From the NCBI GenBank assembly GCA_013115125.1, contig JABANN010000216.1:1-52299 (forward strand): a DNA stretch of 52,299 bases, read 5' to 3'. Source of the stretch: Perkinsus olseni (lineage: Eukaryota). A model generated the notes under the pieces. That model saw nothing but the letters and a program-made list of their open reading frames with translations. It searched no databases and was not told where the DNA came from. This document shows, piece after piece, positions 1 to 52,299 of the stretch; position 1 is the stretch's first letter; every line of letters starts with the position of its first letter. A program made the position numbers and the translations under genes.

Positions 1-136
1 ATGAAACGGTTGTGCCGCGCTAGCCGCGATAATCGATACTCAGGGACTTAGAGACAGACGGTGTGGTACACTTACGCCTTTCTCTTCCATACCCGCGAAA
101 GCGTCAACGAGCGGTAGGGTGCTTAACAAAGATAGG

Positions 137-189
137 AAGGATCGTAGGGAATACAATAACTATTAGCTATTGTATTCTCTACGATTCTT
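137..189. repeat. 22-bp inverted repeat / hairpin
   Basis: aaggatcgtagggaatacaata (137-158) pairs with tattgtattctctacgattctt (168-189); the only imperfections are two G.T pairs; 9-nt loop. Confidence 0.85.
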
Positions 190-253
190 CTGTTTATCGT
201 ATATCTCCTATCCAATCTATCCTACATTAGTTGTTGAGCAGAATAGTGCACAT

Positions 254-297
254 ATTTTCCGACCAATTCCAAAATTTCTTGGAATTGATCGGGAAAT
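254..297. repeat. 19-bp inverted repeat / hairpin
   Basis: attttccgaccaattccaa (254-272) pairs with ttggaattgatcgggaaat (279-297), with one mismatch and one G.T pair. Confidence 0.8.
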
Positions 298-1744
298 GGT
301 GTAGTCAGAGGCGGGACATAGATAGTTAGGAAGCCCCTGCTGCTTCTAGTTAGACAATGTCTAATAGACATGCCATAGAAGATAGTTCCAATTCTCGATT
401 GAAATGGTCAATAATAATGAGCGATACATGATAGTTCCACTTCATTACACCGCGATTGCTCGTTAAGGCTAAGCCGTCACTCCAGTAAAAGTAGCTGCTG
501 CAGCTGTTCTCGGTTTTAGCTACAAACTTTGTAGTACAAAGGTGTTGCAAAAAGATAGGTGTTGACAAAGTTCGGCATGTCGCTTAAATTGATACGTTCA
601 AAAAACACAGATGTCATTTGAGTTCGTAAGGCTGCCTTACTAAGGCATGGTTGTTGCGAGTGTTAACTAGTTTGCTATACACATTTGTTGTTTTCGTGGG
701 CCTGTTTTCAAAGTACCTATGTGGTGTAACGTAGAATGATATTATATGTGAATGATGAGAGTCTCATCAGTTGGCTAGTAGGCACAGTGACGGTGCCAAG
801 TATTCCAATGATGAGCCAAGGATGGAAGCAAAATGATGTGAGGATCGCACAACGGAGAAAAAACCAGTCACAGTGGACAGCGCAAACTGGACAGAAGTGT
901 GGCAAGTTAATTAGTCTATAATACAGACCCTATATAAATATCATCATGACTCAGGCTGGAGGTGCGGTGCCATAGGCGCATACTAAGATGCTCTCGTCCA
1001 TTACTGTGAGCGAGAATATCAGGCTGATCTGATCAGCGAGTCGCCGAGAAACTAGGACAATCCTAGTAACTAGGACCTAGTTGGTTGTTCCTCCTAGCCA
1101 AATTTTGTCGCAGCTTGCAATTTGCAAGTTGCAATGGGCATCGCGAGTAACGAGCCCGATAGACGTAGCGCTCTCCCATTACTCCCGACGGGAGTACACG
1201 ACACACGGCGTGTGTTCGTCAATCTACAGTGACAATCTCTTGGGGTCCAAGTAGCGTCCCTGAGCTGTTCCCACGGCCATTGGCTCCTACGATGTTGATG
1301 ATACCTCCCTTACAGACACATCTGTCCCAACCGAGGCGGACAAGTTGATGTGAAAGTCGCGGGAAAATTTTCCCTTCACATGCATCGTTCAATGCTTATC
1401 TCGAGTAGCTTCTCACTATGGACACCAACACAACACAGAAGTGAAACCCGAAGCTTGTCAGTATTTTGAGAATACCGGTACAACGAAGCAGTCAGGTACT
1501 AACGGTCCTAGCCGATGTCATCGGCCCGATGAAGTGGATTCCGGGAATTGGTATCCCCTGCCCTAGACTGTGAATGATAGGATCTGATGGAGCCGGGTTC
1601 TACGAACCCATGTATATAGTAATCACCATGTCATGAACCACTACCGAAATTTATGCGTATGCTACTATTTACTTCGACGGATGGGTGCTTGATAACGTTT
1701 ACCTACAAAATCTCTCCCCGAAACTCAACGGAAGAGCAGGACTC

Positions 1745-2752
1745 CTAACCGCAGGCTTGGGAGTGTTCGGTGGCAGTAGCGCCACACAAGGGGGCTCCAA
1801 TGGCGGCTAGAACCCCATCACCGTAGATGCACCTCGACTCCTCAAAGTGGTCCAGGCCAATAAGAGTTCCGTTAGGTTCCAAGAAAAAGTCGAATCTATC
1901 TTGGGCTATCACCGTACCGCGTGCAATATCTATAGAAGCTTGTAGCTGAATAAGGGCAGACTGGATGTTGCTAGGTACAAAGGCGTAGTGATCGCACATG
2001 GTCGTACCACAAGGAGCATCACAGTCTCCGGTTGCGACAAAGGTGACCTTAGCCTTGTAATCCCTGAAACTTTCGTCATTGCAATGAGGGCAAGTCCTCG
2101 TGAAAAATGTTCTGTACATTTCAACAAGTCCAAACCGATCGCTGGCGAAGGTGGTGACAGATACACGATCAGCTTTGCGCATAATCTCGTCGACCGCCTC
2201 CTTGTCGTCTAGAGAATGGTCCAACCTGACATCCACCTCGAAGGTTATGTCGGGGTAATTTCTGGCGAGGTACTGTCTGCTGTCCGCGACGAGGTCGAAT
2301 ACCTTAGACCAACCAGCCTTATCCAACTCAGCATCGAAGCTCATGCCAACGGGTCCATACTCGGAGGCGAGATCGTAGAGGAGAAAGAGTTCAACCATAG
2401 GTACAAAATCAGCCGCCCAAACAGCCTCAGTGCCTCTCGATGGCGAAGCTCCGCCCACATACGTGAAGAAAATCGTCCCATTGTTCCCAGTCTGCTCACG
2501 GAAATCCTTGACGAACTGAATGAGCTCGTTTCTGTCAGGGAGCTGGCCTTCTCGAGAGGCATCAGCAACGGCCAGGTGAACATCGCCGCACTTGGACTGC
2601 TTGCCTTCTTCGGTCTTGAAGAATTCTATCAAGGACCGGTCGCCGTCTCGCCAATACTTCTGCCGTGAGTAAGTAGCCAAACACCCGCTGCCGTAAGCAT
2701 CAACAAAGAATGAGGACAAGGAGACAGCGATGATGGCCAAGGTGTGAATCAT
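1745..2752 (-). CDS. Secreted protein, 335 aa, intronless, Cys-rich C-terminus; possible GH18-like TIM barrel (copy A)
   Basis: Long ORF with signal peptide MIHTLAIIAVSLSSFFVDAYG; clear paralogue at 9864-10874; GMSFDAE resembles the GH18 DxxDxDxE strand (weak). Confidence 0.8.
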   Translation of the reverse strand: MIHTLAIIAVSLSSFFVDAYGSGCLATYSRQKYWRDGDRSLIEFFKTEEGKQSKCGDVHLAVADASREGQLPDRNELIQFVKDFREQTGNNGTIFFTYVGGASPSRGTEAVWAADFVPMVELFLLYDLASEYGPVGMSFDAELDKAGWSKVFDLVADSRQYLARNYPDITFEVDVRLDHSLDDKEAVDEIMRKADRVSVTTFASDRFGLVEMYRTFFTRTCPHCNDESFRDYKAKVTFVATGDCDAPCGTTMCDHYAFVPSNIQSALIQLQASIDIARGTVIAQDRFDFFLEPNGTLIGLDHFEESRCIYGDGVLAAIGAPLCGATATEHSQACG

Positions 2753-3894
2753 CTGAACGGTTTAATAAACTGACTTTCGAAGATACATATGCCAGAAGCC
2801 GTGGTCCAGGTGCTGCCTCTGTCCATAGCACTGCTCGAGGTTCACCGTTTCAACGAAGGGAGCAAACAATGAGGACAGATTCTTCCCGTCCGAGCTTCCA
2901 GCTTTGTGCGAACAGTAGGAACGTCCTACTAGGACTCAGGGACATTGTCTCCGGGACAGCGAATACCCTCATTTTGTCTAGCTAGGTAGTAAAGCTTCGA
3001 CCTTTGCTTGTTGAATGCTCGGCATCGCGGTTGCTGCATCGGTATTCACTAGGTCTTATGCTCAACCCGCTCGAGGCGTACAAACCCGGCAATTGAAAGC
3101 GGAGTCCCAAGCGTGATGCGCAATACGCTCTACGTATCAGCTTTATTACTTCACACGTCATTGATGGGGACATCAGCGCGAGACGAATAAAGCAGTTGGG
3201 GCCATCCAGTGAATGACTACAGTACAGCACTCTTGGTACCTCAGCAATCCCGAGTATAACTTGGCTACGATGATACAACCTGTCCGACCGAAACCAAGGC
3301 GGATAATCCTGAACTCTTTCCGATAGAGATTTACTCCCAAACTAGGAGTGACCCCGCATAAGAATGCTAAGCTAAGCCTTAGCCAGCCATGCGGCGGCTT
3401 TAGTAAGCTCTTGCGCTAGTGTGCAGTTTACGCTCCAGGCCGCATAGGTTATTTCGGCCCGGAAGTTTCGGGAAACGAGGTTACACGATCCGAGGGAGGA
3501 GGCTTGTTTGGTGCGAACTTCAACCTGACGGGTTGAACTCGTGGAGTTCAACGAAGGTGGAGATGATATAGTGAGCTAATCGGCACGCGCACAGGTCGAC
3601 CGCGGGCGCGGCCCGCCAAGCTAGGCTAGAGGATAGCGCCGTTAGCCTTGCGGTGACAAGGTTCATTATTCTCTTCTCTTTTCCCCGACACGATAAAGCA
3701 TCGCGACGCAGGTTAGTGCGAGTGTGCATCCGAATCTCCATAGCCGGCTGAGGTGGCGCGGATGCGAACAGATGTGTGAACCGCTGATGGCTTCCACGCT
3801 CAAATGGCAGTACTGTGCACTAGGCTAGTAGCACTAGCCTAGTGCCACTAGCGTCAGACCGGCCTTATGCCAGACGGGCCCTCGAGAGCCTTGA

Positions 3895-4580
3895 AGCCGA
3901 AGAAGACGCTGAGGGAAGATGGGCATGTCTAGGCTAGACATGCCCATCTTCCCTCAGCGTCTAGACAGTCTAGCGGCATGCAGGGCCATTTAGGGTGACC
4001 GAACTCCATCACCAAGTCGATCGTCATGGAGCTAATCCGACTCACTCCCGTAAGCTCTTGTTCCAGAGTAGGTCCTTGATCCTCATGGCTGAGGTATACA
4101 CATTAGCTGGGTTGTATCTAATACTGACCCCTGAGCAGCAGCGTAGTGTCTCGTGAGTTGTACTTTGGAAGATGCCTCAACTTCTCAGGTGGCGCAGCAA
4201 AGTTAGCACATATTTAATCTACCTTGGACAGATAGTCAACTCTAATCGAAAGTTTAATCCTCAAGCAGTAAAGACCATCTGAAGAGGCTCTGAAGGGCGG
4301 CCGTTTGGAGACACAGTTACATCACCATAGTCCTCGCTTGGCTCGAAGTGGAACCACCCCTCAATGGTCTTGCCAGGGACCGCCTTCCTTATGGGAAAGA
4401 GCACCTGGCGACAATAGCCTTACACGTTGAAGCTGTGGCGGCTGCCGAGTCGGCAGCCCCAGGTCGGCAGGTCGGCAGGTCGGCAGTGCCGACCTCTCCA
4501 AGCCTTGGAATCCAAGGACCTCATCATCGCCCAACATATTGAGGGCTGACCGTTTAAGCCTGAGAGTTACACAGAGTCGC
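3895..4580 (-). pseudogene. Degenerate fragment of the MCTP-like C2 gene at 12883-16144
   Basis: Aligns to ~14500-15080 with many third-position changes, an in-frame stop (GAC CAA to GAT TAA near 4215), a 1-nt insertion near 4256 and fold-back insertions. Confidence 0.8.
3904..3962. repeat. Perfect 29-bp inverted repeat with 1-nt spacer
   Basis: agacgctgagggaagatgggcatgtctag-g-ctagacatgcccatcttccctcagcgtct. Confidence 0.95.
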
Positions 4581-5640
4581 CTACTACCGGTAAGCTGAGT
4601 TGCGGATATTGCAGTCGCGCTTCGCAACCACCAAAATGGCTCTGCTCAACTACAGTAACGTGGCCCACTCGGTTTCGGTGAGTTGTGGATCTGGGTACGC
4701 GGCGAGACAAGGCATGACCGTCGTGCGCTGATAAATTGCTCGAGAACGTAAGTTTTTCGTTGGGAAATGGTCCCTGCAACTTGCAGTGTAGCTCGCTACT
4801 GTCGAAAGTAGAAATCCTACAGAGAAAATATAATCTGAAGTATGGCAGTCAAGTGCGCCACATGCGCGCACACATCGTATGCATGAGCGTCGAACACTAC
4901 TCGCACTTCACATCAAGGAGACCTCGTTCGGACGGTATGACGAGGCTTCGGCTCCAACGCGGACTAGAAGTGTATGAGAGCTTGCCCGGAACTCATCAAC
5001 GCGACTCTCAGGAGGTGTCATTAAGACGATCGAGAATTGACTACTGAGGGCGCCTTAGTACGCCTTAGTAAGGCGAAGGCCTTATCGGAGCTCGAGTATA
5101 CGAAATACTACGGCTACCTACTACGACTCAGAAGTTGGATACTGCATATGAATAGAAGACTGGCCATGGCTCGGCCCGAGCAAAACACACGTGCTCGTTG
5201 TTGCACGCGATCGTCGCATTTAGCGTCGAAAGATAGACAAAAACGTAATAGCGAGTGGCATAACTTGCAGCAGAGCTTACATTGTTGAGGACGGAAGCAA
5301 GGTACTCGCTGTTAGGCATCACCTTCTCAGAAGGTCCTTCGGGTTAGACACTGCGGGTCGTAGTCTATGACCGCCTTCTAAGCAGAGCTCAAAAGATGTG
5401 AGAAACGATACAAAACGAGCTCATCTATGATACAGAGGTGGTGGTGCCGATGTGTTCAGTCACTTGGTAGCGATGATAGAAGTACACATTGTAAGCAGTT
5501 TGGTCGTTGGACCAAAAAGATTCCTCAGAACGATTTGCGTCGAGGTCGGGCACTGATACTGGAGTCTTCAAAAGGGTGGCATGATATGAGAAGTGCCAGC
5601 ACACTAATGATACAAGGAAAGAAGAAAAGTAGATATAATC

Positions 5641-7266
5641 CTAGTAAGTGCGGGAGATGAGGGGATAGTACTTGTGCCATGATGGACGCCAAAAGAGTAA
5701 GCTGATATGAGCATCGAAGGTTAACCCAGCGGTCAACTTCCACCTCTCCAAGTATTTGTCGAAGCTGACGGCCACGTAGTTGAACCTGATACTTGCACTT
5801 GCACTAGGGAAGGGGATCGACGCGCTTGTTCCGATGCCTCCTTTAACTTCCACGAAGTTCTTAGGGCCAGCACGAAGAGCGAGGGTGCTGGTAAGAGTGG
5901 CCTGAATGATGTTACCGATCGGACTAGGAAGATGAACCGTGAAATGCGCCCAAGCCACTACAGACGCAGTGCATACGCCAGTGTGAACATTATGGTTACA
6001 GCCGCCCGCGGCGTGGACACATACCGTTACGGAGATGTAGACGGTCGACCCTAATTTGAAGACCACCGAGCAGCCAATGCCGTGTGCTTCCAAGTCAATG
6101 ACAAAAGGATCGTACTCCATCTTAATAGATAGGTCCAGGATCGCTCCGTGGCGCCTCCTCTCAACATTCGGGAAATCTACGTGAAGATACCCTTCAGCAT
6201 GTCTTGAATCAGCTGCAGAAACCCTGATAGCAATACAAAGGCCATTCGCACCGGCAGAAGTCTCGCATCCTCTCGGAAACTGGAAGTCGAACGCGACGGC
6301 GAGTCGAGGAGCAGCACCATTCGCGAAGTATTCGGCAGCCGCCTTTCCAGCATTGTGGGCAAAATACTTGATAATTTTAGAGGCGCTGAAGTGCTGGTTC
6401 CTCAACCAGCCCACTGAGTGGATAAGTCTACCAGGGTCGTTAGGTATATGTCCAGAAAGTAGACTTCCAGCCGCGTCCTTTAAGACCTGAAGATGCTCCT
6501 GCGCAGACATTAGCCTCCTCGAAGGCAAGGGCGGCACGCGCCCCAAAGGCACCTCATTGGCGCCGTATTTGGGGACTTGGTACGCGTTGTAGAGTTGCAC
6601 CTCAGCCTCTTTCGAGGTTAGAGAACCCTGCCTTTCCTCGAAGTGGGTGAAGACCACCACCTGATGGTGCGCATGGCCATGCTTACTGTTGCTAGCTACA
6701 AGCTTCAACGGCTTCTCGTCATGCTCGTCCATGGTGAGAGTCCAGGTATCCGGTGCTAGATTAGCGTCGTGCACATATGAGTGGTTGAAGCCTGTTGCTG
6801 GATCTACACCTTTGAAGCCGTACTTCACCCACGAATTCTGCCTCACACCATCTACCACCACAGTCTGACGGAAGGTCCACCCGTCTTCTTTCATCGACAA
6901 GGAACCACCCACGATAGGTAGCCTATGCGCTTGAGGAGGGGCACTGCCGATAAAGAACGATTCACCGTTCCTGAGACTATGCACAGAAACTAGCTCCGGA
7001 GTCGTCGTCGTCATGAAGTACTGATAAGGATAGGCAGGATGAGCATCAACTCTGGTCTCAGACCCATCGCTACCGATAACCAGGTGAGACCTGAACATGA
7101 GAGACTTGCCGTCGTCCATACCGGGAAGGGTCATGCCGGCAGTGTTAGAGGCGATAGACTTGCTGCAAGGGTGGGGTTTCCCCTCTGAATCCGTCAGGCC
7201 TTCGACGCAGTAGAGTGTGGTGAAGAGCCCACAAAGAGAAGGCTTCCGGAGAGGAGAGGCTTCCAC
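5641..7266 (-). CDS. Hypothetical protein (541-aa open frame; true 5' end uncertain), beta-rich C-terminus
   Basis: 1.6-kb uninterrupted ORF with protein-like composition; no family recognised. Confidence 0.6.
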   Translation of the reverse strand: MEASPLRKPSLCGLFTTLYCVEGLTDSEGKPHPCSKSIASNTAGMTLPGMDDGKSLMFRSHLVIGSDGSETRVDAHPAYPYQYFMTTTTPELVSVHSLRNGESFFIGSAPPQAHRLPIVGGSLSMKEDGWTFRQTVVVDGVRQNSWVKYGFKGVDPATGFNHSYVHDANLAPDTWTLTMDEHDEKPLKLVASNSKHGHAHHQVVVFTHFEERQGSLTSKEAEVQLYNAYQVPKYGANEVPLGRVPPLPSRRLMSAQEHLQVLKDAAGSLLSGHIPNDPGRLIHSVGWLRNQHFSASKIIKYFAHNAGKAAAEYFANGAAPRLAVAFDFQFPRGCETSAGANGLCIAIRVSAADSRHAEGYLHVDFPNVERRRHGAILDLSIKMEYDPFVIDLEAHGIGCSVVFKLGSTVYISVTVCVHAAGGCNHNVHTGVCTASVVAWAHFTVHLPSPIGNIIQATLTSTLALRAGPKNFVEVKGGIGTSASIPFPSASASIRFNYVAVSFDKYLERWKLTAGLTFDAHISLLFWRPSWHKYYPLISRTY

Positions 7267-9863
7267 ATGGATAGGCGATACCGAGATAAAAAAACTGCAT
7301 ACGAGAGCTCCTCGTCGAGAATGGAGATACTCCCTGAGACTACAATGTATCCTATTTCATCAATGAGACTGCGCAAGCCCGTCGAAGACCTCGTTTCGTC
7401 ACCAATCCGTAAAATAGCTGAACTCGTCATATCGATTGAAAGGAGCAAGTGGATGTTTTCGTGTACCTGTAGACACCCAGTGTCTCCCAACCGATTTCAA
7501 GTCTCCAACCCTCCAGAAAGGATCGGGGTCTTTGATTGCCCACCTTGCGGATTGGCAATGCTCTTCATTTTCAAATCTCTGTGTTTTGTCAGTCAAGTCT
7601 TAGCCGGCGACTGCCTTATGCAATACTGGAGGTTCCAAACTCCTGTCTGCTGGAGCAATGGACGACTTGCAATCCTGGACGTAGGTGCCTTGTTCTTTCC
7701 GAAGAGTTTTTCGGGCACTTCCATGGGGCGAAGATGAAGGCATAGGCGTGGTTGTGTTTCCAAGTTCGCCAAGTTCCAAGTTGGTGCTTGGATTGGTCTG
7801 GCATTGACTTGGTTCTTCTGGCCGCTGGCGCCATGGAGTCCATGGCATGGACTGTCTCTTTGGACGTTGTCCCTGACGGTCTGCTCCGAGAGCTTACATG
7901 TACCGTACACGAGCAGGCTACTTTGGTTTCCTGGGGAGTGCCGGTGGAATTCTATTAACCTTGGATGAAACATATGTGACTGACGAAGTCCAGCGTGTAA
8001 AGTTGATCCTGATAAGCTGGGCCAGGCTCGAGGAGCAGTGTCAAGGGCGCGTACCGAATTGGCACTACCAAGATGCCCGTACACACGAATGGTGTGACAT
8101 CATCGTGAGTGAGAAGTCCTCGTTCTCGTTGTCGAGTCACTACGACGCCGTGAAGACTTCAGGTTTGATCGTGTGAAACATGAGTTTACTCAACTCAGCT
8201 GAGTGCTCAACAACCATTACTCCGCATAATTCAATACAGGAGGAGAATCCAGAGTCTGGATTCCAGACGAAAGCGCCAGTGCTACCGTCTGGAGCCCCGA
8301 ATCGAGTCGAGTCCTCTCAACTCATACGCATCCTTCGTTCTCCCGTTCGTGGCAACCCCGGGGGACCCTTGGCAGGGACCCTGCCGCAGGGGTTGAACCT
8401 CTTTCCATTCGATCTCTGGCGGAAGATTTGTAGTCTTACGGAGTTGATTGATTCGTCGGAAAGGGTTCGATTAAAGCCGAGCGATTAGGCCCTCATCATT
8501 AGGGTAGTATCCTCGCCGCGCACTGTACGTCGTACAGTGTACGATATTGCCACATTCGTCATGAGTTAGGGATCCTAACTCAGGGTTCACTAACTCATCT
8601 TAACACAACTTAACCGGCTTCAGTAATTATGATGTGCCTAGAGCTACGACATAAGTGGGCAGTCGAAAATGACTAACACATTCCCCACTGGAGCGACGTC
8701 AACACGACACAGTGTAATAATACATGGGAAAACCTTCAGCCCGTACGCTGGGAGCATGGGGGAAGTCTAGCGATTGGTTGCTAAATAGTCTCAGTCGGAC
8801 GCACGGACCTGGGCTTGGCATACGAGGGTAGCAGAGACAGCCGATACAACCGCCATGGCGCAGGCCGTGGGCACGATGTCGAGACTCGAGAGATGGTGGA
8901 AGGAGCACAACCGCTGAGGGAGCCTATAGAGGCCAGGGCGGTGTGGGCGGGTGCGAAAAACAAATAATGGTAGAGAACAGCAGCCGTCTACATCATGCTG
9001 CGACAACGAGGGAGTGATGAAACAGCGCGAAAGATTTGGGGGCGCGCTCCCGTGGCGTGCTACTAGCACGGTGCTAGTCACTTCGTGTGCGAACACACGC
9101 CGCGAGTATGTAAGCAAAGGGGCCTGGGAAGCACCCAACATAGGGATATTTCACATGAATATCGTTCATCTATTCGGCGCTGGAGGATGCTGGTGCATCG
9201 TCGTCGCTGTCCCATTCCCCGGTAGCACACAATGCGTGTCACCTGGGTGGAGAAAGCCTATCATAGGCTGGCTGTGGCTAAGCTTGAGCTGTTAGGTTTA
9301 TTATACCTCGATTAAGTTGAATGGAGCATTCCCTTGCTATTTTCTCCAGCGTGGTGTTAGTCCAATCGGCAAATCACTAGCAGTGCGCATCACAACTTCT
9401 GAATCGGAAAGCCGGACAGTAATTTGTACTAATACTACTTCAATCATTCACGCTTGACAGTTATTTTGCTCCCAACAAGCTCAGCCAACAAGCCAGTCAG
9501 CAAGAAGTCACGGCTGACAGTGTCGGCCTGACACGCTACGTTTGATATTCATCTGAGGGCTTGTCAGATGAAGTTCACCGGGTAGACACACTTTCCAGTA
9601 ACCCAACAGGGAAGTTAATAGAAGCCTGAAGCTTGTCAGTATTCTGACTCAGAATTTCTGAGAAGAACGGTTCAATAAAACACTGGGATGCTCATGGTCT
9701 TCGCCGGTAAAGTGGATCCCGGGAGATGATACCCTTCAAACCCATCCATACGGTGCTGACCATGACAGGATCATTGGACGAATGAATGCTCGATATTATC
9801 AAGTTCATAACGACGTCCTACCTACAAAATCTCTTTCCGAACCTCAACGGAAGAGCATGACTC

Positions 9864-10874
9864 CTAACTGCAGGCCTGGGAGTGTTTGATGGCATCAGCG
9901 CCACACGAGGGGGCTCCAATCGCGGCTAGAACCCCGTCACCGTAGATGCATCTCGAACTCTCGAAGTGGTCAAGGCCGATAAGAGTTCCGTTAGCTTCCA
10001 AAAAATAATCGAACCTATCTCGGCCTATCACATGACCGCGTGCGATATTGATGGAAGCCAGTAGCTGAGCAGGGGCAGTAACGATGTTACTAGGAACAAC
10101 AAAGGCATAGTCATCGCACAGAGTGGTACCACAAGGAGCAGAACAGTCCCCGGTTGCGACGAAAGTGACCTTAGCCTTGTAATCCCTGAAACTCTCGTCA
10201 TTACAATGAGGACAAGTACTTGTCAAAAATGTCCTGTACATGTCAACGAGGTCGAACCGATGGCTGGCGAAGGCGGTGACAGATACACGATCAGCCTTGC
10301 GCATAATCTCGTCAACCACCTGCCTGTCATCTAGAGAATGGTCCAACCTAACATCCACCTTGAAGGGTATGTTCGGGTAGTATGCGGCAAAGTGTCGTCT
10401 GGTGTCCACAACGACATCGAATACCTCAGACCAACCAGTCTTATCAAACACAGCATCAAAGCTGATTTCAAGGGGTCCATACTCGGGGGCGAGGGCGAAG
10501 AGGAGATGGACTTCAACCAAGGCTACAAAATGGCCCGCCCAAGCGGCGTCGGTGCCTGTCGATGGCAAAGCTCCACCTACATATGTGAAGTAAATCGTCG
10601 CATTGTCCTCAATCTGCTCACGAAGGTCCTTGACGAACTGAATGAGTTCGTTTCTGTCGGGGAGTTGGCCTTCTTGAGAGGCATCAGCAACGGCCAGATA
10701 AACATCACCGCACTTGGACTGCTTGGCTTCGTCTGTCTTGAAGAACTCTATCAAGGACCGGTCGCCGTCTCGCCAATACTTCTGCCGAGAGTAAGTAGCC
10801 AAGCACCCGTTGCCGTAAGCATCAACAAAGAATGAGGACAAGGAGACAGCAATAATGACCAAAGTGTGAATCAT
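9864..10874 (-). CDS. Secreted protein, 336 aa, paralogue of 1745-2752 (copy B)
   Basis: Signal peptide; colinear with copy A throughout; the 3' flank (tacctacaaaatctct...gactcctaac) is also conserved. Confidence 0.8.
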   Translation of the reverse strand: MIHTLVIIAVSLSSFFVDAYGNGCLATYSRQKYWRDGDRSLIEFFKTDEAKQSKCGDVYLAVADASQEGQLPDRNELIQFVKDLREQIEDNATIYFTYVGGALPSTGTDAAWAGHFVALVEVHLLFALAPEYGPLEISFDAVFDKTGWSEVFDVVVDTRRHFAAYYPNIPFKVDVRLDHSLDDRQVVDEIMRKADRVSVTAFASHRFDLVDMYRTFLTSTCPHCNDESFRDYKAKVTFVATGDCSAPCGTTLCDDYAFVVPSNIVTAPAQLLASINIARGHVIGRDRFDYFLEANGTLIGLDHFESSRCIYGDGVLAAIGAPSCGADAIKHSQACS

Positions 10875-12882
10875 CGGAGCGGTTGAAAAAGCTGAAATCG
10901 AAGGTACAAGCCGAAGATATGGTAGAGCATTTAACTACCAGTGCTCCTAACCTAAGAGCATCATCCTCTGCCCCTGAAGCTTCTCTTGAAATGACCTTTC
11001 TACTAGAAGAGGAATCAACGAGGGCCGAATCTCGCAATCGAGACAATAGTAACATGCGCACTTCTACTCAATGAGCTGAACTCATTATAGTGTGGCTATT
11101 CGAGACGAGGTTCGAAGAAAGATGAAACTCAAGACTCTCGGGTCGATAGAAGTTCATAGTAAGCTGATTTCGTAGCTGATCTCTTAGCTTAGCTGAGCTA
11201 CGCTAGGCCTCAGCTAGCCGTAGCTAGTGGGCAAAGTATGCTACAGGTCGACAAGGTTATTTTGGGAATAAAGATACTATCTTTGTCAAAGATTATTTGA
11301 GATTCATGGTTGGAGCAATAAGCTAGTTAGGTATAGACAATGTCCATTGGACATGCACTCGTAGGGTTTAACGGAGTTGGAAATACTCGGGGGGCTGATC
11401 AGCACGCGCACGAGTCGTGCGGCACGACCGGGTATGACTGCGGGCTTCGTTGAACGAAGTTCGTTCCCGAAACTAGGCTAGAAGCAGACAATGACAGGAT
11501 TTATTCTCTTCTCTCAGACGTGGGAGACCAGCGGGACGCAGCCTGCGTCATGCAGTTTAGTTCCAGTCTGTACCCGAATCTCCGATCTCAAGAAAAACTA
11601 GGATATTTGACCGCACTCTAATTCGTAGTTTGCGCCCGAGCTTGGAAAAGCCGCTTCACAGAGATCTTGGACCCGAAAATCAGAGCACTTTAATCGTACA
11701 GCACTGGCGAACAATACGGTCGCGTGCAGGATCTGGACGGCGCTTGTAACCCAGGTATAATCACGTGACACTCCGTACCTCTCGCTCATGTCTCCTCGGA
11801 CCTCTTTCTTTAGTATTTGTTGCCTCGGCCTGTGGGCATGAACTTTATTTTCAGCCTATGTTAACATACTCAGCGCGTTTCGAAAATCAACGGGCGTGCG
11901 CGTCATTCTTTAACGATGCTGAGTACTGATCTGGGTTGATAATGGTCTGTGCGATTGTCTCTGAGTATCCTTTCTGTCTCTGTGAGCGTTAGCTGCGTAG
12001 CTAGACGCTGTGTACGTCTGACAGACGTCTTATAATACTGACTACTCCGTCTCATACAGACGTCGACGACGTCACGTCGTCTGTGTAAGACTTATTGGCA
12101 AGCCAGTGGTGGCCTAGAGACTCTGGCTAATTATCGTTGCATCCCACTTAGGTATCTTCTGCCATTCGGATACGATTAGGTTTACACTGTGTACATCACT
12201 CGGATACTAGTAAGGATCATTGGTTATTGGTATAACAGCTGGATATTGTGTTGACTAGTATGGTTAGTATCCCGTTTCCAGTAACCATCAGTTACTGAAA
12301 ATGTACGTAACTCTGATCACTCGCAGATGAGACTCGAACGGTCATCAACTGAATGCGTGGCACGCATTGCGTGCTTCCGGTTACCAACACCTACCCTCCC
12401 ACGCCACGATGGAGGTGGTGTAAGAGTCAACGTTCGGCTGTGCGACTCGCCATCATCTCGCAGTACTGGCTTATAGACCTCCCCACAGCTTGCGGCCTTG
12501 TCGCGATACTGGACGGCTTCCATCGGGAATCCCGATTTTGGATCGACTCTGGCGCCAGGTTCACGGGTCGCCGGTTGCGATTTGATGTAGCCGTCTGCAC
12601 TGCCTACCCAAACTCCGTTATTGTAGGAAGGATACGGGTTCCCCAACTAATATGCCGAACAATATGCGGCGAGCTGGTCAGAATCTGACGGTCAGATTCT
12701 AGCCGTCAGATGAGTTCCCCGGGTGATAAAGCCAAGTGCCTTGTAGTGCACTGAATCGGCGCCGCTGACTCGGTAATGCTCCCGACAACACTTAGAACAC
12801 AAAATCTGCGGGGACGGTACTTTTTATTAGTTTAACATGCACATCCTCAATTCTGCTATGGGGTGGCTCGAGTTAGCTGCAT

Positions 12883-15800
12883 TCAGGAGGTATCCTCCTG
12901 CGCCTTCTGCTTTGCCTTCTTGCTCCTCCACTTCAATGCCTCGAGGAAAGCATCGGGGTTGTTATGTGGATCGAACTGCCAGATATGCTCTGGTTTCGCA
13001 TCCACTGCTGTGAAGCACTTCATCTTTTCTAGTCCGGGAGCGCCAAAGCAGCTGCCCACTCCTAGTAAACCGAACAAGACACGATTAACCGTCCGAGGTA
13101 GACGAGTTCCATTGGTAAGCAGCTCCACGCCAATAAGACCAACAATCGGGCGAGACATCCAGCGCAGTATCACCAGAAGCATGGACCATGCCAGACCAAA
13201 AGCTTTGGGGTAAACCAGGCCAATGAGAGTCAAAGCCGCGAGGATGGACATCAGCCTGGCTGACTTCGTGTAATCGCTCTCCCATTTCAAAATACGAGTG
13301 TACTCGGTAGTGACTCTGATCCACTTGGACATCTTCCGCTGGAGGAACCTCACACCTTCTTGAGCGTCCTTCGGGGCGAACTTGGAGCAGAAGAAGGCAA
13401 AGCCGAGTGCCTTGGACCCCTGGAACTCCGGCAAAGGATCGGCGTTCTCATCAACTTCCTCCTCATCAGTGGAATCTTCAGACTCAGTGGCAGACCAATC
13501 CTCGCATTCGTCGCCAAGGCCCACCACATGTGCCGTCCCTCGCCCAAGAGCGATACCGGTGTTGACGGCGCCCGCGCCAACTGCTGCAACCTGAAATTCC
13601 GGATGCCAGTGCGCTCGGGAGCAGGTCGTCTCACCGCTCCAGCCACACCTCCCACTGTACCCGTTACCAAGCCAGTGATTCCGAGGGCTGTACCTTGACA
13701 TGAGTAGACGATCTGGACTGACCAGGGACACAGGTACATACCCTTGATCAAACCCTTGGCACCTTCTTGCTGGAGGCCCCTCACAGGGCTGGCGAAAACA
13801 CCGGCAACACCCGAGGTGATTTTCCCACCGGCCTGAAGTAGATGGAGTTGAGATAATCAGAGCTCAGTGGTCTTCGGACCCTGGTGAAGCCGTGCACAGC
13901 GCCGGTGGCGAGGTTGCGATGCTTCCTGTTCTGCTTGAGGATGTTCTTCTGCTTCTTCCTATCCTTCAAAGCTGCAGGTTTGGTGAAGCCCGGCAGGGCG
14001 TAGAGATCGTCAAGGGCACCTAGGGCACTTCAAGTAAACAAGGCATGAGTTGGTGGTCCTTACGGCGGCTGGTGCTGATCTTCTTTCTCTCTGGAACTAT
14101 GGTAGGGAGACTCTGAAAAAGGTTATACTTTTACCCTACGCTAGCTGCCTCAACGGGCATAGCGCACCTCACTGAGGGCTTGGACCATCGCCGCCTGATC
14201 TCTGTCACCCTTATCCCCTGCCAGACACCCCAGCCGCCCTTTAGCCTTGGTACGATGATAAGTCCTAGGATGAGCGAGGGATCGGGGCGATAAGTTACTT
14301 CACGAGCGTACTTGGCTAGAATCCCGACTAACAGCAAGGCTATCATGCCGAATAGCCTGTCTCCTGGGAGCCATCGGCAGAGGGCCAGCCAGGACACCAT
14401 GGGGATGACGGACACCCTGGTGGTGGCGGGTTAGCATAGCGGTTGCATTCACAGTCCACAGCTACCTCAGATGAGTCGGGTCCCAGCTACCAACCTTTTT
14501 GAAGTCGAAGAAGACGCTGAGGGAAGGGAAAATGAACATTTCTCCTGGCATGCGATTGCAGGGCCATTGAAGGTTGCCGTAAGCAGACCAGTTGTCAAGA
14601 AGCTGCTCTGACTCACTCCCGTAAGCTCTTTTCCCAGAGTAGGTCCTTGATCCTCATGGCCGAGGAATACACATTGGCTGGGTTGTATCTGATGCGGCCA
14701 ATGAGCGGCATAGTGTCTCGGGAGTTGTACTTTGGGAGATGCCTCAACTTCTCAGGTGGCGTTGCGAAGTTAGCACATATTTGGTCTATCTTCGACAGAT
14801 AGTCAACCCGGATCGATAGTTTTATCCTCCCGCAGTAAAGACCATCTGAAGAGGCTCTGAAGGGCGGCCGCTGGAGAACACAATTCCCTCACCATAGTCC
14901 TCGCTAGGTTCTAAGTGGAACCACCCTTCAACGGTCTTCCCAGGGACCGCCTTTCGTATAGGAAAGAGCACCTGGCGACAATAGTCTTACACGTAGTCAA
15001 GCCGTGGTGGCTGCTGACCTCTCCCAGGACCTCGTCATCGCCCAACATATTGAGGGCCGACCGTCTAAGCATCACCCTCAGCCGCAGGACAGTGACCGGG
15101 TGATAAACGTGGAGGACGAAGGACTCGTTACAGATGTACTCTTCTACAGATTTTTTGTATCGCATTAATCGTGCTGTCCTGCCGGCTCTGAATTCTCATA
15201 TGCTGACGACCATCAAAGCTGTGGCGTTGGCTACCTCCGTTTCTTCCCTCCAGAGCAAGCCATGTGCAGCATCAAATAAGGCCGAACTCCACCGAGGATT
15301 CCTCGAGGAACTCCCTTCAATGAGAGGGCCTGATCACTCAAGCTTCCCTCCTGGCCGAGCCATCAGCTCGCGTACGTTAAGTGTTACAGCACCACAAGGG
15401 CCGTTCTCCTCGAAGACTGGTACCGACTTCTTTGGTCCAAGTACGGCAGTAAGCCTATGGAAATCTCTATCTCCTGGTTCGAGGCCGTCGAATGTGTTGT
15501 GGTAGTGATGAATATGGGTCAGCCATAGCCGCTTGCCGCCGACGTCCGGCGGAGGGCTCGCCGCATCTGCAGGGCGAAGTGCGTACTGCAGCGAGCTGGA
15601 CAGGATTGTGCGTCCTACTCAGCCTGGCTTTGAAGTTTTCTCGCGTGTCGACTTCCCACTGCCCGGTGGTCGGTTCTTCAGACTTGGGCTTGTCTATCCG
15701 TGGCAGTGCGTCCTCGACTGGTCGGTCTCCCTTTCGAGCTTTCTTCTTGCCGAATAGATGTCTCTTTTCAGCTTCATCGTCATTCTCATGCTTCCCTTTT

Positions 15801-16144
15801 CTGTCACCAAGCCAATTTTTAAGCTTCTTGGCGGTTCTGATGTCGCCTGCCAAGAGACTCTGACCTCTGTTGTGCACTACCCCTCACACACAACGCTTCA
15901 TGAGGACGCGTCAAGTGATTCCACCGCCATGAAACCATCGAGCAGCATCCACTATGTACGCAGCCATACGACCCTACCCTTACAACGAGCTCCCTAGGTG
16001 TGACGTGAAAACAGGAAAGGCTCTGGCGATTTCCGGACCCTCACCCGACGGTGGTAGCTCACCTTTGGCCACAGCTGATTCTACGACATCTACCTTAACC
16101 ACCTCTGGCAGGCGAGGCGACAACGGCGGAGGCTCGCTTGCCAT
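12883..16144 (-). CDS. Multi-exon C2-domain + transmembrane protein (MCTP/PRT_C-like)
   Basis: C2-like segments NESFVLHVYHPVTVLRLRV...DDEVLGEV and VEGWFHL; hydrophobic helices (VSWLALC...MIALLLVGILA; ILKWESDYTKSARLMSILAALTLIGLVYP); GT-AG introns; probable ATG at 16144 (MASEPPP). Confidence 0.6.
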
Positions 16145-16285
16145 CCTATAAAAAGGGCGGAGCGAAGCGCCCCTAAGAACGCCGTCCAAGTGCATTGATG
16201 AACGCAACGCTACTACGACGGTGGAAAAATGATCGTAGGAGTACCGTTCTGTAGTGGTCGTAAGACGGAGCTGACGATGCGGCAA

Positions 16286-16830
16286 TCATACTCCCTGTAT
16301 GTTGAGGACTTCGATCTCAAAGTTCAGCGTTCCGTTAGGTGGGATGCCCCAAGCTGAAGAGGTTGATGCTACGGGGCTGAGAAGAGGTCGACTTACCAGG
16401 GAAACCACCGGCGCCGTAGCCCTCATTGGCAGGGATGCTCAACTGCCTTACTTCACCTAGGTGCATGCCCAGTACCTGTTGACGCTTTCCAAGGGCGGTA
16501 GTTGGAGGCTGCCCACTACTACCCCTTGGTCCCATCCAGTAATCACCTTACCGACGCCACTTTGATAGGTGAAGGGCTTCTGGCCTGACGATGGTCATCA
16601 CAGTCCGAGACTTGGCCGTTGAACGGCCTACTTACCGGCGTCTTTCGTGGACCAAAACTTCTTCCCGGTCTCCTGAACGCTGCCGGTGGCGTGGACTGTT
16701 ACCTGATGGACACCCCTTGTTAGCAGGGAGGCTGCTTGTGACGGTGTACAGTATTGCCCTTCTGGACCACTGCTCCGGAGCCAGCCTTGAGGATCTGGTA
16801 GGTCGTCCTGTATCCGGGGATGGGCTGCAT
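16286..16830 (-). CDS. FKBP12: FKBP-type peptidyl-prolyl cis-trans isomerase (FKBP12-like), 5 exons
   Basis: Spliced translation MQPIPGYRTTYQILKAGSGAVVQKGNTVTVHATG...KFWSTKDAGQKPFTYQSGVGKVITGWDQGVLGMHLGEVRQLSIPANEGYGAGGFPAWGIPPNGTLNFEIEVLNIQGV*. Confidence 0.92.
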
Positions 16831-17076
16831 GATGGTTCAGCGGGCAATACTGGTGAGGCAATAGAAGTTGAGACGACAGGACCTCGCGCCACGAAATCCA
16901 TTGCAAACCGGCCGTGTGACTGCCCTCCGAGCTTTTCGAGTTGAAGTTAACCGTCGATAGCATTCAGGAGAGACAGAGCAGCAGGATGTTGATCACAGTC
17001 ATGAGGTAATCGATTACCACGGCGTGCGCGACTGTCACGATGTAGTGTTGACTGTAGTGGTGGTGGTATATGTGTG

Positions 17077-19779
17077 ATGATACTCTTACCATCCCCGCCG
17101 ACCAGGGGTACGAGGCTTTACCCATGCATTGAAGAAGAGGAAGATGCCGAAGAGGAGGATGCCGAAGGGGGTGGTGATGCGAAAGCAGCGACGGTTGGGT
17201 GGCCGTAGTGGTGGTTGGGTCAGTTCAGGCAGCAGCCGCGGCAGGGCAGATGGTAGCGTCTTTGGTGGATTGCTTGGGGCAACTCGACCTCTACCCGAAA
17301 GATCCTTTACCGATGATAAGTACGCAGCCTGCCGAGGTGGTACATGCTGGGGTTACACGGGTTAAAAAGATACGCTCAGGTTCCACCGAAGGGTCTGTCG
17401 AGGTCTGCGTCGACCTCGGCTATGCTAGGCGTGGGCCGAAGGGAGGCGGCTGCGGCAGGGAGGCCGGTGAGGACTGTGGCTGGTGGGAGGGAGGAGGGGG
17501 CCCTGCCGAGCGTGCAGGCTGTCAAGGGATTGCATAAATCGGTAATAGGGAATTGAACCTGGGTTGTTTGTTAGAAGGATTGACGGCCACGGCGCAGGTC
17601 CAGTTCGCCACTTTACCGCACACACTTTGGCCGGTTGTGGTGGAGTCCTCACGACCGTCGTGCGGAGCGATGACCCCTTCCCCTCCACCAGCCACCAGCG
17701 ATGCTCGGCCGAGTAGACCCGGTATCGAAGACGACGATTCCACACCAGTAACACTAGGCTGCCCACTGTGCGACATGAAGGTCGTCAATGAAGAGGAGGA
17801 GGACACCACAGCTTGGAGTCGCCCACCCCGCTGCTCTCCTGCTTGTCATCAGACACTCAGGCCGGGTCTATCATCACATACAACATCACCACCGCAGCGG
17901 CCTCCTTCGAGTCACTCTGCCCGGCAACCCCACAAGTATCTTGTACACTTGCCATCGACATGAGTGTACCTGCTCGGGTGTCTTTTCGCACGATATTCGA
18001 CGGTCTTTCAGGCTGGACCCTCCCTGCCAAGCCGCGGTCTCGGCGTGACAGTCGGGTCGGGCCGAAGACCCCAGAAGGCTTGGTCGAGTCGTCGAGAGGG
18101 GAGGAGAGGCCTAACAGGGGTCGCCACTTCCACTGTCCTGTCTGTGGGGTACTGTGCGTGGCTGACCAAAGCGGGGAGGGGGTCAAGATGCATCTGCTGG
18201 GGTGTAGGATGGCTCCTAGGCGGAAGATGGGCCCCTCGATGATCAGCGTAAGGCGTGTGAATTTCGTGGCGCGTGACGCTGTCGGTAAGCCGACTGTTGC
18301 GTCAGATTGAGAAGGTTGCGGAGATAGCAGTAGCGGATAGTGACAGTTACACGGTGGATGGCATTCGACCATTAAATGCCGGGGCCGAGGATCGAACCCG
18401 GGACCATGGCTTGAGGTTCCACAGTACTTCCTCAGTTAGCTACCGCTGCACTGGTCATCGCTGCGACCTCAGACGAGGTGGCGACTCGTTCCTTCCCTCG
18501 AGTGCTCTCCTTCATAGAGCAGCTGGGCTCCCCGGGCGTGGCCCACCGGCCCCCTCGGAAGAAGTACCGCCTTCCGTCGCCCTGCCCGCCATCCACCATC
18601 AGGTACCGTAAGTTGTACGACTTAACACCACTTGATGACACCTGCTTGGACGACTACATCGACGCTTTGTGTGTCAACGCATTCGAAAACCGCGGCCTAG
18701 ATTTGACCGGTGCAAAGTACACCATTGTGGGTAGGGTGCCACGCGCCGGGCCCTCTAGACCCTGTCGGGGTGCCGGTGGCAGGCTCGGGAGTGCCTCCGG
18801 TGGTGTTTGGTATTATCCGTGGGATTGGTGGCGATTTGTACGGTATCAACTACATAGAAGCGGAGCAATGGCGAGAGGTCACCCACGTCCTGGTCGGGCC
18901 GATGGTCCATGTGAGTGGCGGGTGCGTTCTATGAGAAGTCGGTCGTATTCGGGTAGGTTGGGAGTTTGAGGAACTTTTGCCATACTGTAAGACGACTCGC
19001 CTTGGCTGATAAGCTCCTCTGGGTGGACTGTAGGGACTTGCTGACGCCGGCGACGGAAGGTGAGGTGCTTTTTGTGGGGGTTGGTATCTTAGGTTGAAGC
19101 TAGGTAGTGTCGGAGGATGGACAATCACCTCAGTCATGTCTGCCTTGACCTGTAGCAAGAGGACACTTGGTAGTGGTAGCGTGTTGGTTGAGGGAGGGAT
19201 GACGCCCTGTAGGCTCCGCCGGGAAGGCGTCCAAGCGGGTGAAGGGCTCTCCCACCCCGTCTCCGGTCACCTCCCCCGACACAAAACCTGTCTCCCTACC
19301 CGCCATGGCCTCCGGTCCTCCTACTCAGAAGACCGTGGATAAGCCTTTACGGTTATGTGCTGTCACCTCCAAGTCCTTCACGCCGGCGCCACGAGTGGTC
19401 CTGGGTCATCACAGCGATGCCTTCGCTACTACCAATGACCTCTCTCCGGGTCGATTGAGGGAAGAGGGTCATGGGAGGGCTACTGGCACGTACTCGACTG
19501 TCGATTACTCCCCGACTTACCGGGGCCTCGCGCCCTCATCCGAGTATGATGTCCCATTGATACCGGGAGTCACTGTCACGCCAGGCAAACATCGTGAGAG
19601 GAGGCGGAGGAGGGGGGCTGTACGGGGGTGGTATGACCACGGACTTTTCGGTGGATTTTTGGTATCAGGTTCGACCAGGCCCGGGTGTTGATGATACCGA
19701 AGTTACTCCGGCGCCTAGAAGGTCGACGCGTCTGTCTCGCAGTGCCCCGCCGAAGGATTCGCTTCTGTCCTCTGGTTGA
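17077..19779 (+). CDS. Multi-exon hypothetical protein with CxxC motifs and a low-complexity Pro/Ser tail
   Basis: Frames join across GT-AG introns (e.g. 18248-18305, 18354-18435); CPLC and FHCPVCG...HLLGC motifs. Confidence 0.55.
18377..18449 (-). other. Degenerate tRNA-like element (A-box in host exon, T-arm/B-box in intron)
   Basis: 73 nt: GCAGCGG TAGCTAA...GGTC CCGGG TTCGATC CTCGG CCCCGGC A; T-stem intact, acceptor stem 5/7 paired, no valid anticodon arm. Confidence 0.65.
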
Positions 19780-19966
19780 TGATGAGCTCGTCCACCCTAG
19801 TGAGAAGTTGTCTCGCTTAGAATTGAATCCCATGCATGGTCTAATCAGAAATGAAGGTTTCCCTCAGCATCGCTGTTGCTCGTTGTGGTGGAGCGCGGGC
19901 TTTTTACACTTTTTCCATCAGTTTCTTCTTCAACCCTTTCACGTCTACTTCTACTTCTCCTCCACT

Positions 19967-22299
19967 ATGGCTGACGGTTGGCCCGCAAGTTCAGTGTTCA
20001 ACTCCCGAGCACCCGGCTATGCCTTCGACGACATCATCCTCCTGCCGGGACACATCTCCTTCGGCGTCGAGACTGTAGAGCTAGCTGGTCGCATTTCGAA
20101 GGACATCACAGTGAGTCTTTCGTAATTTCGTGGCGCGTGACGATGCCTTCCTTGCCCCTTCAGCTGCGAACGCCCATCATCAGCAGCCCTATGGACACTG
20201 TGACCGAAGCGAAGATGGCGATCGCCATGGCCCTTCTCGGGTGAGGTGTCGCTGCGCGGACGCTTTTCGGATGATGTTACTTTGCAGGGGTATGGGCGTC
20301 ATCCATGGTAATATGACCACGGACGCTCAAGTGCAGGAGATCCTCAAGGTAGGTCAACCTCTTTTGTGACATGCATGAGTCGACCTTGGATACCATCAGG
20401 TCAAGCGTTACGAGAACGGCTTCATTATGGACCCCTATGTGCTCGGTCCGAATAATACTGTCGCCGACGTCGATGAGATCAGGAGGGTAATTTCGTGGCG
20501 CAGTGACGAATTTCATCTTCCTGTGGTGTAGGTCGAGGGGTTCTCCTCCGTGCCCATCACCCAGAGCAGCCGTATGGGAGGCAAGCTGCTGGGCATAGTC
20601 ACCAGCCGGGACATTGACTTCATCGACGATCGCACTACCCTTCTCAAGAACGTCATGACTCCGGCTAAGGACTTGGTGAGTATCTTTTTATTTGTGCAGT
20701 GCCAGAGTCGACCTCGTTGCGAGACAGCTTGGTCTGTTTGTTATTTTTTGAGGGATGGAATCCTTGATCGTCGATGATGCTGTTCAGGTTGTCGGCACCG
20801 AGCCCATCTCCCTTAACGAGGCGAACGACAAACTTCAGGATGCCAAGGTGGGCAAGCTGCCCATCATCAACGGCGACTGGGAGCTGGTGGCTCTGATCTC
20901 GAGGGAGGATCTCAAGAAGAATAAGTAATTTCGTGGCGCGCGGTCATGAGTTTAGAAGGAGGATTCTCATTAGGGACTACCCCAATGCGTCCAAGGATAA
21001 GAACAAGCAGTTGATTTGCGGCGCGGCTGTGCCGGTGAGCTTCCCTGCGACCTCGTACCATCTCTTGCACAACTCTCTTCAGATTCTTCCTGACATGGAG
21101 CTCCCTGCCCTCGAGGAGAGGTGCCGGCTGCTGGTCGAGGCTGGTGTTGATCTGCTGGTCCTCGATTCGCCTGATGGGGACTCGTCCGTCCAAGTGGAGT
21201 TAGTGAAGCGTCTTAAGGCTAAGTAGGGCACCTTTGTGCATGCGTGCAAGTCTCGTACCACTCCTTTCCCTACAGACATGATAATGTTAACATTATGGCG
21301 GGAAATGTGGTATCAGTAAGACAAGCCAAGAGCCTCATTGATGCTGGTAGTACACAGCCTCACCATCCATTCCTCTGGGCAGCCCCCCTTCCCCCTTCAT
21401 TCAGGAGCTGATTCCCTTAGAGTTGGTATGGGCTCCTCCTCGGTCGGTATTGGAGCTAGCATTACGGCTGTCGGCCGTGCCCAGGCCAGCGCCGTCTACC
21501 GCGTCGGCAAGTTCGCCCGGGAATATGCTAACGTGAGGATGGGAGGCCTCCGCCGCTGGTCGCTGCTTCAGGGGTGGTATCTTAGGTGCCTGTCGTGGCC
21601 GACGGTGGTATCCAGAACTCGGGTCACATTATGAAGGCTCTCTGCCTGGGGGCCAGCGCGGCTATGATGGGCAGTGGTTTGGCTGGTACTGATGAGGCGC
21701 CAGGTGAGTGGAAGGTGGAGTGCACGCATGCGCATGCGTGCAATTTTCATACTAACTTTTCGGTGACTCGTCGTGCAGGTGACTACTATTATTCTGATGG
21801 GGTCCGCGTGAAAACCTATAGAGGAATGCACTCCTTCAATGCTGTCCGCGAGTGCTTCACGAACGCTGGCAAGGACACTAGCCGACTCGACAGACCTTTC
21901 GCCGCTCAAGGTAATGGTATCTGGTTCGATTCCCACGGGCGTCATTTTTCCGCCTCTAGGCGTACAAGCAGCAGTTGTTGACAAGGGCTCAGTGAACTCT
22001 CTTGTGCCCTACCTCGTCCAAGGCTGCAGGCATGGGTTCCAGGACCTCGGCGTCCAGTCGGTCACCCAGCTACATCACCAACTCGACGATGGTAATGATA
22101 ACAACGTTTGGGGTCGCCGCGCGATGCCCCATAGAATCTCGCCTGGTTGTCGCCCTTCGCAATGCCACCTTGCCTAGGTACTCTCCGCATGGAAGTCCGG
22201 TCTGGCTCAGCTATCAAGGAGGGAGGGGTCCATGACTTGGTCCGACTGCCCGGAGCTGGGGCTGGTGGTGGGATGGGCCGTGGACAGGGCAGGAACTGA
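19967..22299 (+). CDS. IMPDH: IMP dehydrogenase-like protein with CBS domains, ~14 exons; catalytic Cys replaced by Gly
   Basis: [35 protein letters not shown] pair, AGNVV, LRVGMG, VVADGGI, KTYRGM, DKGSV, EGGVH; all introns GT-AG and in frame. Confidence 0.92.
21872..21944 (+). other. Degenerate tRNA-like element across an IMPDH exon/intron junction
   Basis: TAGCCGA at 21879 (tRNA position 8) and GGTTCGATTCC with T54 at 21925 (canonical 46-nt spacing); A73 at 21944, followed directly by TTTTT. Confidence 0.6.
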
Positions 22300-22476
22300 G
22301 TAACACTACTGCTGCTCCAACGTAACACCAAGACTGCCTACTAAAGGTCTCCAGTCGAACGATCATCGTAAACAAAGTCTCTAGACTCGACAGTTTTCCA
22401 CTTGAGTATTTATCAATAGCCAGGGGAGGGTGGACGATAGTCATCCGTGCAACGCGCAGTTCTTAGCGACTTTGGC

Positions 22477-23336
22477 ATGCCTCGCGGCTTGGGGACGACA
22501 ACACTTTCGCGGCATGCTAGTGGGACAGGAGGACCAGGCAGCCGTGCCGGTGTACGGGCGGGGAATGGCGACTCTGACGGTACTTGACAGCGGAGCGAAG
22601 CGATTTTCGAGTCATCGTTTTGTGCCTTAGGTATGGCCCCTCCAGTATGGGAAAGTGCCATGGTGCCCCTTTACGAGGAGTACATTGACGTGTGCTGTAG
22701 CATGTATTTTGATGGCTCTGCCCAGGGCGTCACGGTCGATGGTCTTCGGGGTTACTTCAGGTAGGCCAAGGGGTGCAGGGAATTGTTATAGTCCAACTAC
22801 CTTCTCATCAGGAGGTTGATCGAGCGTGAACGTGGACGCCCTGCCCGCCCGGAGCCCTTGACGGCCATCCCGAAGGAAGCGATGGCACGGGAGGGAGCAA
22901 CGGGGATAGTCGATGCTGAGGCGAGGAAGGAGCGTCTCTTGGCGGAGATATCGTCATGCACTGGGGGACTACTCACATCGAGGTTGAGAAAGAGACAGGC
23001 TATTGATCTGTAGGAAGTCGAGAGGGTTCATCCGTGCACTAGTCTGGTCAGGTGGGGTCCCTTCGACGCCGCCTTGTTTCTGGCCGGGCTGTCCCGTTAC
23101 GGTCGCAATTGGCATCGGATAGGGAAGCTCACCACCGGACGGAAAGATGCTAAGGATGTTGCAGATATGTACTAGTCTCCCCTGGACACGTGCTTGGGGA
23201 TTTCGCGCGCCACGAAATTGGCAGGTACTACGGTGCTCTGAAGTCGGCGAAAAGGACGAAGTCGTTGTGGAAGCGCTACGCTTGCATTCGGGACACGACC
23301 GCGGGAGCCCCTCCCAATCGATCGATCTCGGCTTGA
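22477..23336 (+). CDS. SANT/Myb-domain protein, multi-exon
   Basis: Spliced WGPFDAALFLAGLSRYGRNWHRIGKLTTGRKDAKDVADMYY matches the SANT pattern. Confidence 0.7.
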
Positions 23337-23442
23337 CAACTCGGTCACGTAAATAAAAATTGGTTGTAGTCTCTTGAGCAGGGAAGATCTGCTGCTGGTT
23401 GTTGTTGTTGTTGTTGAGTTTGCGCACGGCGAAGGATACGTC

Positions 23443-25762
23443 ATGGGTGTTCAGTTAGTTGGGGATGGACTTCTCGCCGGGCCGGCCGGATTTGTCGTCT
23501 CTGGTGAGGCTGTCTCTTCTCGTCTATGCGGGAGTCTCCGCGTAGGTTGACCGCAGCCCGCTGGACTCGATGCCCTTCGACGAAGGGAAGGGCTATGGCG
23601 GCTCGGTAGGAAGGTGGCCGTGCGGCTCTTCTCACTTCCAGCGCCATCGTTAGGCTTTTGCTGTTCCGTCGTACCGCTGTAAGATCGACCATAGTGAAGT
23701 CCTCTGTCTTGATCTCAGCAATCTTCGACTGGAGGGAGGCTGAAGGGCATCTCTCTGACGCCGCCGGAAGGACACTCCGAGGGTTGGGGTAGGAGGAGTC
23801 CTCTGGGGATGGAGTCGCCGAGCAGCCCGATGAGTATGTCGATTGTGGTGAAGTGCCGAATGATGATGGAGGAAATGTCTATTGAATTGCAGCAGATGAA
23901 AGATACTAAGTTAACTTGCAGGTGGAAGTCGAGCTCGGAAGGATATGTTACTTTCTTTGAGGTGCGACCTGGAGCGGAAGATCCGGGCGACGGAGCTTGA
24001 GTGTGCAAATCTGAGGGAAGATTATCAAAAGGAACTTAATAGGCGTAGGGAAATGCAGAATGAACTACAAGAGGCTGAGATAGCGAAGGGGGATCTTGAG
24101 GTAAAGGTCTCACGTTTTTCATGCAGGCGACTCTGGTTCGATCCCACCACTGGTCACGGCATTTTTTTTCACCTACTGGGACTCCTCAGGCCCAGCACGC
24201 CTCCATTCAACGGAAACTGCTGCTGGCCGAGTCTCGGGCGTCTGAGGCAGAGAAGCAGTGCGATGAACTCAGAAATGAAGTGGACAGTATCACTGCAAGG
24301 TGAGGGTGGGGGTCTCCTCTCCCACCCTCAGCCATGCGGCAGACTGTCTGAGGCAGCGGCGGCGAAGTCCCGAGTGGAGTTGCAGGCGGCTGATGCCGTG
24401 GCTGAGGTCCACACTTTAAAGACCGAACTGTGTGAGACTGGCAGCCGGCTGGTAGAGATAGAGGAGGTTCGATGCAAGGATTTGGTAGGAGGTTGCGTTG
24501 GGGAATTGCAAGATTGCAAGATTTTAGGAGGACTTTCAAGCGCAGCTGGTTGAGGCTGAGCGACATTGGCGGGAGGAACTGGACGCGAAGTATGAGGAGA
24601 TTGCGCAGCTCACGGATACGCTGAGTGAGACCACGGATGCCTTAGAGGGGCAGAGGTCCGAAAATGGTAGGGGGAGGGGTGACCGAGTGTGGGTAGGGGT
24701 TGTTCGTGGCTTCAGAGGTGCTCACTGAGAGGAGGGCGAGGGCGGAGGACCAGCATACGCGGCAGACGAAGGAGCTGCAACATCATATCTGCATGCTTGA
24801 AGGGGAGGTAGTGGAACTCCTCTGGGGTGGTGGTGGGGAGAGAGTGTTGAAACTGGTCGTTTTCATGGCAGTTGAAGTCGTCCTGCCATTCGGCGAGGCT
24901 GGTAGCGGAAAGTGAGAGGGACAACGCGACCTACGCCCGGAACCAGGTGGGTGGGGCAGAAGGATGATGGGTGGGAATCTTAACGACTCGACCTCAGGCC
25001 TTGGAGACTGAGGCTGGCTTGAGAAGGGAGTTCGCGGAAAAATTGCAGCAACAGCGGGAGAAGTACAAGCAGAGGGTAGGTCGATATTGGGCATCTGTTC
25101 GTTGCCATTGTCGACCTAAGATACGCGACCTCGAGGAGGAACTGCAGAAGCGGAAGGAATATGAGGCACGGATTAAGGAGTTGTTGAAGACTGAGGTCAG
25201 TTACACGCACGACGCATCTTAGGTTCACCATGGCAAGATTCGGATAAGGTCCTCGCTGCCTCTTCCGTAGACCTTCACACTCTCGACCCTCAATGACTGA
25301 CTACTGGTCTTCCTCTTCATCAGACCAGCCTACTTCGTCGCATGAACGACGCCAAGGCGATAACATCCCCCGACCCACCATGCCTCACCGCCAGTCCCCG
25401 GTGCCATCATGGCCATCGCTTTCGGGACTGTTGCATCCACCAGCATCATCACGGGGAGAGGAAAAGTCTGGAAGTCGTTGAAGTGTAGTTATGTAAGCAG
25501 CGCTCGCCCCGCTGATCGATTTTGGATCAGATCTTCGCCATCCCGACTGGCGGTGGTTGAAGAGTGTCCGAACGCTGCTGCTGCTCGGTACTTGGACGAA
25601 CAGATGAGGAAGGTCGAGAGGCGGATCTTATCGGGTGAGAGAGCTCCCCTGAGAGGCGCTGGGGATGGGCTATGGTCAGGCCTGAAGCATCGGAGATCGA
25701 GGAGTTGCAGCAGCCGTCCTCGTTATGAGTCGGCGGCGAGGGGAGGTCGACAGGCAAGCTGA
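23443..25762 (+). CDS. Multi-exon coiled-coil protein
   Basis: E/K/R/Q/L-rich heptad exons (ELECANLREDYQKELNRRREMQNELQEAE; IRDLEEELQKRKEYEARIKELL) separated by short GT-AG introns. Confidence 0.65.
24074..24156 (+). other. Degenerate tRNA-like element across an exon/intron junction
   Basis: A-box TAGCGAAGGGG at 24081 in the exon; B-box GGTTCGATCCC at 24135 in intron 24101-24189; T8 run at 24162; A-to-B spacing like long-variable-arm tRNAs. Confidence 0.55.
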
Positions 25763-25881
25763 AGTAATTCACCATCACCACGGACTGTCATACTTGTATC
25801 ACGATTATGATGATAATGGTGGGGGTGGTGTTGTGGGTGGCCGGGAGCATTCTGACACCTCTAGCTGTTATTTCTGAGCAC

Positions 25882-27944
25882 ATGTCTTCGGAAGCTCCTA
25901 AAGCTGCTGCTGCTGCTGCTGTGCCAAAGTCGCCGATGGCGGTGGCCTACAAGGCCTCCTTTGCTTGTCTGGGGACACTCTTTTTGATCACCAATTTCGT
26001 CATAATCCCGGTCAATTTGCAAATGATATTGTAAGGGTATCTAGGGTTGAAGCGTGAAAGATACGATTTAGGTCAGATAGTGGATGACCTTCTGATAGGT
26101 ACACGGCTCCGATTATGTGTATTGCGTGCCATCAGAGCCTAAAGCTGAACAATACAAGTGAGGTTGTGGGGCGTGAGAGCTGCGGTGGAGACTTTCCCTT
26201 TGGCAGATGCTGACGGGAAGAAGGAGGACATCGACTCGGTCTCGCAGAAGGACGCCATGATGTTCCCAGTTTTCGGCAGCATCGCGCTGCTCAGCTTGTG
26301 AGTCTTGGCTGCCTCTGGCCGTTGGGGGGGGAAGTCAGCGAGGGGACCTCCGGTCCCTGGTTGCTTTCGTTGGACTGCGATCGTTGAGAGCTAGGAAGGG
26401 CTCCGAATTTAAACTTTGCGTCTGTGTGAGGAAGGCCGTTCGACAGGTCGGAGTCTCCCCAGGTACCTGGCCTACAAGTTGGTCTCCCCCTACCTCATGA
26501 ATCTCCTCCTTACCGGCTATCTCGGCATGCTAGGTAGTCGCAGCGTCGGCAGACCGTACACTCCAGTAGTTGTGTATCAGGCGTCGGGGCCCTGGCGGAG
26601 ACCGTGAAGCCCCTCGTCGACGGTTGCCTTCCTGACAACCTAACCGAGAACAAGTAAGTCCATCACAAACGAGTCCCGCCGTGGTGCACTGCCGCTCGTC
26701 ATTCCATTGTGAGCTTCTTTTCGCCACCTTCCGGGGACCGGGAGGGTCCGCATGGCATTAAACTCTCCCGCTGTTGAAAATGGTACAACCATCCTTCGCG
26801 TGGTGGATTGCAATCCTCAGTACGATATTGATTACGAAGATTTCACGGAGGTTAGCTGTTGTCAGATTTCACATCAACTTCACCATGCCTGGTCTGCTGA
26901 TGAAAGTGTTCGCGGAGAAGCCGGACGAGGATCCCAACGTTGACATCAAGTTCAGCTACTCTCATGTAAGATACCCTCCACTCGTCGCTCGCACGCTTCA
27001 ACCTAAGATACTCGTCTATGGAGTATCGGCTATCCTGGGGGGTATTTTTGCTTGGACCAAGCAGTTCACCATCCACAACATGTTTGGTAAGTCTCCACAA
27101 CCGTCTCCACCGTTGCCTCCACAACCCTCCCTCAGGTGTTGCCTTCTGTATCCAAGCCATCCGTCTGGTCTCCCTCCACAAGTTCTCGGTGGCGTTCATC
27201 CTCCTCGCCGGTCTCTTCGTCTACGATATTTTCTGGGTATGACTGACTCGTGCCGTCCCTCACGTTGCAGTAACTCTCTCAGGTTTTCGGCACTGAGGTT
27301 ATGGTTTTCGTGGCCAAGTCGTTCGACGCGCCGGCTAAGATAATCTTCCCGCTCTCCTTCAACCCATGGAAGCAGGGAATTCTCGGCCTCGGCGACATTG
27401 TTGTGCCGGGAATCTTCATCGGCCTGTGTATCAGGTCGGTTTCTCGAAAGATTCCTCACCGCACAGGGAAGGATTCTTTATCAGGTTCGACTATCACCAG
27501 GATCAGGTTAAGAACAAGAGGGCTCCTGAGAGGGACGTAGACATCCAGCGGCCCTTTCCCAAACCGTAAGTTAGCGTTGCTCGCGAGCGACGCGTCTGGT
27601 GAACATCCCTCACCTCTAGATACTACCACAACGTACTGATCGCCTACATTCTGGGCCTCATCACTACAGGGATCGTCATGCAGGTAATCAGCCTGTGGCT
27701 GCTTCTGTATAAGGGCTGTGGTTTTCAGATTTTCAATGCCGCTCAGCCGGCGCTTCTCTATCTTGTCCCGTTCACTGTCTTCACCGCTTTGGGGACGGCA
27801 TACAGCCGAGGTGAGTGGGAGACTGGTGCGGCGGCGGCGGGCGTGTGAGTGTTGTGGTTAGGTGAACTGAAGGACATGATGGAGTACACGGAGGGGGAGG
27901 AAGAAGATAAGAAGAAGAGAGAGGAGCAGAAGAAGGAGAAGTGA
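25882..27944 (+). CDS. SPP: Signal peptide peptidase (presenilin-type A22B aspartyl protease)
   Basis: Catalytic YD (FVYDIFWV), LGLGDIVVPG and QPALLYLVP motifs; DAMMFPVFGS; C-terminal KKEK ER-retrieval signal. Confidence 0.93.
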
Positions 27945-29726
27945 TGATTTTTACGGCCGCTCGATGGCAGCTCTTGAACGTGACAACAACCAACTGTCAT
28001 TTTGATGAGGATAGTCAACTTGGAGGCGTTGTGTTGTGAAGTGCCGAAGGGAAACACGAAGAGAGTAAACGAAGTGGAGGGTTCGCCATCGTCAAAACGT
28101 CGATCATACTGAATGAAATAGTACCCAAGTACCATTCAGGGAGGGTAGCAGCTCAGTCGTACAACTCTCGAGGAGGCAGAACACTGGCCACTCCCGTCTA
28201 ACGGCTGACGAGCCCACCGGAGTGCGGTTAGCAGACTCTGTCGAGCGACAACCAGATTTCCCCTTTTCGGGTTCACTTCCGTTTTGGCCGCTTAATACCG
28301 TAACCGAGGGCGATTGGGAGGAGGTGGTGCCGAAGCCCGAACAGTGCGATGCAGCGGGGTGTCACTCGTCAGGCATCTCGAAGCAGCCGAGAGTCGTGTC
28401 AAATTGCTTGCCCCAGACAGGGGCGGCGGCTCAGTTTTCTGGCCCAGAACTGTGACAGCCACTGCGAGTTGGTGGGCAAGCGAACCACAGTGCCCGAGCT
28501 GGAGGCATGAGATCGCGGCTGGTGATCCCACGACCTACCAGTTCGAAGCATTCTCCCCGCGACCTAGGTCGCCCGGTTGTGGGTGGGTGGGTATAATTTT
28601 CTCACGCATAAAATGAGAAACCACGATTCAAAGGCTGAGAAGCTGGCATAAGACACTTGCCCAGATTGCTGTTGGAACCGAACGTCTGGGAACCTCTGGG
28701 AGGGCTTTCTGAAAATGCGAAGTCATTCATGAGCAACTCCACTCAAATGAGAGCGATTATCGCTCAGCGATAGAATAGGTTGTAAGAAGAGGACTCATCT
28801 CGTCGAATCAGCTGCTGTGCACTCGGTCAGCCTCTGGTAGACAGTCCGCACCAACAAGCACATCTCCCACAGTGAGACGGCTGATACGGTCCTCGAGTTG
28901 TAGCTACACGCGAGACCGGTCGTTGGAACTCCTTTGTTCTCGAGTATTGCCCAAACCGATGCTGATCGCATTCCGCACAGACTCCATTGCCTCGGACGGT
29001 TTGGGTGTCACCGTCTGATTATCCCCTCGAGTGTCACCCCACTGAAGAGCATGATATCAAACCACTTGATCTCTTCCTCGGTTGGCTGTAGGTAGCGTAG
29101 CAATTCCCACTGCTGCACACCTGGTGACACGTATCACCGCGAGGAGGCCTAGAGTGGGCGGTTAACAGTCACTTGTCCCTCGTCGCCGCGATCGGGTCCC
29201 ATCTAGCGTGGCGTGACCTCAGGGGACAGCTATATTGTTCATTGCTTTCGCACTGCAAGCTTGAAGCTAGCACTCGGCCGAAGCCTCACTCCCACTCTGA
29301 CTGAGCCATTACATGCTCACATTGCAGCATCGGTTGGTCTCAGGCGACGGGCCGTCGCCTCGCCGTCGCCGACGGCTCTGGGCCGTCTGAGTCGTATTCT
29401 TATTGATCAACCATTCGTGACTAGGCGGACGCGCGTTGCTCATCGTACTCCTGCGTTAGTGGTTGCGGCCATTCCAAGTGCTTTTAGGAATCTTCGGCGA
29501 GGATGAGACTCTTTTAAAACCGTCGAGCAACGTTCCTTAGCTTGACGAACAGAGCCTAGGCAACAGGCTAAACCAATCCCCCACAGAAAGATACATCGGT
29601 GGCACCGATTCGGTGCTAGTCTAAGCCTTACTTTTGGCGTTGGACTTCAAACTTACACAGACCGTCTCTTGCATTGATTGTCAGGCAGTGAGTCGCATCC
29701 TCCTGGGTCATCAGTGCTTTGCTTCG

Positions 29727-30815
29727 ATGGTATTCCTACCCCTTCTCTGCCTCGGTGCTGCTGTGTTACACCTGATGGCTGCACAGCTGGTAAAGATCGA
29801 CTTATCACGCGAACCAGGGGTTGACGACATCTACTGGGTTGTGGCCAAGCTGAAAGTTGATAACGAGGAGATCTTCGCTGTGGTCGACAGCGGCGCCTGG
29901 CATTTGTTCTTCGTGTGGAAGCATTGGTATGAAAGTGTCCATCCTAAGGGCTGTGAGACTCTCCTTTTCAAGTGCTATGAATGCAGCCCGGCACCGTGTA
30001 CCCCAGGTGTCACCACCAAGATCACTTTCGTCGACGGTACGACTGTGAGCATCTTCAAAGAGTCGGGACAGGCCCTCTTCAACGGTAGGAAGACTTCCAT
30101 TGACTTTGGCCTGATTGCAAACTACAAAGCTGGTACGGGAAGCGTCGAGCCGCACGCCAGTCTTGGCCTTGGGCGAGTCCTAAAACCCGAGAGTAAGTAT
30201 CGCCCCCTTATCGAGCAGCTGACGACCAAGAAGGTCATCGGCAGTAGCGCCTTCTCCCTCTACCTCAAGCCTGGTGGCCCTCCGACTGGACAGCTCATTC
30301 TCGGTGGCGATGACCCGACCCTGTACAAAGGCCCGCTCACTTTCCTCGATTTAGTGGAAGATGATCTTGTTGCATTCACTGGTTTCGGAGTCGGCGGGGC
30401 CTCTTGCCCAAAAGTGGTGGCGCAAGGCAAAGCTGATCTGGACACTGGGACACAGAGCTTCATAGTACCCCAATCGCTTTATGATGAGATCATCGGTTAT
30501 CTCGGTACACGCGGTTCGAAGAAGGTCCCCATCACTAAGAGTGGCCCTGAGCTGTACCAAGTCGCGTGCAGCGATCGTCAGTATATGCCCGACATTACCT
30601 TCTTCCTCAGGGGGGCCAAGGGCGAGGACGTTCCCTTGGTTGTAACACCGGACGTGTACGTTAGGCCCCCTATGGACCCCGAACAGGATGAGTGTTTGAT
30701 TCTTATCTCAGCGGCGCCGGAGGGCATCTGGGTCCTTGGTAACCCAGTGCTTATTGGTAGGTACTTCTACTATCACTGGGAAGAGAATAAAATTGGTGTT
30801 GCGGACTTAAGGTAG
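29727..30815 (+). CDS. Secreted pepsin-family (A1) aspartyl protease, intronless
   Basis: Signal peptide MVFLPLLCLGAAVLHLMAA; VVDSGA and DLDTGT catalytic motifs; FSLYL, GQLILGGDD, WVLGNPVL, KIGVA. Confidence 0.9.
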   Translation: MVFLPLLCLGAAVLHLMAAQLVKIDLSREPGVDDIYWVVAKLKVDNEEIFAVVDSGAWHLFFVWKHWYESVHPKGCETLLFKCYECSPAPCTPGVTTKITFVDGTTVSIFKESGQALFNGRKTSIDFGLIANYKAGTGSVEPHASLGLGRVLKPESKYRPLIEQLTTKKVIGSSAFSLYLKPGGPPTGQLILGGDDPTLYKGPLTFLDLVEDDLVAFTGFGVGGASCPKVVAQGKADLDTGTQSFIVPQSLYDEIIGYLGTRGSKKVPITKSGPELYQVACSDRQYMPDITFFLRGAKGEDVPLVVTPDVYVRPPMDPEQDECLILISAAPEGIWVLGNPVLIGRYFYYHWEENKIGVADLR

Positions 30816-31302
30816 AAGTTAATATACACTTTTGTCCTCTCAGAGGGCCTTTTCAATATAACTCGTCAGAGTTTCGTAGTTGCTACGCGGGCTCAGATTT
30901 CATCACGCCCGGATCCTTTTTTTCTTCATCATTTCCTTTTTTTATTTAGTTCGGCCGAGTGAGTAGAGAAGTAACAGCCATTGCATTGTCAAGTGATGGG
31001 CGTCGGTCTTTTTTCAGGCTTCTTAGAGATAGAGACGGCGTCGAGTTATTTTGGAGTTACCGATATAAGAATCATAGCTACACCTTCAAGAGGCCTATTT
31101 CACGATCAGTAAGATCCATTTCGCCAGCGCGCGTGATGGTACAATCAATTTCGTCGGCACACCCGAAGTAACTCCAATTTCGACGAAATGCGGGAATCAA
31201 TTTCGCTGCAGTGACGGATTCTGACGTCCGACTGTTGTAGGCTGGCCGTTTCGCCTATCATGATGCCAAATCCAAGTTACAATTTTGATGATGAGAGCTA
31301 CC

Positions 31303-31345
31303 GATTACATGATTGATGATGATTACATGATTGATGATGATTACA
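31303..31345. repeat. Tandem duplication of 18-nt unit gattacatgattgatgat (x2.4)
   Basis: Direct inspection. Confidence 0.85.
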
Positions 31346-31868
31346 ACTTGATTCAAATTGGGCGGGATGCCCAAGAGGAGGGTGGGTGTTTATCCAGATT
31401 GTTAGCAGGCCTTCGGAATCCGAAGGCCTGCTAACATCCGAAGATCGGATAATAAGTCGTAGGGCCCCGCTTTCTATCCGTAAGACGGGGAGCCTCTCAG
31501 TTTTCCTTGACCTAGCGAAGAGGACTGTGCGAGTGAGTTCACATCTAGAGAGACTACACGACGCACTCTGATTGCAAGTGTTAGTCTAGTGCCGGCTACA
31601 AGTGCTGCTGTTCTCGAATCTTCCAGAACTTCTTCGTTTTTTGGCAGGTAAGCGCAGTTCAACCAAAACTCTGTGACAAAGTCTCCGTCTCCCTGATTCG
31701 AGCTAGAAGGGGTGCAGTATCCAACTTGCGGCATTGCCGTAACGGCAAAGAGCCATAGGGGTAACTCCGGAATTACTATGCAACACGACAGTCTGGCGAT
31801 ACTCACAGAAAATTTGCTCCCGAAACCCAGAGTTTTCTGAGAAAAACAGTTGGTAAAGGAAAGGTCTT

Positions 31869-33922
31869 CTACTCAGTCTTCTCAGAGTACTCCAATCTCT
31901 TCTCTAACCTCGCCTTCCCGCGAACAACTGCATCACCTGCGGAGCAAAGCATCTCAATGCCGATCGTTTATCATCATCACCACGCTAACTTACATATCAA
32001 CAGCCTCATCACAACCGAGGCCGCGAGGACCAGACTGACGCTGGACAGGAGATGCGGCCCCGAAGATATCGCCTGGCCGTAGAGCCACAGCCCTCCAGCG
32101 TTGCTCATCTACAGAGGAAGGTGAGGAGGGCAACTGCGTCCGTTGCTCGGGTTGTTACGGTACCGTAAAAAGAGCCAGAATGTTCGCGATGAATCGTCCT
32201 CTCTGACCTGCTGGTAACACCTATTAATAAGTGATGCAGAGCAGAGGCGGACAGGTCCTCCGCTGACCCTCTGTTGTATGGAGTTGAAGAAGACTGTGAA
32301 ATGGTTGTTGGCGGCAACGACAGCTATCCAGAGGACGAACAGCCACAGAGCATAGGTAGAAGCATCGGCGAAGGCTCCGGACGCCTGTTGAGAGAAGAAC
32401 TAGTGCGTTAGGTAGGAGCTATGTCATCCTCTCGGAAATCCGTGAGAAGCGTAAAAATGTTTATCCCAGCGTAGTAATGAAGGAGTGAGTCGACCCAGCT
32501 AGGGGGATGGGACTCACCAGGACGCTGCCAAGACAGAGTAGAACGCTGATGATCTGAAATATCAGTCCGGACACTAAACCTGAGCGGAAATAGACCGGTC
32601 AAGTCCTCGACGGCCAATGGTATGGGGACCTTTGTAAGTGTCATCTCGGAAGTGGTAGGCGGCTAGGTTAGACAGCAGAGGGCCGAGGACGCCACCGAGG
32701 GACACCTGCCGAGAGACTTGATTGGGAAGCTCGCACTGGAGGGTCATCCTCTTACCAGACTGGCCAGACTCTTCCAGTTCACCGGGTCCATCTGTCTGAG
32801 TATCACCGGTACCGCAGCAGTTTGAAATGGATAGACGAAGATGTTGGTGAGCATCGTGTTGAGGACGAGTACCTGACCAGAAGGGCCTCTCCGGCATAGA
32901 CTGGCTGCTGTCTGCTACCCCAAGGCTGGGATCGCGTAGGGACTTCACGCCCTCCACCAGCTGCTGTAGCAGCCCCGGGCGAGCCCGTCTCGACTTCCGC
33001 GTGTTGGCATCTACTAAGGCAAGGGCTGCTACCACTCCCGGAGCACATGCTCTCTACCGTCGATCTTTACAGAGGCCTTCACGACGGCCAACAGCATGAA
33101 CAGACCGATACTGAAGCGCACTAGACCGGGGAAGTCGTCGTACCTGCAGGACGATCAAGGCAACTCGCACAACTGGAAACTCACATGAGGAAGAAACTGA
33201 CGGCGAAGGGAGCGATGTAACGGCCGATCTTATCGCCAGTAAGCTCGAAGGAGTTAACCATCGGCAGTTCTGATGGGGCCTCCACAACCTGAGAGGGTTG
33301 GCATGCTACGAGGAAGCAGCACGCCGTAATCGCTCCTTACTGAGGGGGGTAGGCTCTTCCCTACAGGACCGGAGAAGGCCATAGCCACCCCCAACGCCAG
33401 ATTGGCCACCGACAGGAATTGTGGTATTCCCTGGGAGCCTGAGCCACACTGAGGGCGCTGGACTGGCCCGGTCGAAGGCCGCATTACCCATCCACAGGAC
33501 CGCTATTACAGAGGCTACGATGACATCCATGCAAACCTGACCAGCGAAATGGAGTTCGGCGACGAGCTGAGTATCCACTTACGTAAGTAGCCCTGGGCGG
33601 AGCGTTGTCAGTGACCACTCCTGCAACTTGTGATGACATCGTCCCTGAAGGGCAAACGTCAACTGCAGTCCCCTCGCTGGAGCAGCTGACTCGTCAGGTT
33701 CTGCCACATCTGGAAGTAGGCGTATCGCGTGCCACCAACGGACTCGAGGGTCTCATACCGGACAGCGGTCGCTGAAACGAGAAGAGAATATTGAGAAGCA
33801 CGGGAGGGTGGGGAAGGGCCACTTAGAAAGGTATGAAAGCATCTTGACAGGAACTGAGCCGTTATGTAGCGACGGGCGTTGGAGCTCACCACCACCACCG
33901 ACGACTTCTTCGCTTCCTTCAT
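31869..33922 (-). CDS. MFS-type membrane transporter, multi-exon (copy A)
   Basis: Multiple TM exons; NARRYITAQFLSR, NLALGVAMAFSGPVGKSLPP, NSFELTGDKIGRYIAP; paralogue of the adjacent gene. Confidence 0.7.
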
Positions 33923-34241
33923 CTACGAGGTACTTACAAAAATAAAAACTTCAACGTTTAACAGCAGCACTCGCATCGGTCTCCGACGCTGGGCGAAGTT
34001 GATGGTATCTTAACTCGAAGCACGCAACAAAGAAATTAGCCCACAGAAACGTAGATAGATAATTATAGCAGCCCTTAGCGGCTCTTCTCACTAACACTAG
34101 GGGACACCAGAGGGGACTCGTTAGTGAAGTCCCCACTGCCAACCACTGCTCTGGTATCTTGTGAAGGGGACAAGCATGATGATGATAACTCCCCACGTCT
34201 CCATTGACCCACGAGACACCAGGAGCGACATAAGATACTAT

Positions 34242-36670
34242 TCACTCTCGAAGATCGCCCTCATCATCCTGCTGCTCCCCACCAGTAGAGGCCCTCGCTT
34301 CACTAAGCTGATCGTCCAACTCCTCGGTGGTCGTGGAGGTGGCGCGACGAAGGGCCGATTTGCGGTAGAGGACGACGCCACCTGGATGGAGATACCCCGA
34401 CGCATAGGGAACTGTGAAATACTCACCAACGATGACTCGGAGAACTACTGAAAGAACCAACACCCAGCAGACGTTCGACTGGAGGTGCTCAGGAGAGGCT
34501 ATCGCTTGGCCGAAAACCCAAAGGCCAGCAGCGTTACCCATCTGTGCAGGGAGAATGGCCTGGGCTGAACCAGAGCGAGGAAGGCAGGGAGCTCACAGTG
34601 AAGACAGCTAGAAGGTTGGCTATGAACTTGCCCCGCTGGTTAGCAGGGAGGATCTGACAATATCGGGGAGGGTTAGGATCGATGGACTCGATCGACGCAC
34701 TACCATTTGCTGGAGAGAGTTGAAGAATATCGTGAACTGGTTATTGGCGGCGATGACCAGCACCCAGAGAGACGACAGTAGGACTGCATAGGCTGTACCA
34801 GTAGGGAAGAGGGGGTACACCTGAAGGTCGCCATCAGGATGTGGCTGTGAGACATTCACTGGTCCGACTAGCCGAAACGATTGTGACACTGATCCTAGAG
34901 AGCAACTACACGACGACTCAGTACTCACCATGACGCAGAAGACGGAGATCATCCCCGTTGCGATCTGGGCGGTGATACCGGACACTAGGCCTGATGGAGG
35001 AGAGGATGGTACAGTAGGGGTGGTAGGCCGACACTACCGGCGAAGGGGTCACTACTGAAGAGGAAGGCGCTGGCGTTTGACAAAATTGGGCCGATCACCC
35101 CACCCAGGGACACCTGAAAAGGTACGGGGATGGTGATGATGGAATCGACAAAGATCGACAGACGAGTAAGGAGCTGATGATCACAATGATTCGACGAAGA
35201 AGTGGTACGCGGGGTAACCGCTGGTTATCAACCGACAGGTCACCATACAGACAACGCAGCTGTTGAGGAAGTATCAGCTATCGCGACGCCCCTCCCCCTC
35301 AAGGGCACGCGAGGTTCGATGGCGAAGTGGAAGCCGCCTATCCCGTGAGAGCCATGACTAGCTTCCCTCTACCCACCAAACTGGCCAGACTCTTCCAGTT
35401 CACCGGGTCCATCTGTCTGAGTATCACCGGTACCGCAGCAGTTTGAAATGGATAGACGAAAACGTTGGTGATCAGCGTATTCAGAACAAGCACCTGACAG
35501 TTATTGCAGTAAACAACCCGTAAATATGGTCCGACGACGACAGTCGTGCGCGCCCAGGCGATCGATAAAGTCTCTGGTAGTATTTTTTAGTCCCACCCCC
35601 AGCCTGGGATCTCCCAGTGACTTCACTCCCTCCAGCAGCTGCGTCATCAAGCCCGGCCTTCGTCCTCCCGACCGCTTGCCGCTTCCATGGGACGATTCTG
35701 ATTAGGGAAAGGTGTGGTACTGAGGAAACAGAGACACTCACCATCCACTTGGACGGAAGATTTAACGCTCACAACCAGAAGGTAGAAGAGGATGCTGGCA
35801 TGCACGCACGTGGAAAAATCGAAGTACCTGACGCTGGGCGATGCGTCTCAAGGCAGCCAGCTGGAGAGGTACATCATGAAAAAGCCGACAGCGAAGGGAG
35901 TGAGGTAACGGCCAATCTTGTCGCCAGTGAGTTCGAATGAGTTCACCATAGGGAGCTCAGAACGGGAACGGACGACCTGGGGAGATGTGATGACCGTTGA
36001 GGAAATGCAAGTGGAGCAAGATTCATTACCAAAGGTGGGAGGCTCTTGCCGACTGGACCGGAGAAGGCCATCACTACTCCGAGGGCGATGTTGGATACTG
36101 CTAGGAACTGAAGAATATTCTGAGAACCTGACATAAGACAGAATAGAACCCGGGACCTCTATCATGAGAGCAGGACGCGCTGCCCACTACGCCATCACAG
36201 GTGCGTTTACCTGTCCAGATGGTCATCACCATCATAGCGCAGAATAGGTCTATTAAAACCTGATAAGACGGTGATCCAAGTCGATGCCCACTGGGAGGGA
36301 TTCGCCTTACGTAAACTTTTTTCGGCGGAGCGTTGTCGGTGATGACCCCAGCGGTCTGAGCCGACAATGTGCCTGTGAGAAATATCTTTCTCACCTACCA
36401 ACCGCACGCTCAACTTCAAGATTCTCACGTGTGAGATTCTGCCAGATCTGCGAGTGCGCGTATCTTTTAGCCCCGACCATATCGAGAGTCTCATACCGTA
36501 CCGCCGTCGCTGAGAAAATGCAAGATTGCAAGTGGAGCTCTGCCCACTTCTCTTTACTGACTTATGAAAGTGTGAGCGCATCTTGAAAGGAACTGGGCCA
36601 AGACGAACCTCCGAGCGTTGGGGCTGATGACCCGGGCGGCGTCAGTCGCCGTCGAGGCCGGAGCTTTCAT
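34242..36670 (-). CDS. MFS-type membrane transporter, multi-exon (copy B)
   Basis: NARRFVLAQFLSR, AGVITDNAPPKKVY, NIALGVVMAFSGPVGKSLPP, NSFELTGDKIGRYLTP; tandem paralogue. Confidence 0.7.
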
Positions 36671-36777
36671 CGGGAGGAAAAACAACAACAGTCTCCCTAC
36701 AGGAGGGCAATCATCAACTGCCGCGTCAGCCCACCAACGACACTCAAAAGGAGTACAGGAAATACTGAGCATGCTGC

Positions 36778-39326
36778 TCATGCATCGGTGGCGCAGCGGA
36801 ACTTGACGGGGTCGTCGCCAACACGGTGGGAGGGTCTAGCCCCGCCAACTCGAATGATACGACTCTTTCTTCGACCTTCCACACGCCTCGGTGACTGCGG
36901 CCTCTTCTTGCCTTCTTGACGACTCTCGCTCTCCCCAGCCCGGCTCCTATCGTCTTCCTTCACCACCAGCGCCACCTCAGCCACGACCGCCGCGACGCTG
37001 GGCTTACTCGTAGCCTGCGGCTGAGGGCCTTCCGACTGGTCACGGCGGTAACGATGCTGCTTCGGCCTCTCTGAGGTGACCTCGCTGGTCTTCACGTTGT
37101 ACCAGACCTCCTGTCCAACCACGACAGCCCTTCGCCAATCGCCCATCCGACCCTGCAAGGCCAGCCAGCGCTCATCGGAGAACTCATCCCCAGAGGGTAC
37201 AGCAGGCAGCGCTGCCTTGTGTTGGGGAGAGACTGGACGGGAGCCGGAGGCCTCTGAAGGAGAATTGCATCACCGCGTGGAATTTCGTGGCGCGCGAAAC
37301 TGCCATTACCAGTAAGTTGAAGTCGCTTCTCTCCCGGCCCCGGTTGGTGCCACAGTCGGTCGTGACCGCAGCGCCTACAAATTCCGTCCGCCCCTCCCAG
37401 GGTGAACCAAGGGCATTGGCAAAGATCCGCTTCCTCTGGTTGAAATCGACATCTATCACTCAAGTCAAGGGTCAACCTAAGATTCTCCTCCTCCGGACCA
37501 GAATCAATATCTTCATTATCCTCTGACGCAGCCGAAAGATTCTCTACCCTCCCGGGAATGGCCAACTCCGCGGCGACCGGCGTCCCCTGCGCATCCTCTG
37601 CAATAGTAGCTGGGGCTTCTTCACCATGTGCACGCAGGCGCAAAATCTTCGCTGTGCGTAACTGGGCGTATCTTTCAGCCTCCTCGTGGAAGATACTCGA
37701 CCCCAACCTCCCTTTCTCAACCGTAAGCTCCTCCTCCCCCTGATCGGATTCTCCCCAGACCTCAGCGACGCCTCGAATGGCATGCACATACGGGTCAGCA
37801 CCGAAGTTGACCGAAAGTCTCAACGTCGCTTCACTGTCGCCGAAGACACTCACAGCGACGTACGGCGCTGGCAGGAACCCCCACTCGGCTGAGGCGGGCC
37901 GAGGGGGCCGCATAGTCACCGGGCAGGATATCTCAAAGTCGGTGCCCCTGAGGGATCGATACCTGTCAAGAGGAACTTCGGGATGGCGGAGCTTCCAAGG
38001 TACGGAGCACTCAGAAAGGGCTACATGTCGAGCGGGCGTGGACAAAACGACTGCTCGAAAGGAACGGGAGTCGATGAACGGTCATAGACCAGTGAAGTGA
38101 GAAGTGAAGTACTCGTGAAATATGGCTCGGGCATAATTCTGCGAATTTCTGTGGTTCCTGAAAAACACTAATGTGGTACATAAACTTAATTTTGGGCTAC
38201 ACTTTCAGTAGCACCCCATTACCACAACACCAATAACGGATTTCCGAAGCACTGACGGCGACTCCCTCCGACCTCACCCGAAGAGCATTCTCTCGCACTC
38301 TAACTGCCGTAGGGGTGGTTCAAGGCCACCATCATCACCCATTGGCAGCCGCAAAGATTCTATCAGAATCGGACGGGCATGGCACAAGCCGCCATTCTTC
38401 AGAAAATGTACCGCCCCCATCAGCTTCGCTCCGTCGTATTTTCTGTCAACAATCATCGTAATGGTGTCTCCCGAGCTGAAGCCTCCTGGGTCACTTCTGA
38501 CAGACACCCTCCAGTCGCCTGAGTAAATCAACCCGTTCGAGAAGTAGCCCACACTGTACGGGAAATGGCCAGGGAACTCGCCCACCGGAGTTGGCTTAGG
38601 CGATAGACCAACACACATGATCGCTGACGAGCCCTCCGGCGCTGAATCGATTGTCAATTCCACTACGCAAAGGCGTTGGAAGGGCAGTGGCAAGCTGGAC
38701 AGGATCGTGCTGGGCTCTCCACCACCACTGAAGATCTCATACACCCCCGCCCGACCCTCTCGCTGGCACCATCCACCATCCCCAAGAACGTCCATCCTCC
38801 AAGACTCACCCCCTCCCAGAATTTGAGTCGTTCGAAGCGCCTGCCAATTAGAGACAGGGTAGACGTCGAAGGCATCGCCATAGAGTAAAGCTGGTCGGGT
38901 AGGGTCGATACCACCGAGGCCAACCCGCTCACTAGGCATGACGAAATCTTGCGATGAATCTTCCCCGGCTTCGCTCCGCCGCCCGTCTTTATTACCCTGA
39001 TCTTTGCCAGGTACCATCCAGCTGAAGGCCGCTTTAGAGGCCTCGTCAATACCAAATTTCCGCCGAATCCTGTCCAGATCAACCTTGGGAAAGAGCCTTC
39101 GACCCATGGAACTCTCAAAGAAGGCCACCAAAGCCTCCCCAATTGCAGCGGCAACATTCTCCCTCAGTTCCACCACTACCATCGACTCTCTATAATGGTA
39201 CAACAACAATAACGATACCAATAGCACTCCACAGATGACGAGCACAGCCAGCAGGGCCGGAGTAGAGGTGGAAGGATCAGGGCGGATCGGGAGGGGCCTA
39301 CGAGGGTCGTACGGGTAAGATGCCAT
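36778..39326 (-). CDS. Single-TM SPRY-domain protein with a Cys/His cluster and a WW-like domain
   Basis: N-terminal TM helix; SPRY features (VELTI, CVGL, FPGHFPYSVGYFSNG, GDTI, FLKNG) continue into the next ORF (PYVAVS...VNFG), implying one spliced gene; CQC...CRRCGH...H; WRRAV...VWYNVKTSEVTSERP. Confidence 0.7.
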
Positions 39327-39462
39327 CTTAAAGCGGGCAGGTGAACCAGTATTGCGCCCGCAAGGAGACCACTAGCAACACAACGTGAGTTGGGCAAACA
39401 CAGCGACAACAACATCATGACAATATTCAGTGGCTACCACTAAGTGGTAAGAATCATGATAG

Positions 39463-41400
39463 TCACTTCTGCAGTTTGTTACTCTCTTTTCGACTCTTCA
39501 TAAAGCTCAAGCCTCTCCCTATCATTTTCTTCTTCTTCGTGGAACCCCTCCGGAGCTTGCTTCGTACCGAATCATCGTTCTCGCCTGCGGTTTCACCGCT
39601 TCCCTGGCCAGTTTTTTCCTCACCACCCTCCTCCGCTGGCCTCCATGAGAACAACACGACCTCGCCATCGATGGTCTTCACTTGCACCGCTCCGCCGTCC
39701 CTCCGCAAATTTAATTCTGCAACCCCCATCACTAGGGGTTGGAGATTACTCCGATCGACAAGCTCCAACCTAAGATACTCTGGCATTCTTGTATCTTCCG
39801 TGCTCCAACCCAAGATAACTCTATAAAAGTAAGGACCTATCAATCCCATTGTTCTACAGCCCTTCTTCTCCGACGCACAATGGACCGACACTGTGCCGTT
39901 CTCGAATCTGATCCAAACGACCCAGGTTCAATTCTAGGCGAGCGCATTTTATTACCTTAGAATATCCTCTTTACCCTCTCCCTTGTCGTTGGTATAATAA
40001 CCATCTTCTTTAGGTGTCGGCAAGCCAGCCGCCTTACCATCTTCACCAATATGAGGCGCCCAAGGGAAATAAAAAGGATCTTCGTACCCAGTAAACGACA
40101 GTCTCACCGCGCTCCCGTCATGTCGGACCATCACTCGCGATCCATTAACCTCCTCCCGCCCTTCAGTGTAGAGATCGAGCTCATAGTACAACGGTCCGCC
40201 GGAATTTTTCACCCCATAAAGGAACCTTTGGCCTGCAAAATCCGACGTTGTGCTGGCCCGATCCACATCACGCGGACATCGCATCGACACAAATTGTTTA
40301 TGGGCAGCTCGAAATTGAAAGTAGCACCTCTCATAAGGGCCCTTCTGGCCAAAGTAATAGCCCTCCAGTCTCGGTTGAGGTAGATGAATTTTTCTCTGCG
40401 GAATTGCCAAGTCATGGCGTTCCCACTCGAAAAGTGTCTGCAAACCCGCGGCTTCTTCCGCTAGCCTTAGGAACAGACCATTATCGCTGACTGCCAGACT
40501 GTAATCTGTGAGATCCGCGGCCGAACCGAGAACACTGAGACCGAGTCTGCCGAAGTCTTGACCGGAATATCTGGTGGCGAAAGGATCGAAATCAGGGGTT
40601 GTGGAGATTCGGGAAGAGAAGGAAAAGCATGATAGCTTCTTTCTGAACGCTGGCGGTGTCTTGCTTGTGTCCGTGCAATCCATCTTCACAACCCTCCTTT
40701 GACGCGAATCCAGTCTCATCTTGATCTTGCACCCTTCGAACCTGCCTTGCCCGAGGTAGTAGCCAACCGCCCTCAACGGTAATTTCCCATCATCATCATC
40801 ATCAGTCGCCGAGCCCTCAATGAACTGACCCCAGTTTAGAAAGTCGAACCGAAAAAGCCCTCTACTTATCATAATTTTTTCGCAGTTCTGATGCATTTGA
40901 AAAAATATAATACCACCACCACGATCGCTCACCATCTCGTGCATATAATAAAACTCCGGGAGTGTCGAGTCCACGGGCTTATCAAAAACAACATCTTCGA
41001 AGGTCCACCTCTCGTTAATACCAAAACGATCTCTTTTCGGGCACGTCCAAGTCGCCACCCCTCTCGACGAATGCAAGTCCAGTCTTCGGAATGCCAACCG
41101 GCAGCCAACCAGAGAGTTGTTTCCAAAATAGTAGCCCGTCGTTTTCGGACAAGATTCCTCCCACAGGTTGGGGGAGACCGTAAAGGCACTGTCGACGCTG
41201 TCCAAGCTGACAACGTCCGAGCGCCTGCTGTTCAGACTGAAGCTGCTGATGCTACTACCCAGGCCACTACTGCTACTACTACTCCTGACCGACCTGCCGT
41301 GGACTTTGATAGTATTGGTGGTAGCACGGACGATCCCGCAGCAGGTGAGGAGGAGGCCGCAGGACAAGAGGGCTGCGGGGGAGGGTAAGGGCATGGACAC
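39463..41400 (-). CDS. Secreted protein with 3-4 repeats of a GYY..GC..CP module
   Basis: Signal peptide; 482-aa first exon, probably spliced to the 39463-39940 frame. Confidence 0.65.
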
Positions 41401-41608
41401 CGGGGACCAACAGCTGACACTGGAGACGTAGTCGATGCAGCGTGAAGGGTGGCGAGGGAATGACTTGCTGACGACAGTTCCCTTCCCTCTATTGGGAAAC
41501 TCAAGTCAACTAAGTGGTATTAACAACATCTGCACACATAACAAGATTGGATGATGATGACACCACCACAAGCTCATCACCGTCATCATATAGCTAAGCA
41601 AATGCTCC

Positions 41609-42010
41609 TTACACCTCATGTAGGTTCACCGAGACGTGGCCAGGGGCCGGGGCCTCGGTCCACTGGAAGGAATAGGAAGTATGGTCGGTGTCGAGAACGA
41701 CCTCCATGGCATCTTCCTTCATCTTCAGCTTGTGACCCTGTGGCCACTGCTTCTGGTACTTCTCGTCCCAAACCGTTATCTCGTGGTAGTAACCCCTCTT
41801 CTTGGGACTGGCTTCGTACCTCCATTTAGTGTGCATAATCCCGTGGAGACGAAGCTTGGGCGGACAGGTAAACTGCAGCAGCTCAGGGCCGAAAGTGAGG
41901 GAGCAACCGGTGAGGGGAGCACCGCCATAGCGATACGACCCCTCGGTCATTGGGTAGGGAAGGGCAGTAGTGACGTGAGGCAGTCCGAACAGGGTAAGGA
42001 GTTTGACCAT
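41609..42010 (-). CDS. Small secreted protein, single module
   Basis: Signal peptide; PMTEGSYRYGGAPLTGCSLTF...FTCP; homologous to 42636-43145. Confidence 0.7.
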   Translation of the reverse strand: MVKLLTLFGLPHVTTALPYPMTEGSYRYGGAPLTGCSLTFGPELLQFTCPPKLRLHGIMHTKWRYEASPKKRGYYHEITVWDEKYQKQWPQGHKLKMKEDAMEVVLDTDHTSYSFQWTEAPAPGHVSVNLHEV

Positions 42011-42635
42011 TGAAGACTACGCGGAAGTCTGTAAAGGATAACTGAGGACGGGAGGACAAGGCGAGCTAGAGAACTGTGGAGAATTCAGATCAATCACATC
42101 TAGATACTCTCTTCAGATCTAGTATCAGAAAATGCGTCAACCAGGAGCTGACCGAGTGTCGGGGCTGATAGGAAGGCGGCCTGCGATGGACACTCGACAC
42201 CTTCGAGAACGAACCCACCTCGTCGCGAAGGGTTCGTCACACTTCACGGGGAAGTCACCACTACCGCTTACTCGAATATCTTCGGGGTAAGCGCAGACTA
42301 GGAGAACGTCCGATGACGAGAGATGGATCATGACAGTCAGAGCTGTCCTTTGCATGCTCAGCCCCACATAGCTGGCGTGGGCCCGTGGCCACTACTACGC
42401 CCAAGTCCTTGAGGCTCAAAAGCAGATAAGGAAGGTGCTTCCGCCGACTCCTGAGAGGATTCAGCTTTTCGAAGGCCACTGGCCCTAGAAAATTCACGAT
42501 TAATGAAAATCTACTTCGACGGTCGTCGTCGATCGCCCTCACCGATACACGTATTTCCAGCGATAATCTTAGAAATGGACCGAGCAACCCGAGGCCGGTG
42601 GGCAGCAGAAATACAACAACAGGGACATGATAACA

Positions 42636-43145
42636 TCAGATGAGCTGTTTATCCCTCAGCCTGGCGAAGTCCTTCCTGCCTTGCTCGATCTCTTCTGGAA
42701 TGCCCCAAGACCTCTCCTCTCTCGGGCCCTCCATCGCCATTACTGGCTCTTCCTCAAAGGGACGGGGCATCAGATTAACCCAACCGAATTTGTAAGTGCG
42801 GGAGGGGGTCTCTAAGAGGATCTCCCGTGTGTCAGAGCTGAGCTTGAGTTTGTTATGGGCTGGCCACTGGTGGCGACGGAGGTCGTCCCAGAGCATAATC
42901 TCGTCGTAGTGGGAGTCCTCATCCTTCTGGGTGGGTTGCTTGATACTAGGACTGTAGCGCCATTTGTTGTCCATAAATTCAAAGATGTCGCATCCATGAG
43001 GGCACTGGAACCCCATCGCTGCACCGTCGAACACGATATAGCAGCCGTGAAGGGGACCCCCGGTGTTACGGTAGGACCCCTTCGTCCTTGGGGACCCGAG
43101 AACTGCAGAGGACGGGATGAGGAGGGAGAGGAGAAGTCTTACCAT
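42636..43145 (-). CDS. Small secreted protein, single module
   Basis: Signal peptide; PRTKGSYRNTGGPLHGCYIVF...FQCP, KWRY, EIMLWD, QWP.HKLK shared with 41609-42010. Confidence 0.72.
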   Translation of the reverse strand: MVRLLLSLLIPSSAVLGSPRTKGSYRNTGGPLHGCYIVFDGAAMGFQCPHGCDIFEFMDNKWRYSPSIKQPTQKDEDSHYDEIMLWDDLRRHQWPAHNKLKLSSDTREILLETPSRTYKFGWVNLMPRPFEEEPVMAMEGPREERSWGIPEEIEQGRKDFARLRDKQLI

Positions 43146-43504
43146 TGGGAAACTAAAGACGATAGATACAGGAGAAGCCCTTGGGAGCTCACAAGGGTTC
43201 TGGGGCTTCCGAGCAACCAGTTGTGGAGCTCAGGTTCGATTCGGAAACCACAATTCACGGGTTAAAATGAATCCTGAGTTACAGTATGGCCTACCGAGCA
43301 AGGGGTAGTGCTGAAGAGGTGACCCGCCTGCCAGGGTCCCCTCCCCGATGGTTGGCCCGGCCGTAAACGTCAGAGAGGGGCCTGACACCTTGTGGAAAAG
43401 CGAGACATGTGCGGACGGAGACGGGAGACGGGGTCATCGTTGAGGAAATGAAAGAGAGCAAGAGTGCCATCTTGATTCGTGTGGTTCACAGTCCATGCGT
43501 CACT

Positions 43505-44922
43505 ATGTTTTTGCCCACGGGGTTGGCATCAGATGAAGTTGATGCAGCGGCGGTAGATGAGGACACTATCAGTAGAGTCCAAGTTTATGCTACTGACGCC
43601 TTGCCAACCTATTCAGCCCACCAGTGGCGTCATGAGGTGCCAAAGTGGCTTTAATTGAGGCAATACAGGCGCTGACTGCTCAGATACGATTTCTCATAGA
43701 ACTGTTGATGTGGTACTTCTACATTTTCCGGGGGAAATGTGGTAGGACTAGACCGACCCCTGGGCAGGAGCTCTACAACGTGCATTACACTGTACCATCA
43801 CGCAAGGCCAAGATCCTCTTCCTCCTACTTGGACCGGTCCTCTCCTACGCTTCCGTCTGTGCCAGGTAGGGGACGCTCGGCCGTCGTCCGTCTGTTACCT
43901 CTTTCTTCAGGTTTGGCGACAGAGGGTCCTGGCTGCAGAGCTTCGTGGCGAAGTTGAGGTTGTTGCACTGGGTGGCCTTCCTCAGCGGCATCCCCGGGGT
44001 TAGTGGTAGTATAAATCGGGTTAGGGGGGGGATGGAGGGAGGGAGCCCCTATGGATACTTGGGCCGGTGGAGGAGTTTTGAACTTTACTGTTGTGCTGCA
44101 GAGTTGGTCGTGACAGTTGCGGGCGGCGGCGGCGCCCTTTGTGGTGAGAGACCTGGCGATTATTCCATGTACAGCACGACATACAAGCTGTGAAGCCTCT
44201 CTGGATTGACCTGCCTGTGGTGCGGTCGAATAGGAATGCTTCGACCTCGCTTGGTCGGACCGGACGCTGTTGGCCGTCGTGCCTCCCTTAACTCCGCTTG
44301 ATGCGACACCGGGCCCCTCTTAAAATATTGCGCGAATTTTTTGCGAAGAGGATGTTGGGGTTGACGATCCTCATTCGGTCGCCCTTTTCAGCAAGCCCAG
44401 TTGCGACGGCTTTGGGTATGAAGAGCGTACAGATCGATCCGCAGGCTCAACGTGTTCATCAGCTGGAATACTTCCATAGGTAGGGTGTTAAATCCGCGCG
44501 CCAAAGGTCTCGGGTTCGATCCCCACGGGCAGCCTTTTCGAGGTACTTGCTGGTGCATCACTTAACTGAGCTCCTCACAGCAGCGTGGCCTCTGGTTTCC
44601 AATACCAGTGCCTTCAAACGAGTACGTCTTTGCGTCACGCGCCACGAAATTCTCTAGGAAAGTTCCCTCGGCAGGTTTCCCGGAGACTTGCCGGTGTGTG
44701 TAGGAAGCCTCTCGATAAAAGCAACTGCGGCGTGTGCAGGGTAGTAGCCGTGGAATGATCTCCTACCACACCAGTCGTTTCTTTTCTCAGTGCCCGGCTC
44801 AAGTCGGATGGCATCAGATTTCTCCCTGCGGGTGTAGGATCTGCCATTACTGTTGGCATGCCGAGGAGGTCCCTTCGAAAGCCGCCTGCCCGTCCTGCGG
44901 AGGCCCTTGTAGTGTTCCCTAA
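43505..44922 (+). CDS. PEX2: RING-finger peroxin (PEX2-like), multi-exon
   Basis: EVDAAAVDED, TPGQELYNVHY, LLHWVAFLSG, LEYFHRYLLVHHLTELL and C-terminal RING CGVC...CGCRICHYC...CPSC after splicing. Confidence 0.7.
44462..44534 (+). other. Degenerate tRNA-like element across a PEX2 exon/intron junction
   Basis: 73 nt with T8A9, G18G19, AGGTC variable region and GGTTCGATCCC; first 4 acceptor pairs intact; followed directly by TTTT; other stems broken. Confidence 0.6.
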
Positions 44923-45024
44923 TGCCATCCATCTTTGCACGTAATACTTGTTTCTGTCTGTCCCCTTGGAAAGTAGTTCTCGGGATGGGTTATGGGAATG
45001 CAGCTGATCTCAGTCAAGTTGATT

Positions 45025-46696
45025 ATGTCTGGGAATCTCCCATCAACAGCCCCTCCCGCTGCTCCAGTAGAAGAGCAGCAAAGCGTTCCCGTCGAGGCCT
45101 CGGTCAACGTCCCTCCAGCGGAGGGTGGTACCGCTGCGGCCCAGCTCGGGTCGCCTGAGAACCCGATACCGGCGGTGGTGGTCGCGGAAGGGGTACCTCT
45201 TCCAGGTCAAGAGACCCTTCCGACAGCACAGCAGGTAGAGCGCACGAAATTGGAGATGGTTCTTGCTTGTTATGCAGAAGCTCTCAGGAGGCACAGGAGC
45301 AGGACGTCACCAGTCCCATACCAAACCATTACCGCATCAAGCGAGTTGAGTTCCTCGGCTCCGAGCGGGCCTACTTGCTGCAGAGCGAGAACGGTCCCTG
45401 TCCGCTGCTGGCCGTCGCCAATGTAGCTGCTGTTTCGTCTAAGTAGGTCGGTTGATGGGTGGTGTTAGGTTCTGCTGTTGCGTAATAAGCTGCAGCTTCA
45501 CAAGGACATGAGCTCCCTAAGCTTCGATGATCTGGTCGGCCGAATCGCCAACATAATGTTTGATAGCAATCAGGATAGAGGGGATGTGGCCAAGGGTAAT
45601 AATAACCCCGGGGTTATCTGTTAGGACCGCTACAATCTATCTAGGAATAATTTTGTCTCAAAACTCGTCTCTTTCTTTTATCTAAGAAGACTTTTTCTTC
45701 TTTTCTCTCTCACTATCCGTTGCTGGTCGAGAGGTCGATCGGGGTTGAGTGTGGCCTTTTGGGTTGTATAATTATGATACTCCCGAACGTTGGAGTTAAT
45801 CAGAGTCCATCACATTCTCTGAAGGAGGGTTGCTGAGCTTTTAGCGGAGCGAAGCAGTACTGTGTGGCATTTTGATGAACTCTATCATTGTGGCAGGCCT
45901 AGAAGATGCGGTCACCCTCTTGCCCAGTCTTAATAAGGGTCTCGATGTTAACGTCAAGTTCGACTCTTGCGACGGGTTCGAGTTTACCCCTGAACTTGGA
46001 GTCTTTGATCTCCTTGACATCACCCTCGTCCACGGTTGGGTGGTCAGTAAGGACGACATGTCCGCGTATCCGATCCTCGGGCCGCTCAGCTACAACCAAG
46101 CCATAGAGAAAGTAGTGGCCTTCAACGAGCTGCAGTCACAGGCCTTGAAGGGCGAGGAAGAGTCCCCCGCTGACCCGGGCACGTATGAGGACGGCCTTGC
46201 TGTTAGCCAATGGCTCGAGGAGAACAAGTCTCAGATGACCTATGATGGTCTTAGCCAGATCATGGAGCGGTTGAGGGACAACGAGCTCGCGGTGTTGTTC
46301 AGAAACAACCATTTTGTTACAGTATTCAAGCCCCGTCCGGGTGAGGATGGTGAGACCCATTTGTACGCTCTGGCAACGGATATCGGCTTCGCTAGCAGCT
46401 CGATAGTCTGGGAGCGTCTGGATACTCTGGATGGTGACACGCTCTACTACGACGGGCAGTTCCATCGGGCGTCGAGGCAGGCCCTTAATGGAGCGGATGA
46501 AGATCCGGACTACTTGTTAGCACTGAGTCTCCAGATGGATGATGATGAGCGTGCAAGAAGGCGTCCGCAGACCTATGTCGGGCCGATGGGTATGGCCATG
46601 GTGACTAACAGAAACGACGGTAATCAGCAGAGTGGAGGAGAGCAGCAACAGGAAGGAGGGGGACGTCGGAAGAAGAAGTTCTGTGCCATTATGTAA
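45025..46696 (+). CDS. MINDY1: MINDY-1/2 (FAM63) family K48 deubiquitinase
   Basis: QSENGPCPLLAVAN (catalytic Cys), GLDVNVKF, LVHGWV, FRNNHF (catalytic His), TDIGF, MIU-like DYLLALSLQ, polybasic + CAAX end RRKKKFCAIM. Confidence 0.92.
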
Positions 46697-46808
46697 AGGT
46701 CATTCCAGTTTTGTATAAAACGGAGCGTCACCGCGCCACAATATTTGTTTCCGATATGCGCTGCTGTTCGTAGACAGCTCTGCTGGCGAGGAGGGATAAG
46801 TATTATTG

Positions 46809-49800
46809 ATGATGGTCTCGTGGATGGACGAGCTTCGTACTTCAGTAGAATCTGTTGCGTTAATCAGTGGTAACAGGTGGAGCGATTGGTATTGCGGCTG
46901 GCATATGCAGGAGTTGGTCGAGTAAGCGGAGCGAAGCCTGGCGAGTAGTTTTTAAATCGTGCCATGCAGTACCTCCTGGGACGTCGGCAAGGGAGCACTG
47001 ATAGTGTCGTATCAGCAGGGAGTGTCGGTAGGGGTAATTACTCAGGTTGGCAAGTGTGGAGATTGACTTGTGCTCAGGCGGGCCGACTGAATCGACTGTT
47101 TTTGTTGCTACTGTCCATCCTGGGTTAGAGTACATAAGTAACCTCTCACCATTAAATAGAACCCTTCTACTCCTCCAACCACCAGGGAAGAGTGGCTCTC
47201 TATCTGGTAGGACGATGAGGTGACCTTGTAAACACCGATATCGTCTGCTTGTAGTGGACGAGGATGGTGGGCAGCAGCGAGGTGCGACGATCGACGCGGC
47301 AACTGTAAGCCGGGCATGCGCGCCTCACATAAGAGTAGCGGCTATCAAACAACTACCGGAAACTTGCTATAGTGTTGGATACGAAGAGGCTGCTGAGTAA
47401 TGAGAGGGGCGCGATGGGCCGTCTGGGTGGAGTTCTGGGGTTCCACCGGGGTAAGTTTTCTTGCTATTGGGTCGTCCCAGATCGACTGCCGTGCTATCAG
47501 AGTTATGCTACGGCAATCGTCTCGAGGTATAGTCATGGTAGCAACACCTCGGTGTTTACATGTGTATTAACATGGCTCCGCTAGCTCAGTAGGCAGAGCG
47601 TGTGGCTGTTAACCACAAGGTCGGTGGTTCGAACCCATCGTGGAGCGCTATTTTATTCTCTGTCATGTAAACGCTCAACAGCCCGTTCCTTCGTTAGTAA
47701 CGAATCGTTACCAACGAATCGTGCGTACGAATATCAATCGTGTGCGCATGTCACGTCACACCAGGTCCAAATTAGGTACATCGTTCCGCTAGTGCTCCAA
47801 CGCCTACCCGGTGACCCGGACCCGTCAATTAGGCAGGCTCTCCTCGATACCCTCGGCGAACTGGCTGCCTTTCTCATCTTATCCGACCCAGAAGAAGGGT
47901 GAGAAGCTCCGTTTCCGCGGTCAGGATGCGCGCCCAACGCTGCCTCGCGCACGAATGAGCTCTCCCGATGCCGTTCTGTCAACCTCAAATCATAGATGCA
48001 GGACCCGGACTACAGGTACCACACGCTCGTCGACAAGCTCTTCCCATTGGTCACGAAGATGCTCGTGAATGACAAGTCGAGCGAAGTAAGCCATCCTCCC
48101 CATTGGGCAAGTGCGCATCCTCCTTGGCAGGTCCGGTCACGGGCGGCGACGGCTATGGCAACCTTGGCGGTCCACATGAGAGCTCGAGACCACGGAGAGA
48201 CGGTATGGACGATGCAAATCAAGCTACCAATTACATCTTCACTTGAGGTGCTCACAACGCTCCTTCGGTTATCGCAAATGCCAGCAGATCCCACAGCATC
48301 AGGGGCTCTCGGCGAAGATGAAACTGACAGTGAGTCCGCTACGGGTGGCAACTCCGGACCGCTCACGCCTTAGCCTTGTCAGGTAGCGGGCAGTTCAACG
48401 GCACTGCGGCCACAGCAGCCGTCCAGCTCATGGGGCAGCTCTCACCCACTCTCGGACCGGATATATGCTCACAGTGAGGAGACCGTGCATCTGGACTTTG
48501 GCAGACGGCTACTGCAGGTACATTGTTGCCCAATTGAATTCGCTAACGGAAGAGCGCAGCCCCAAAGTTCGAAGATCCGTTGCGGGCGCTATGGCAGAAG
48601 TCGCCGCTGTAGGCTGGAAGCCCCTCATACGTATTCAAGTGCGCGTCATTCAGATCATTGGCCCGACATTAACTTTATCTAAACTCTACCCGTTTTACCT
48701 GCAGCTCACTCATGACCCTCACTGGGCTGTACGGAAGAGTGCTGTGGACTCGCTGCACCTGTTTTTGATGGAGCTGTTGCTATCCAACCGCGACCGTGAA
48801 GCGAGGTTGGCCTCTTCAACTTTCGTGGCGGAGAGGATATCTTTCCTTGTGACAGCTCATCCTCGTCGTCAAGCGGCCCGGTGGATTCAGCAGTCTCCGA
48901 GCTGCTGAGCGCCATGAGTGCCGCCTTGGTTACCGACACCAGTTGGTGGGTGCGGAAGGCTGCGATGCTCAAAGTTGGTTACGTAAGTCTAGCTTCATCA
49001 TCATCATCATCCTTGCATGTTGTCGTGCAGGTTGTCGCATCTTGCAGCCCCCTTCTGAGCCACCCCTCCGTCCTTAACGCCGTGGACCCCCTGCTGGCGC
49101 AGTTCTCTGATCTCATCGTCTCCTACGCGTCTAATCTGTCCCAACTGTCCAGCAGAGTAACGATCATCAATCCACGTCGAACAGGCCATGCCCAGCTACT
49201 CTCAGGACCCCTCAACCAGCGTCAAGGGGGCCTCCAGTGAGGGCGGTTCTCTTGGTGGTGCGGAGCTCAGCCGCGAGATCCTCTATCACGCTGCCTTCAC
49301 CTTCGTCGGTACGCCCCCTTCCTCTCCCCATCGCCTCCCACCGTCCGCTTAGGTGTCGCTCGAGGCGTCTCCTCGGCCCCGATAGACTTCGCCACCCTCT
49401 GGCCACAGCGCCTGCAGAAACCCTTCTTAGCGCTCTTGCACTGTAGCGAATCCAGAGTTCGGTGAGTCGGCCTGCTTCGCTCCGCCGGGTAGAAGTTTGG
49501 ATATTTTTCGTGCCCCCTTAGTCGGCCGTTAATCGCTTCCCTGCACATACTGGTCGCCAGTGAGCAGTGCCAGGAGGTCTTCGAGGACTGCGCCTTGGCT
49601 GTGATACAAATACTAGCGTCACCTCAATCTGTAAGTCTTCTGCCATCCATTCTGTTTGTTGCCATGATCAACCTAAGATATGCCTGCTCGCTCGGTCGTA
49701 GAGGGCTTGTGAGCTCATCTCGAGGGAAAGCCTTCGGGGCGTGTAAACAGTCGAGCGCGTGGGCAGTATCGGAGGCCTGCGGATGGTTTGATTGCGGAAA

Positions 49801-51941
49801 TTCTCCGCCAAAGGGTCTCCAGTGCCGCCACCGTCCGAGCCGAACTTCGATAGCCTCTACCCTCTCAGCTCGCCGAAGAGCGCATCCTCGTGCTGCGCGA
49901 CGCCGTTGAGGGCGTCTTTCAGCGACTTGGACCGAAATCTGCTCTCAGGTAACGGCCCTATACAGACTTATGGGTAGATATAGTGGTGGTGATCATCTCT
50001 TCTCAGGGGTCGTATGCTGCGGATCCTGACAACGCTAGCCACTTCGCCGTCGACAGCCACGCCGAGGAGCCGCTCAGCAAGCCTCTCGTTGCTCTCTAGT
50101 CGTGGAGATGGGAAGAACATAACAGTCACCGATACAACAGGCTGGAGGGAGAAACAAGAACTGGCAAGAGTTGCGGGAAAGTTGGTATGAAAATCTGCAC
50201 AGCAGCTGCGGAATTATCTGTCTCAATGCTAGTTCAATCTGTGGGTTGACCCCGAGGATGTCGCCACAAAAGAATCTCCGGCAAGCGAACCAGCAATCGG
50301 GAGTCTGGTGGCTCTCTGGCTCACCTTATTGGCGGCCTCCACTCCTACCATATGTAGGCTCGTCAAGGACGCACGTCGAGACGCTTGCTTCAGGTCTTGC
50401 AGCAGCACGCTCGGCCCCTCAGCTGTTCCGGTGTCGCTACGTCGGGCGCGAGACCAAGCGTCGTATAGTGGCATACCTGGTACGCTCGGCCGGGTCCGGC
50501 GGGCCTTCCAGCGTCTTTGGTAGGTGAAGAAATACGCTTGTTCCGAGTACTCCAACAGACGCCGTGTCCTCGTCGAAGTGGCAAAGCAAGTGGGGACCCT
50601 TGACTGGTGCATCCTAACAGCAGCGGCGGCTCAGGTCCTGCTTGCTGTGCGCAGAGGACCCGACCGAGAGGATGGAGATCTGCAGCCCGAAGGAAGATAC
50701 TTCATGACGCTTCTAGCCCTGCTAGGGCTCGACGACTGCGTCCACGTACGCCATTGATTCCAGGTTGACTCGGCACCCGCCTGTTGGTCGTGTTCTCAGA
50801 TAAGACAGTCGGTGGCCTCGACGCTGTGCCTTCTGAGCCCCCTCCCCGCGGACCTCCCCGAGAGCATCACCAGCCTGGTCGAGACTCTACGGCAGGATGA
50901 TGATGATGCTGAAGTGAAGAGAACAGCAGAGAGTGAGCTCAGCATCCTCCAGCTGCGCAACGACGGTGCTCACTCTCAGGGATCATCATCTCCTCCGACA
51001 CTCTGCCTGGCAAGGGCCTCGTCCGTCTGGACTGGTCAGCTGACACGGGCTACGAGTACCTCCCTTCCCCTGCTGCTGCTGGGCACTACGACAAGCACTG
51101 GGTCCTTCACGGCGGTCGGTGAAGCCTCCACGTTCGAAGTGGGAGGATGTTCGTTCAGATGACACCGGCACCACACCGTCATCGCCGACAAGCCCAGGTC
51201 CGCAGCGTAGCAGCAGCTGCAGCAGCAGCGTTTCGGGTTTCGATGGGGGCACTGGCAGCAGCGACGGGGCCAGCCACGCCCTCCTAGAGGAAGTCGACGA
51301 GGAACTTTCAGAGTCTCTGGCCACTCTAGAGAAGGCTGCTGCTGTTGTGGGTGAGTACTTCATTCTAGGAACCTAGCTTGGCGGCGGGAACCGTAGGCTG
51401 CTCGGTCGCGGTTACGATGATACTCACCTGAATGTATCCCAACTTTTGACGCCTGATACTTCTCCTAGTAGCTAGAGACAGCCCGTTGTGAGCGGAAGAC
51501 GGGGACTGAGGGAGACGAGAAATGACGGGAGTCATTTGTACTGTGAAATCGCATTGGTGTTGCACATGGAGGAAACAAGTTTCTACCGTAGAGGGCTCCT
51601 GTGCCTCCCGGCCCGCGAAGTACACTGGCGGCGGACACCAGATTCAACAGGGGTCTTCTCGCAGCATCTTTCCTGCACGTCCCTGAGGTCTGCTAGGCTC
51701 AGATACAGTCCGCTGCGATACCCCTCGATCTGTTCCGGGGCAGGCTGCCTCGGCCAACCCAGCTCGGTCCTTTTACATTGGTGGGGAGGACACTGAGGAG
51801 GAGGGTGTCCCCGACGACGCCCTAGCCGAGGACTTCACCCTCGATGATTGCCGCGAAGTGAATGATAACGTGGGTAGCGGTGGCCTTATGGGGTCTCATC
51901 AGATTGAAACCGCTAGTATTTTTATGATAATACGTAGTTAG
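46809..51941 (+). CDS. HEAT-repeat protein, PP4R1 / PP2A-A-like phosphatase regulatory subunit; ends approximate
   Basis: HEAT motifs DPDPSIRQAL, DKSSEVRSRAA, ERSPKVRRSVA, HDPHWAVRKSA, DTSWWVRKAA, DARRDVS; many short introns. Confidence 0.7.
47575..47647 (+). tRNA. trnN-GTT: tRNA-Asn (GTT)
   Basis: Full cloverleaf GCTCCGC/GTGGAGC, GCTC/GAGC, TGTGG-CTGTTAA-CCACA, GGTGG-TTCGAAC-CCATC; TTTT downstream. Confidence 0.97.
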
Positions 51942-52299
51942 GAGTACGTGATGGATACATAAGTTCACGGAGATGCTTCATGCGTCCTCGTCAGGTTCCT
52001 CGACTCCCACTGGTTCCCACGGCTACTACAAGCGAGAGTATAGAGGACGTATTCGACCAGACAGATTGGACGACGGCTACGCTGTCCCCGAAGTCTCGGG
52101 GTATTAGTTTTGACGAAGGATGATCGTCACTTCTCACTGTGCTCATTATCATTTGCTCTGTGCTTGCGATGTTGTATACTCAGTATTCTCACACGAGGTT
52201 GACTTAGGAGAGTAGTTGTGTATTACGAAAATCCCGGCTCTTCGTCCGCGACCTTGCGTAACATACAATGGGAAAAGAGCTCAAGTCGCGAATCGATCA

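Follow-up and report, generated by a model that had tools for sequence, protein, structure and literature searches.

A recurrent, nearly invariant word in short introns and gene flanks of a Perkinsus olseni contig: a candidate DNA-level binding site

Perkinsids are the sister group of the dinoflagellates and serious parasites of shellfish, and little seems to be in print on how they control transcription or define their very short introns. An invariant 14-nt word would offer a concrete handle, and we asked why such a word recurs in and around the genes of a 52,299-nt stretch of Perkinsus olseni DNA (contig JABANN010000216.1; the whole stretch is called the window here). The first-pass annotation had described its near-exact copies as an orientation-independent motif lying in introns of five genes.

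The sample consists of nine copies in this single 52-kb window. With up to 2 mismatches allowed, the core word AATTTCGTGGCGCG matches the two strands of the window nine times against 0.36 matches expected, and none of 100 shuffled sequences reached nine. The mismatch spectrum is bimodal: six copies are exact, two carry one mismatch and one carries two, whereas the 2, 14 and 154 matches at 3, 4 and 5 mismatches compare with 3.3, 28 and 178 in shuffles, with no excess of decayed copies in that range in the window. The commonest 12-mer of the window is part of this word, and the k-mers common to the 65 introns come nearly all from the word itself. Likeness among copies ends after about 22 nt, which is the full span of the word as a direct-repeat family (D7), and the flanks are unalignable; taken with the bimodal spectrum, this means that conservation is confined to the word itself. 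The element consists of an invariant 14-nt core, with an information content of about 28 bits, and a tail of 5-6 nt that falls into a few classes (TGACG, CGAAA and CGGTC); the full word measures 14-20 bases. The recurrent word is real and without description in print: in the portions of the literature covered its 12-mer was not found in a relevant context, matches of 10-12 bases being primers and unrelated constructs, and a literature search on Perkinsus promoters, repeats and intron motifs found nothing relevant. The notion that the word arose by chance, or through a fault of assembly or adapters, has negligible probability and is refuted by the shuffles, by the presence of the complete stretch in DNA runs of two studies, and by the RNA contigs of four runs, which precisely splice out word-bearing introns.

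The positions and sequences given for the nine copies in the first-pass annotation proved correct, the copies placed at 23201 and 44633 being the minus-strand cores at 23206 and 44638 counted with their 5-base tails. A further copy claimed at 48821 has three mismatches and so belongs to the class that occurs at chance level. The left part of the window had been described as free of the word, and indeed no copy with up to 2 mismatches lies left of 16885. This first copy (16885..16898, minus strand; one mismatch, GATTTCGTGGCGCG; tail AGGTCC) lies 52 nt upstream of the start codon of FKBP12, identified by an FKBP_C match on its exon pieces, and is in sense with it. About 30 nt beyond the copy stands a pyrimidine-rich ...CACCAG, a candidate splice acceptor, and the copy is probably situated in the outron or 5' flank of the gene, the outron assignment being putative. 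Two mRNA 5' ends in the window bear the end of the Perkinsus spliced leader, which marks the host as perkinsid-like, and spliced-leader letters are present at the 5' end of the IMPDH mRNA at 19920.

The second copy (18260..18279, plus strand; exact; tail TGACGC) begins 12 nt past the GT in a predicted intron of 58 nt (18248-18305) and is in sense with a predicted plus-strand gene of no assigned family. Three copies are found in the IMPDH gene (19920..22383, plus strand), a gene of 517 codons whose 13 GT..AG introns, 45-112 nt long, are confirmed by RNA; all three copies are in sense, and the splice joints around them were recovered in 4 of 4 RNA runs. The exact copy at 20124..20143 (tail TGACGA) lies in intron 1 (20111-20163, 53 nt; joint 20110/20164). 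The copy at 20489..20509, with one mismatch (..GCGCA) and the tail GTGACGA, and the exact copy at 20927..20945 (tail CGGTC) directly follow the GT, as had been claimed, of intron 4 (20487-20531, 45 nt; joint 20485/20531, cut +1) and intron 6 (20925-20973, 49 nt; joint 20924/20974) respectively.

Downstream of IMPDH, an exact minus-strand copy with the tail CGAAA (23201..23219) is quasi-palindromic, its opposite strand reading TTTCGCGC. It lies, antisense and 5 nt from the 3' splice site, in the 56-nt final intron (23169-23224) of a plus-strand gene that may be SANT/Myb-like, judging by its peptide; contig pieces begin at 23225, and the record coordinates leave exactly a 117-nt exon at 23052-23168. 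The exact plus-strand copy at 37281..37299 also has the tail CGAAA and is antisense within a predicted 56-nt intron (37254-37309) that joins two long open frames of a minus-strand gene. The last two copies, both on the minus strand, flank a gene for a MINDY deubiquitinase and are antisense to it: an exact copy (44633..44651; tail TGACG) 347 nt upstream of the start codon, and a copy with two mismatches (AATATTGTGGCGCG; 46726..46745; tail GTGACG) 36 nt past the stop codon, in the 3' UTR or intergenic. The former had been called intronic, and this was not confirmed, the sole surrounding GT..AG spanning 36 nt when the shortest RNA-confirmed intron measures 42.

Overall, 6 of the 9 copies reside in introns and 3 in gene flanks. 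Four of the six host introns are RNA-supported, spliced-out GT..AG introns of 45-56 nt (three in sense in IMPDH, one antisense in the next gene). The proposed check of the introns against RNA thus upheld these four; those around the copies at 18260 and 37281 come from the gene finder, and are not among the 15 RNA joints listed, of 78, depth being low there. Run with an intron penalty, the gene finder recovered 14 of 15 RNA-confirmed introns while still fusing neighbouring genes; only its short introns were used, those above 130 nt being dropped as bridges. None of the nine copies falls in coding sequence (p about 2e-4). All six copies between 17960 and 42010 are situated in short introns, and 15% of this span consists of such introns; when intron placement of 6 in 9 is set against non-coding DNA in general, p is 0.088, which leaves specificity for introns as such unestablished. 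With the nearest transcript as reference, five copies are sense and four antisense. Within introns, strand-independence depends on a special case, as the two antisense copies there both belong to the quasi-palindromic CGAAA class.

These positions bear on whether the word acts in pre-mRNA, as an intronic or outron element that defines very short introns with weak splice sites, either as an enhancer bound by protein next to the 5' splice site or by offering a branch point in the TGAC of its tail. In favour of this, sense copies account for four of the six in introns, all beginning 3-14 nt away from the 5' splice site; the copy at 16885, likewise sense, precedes its probable acceptor; and the splice sites follow a weak consensus (GTRRK). 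Among yTrAy-like words, TGAC is the most frequent in the 65 introns (n = 18, 16 of them at 10-37 nt from the 3' end), and a manual count in three sense introns of the TGACG class puts its A at 22-28 nt from the 3' end. Owing to the quasi-palindrome, transcripts of the two antisense copies in introns start with (G)AUUUCG as well. However, only 6 of the 65 introns bear the word and the other 59 do without it, and two copies of the non-palindromic TGACG class, at 44638 and 46732, run antisense to the one neighbouring gene that was identified. No common RNA fold was found among the six word-bearing introns: their minimum-energy folds differ, their fold z-scores (-1.42 to +2.28) resemble those of nine control introns, and a 6-8-bp hairpin forms in the CGAAA class only. 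In addition, the loop sequence of the antisense copies is complementary rather than identical, and yet the full 14-mer is kept. A role in pre-mRNA therefore seems to us quite unlikely, and we agree with the first-pass annotation that a plain splicing signal is improbable, given five sense and four antisense copies with one of the latter in an RNA-supported intron.

Far less probable still is that the word derives from a Pol III-type gene or SINE, for instance as a piece of the A-box region of a tRNA-like or 7SL-like RNA, and was dispersed along with the tRNA-like pieces of other introns. The A-box consensus is TRGCNNAGTGG, and the variant at 20489, TGGCGCAGTGA, fits this consensus at 10 of 11 positions; T-arm- or B-box-like strings occur in other introns, with GGTTCGATTCCCACGGGCG followed by T5 at 21923 and further cases at 36128-36198 and 39908-39955. 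The canonical word, however, is missing the A and makes a poor match to the A box, and no copy is accompanied by a B box at a distance like that in tRNA genes. Rfam, searched both at gathering thresholds and at E up to 5, gave nothing at or near any copy, apart from unrelated weak matches elsewhere, and the only RNA gene recognised in the window by ARAGORN and Rfam is a tRNA-Asn at 47575. A reading frame labelled DUF6740 had no usable match in the protein atlas.

A scan of metagenomes for AATTTCGTGGCGCGYGAMR returned at least 120 loci. Among the matches listed, each locus had a single match, one of them with a second when up to 1 mismatch was allowed; G+C averaged 0.63, flanks recurred between loci, and frame 1 would read NFVARD. 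We rejected these matches as relatives of the word; they are unrelated conserved bacterial DNA and uninformative on it.

Possible, albeit doubtful, is that the copies are young insertions left by a copying process, intact from youth and not from function. Their source could be a mobile element in miniature (~20-25 bp), filler DNA templated during the repair of breaks, or elements that created these introns and of which the word is the only recognisable remnant. The information content is too high for convergent origin, decayed copies are absent, and the tail subfamilies are common to several copies, one elsewhere matching through ...CGCGGTC. The word abuts the GT in two IMPDH introns, and one antisense copy stands 5 nt from the AG. 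Minus the word, the 45- and 49-nt introns would measure 25-29 nt, below the shortest intron (39 nt predicted, 42 RNA-confirmed), so the word is unlikely to have been added to an intron of normal size. Against insertion, the likeness does not extend beyond the word, three of the nine copies are not intronic, and neither target-site duplications nor paired inverted ends were seen around the copies; inspected by eye, the six word-bearing introns showed no repeats beyond the AG|GT splice consensus. We know of no mechanism that spreads 20-bp units. Nor do introns that carry the word exceed the others in length (medians 54.5 and 50 nt, p = 0.54), and the idea of a word added to pre-existing introns was dropped as unsupported. 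Equally rejected was a pairing of the word with a second word, GCGGAGCGAAGC, as convergent ends of elements 600-1100 bp apart: the pairs were chosen post hoc, no partner exists for the four copies at 18260-20927, and exons of conserved genes lie within the intervals.

Introners provide a close precedent for such insertions. As far as the sources covered describe them, they occur in Micromonas, Aureococcus, dinoflagellates and Amoebophrya, of which the latter two are lineages related to Perkinsus, and introner-bearing groups are sister to the lineage of this word. Like the word, they are repeats shared by short introns of unrelated genes in either orientation. However, introners are similar over the whole intron and often have terminal inverted repeats and boundary direct repeats (those of Amoebophrya are inverted-repeat introners), whereas the word is shared over ~22 nt only, sits in canonical GT..AG introns and has a third of its copies outside introns. 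In a published screen for introners, ie = 0 is listed for each of P. olseni, P. marinus ATCC 50983 and P. chesapeaki (Gozashti et al. 2022, supplementary Table 4; PMC9860276), and in the portions covered of literature naming both Perkinsus and introners, Perkinsus introners are not reported. Because the pipeline of that screen seeks whole-intron similarity, it would miss a 20-bp element. The screen, the limited likeness and the equal intron lengths nevertheless argue against identity with introners, and against the footprint of an intron-generating element in the classical sense that the first-pass annotation had offered. Should the word turn out to be a sign of newly born introns, the concept of introners would widen to include elements smaller by an order of magnitude than those known so far.

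We tentatively favour, with somewhat less than even confidence, the reading that the copies are short, homologous elements and that selection preserves their core as a putative binding site at the DNA level. They would belong to one family of non-coding elements, ~20 bp long and dispersed in a perkinsid-like genome, in which purifying selection would keep AATTTCGTGGCGCG intact because the core would act at the DNA level, most likely as the recognition site of an abundant sequence-specific DNA-binding protein. The candidate binder may be a general regulatory or architectural factor, or the word may be a composite transcription-factor site; in a gene-dense, trans-splicing genome the only room for such sites would be short introns, outrons and short gene flanks. 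Protein binding at the word, and an effect of that binding, are what we infer from non-random recurrence, orientation independence and exclusion from coding sequence, all of them features of DNA-binding sites. Moreover, the three copies in gene flanks fit a DNA site better than an intron-specific signal. The shared tail classes point to copying from common sources and not to independently evolved sites, so that a binding site would still need a spreading mechanism.

High-information sites are known in CTCF, ZNF143 and yeast Abf1 and Reb1, and transcription-factor sites can be spread by small transposons. The word resembles sites of this type in being long, nearly invariant, orientation-independent, non-coding and present in many copies, and differs from them in its unusual placement inside introns of 45-58 nt and in that its factor is hypothetical. 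Its information content far exceeds the need of ordinary transcription-factor sites, which speaks against a binding site. A likeness to E2F sites had also been proposed. The E2F/DP consensus is TTTSSCGC; the reverse strand of the CGAAA class resembles it, and IMPDH is a nucleotide-synthesis gene, a kind often under E2F control. The resemblance is weak, however: the consensus appears in 2 of 9 copies (23206 and 37281, both of the quasi-palindromic class), and the 14-nt core reaches well past any E2F site. TGCATGC(A), an apicomplexan promoter word bound by AP2 factors, is likewise a short dispersed regulatory word in a myzozoan genome, but the present word is longer, has another sequence and bears no relation to it. 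That promoter word itself, as TGCATGCGTGCAA, recurs in two IMPDH introns here.

RNA contigs of other loci break exactly at edges of the word (20123, 20489, 20927, 20945, 18280 and 37277), so the word is dispersed beyond the window. At 18280 the break falls at the edge of the 18260 copy, contigs matching the 20927 copy run to 20945 and then diverge, and a single RNA contig carries two copies 22 nt apart. A bolder proposal, which we consider unlikely, is that the word is lineage-specific to perkinsids and genome-wide, in possibly thousands of copies, as the landing-pad docking site of an undescribed architectural factor in introns, or as the trace of a new micro-scale intron-seeding process that copies only ~20 bp, unlike all known introners. 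By extrapolation, one copy per ~4 kb of gene-rich DNA would correspond to roughly 1 intron in ten genome-wide.

The word AATTTCGTGGCGCG occurred at nine sites in the window when at most two mismatches were allowed, compared with 0.36 expected from dinucleotide-preserving shuffles, and none of 100 shuffles held nine matches. Six copies, named here by position and strand, were exact (18260+, 20124+, 20927+, 23206-, 37281+ and 44638-), two carried one mismatch (16885- and 20489+) and one carried two (46732-). With microsatellites excluded, the word was also the most frequent 12-mer in the window. The mismatch spectrum was bimodal: beyond the 6, 2 and 1 copies at 0, 1 and 2 mismatches, sites with 3, 4 and 5 mismatches numbered 2, 14 and 154 vs 3.3, 28 and 178 in 40 shuffles, and there was no tail of decaying copies at these three levels in the window. 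The word is real and strongly non-random. A further copy that the first-pass annotation had placed at 48821 has three mismatches and falls in a class at chance level; its remark that the gene-poor left part lacks the motif holds, as no copy was found in the left 16 kb and 16885 is the leftmost in the window. Outside the 14-nt core, copies had only short tails in common: TGACG (18260, 20124 and 44638, with a one-base-shifted form, GTGACG, at 20489 and 46732), CGAAA (23206 and 37281), CGGTC (20927) and AGGTC (16885). TG stood at positions 21-22 in five of nine copies, a post hoc observation, and alignment past ~22 nt revealed no similarity among the nine sites.

In all four RNA runs, contigs omitted the GT..AG introns 20111-20163, 20487-20531 and 20925-20973 of IMPDH, whose translation after intron removal is an uninterrupted 517 residues; the word is present in these three introns and absent from the ten other IMPDH introns. 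Intron 23169-23224, which holds copy 23206- in antisense and 5 nt from the acceptor, is RNA-supported because contig pieces start at 23225 and, by the record coordinates, exactly 117 letters remain for exon 23052-23168. RNA joints were those listed (15 of 78), and the remaining introns came from our own exon-chaining gene finder, which recovered 14 of the 15 RNA-confirmed introns and fused neighbouring genes; because of this fusion, we used its 65 short introns alone (at most 130 nt, 3,820 nt in total). It placed copy 18260+ in sense within a predicted 58-nt intron and copy 37281+ in antisense within a predicted 56-nt intron joining two long open frames. The remaining three copies lie outside the introns identified: 16885- is in sense, 52 nt ahead of the start codon of FKBP12, 44638- lies 347 nt upstream of the start codon of the MINDY deubiquitinase, and 46732- comes 36 nt after the stop codon of MINDY. 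The sole GT..AG around 44638 measures 36 nt, below every confirmed intron length. The earlier observation, in which all seven near-exact copies had been assigned to introns, was largely right, with six of the nine copies intronic (two predicted and four supported by the RNA check it had proposed, namely the three in IMPDH and 23169-23224), but its restriction to introns was too strong; 16885, 44638 and 46732 sit in gene flanks.

Across the span 17960-42010, of which coding sequence makes up 61% and short introns 15%, all six copies were intronic (p ~1e-5 relative to the span as a whole, 0.0035 relative to non-coding DNA), and none of the nine copies fell in coding sequence (p ~2e-4). When all non-coding DNA is the reference, six intronic copies of nine represent no significant excess (p = 0.088). 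What can safely be said is that the word lies outside coding sequence, that most of it is removed from mRNA and that 6 of 65 introns contain it. Both orientations are used, as had been claimed, with five copies sense and four antisense relative to the nearest transcript.

Judged by its information content (~28 bits), an invariant 14-nt core cannot be the product of repeated point mutation. Because this core and the tail classes are common to the copies, we infer that they are homologous and so were copied by something; their flanks are now unrelated, and half-decayed copies are absent. We tentatively favour a core under strong purifying selection with drifting surroundings, the word acting at the DNA level. 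This reading is favoured because both orientations are used, because copies occupy the flanks of genes on both the 5' and the 3' side in addition to introns, and because RNA structure is not evident: the six motif-bearing introns had no common predicted fold, and their fold z-scores were similar to those of nine control introns. No Rfam family matched at or near any copy. In a gene-rich span that is 61% coding, introns and outrons would be the available places for such sites, and the word would presumably have a protein partner. A general E2F site was rejected, as TTTSSCGC occurs in two of nine copies and the resemblance noted earlier is therefore weak.

A role of the word in pre-mRNA appears improbable. 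The four sense copies located towards the 5' end of their introns, the weak splice-site consensus and the rank of TGAC as the top branch-point-like word (18 in the 65 introns, 16 of the 18 at 10-37 nt from the 3' end) would suit it, but copies of the TGACG class occur in antisense and 59 introns do without the word. The word adjoins splice sites in three introns, and its loss would leave the introns of 45 and 49 nt impossibly short; it was therefore probably in them from the start. These points would fit a copied unit only ~20 bp long and young, an origin that we consider possible but doubtful. An introner in the published sense, that is, an intron-creating repeated element, was rejected because likeness between copies is limited to ~22 nt; the whole-intron similarity that defines an introner family is absent, and the intron-generating element proposed in the first-pass annotation is not supported in this classical sense. 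By eye, the six motif-bearing introns had no boundary repeats beyond AG/GT, and they were no longer than others (median 54.5 vs 50 nt, Mann-Whitney p = 0.54). Three Perkinsus genomes have an introner score of ie = 0 in Supplementary Table 4 of Gozashti et al. (2022; PMC9860276), a screen that would be blind to a 20-bp element.

RNA contigs otherwise unmatched to the window broke exactly at word edges (before 20123, 20489, 20927 and 37277, and behind 18280 and 20945), and the word is therefore present at several other transcribed loci. The same loose sequence at these breaks recurred in RNA runs of different studies, and one RNA contig carried two word copies 22 nt apart. Metagenome matches were uninformative: those listed were only bacteria-like contigs, with a mean G+C of 0.63, recurring conserved flanks and a word that would read NFVARD. 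So far as our literature searches reach, no description of the word was found in print.

Among RNA contigs aligned to 17700-37699, two mRNA 5' ends, that of IMPDH at 19920 and that of a minus-strand gene at 36698, were preceded by the same nine extra letters, which together with the genomic AG that follows read as the end (3') of the spliced leader of Perkinsus marinus, 22 nt long; this leader is given in PMC3101222 and PMC9399869, and its TCTT separates perkinsids from dinoflagellates. Intron lengths in the window agree with the statement that Perkinsus introns are mostly <100 bp, with a minimum of 39 bp (PMC3101222). Because of the leader letters at 5' ends and the Perkinsus-like short introns, the host was treated as a perkinsid-like alveolate that uses spliced-leader trans-splicing, on the basis of nine letters in two genes. 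A pyrimidine-rich CACCAG ~30 nt after copy 16885 may be a trans-splice acceptor.

Genes in the window form same-strand blocks (minus to ~17 kb, plus at 18-31 kb, minus at 32-43 kb and plus from ~44 kb) separated by strand-switch regions at about 17000-17900, 31000-31800 and 43200-44900. A 571-codon frame in the left 16 kb matches Pfam DUF6740 (E = 1e-95), and the same part contains two dispersed repeat pairs of 84-92% identity (1700-2276 vs 9819-10398 and 4023-4559 vs 14594-15070). These pairs overlap paralogous open frames, 338 and 356 codons long from stop to stop, that the gene finder modelled as 335 and 336 residues; left of 13.5 kb it predicted no short introns. At 31869-36696, a minus-strand locus for a membrane protein is made up of two paralogous halves in tandem whose exon patterns match (32754-32877 vs 35375-35498 and 33596-33647 vs 36324-36375), one 124-nt stretch being 92% identical between them.

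Words of 10-12 nt were shared among the 65 introns far more often than in shuffles, mostly due to AATTTCGTGGCGCG. A second dispersed word, GCGGAGCGAAGC, had eight matches at no more than one mismatch on both strands of the window vs 0.35 expected (16157, 22590, 31939, 38423, 38968, 45844, 46926 and 49474), one inside the RNA-confirmed 5'-UTR intron 22580-22630 and two within a 365-codon open frame. A third, TATCTTAGGTTGA, had six such matches in the window vs 0.04 expected (19085, 25111, 26998, 37472, 39765 and 49668), several apparently in frame within predicted exons (..LRL..); in IMPDH intron 21533-21585, the related GGTATCTTAG serves as the 3' splice site. Two stretches in IMPDH introns, 21225-21258 and 21719-21752, have GTGCATGCGTGCAA in common, which contains TGCATGC, a common promoter word of apicomplexans. 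The word GAAATGCAAG(ATTGCAAG) recurs at 24496, 36508, 43438 and 35969, involving three predicted introns and both strands. Introns and spacers also hold tRNA-like pieces (21923-21950, 44513-44545, 36128-36198, 39908-39955 and 18365-18450) with a T-arm or B-box-like GGTTCGATYCCCACGGGC, once followed by five T; neither ARAGORN nor Rfam called any of them as tRNA, and the single tRNA called in the window was tRNA-Asn at 47575-47648.

What the first reader, a model, noticed from the sequence alone, without database searches (positions are those of the whole stretch)
18377..44534. Family of 'ghost tRNA' Pol III/TFIIIC cassettes straddling exon-intron junctions of unrelated genes
Seen: four elements (18377-18449 minus, 21872-21944, 24074-24156, 44462-44534) have a B-box GGTTCGAT(T/C)C(C/T) inside a short intron. 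In each, an A-box-like motif sits in the neighbouring coding exon at tRNA-like spacing (46 nt from T8 to T54 in three, 56 nt in one). Three are followed by a T4-T8 run at or just after tRNA position 73. Anticodon and D stems are destroyed, so these are not decoding tRNAs. The IMPDH and PEX2 copies share GGTTCGAT(T/C)CCCACGGGC (17/18 identical). Known: A/B boxes bind TFIIIC, T-runs end Pol III transcription, and extra-TFIIIC sites act as chromatin organisers in yeasts and mammals. Inference: this could be a genome-wide system of intragenic TFIIIC anchors or short Pol III transcripts overlaid on codons, or relics of tRNA/SINE insertions that became introns.
Basis: partly seen in the sequence, partly recalled or inferred. 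Interest (0 to 1): 0.85.

Follow-up and report, generated by a model that had tools for sequence, protein, structure and literature searches.

The report
Decayed tRNA-like elements forming short introns
Seven worn-out copies of tRNA genes sit inside or across the short introns of unrelated genes in a Perkinsus-like parasite genome, most likely old insertions that the cell tolerates by splicing them out.

Summary
The B-box observation is real. GGTTCGAWYCY occurs 5 times in the window against 0.26 expected. Profile searches add three more decayed copies, making seven (E1-E7, 17.5-44.5 kb).

By protein homology the window is from a Perkinsus-like alveolate.

The elements are tRNA-gene relics of more than one kind, and they lie in both orientations relative to their host genes. 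E1 scores 18.9 bits on the Rfam tRNA model, below the 29-bit threshold. E2 aligns full-length to a tRNA profile built without it (E=6.5e-5).

For four of them the intron is nearly all element: E2 49 nt, E5 48 nt, E6 56 nt, E7 83 nt.

E1, E2 and E6 straddle an exon-intron junction. E4 has no A box.

A role as TFIIIC anchors or Pol III units was not tested and has little support here. No whole genome was available, so nothing is shown genome-wide.

The parts
17535..17617 (-). E6: tRNA-like relic, antisense to its + strand host gene. B-box GGTTCAATTCC; A-box-like TGGCGAACTGG lies 53 nt before T54, in the downstream exon. The terminator has been deleted. It spans the whole 56-nt intron 17542-17597(+) and runs 20 nt into the next exon.
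   Evidence: The sequence is near-identical to E5 over GAATTGAACCTGGGTYGTTTG and the GTAATA intron start. The 5' part scores P=1.8e-4 at a +7 shift, the best of 19 shifts tried. ARAGORN finds it only at the 80% threshold, where 29 hits are listed. Rfam tRNA gives nothing. Intron ends come from P0098/P0099 exon ends at 17544 and 17598 and from RNA-type contig pieces of X7 and X8 that begin at 17597.
18377..18449 (-). E1: full-length tRNA pseudogene, antisense to its + strand host gene. It straddles a junction. The 3' half with the B-box (18377-18423) is read as codons (...NAGAEDRTRDHGLRFH). The 5' half with the A box lies in the 49-nt intron 18424-18472(+).
   Evidence: Rfam tRNA 18.9 bits, threshold 29, E=0.18 in a 301-nt search. 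ARAGORN finds it at the 85% threshold. tblastn of the P. olseni proteins P0097-P0099 gives the exon/intron layout. That layout rests on annotated gene models and was not confirmed by RNA here.
21872..21949 (+). E2: full-length tRNA-like relic, sense, in the IMPDH-like gene. Positions about 1-39 are the last 39 nt of an exon (codons ...[12 protein letters not shown]). Position 40 through the T5 run fills 39 of the 49 nt of intron 21911-21959.
   Evidence: Splice joint in X7, X8 and X9, none in DNA run X1. nhmmer with a profile of tRNA-Asn+E1+E7 aligns 21878-21949 to model positions 7-78, E=6.5e-5. The exon part is 19/33 identical to tRNA-Asn, with an empirical P of about 5e-5 to 8e-5. PWM test P=1.4e-4.
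24074..24169 (+). E3: tRNA-like relic, sense, in a coiled-coil protein gene. The B-box and T8 run lie in the predicted 89-nt intron 24101-24189. The intron starts GTAAAGGTCTC, the same words that precede E4's B-box. An A-box-like TAGCGAA lies in the exon at distance 56.
   Evidence: The full-length alignment needs a 10-nt insert, E=0.009. The 5' part is not significant on its own. The intron is predicted only. Splicing restores a continuous coiled-coil reading frame; that step is inference.
36123..36202 (-). E7: full-length decayed tRNA-like element, sense. It has a perfect A box (TGGCGTAGTGG) and a broken B-box (GGTTCTATTCT), and no T-run. It fills about 73 of the 83 nt of intron 36128-36210(-).
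   Evidence: The A box is at distance 46 after correcting the register. 20/33 identical to the tRNA-Asn 5' half. Intron ends come from one X8 contig whose loose end at 36130 matches uniquely at 36214-36228. Rfam gives nothing at E<=10.
39902..39953 (+). E5: 3' half of a tRNA-like element with terminator (GGTTCAATTCTAGGCGAGCGCATTTTATTAC), antisense to its - strand host gene. It fills 44 of the 48 nt of intron 39908-39955(-). The intron's GTAATA start is the reverse complement of the tRNA trailer.
   Evidence: nhmmer with the E1-E4 profile, E=0.0022. Sequence. Homologues P0100 and P0102 (84% and 91% identical) lack exactly these 16 codons, and the window has in-frame stops there. The trailer resembles that of the true tRNA-Asn.
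44501..44539 (+). E4: 3' half of a tRNA-like element (position about 40 to the T4 run), sense, in the PEX2-like gene. It lies inside the 63-nt intron 44480-44542, which ends 4 nt after the T-run. There is no A box.
   Evidence: nhmmer with an independent profile hits model positions 40-75, E=0.004. Pfam Pex2_Pex12 on 43636-43866(+). Intron ends come from P. olseni model P0105 and from keeping the RING finger in frame.
47575..47648 (+). True tRNA-Asn(GTT) gene, used as the comparator. It is not part of the relic set.
   Evidence: ARAGORN. Rfam tRNA 64.5 bits. Trailer ctATTTTATT.

Best explanation
The elements are decayed copies of tRNA genes: the gene body with its own Pol III terminator, not mature tRNA. 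There are at least two sub-families (E2/E3/E4 and E5/E6) plus two singletons (E1, E7).

They entered protein-coding genes of a Perkinsus-like genome in either orientation. They are tolerated because all or most of each copy is removed from the mRNA as a short spliceosomal intron. The splice sites lie at or inside the element's ends. Whatever is not spliced out is read as codons, as in E1, E2 and E6.

On this reading the A box, B box and T-run are inherited from the parent tRNA gene. They are not a designed cassette.

Shown here: tRNA ancestry, both orientations, coincidence of intron and element, and junction straddling.

Inferred: that insertion created the introns, and how the copies spread.
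For: **1. tRNA ancestry**
- E1 scores 18.9 bits on Rfam tRNA.
- A profile built from tRNA-Asn+E1+E7 finds E2 (E=6.5e-5), E4 (0.004), E3 (0.009) and E5 (0.13) as the next four hits in the window.
- T-runs start exactly 22 nt after G52 in E1, E2, E4 and E5.
- E5's T-run is antisense to its host gene, so it cannot be a polypyrimidine tract.

**2. Sub-families**
- E2 and E4 match at 29 of 37 positions.
- E5 and E6 share GTAATA and GAATTGAACCTGGGTYGTTTG.
- E2, E3 and E4 share TC at positions 49-50, which cannot pair with A64/C65.

**3. The intron is roughly the element**
- E2: 39 of 49 nt. E5: 44 of 48. E6: 56 of 56. E7: about 73 of 83.
- A pre-existing intron plus an insert would be much longer than the 42-nt minimum seen among the 15 confirmed introns.

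**4. Position relative to genes**
- B-box cores lie in introns in 6 of 7 cases, while predicted introns make up 16-21% of the window (P about 1e-4 to 5e-4).
- The upstream exon ends in AG in 5 of 7 relic introns, against 21 of 125 other introns (P=0.002).

**5. Straddling**
- E2's exon part is tRNA-like at P of about 1e-4.
- E1's layout comes from the homologue models.

**6. Context**
- P. marinus is reported to hold several hundred copies of five tRNA gene types, and DNA transposons that target tRNA genes (PMC3706591, section 10 and passages read).
Against: - No whole genome was available, so copy number and spread are unknown.
- DNA-run depth over E2's bin (99.7) and E3's bin (90) is near the single-copy level of about 85-91. 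There are therefore few or no near-identical copies elsewhere, unlike active introners.
- No clear target-site duplication. The similarity between exon end and intron end for E2 and E3 ranks only 9th of 132.
- The IMPDH-like exon that carries E2's 5' half has no length change against human IMPDH2. A simple insertion does not predict this. It needs a compensating loss, or the similarity arose otherwise.
- The junction cuts the tRNA-like sequence at different positions in E1, E2 and E6.
- The E3 and E4 introns, and E1's exon status, rest on prediction or on annotated homologue models.
- The AG test was framed after looking at the data.
Confidence: 0.5

Rival explanations
1. These were tRNA genes nested in pre-existing introns that died and decayed in place. 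The introns later shrank toward the genome's preferred length of about 50 nt. No intron was created by the elements.
For: tRNA genes nested in introns are known in other eukaryotes; one search gave search listings only, and the general point is recalled. E7 is a whole tRNA-like element inside one intron. Intron lengths in the window cluster tightly at 41-60 nt, so deletion pressure is plausible. There is no clear target-site duplication.
Against: E2's 5' half lies in coding exon of a conserved enzyme family. E1 and E6 also cross junctions. In E5 and E6 the 5' splice site GTAATA is itself the reverse complement of the tRNA trailer. The AG excess at upstream exon ends, 5 of 7 against 21 of 125, is not expected from decay in place.
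Confidence: 0.2
2. These are functional intragenic TFIIIC sites or short Pol III units. The B-box, with an A box at tRNA spacing and a T-run, is kept by selection. It would serve to bind TFIIIC as a chromatin landmark or to make RNAs of about 75-80 nt.
For: - 6 of 7 elements keep a consensus-compatible B-box although the stems are destroyed.
- Among the five elements that are not plainly whole tRNA-like by Rfam or ARAGORN, TRGCNNA lies at a tRNA-like distance in 3 of 5 (E2 at 46, E3 at 56, E6 at 53). The chance rate is 0.023 per site.
- In E1, the 23 residues encoded by the tRNA-like stretch differ at 0, 1 and 0 positions from three P. olseni paralogues. The flanking exons differ more.
- E2's A-box half overlies an exon with no length change against human IMPDH2.
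Against: - Ascertainment: the elements were found through the B-box, so copies with a broken B-box are invisible.
- E7's B-box is broken, E6 has no terminator, and E4 and E5 have no A box.
- E2's similarity to tRNA-Asn is spread over the D and anticodon arms, not confined to the A box. That looks like common descent rather than selection for a promoter.
- No occupancy or small-RNA data could be obtained (one search gave contigs only).
- No conservation test in orthologous introns was possible.
Confidence: 0.15
3. The motifs are chance matches in a GC-rich genome.
For: Each B-box is only 11 nt. The A-box consensus is loose, at 0.0017 per nt.
Against: 5 hits against 0.26 expected, and 0 of 100 shuffles reach 5. 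Independent profile hits reach E=6.5e-5. Sub-family similarity is 29 of 37. T-runs sit at a fixed offset.
Confidence: 0.02

Closest known systems
Introners / introner-like elements (Micromonas, Aureococcus, fungi, dinoflagellates, Amoebophrya)
   Same: A repeated element makes up the intron. Splice sites lie at or in the element ends, and it works in either orientation. Insertion sites favour AG|G. For Amoebophrya I read passages of PMC7789003. The other lineages are recalled or seen only in search listings.
   Different: Here the element is a tRNA-gene copy with a Pol III terminator, not a transposon with inverted repeats. Copies are about 80% alike, not near-identical. No target-site duplication was shown, and genome-wide spread was not shown. 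Parts of some copies stay in the exon.
tRNA-derived SINEs and tRNA pseudogenes
   Same: The A and B boxes come from a tRNA. Copies are many and decayed, in either orientation, mostly in non-coding parts of genes. Some copies are truncated at the 5' end (E4, E5).
   Different: There is no tRNA-unrelated body and no A-rich or LINE-like tail. The copy ends at the tRNA gene's own T-run. More than one tRNA type is involved. The copy itself serves as the intron.
Extra-TFIIIC (ETC) sites of budding yeast and chromosome-organising clamps of fission yeast
   Same: Isolated B-box matches outside working tRNA genes. The properties of ETC sites are recalled; one search gave search listings only.
   Different: ETC sites are defined by TFIIIC occupancy without Pol III, which was not tested here. 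They are mostly intergenic, whereas these lie in introns and still show whole-tRNA ancestry.
Dada DNA transposons that target tRNA genes in Perkinsus marinus (Kojima and Jurka 2013, PMC3706591)
   Same: Same genus-level lineage. The paper shows that tRNA genes are amplified there and involved in mobile-DNA traffic.
   Different: Dada elements are 4.7-11 kb and insert at TAGCTC in the A box. Nothing of that size or with that junction is present at the seven relics.

Membership tests
tRNA gene (Rfam RF00005) | Covariance-model score at or above the gathering threshold of 29 bits (cloverleaf plus conserved bases) | tested here: not met
   E1 scores 18.9 bits. E2, E3, E4, E6 and E7 give no hit at E<=10 in short stretches. 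E5 gave no hit at E<=1 in the whole-window scan and was not searched as a short stretch. The true tRNA-Asn scores 64.5 bits.
tRNA-derived repeat / pseudo-tRNA | Sequence similarity to tRNA genes in the right register, including the A box, B box and terminator | tested here: met
   Profile hits. 19/33 and 20/33 identity to the tRNA-Asn 5' half for E2 and E7. T-run offset of 22 nt in four elements.
SINE | A tRNA-unrelated body and a 3' tail (A-rich or LINE-derived), flanked by target-site duplications | tested here: not met
   The copies end at the T-run or at the acceptor strand. There is no tail. The target-site duplication test was inconclusive.
Introner | Element boundaries coincide with intron boundaries | tested here: met
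   E2 39 of 49 nt, E5 44 of 48, E6 56 of 56, E7 about 73 of 83. This is less true for E3 (about 56%) and E4 (57%).
Introner | Many near-identical copies across the genome | tested here: inconclusive
   No whole genome is held. DNA-run depth over E2 and E3 is near single-copy. The metagenome pattern scan returned 13 loci, none related. Within the window there are 7 copies at about 80% identity within sub-families.
Introner | Target-site duplication that supplies a splice site | tested here: inconclusive
   E2 and E3 rank 9th of 132 for similarity between exon end and intron end. The upstream exon ends in AG in 5 of 7 cases against 21 of 125.
ETC / TFIIIC-only site | B-box consensus | tested here: met
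   GGTTCGAWYCY in E1-E4. GGTTCAATTCY in E5 and E6. E7 is broken.
ETC / TFIIIC-only site | TFIIIC bound without Pol III | not testable with these tools
   No occupancy data. The runs laid were contigs.

The most novel reading that the evidence does not exclude
In perkinsids, copies of tRNA genes (body plus terminator) may act as a source of new spliceosomal introns. A copy lands in a coding region in either orientation. Cryptic GT and AG sites in or beside it let the spliceosome remove most of it, and the rest is absorbed into the protein. This would be an introner class derived from a Pol III gene. Its members could still carry working B-boxes, and so place TFIIIC inside Pol II genes.
Probability: 0.3. 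Interest if true: 0.75.

Novelty: new variant of a known kind. Interest (0 to 1): 0.55.

Why it matters
How new introns arise is a long-standing question. The known sources are transposon-like introners and a few captured DNA fragments.

Introns built from tRNA-gene copies would be a further source, with a built-in link to Pol III factors. One of them cuts through an expressed, conserved enzyme-family gene.

The idea is directly testable by comparing Perkinsus genomes. It would also warn annotators that B-box or tRNA-like hits in this lineage are mostly dead copies inside genes.

If it is only ordinary decay of nested tRNA genes, the finding is of local interest.

Tried and rejected
- **Whole genome and earlier findings.** Neither was available.
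- **Metagenome scan** with the E2/E4 consensus. It returned 13 loci. Eleven are one conserved stretch of an unrelated organism and two are GC-rich bacteria.
- **Protein atlas search** for taxonomy. Nothing usable.
- **My first guess that the organism is a basidiomycete fungus.** It was wrong, and named homologues corrected it.
- **The T-run as a mere polypyrimidine tract.** Rejected, because E5's run is antisense to its host and the offset from G52 is fixed.
- **The B-box as a branch-point motif.** No match to the usual CTRAY form (inspection; the consensus is recalled).
- **Target-site duplications.** Weak, 9th of 132.
- **My own gene finder.** It merges neighbouring genes and over-calls introns. 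I use it only for rough intron fractions and as a baseline. It recovered 13-15 of the 15 confirmed introns, depending on settings.
- **My first E4 intron model** (101 nt). Replaced by the 63-nt model.
- **My first E7 and E6 intron ends.** Replaced.
- **Literature.** Searches for tRNA-derived introns, Perkinsus introners, ETC sites in introns and the AATTTCGTGGCGCG motif found nothing on point. Supplements and figures were not available, including Fig. 2 of PMC3706591, which shows P. marinus tRNA sequences and might name the parent tRNAs.
- **RNA cover of E1, E3 and E4.** Of the joint rows, 118 were not shown, so nothing can be said for these.


Full report
**What the window is**

It is an intron-rich eukaryote with GC of about 46-58%. 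RNA-type contigs confirm 15 introns of 42-112 nt between 20.1 and 23.1 kb.

Named homologues place it in or next to Perkinsus, a perkinsid alveolate:
- A MINDY deubiquitinase exon is 80% identical to a P. marinus protein, and 96% identical over a part of it to a P. olseni protein.
- Other genes have their best hits in P. olseni.

No whole genome is held. Everything below therefore rests on this 52-kb window, on homologous proteins and on one laying of run contigs.

**Check of the observation**

- GGTTCGAWYCY occurs 5 times against 0.26 expected, and 0 of 100 shuffles reach 5.
- One hit is a true tRNA-Asn: ARAGORN and Rfam at 64.5 bits.
- The T-runs, the 17/18 identity between the IMPDH and PEX2 copies (which extends to 29 of 37) and the loss of the stems all hold.
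- E2's intron (21911-21959, 49 nt) is confirmed by joints in X7, X8 and X9 and is absent from DNA run X1.

**More members**

- A profile of E1-E4 found E5 (39910-39953, E=0.0022).
- Reading the predicted introns showed E6 and E7.
- A profile of all eight sequences finds nothing further in the window.

That makes seven relics between 17.5 and 44.5 kb, plus one live tRNA gene.

**They are tRNA-gene relics, not just B-boxes**

- E1 is a full-length match to the Rfam tRNA model at 18.9 bits, below the 29-bit threshold.
- A profile built only from tRNA-Asn, E1 and E7 recovers E2 over model positions 7-78 (E=6.5e-5). It also recovers E4's 3' half (0.004), E3 with a 10-nt insert (0.009) and E5 (0.13). 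These are the next-best hits in 104.6 kb of both strands.
- The T-run begins exactly 22 nt after G52 in E1, E2, E4 and E5. E5's trailer resembles that of the live tRNA-Asn.
- E5's T-run is antisense to its host gene. The T-runs are therefore terminators carried over from tRNA genes, not polypyrimidine tracts. The source was a gene copy, not a mature tRNA, since there is no CCA.
- The acceptor strands differ between the elements, and E7 looks like a different isotype from E1. So more than one parent tRNA is involved.

Within sub-families the likeness goes beyond tRNA-wide conserved bases:
- E2/E4 match at 29 of 37.
- E2, E3 and E4 share TC at positions 49-50, which cannot pair with A64/C65.
- E5 and E6 share GTAATA and a 21-nt block.

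**Relation to the host genes**

| Element | Orientation | Intron | Share of intron that is element | Evidence for the intron |
|---|---|---|---|---|
| E2 | sense | 21911-21959, 49 nt | 39 of 49 | RNA-type contig joints |
| E3 | sense | 24101-24189, 89 nt | about 56% | predicted only |
| E4 | sense | 44480-44542, 63 nt | 57% | P. olseni PEX2-like model and RING finger kept in frame |
| E7 | sense | 36128-36210, 83 nt | about 73 of 83 | one X8 contig's loose end, matching uniquely 83 nt away |
| E5 | antisense | 39908-39955, 48 nt | 44 of 48 | two homologues lack exactly these 16 codons; window has stops there |
| E6 | antisense | 17542-17597, 56 nt | 56 of 56 | homologue exon ends and contig piece ends |
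| E1 | antisense | 18424-18472, 49 nt | A-box half only | P. olseni gene models |

In four cases the intron is almost nothing but the element.

B-box cores lie in introns in 6 of 7 cases, while predicted introns make up 16-21% of the window. That intron fraction comes from my own crude gene finder and is rough.

**Straddling**

- **E2.** The claim stands, and it is stronger than a 7-nt motif. The last 33 nt of the exon are 19/33 identical to the live tRNA-Asn 5' half in the exact register. Only 8 of 104,534 window positions reach that level, and those 8 include the tRNA itself, E7 and E2. A PWM test gives P=1.4e-4.
- **E6.** The 5' part in the downstream exon scores P=1.8e-4 at a 7-nt longer spacing, the best of 19 shifts.
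- **E1.** The element straddles the other way round. Three P. olseni homologue models read the B-box half as ...NAGAEDRTRDHGLRFH, and the A-box half is in the intron. These are annotated models and were not checked by RNA here.
- **E3.** The exon part is not significant on its own.
- **E4 and E5.** Neither has an A box.

Taken as a motif test, TRGCNNA lies at a tRNA-like distance in 3 of the 5 less complete elements, against 0.023 per site by chance. The set of allowed distances was chosen after seeing the data.

**An awkward fact**

The IMPDH-like exon that carries E2's 5' half has no length change against human IMPDH2. Query residues 1-38 align to chain 399-436, and residues 2-38 of the next exon align to 444-480. 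A plain insertion would add codons.

The same protein has Gly where human IMPDH2 has Cys331. That this Cys is catalytic is recalled. The protein may therefore be a pseudoenzyme with a relaxed flap region, where replacement is easier. This remains unexplained and weighs against the simple story.

**Mechanism**

I favour insertion of tRNA-gene copies into genes, made harmless by splicing (confidence about 0.5).

For it:
- The intron is roughly the element.
- Both orientations occur.
- In E5 and E6 the 5' splice site GTAATA is the reverse complement of the tRNA trailer.
- E2 and E3 start their introns at the same tRNA position, 40 (GTAAWGGTMTC).
- The upstream exon ends in AG in 5 of 7 cases, against 21 of 125 other introns (P=0.002).

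Against it:
- There is no clear target-site duplication.
- DNA depth over E2 and E3 is near single-copy.
- The IMPDH length shows no change.

How the copies moved is unknown. P. marinus is reported to have hundreds of copies of five tRNA gene types, and Dada transposons inside tRNA genes (PMC3706591, section 10 and passages). tRNA genes are thus caught up in mobile-DNA traffic in this lineage, but nothing Dada-like sits at these sites.

**Rivals**

- **Decay of tRNA genes nested in old introns (0.2).** This explains E7, but not E2, E1 and E6, nor the splice sites made from element ends.
- **Selected TFIIIC or Pol III sites (0.15).** This has some hints in its favour: intact B-boxes, A-box spacing, and the E1 peptide being more conserved than its flanks. 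It suffers from ascertainment bias and from the broken members, and it could not be tested.
- **Chance.** Excluded.

Origin and present function are separate questions. A relic could still bind TFIIIC.

**Known relatives and novelty**

The closest kinds are introners, tRNA-derived SINEs or pseudogenes, and ETC sites (see the tables).

I found no paper reporting tRNA-derived introns or introners in Perkinsus. These searches cover open-access text only.

I rate it a new variant of a known kind, of moderate interest. The evidence is limited to seven copies in one window.

Noticed in passing
window 16886-16896(-), 18262-18272(+), 20126-20136(+), 20491-20501(+), 20929-20939(+), 23207-23217(-), 37283-37293(+), 44639-44649(-); near-copy at 48821-48831(+): A second and more abundant intron motif, AATTTCGTGGCGCG(TGACG or CGAAA). 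It has 8 exact 11-mer copies against 0.65 expected. All lie in confirmed or predicted introns, in both orientations. In three introns of the IMPDH-like gene the motif follows GTA directly: twice that GTA is the 5' splice site (GTAATTTCGTGGCGC), and once it lies 11 nt inside the intron. Only the core of about 20 nt is shared. The DNA run shows many partial contig matches at these places, so the motif is genome-wide. It may be a protein-binding site; a resemblance to cell-cycle promoter boxes is recalled only.
   Followed up: partly
window 16158, 22591, 38423, 38968, 45845, 46927, 49474: The motif GCGGAGCGAAGC recurs 7 times on both strands. At least one copy lies in a confirmed intron, 22580-22630.
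   Followed up: no
window 19084, 21577, 25114, 27001, 39768 and neighbours: The motif GTATCTTAGGT(T/C)GA and its reverse complement recur about 5 times, mostly in introns, sometimes at the 3' splice site.
   Followed up: no
window 3892-3973: A near-perfect hairpin of about 28 bp (GACGCTGAGGGAAGATGGGCATGTCTAG and its complement). It gives weak false miRNA hits in Rfam. Pieces of the arm recur at about 14512, 18222 and 24011. It may be a small inverted-repeat element.
   Followed up: no
window 21407-21532 (exon of the IMPDH-like gene, about 19.9-22.3 kb): The highly expressed IMPDH-like protein has Gly where human IMPDH2 has Cys331 (GSICIT against SSVGIG). By register it also lacks the Arg-Tyr pair of the flap. 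The roles of these residues are recalled. It may be a pseudoenzyme.
   Followed up: partly
window 1745-2761(-) and 9864-10934(-): Two long ORFs of 338 and 356 aa share many 11-mers and near-identical predicted introns (1703-1749 and 9822-9868). Neither has a Pfam family. This looks like a local gene duplication about 8 kb apart.
   Followed up: no
window 17300-19800(+): The host gene of E1 and E6 belongs to a Perkinsus-specific multi-copy family. Three P. olseni proteins are 59-71% identical overall and 87-96% identical in single exons. The family has CxxC motifs and no Pfam family. Two tRNA-like relics overlap its coding exons.
   Followed up: partly
window about 39838-39888(-): Just after the exon that follows E5's intron, the window encodes 17 residues (GCRTMGLIGPYFYRVIL) that homologue P0102 lacks (P0100's alignment there is incomplete), with no stop codon and no obvious GT..AG. 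This could be a retained or non-canonical intron, or a real insertion.
   Followed up: no
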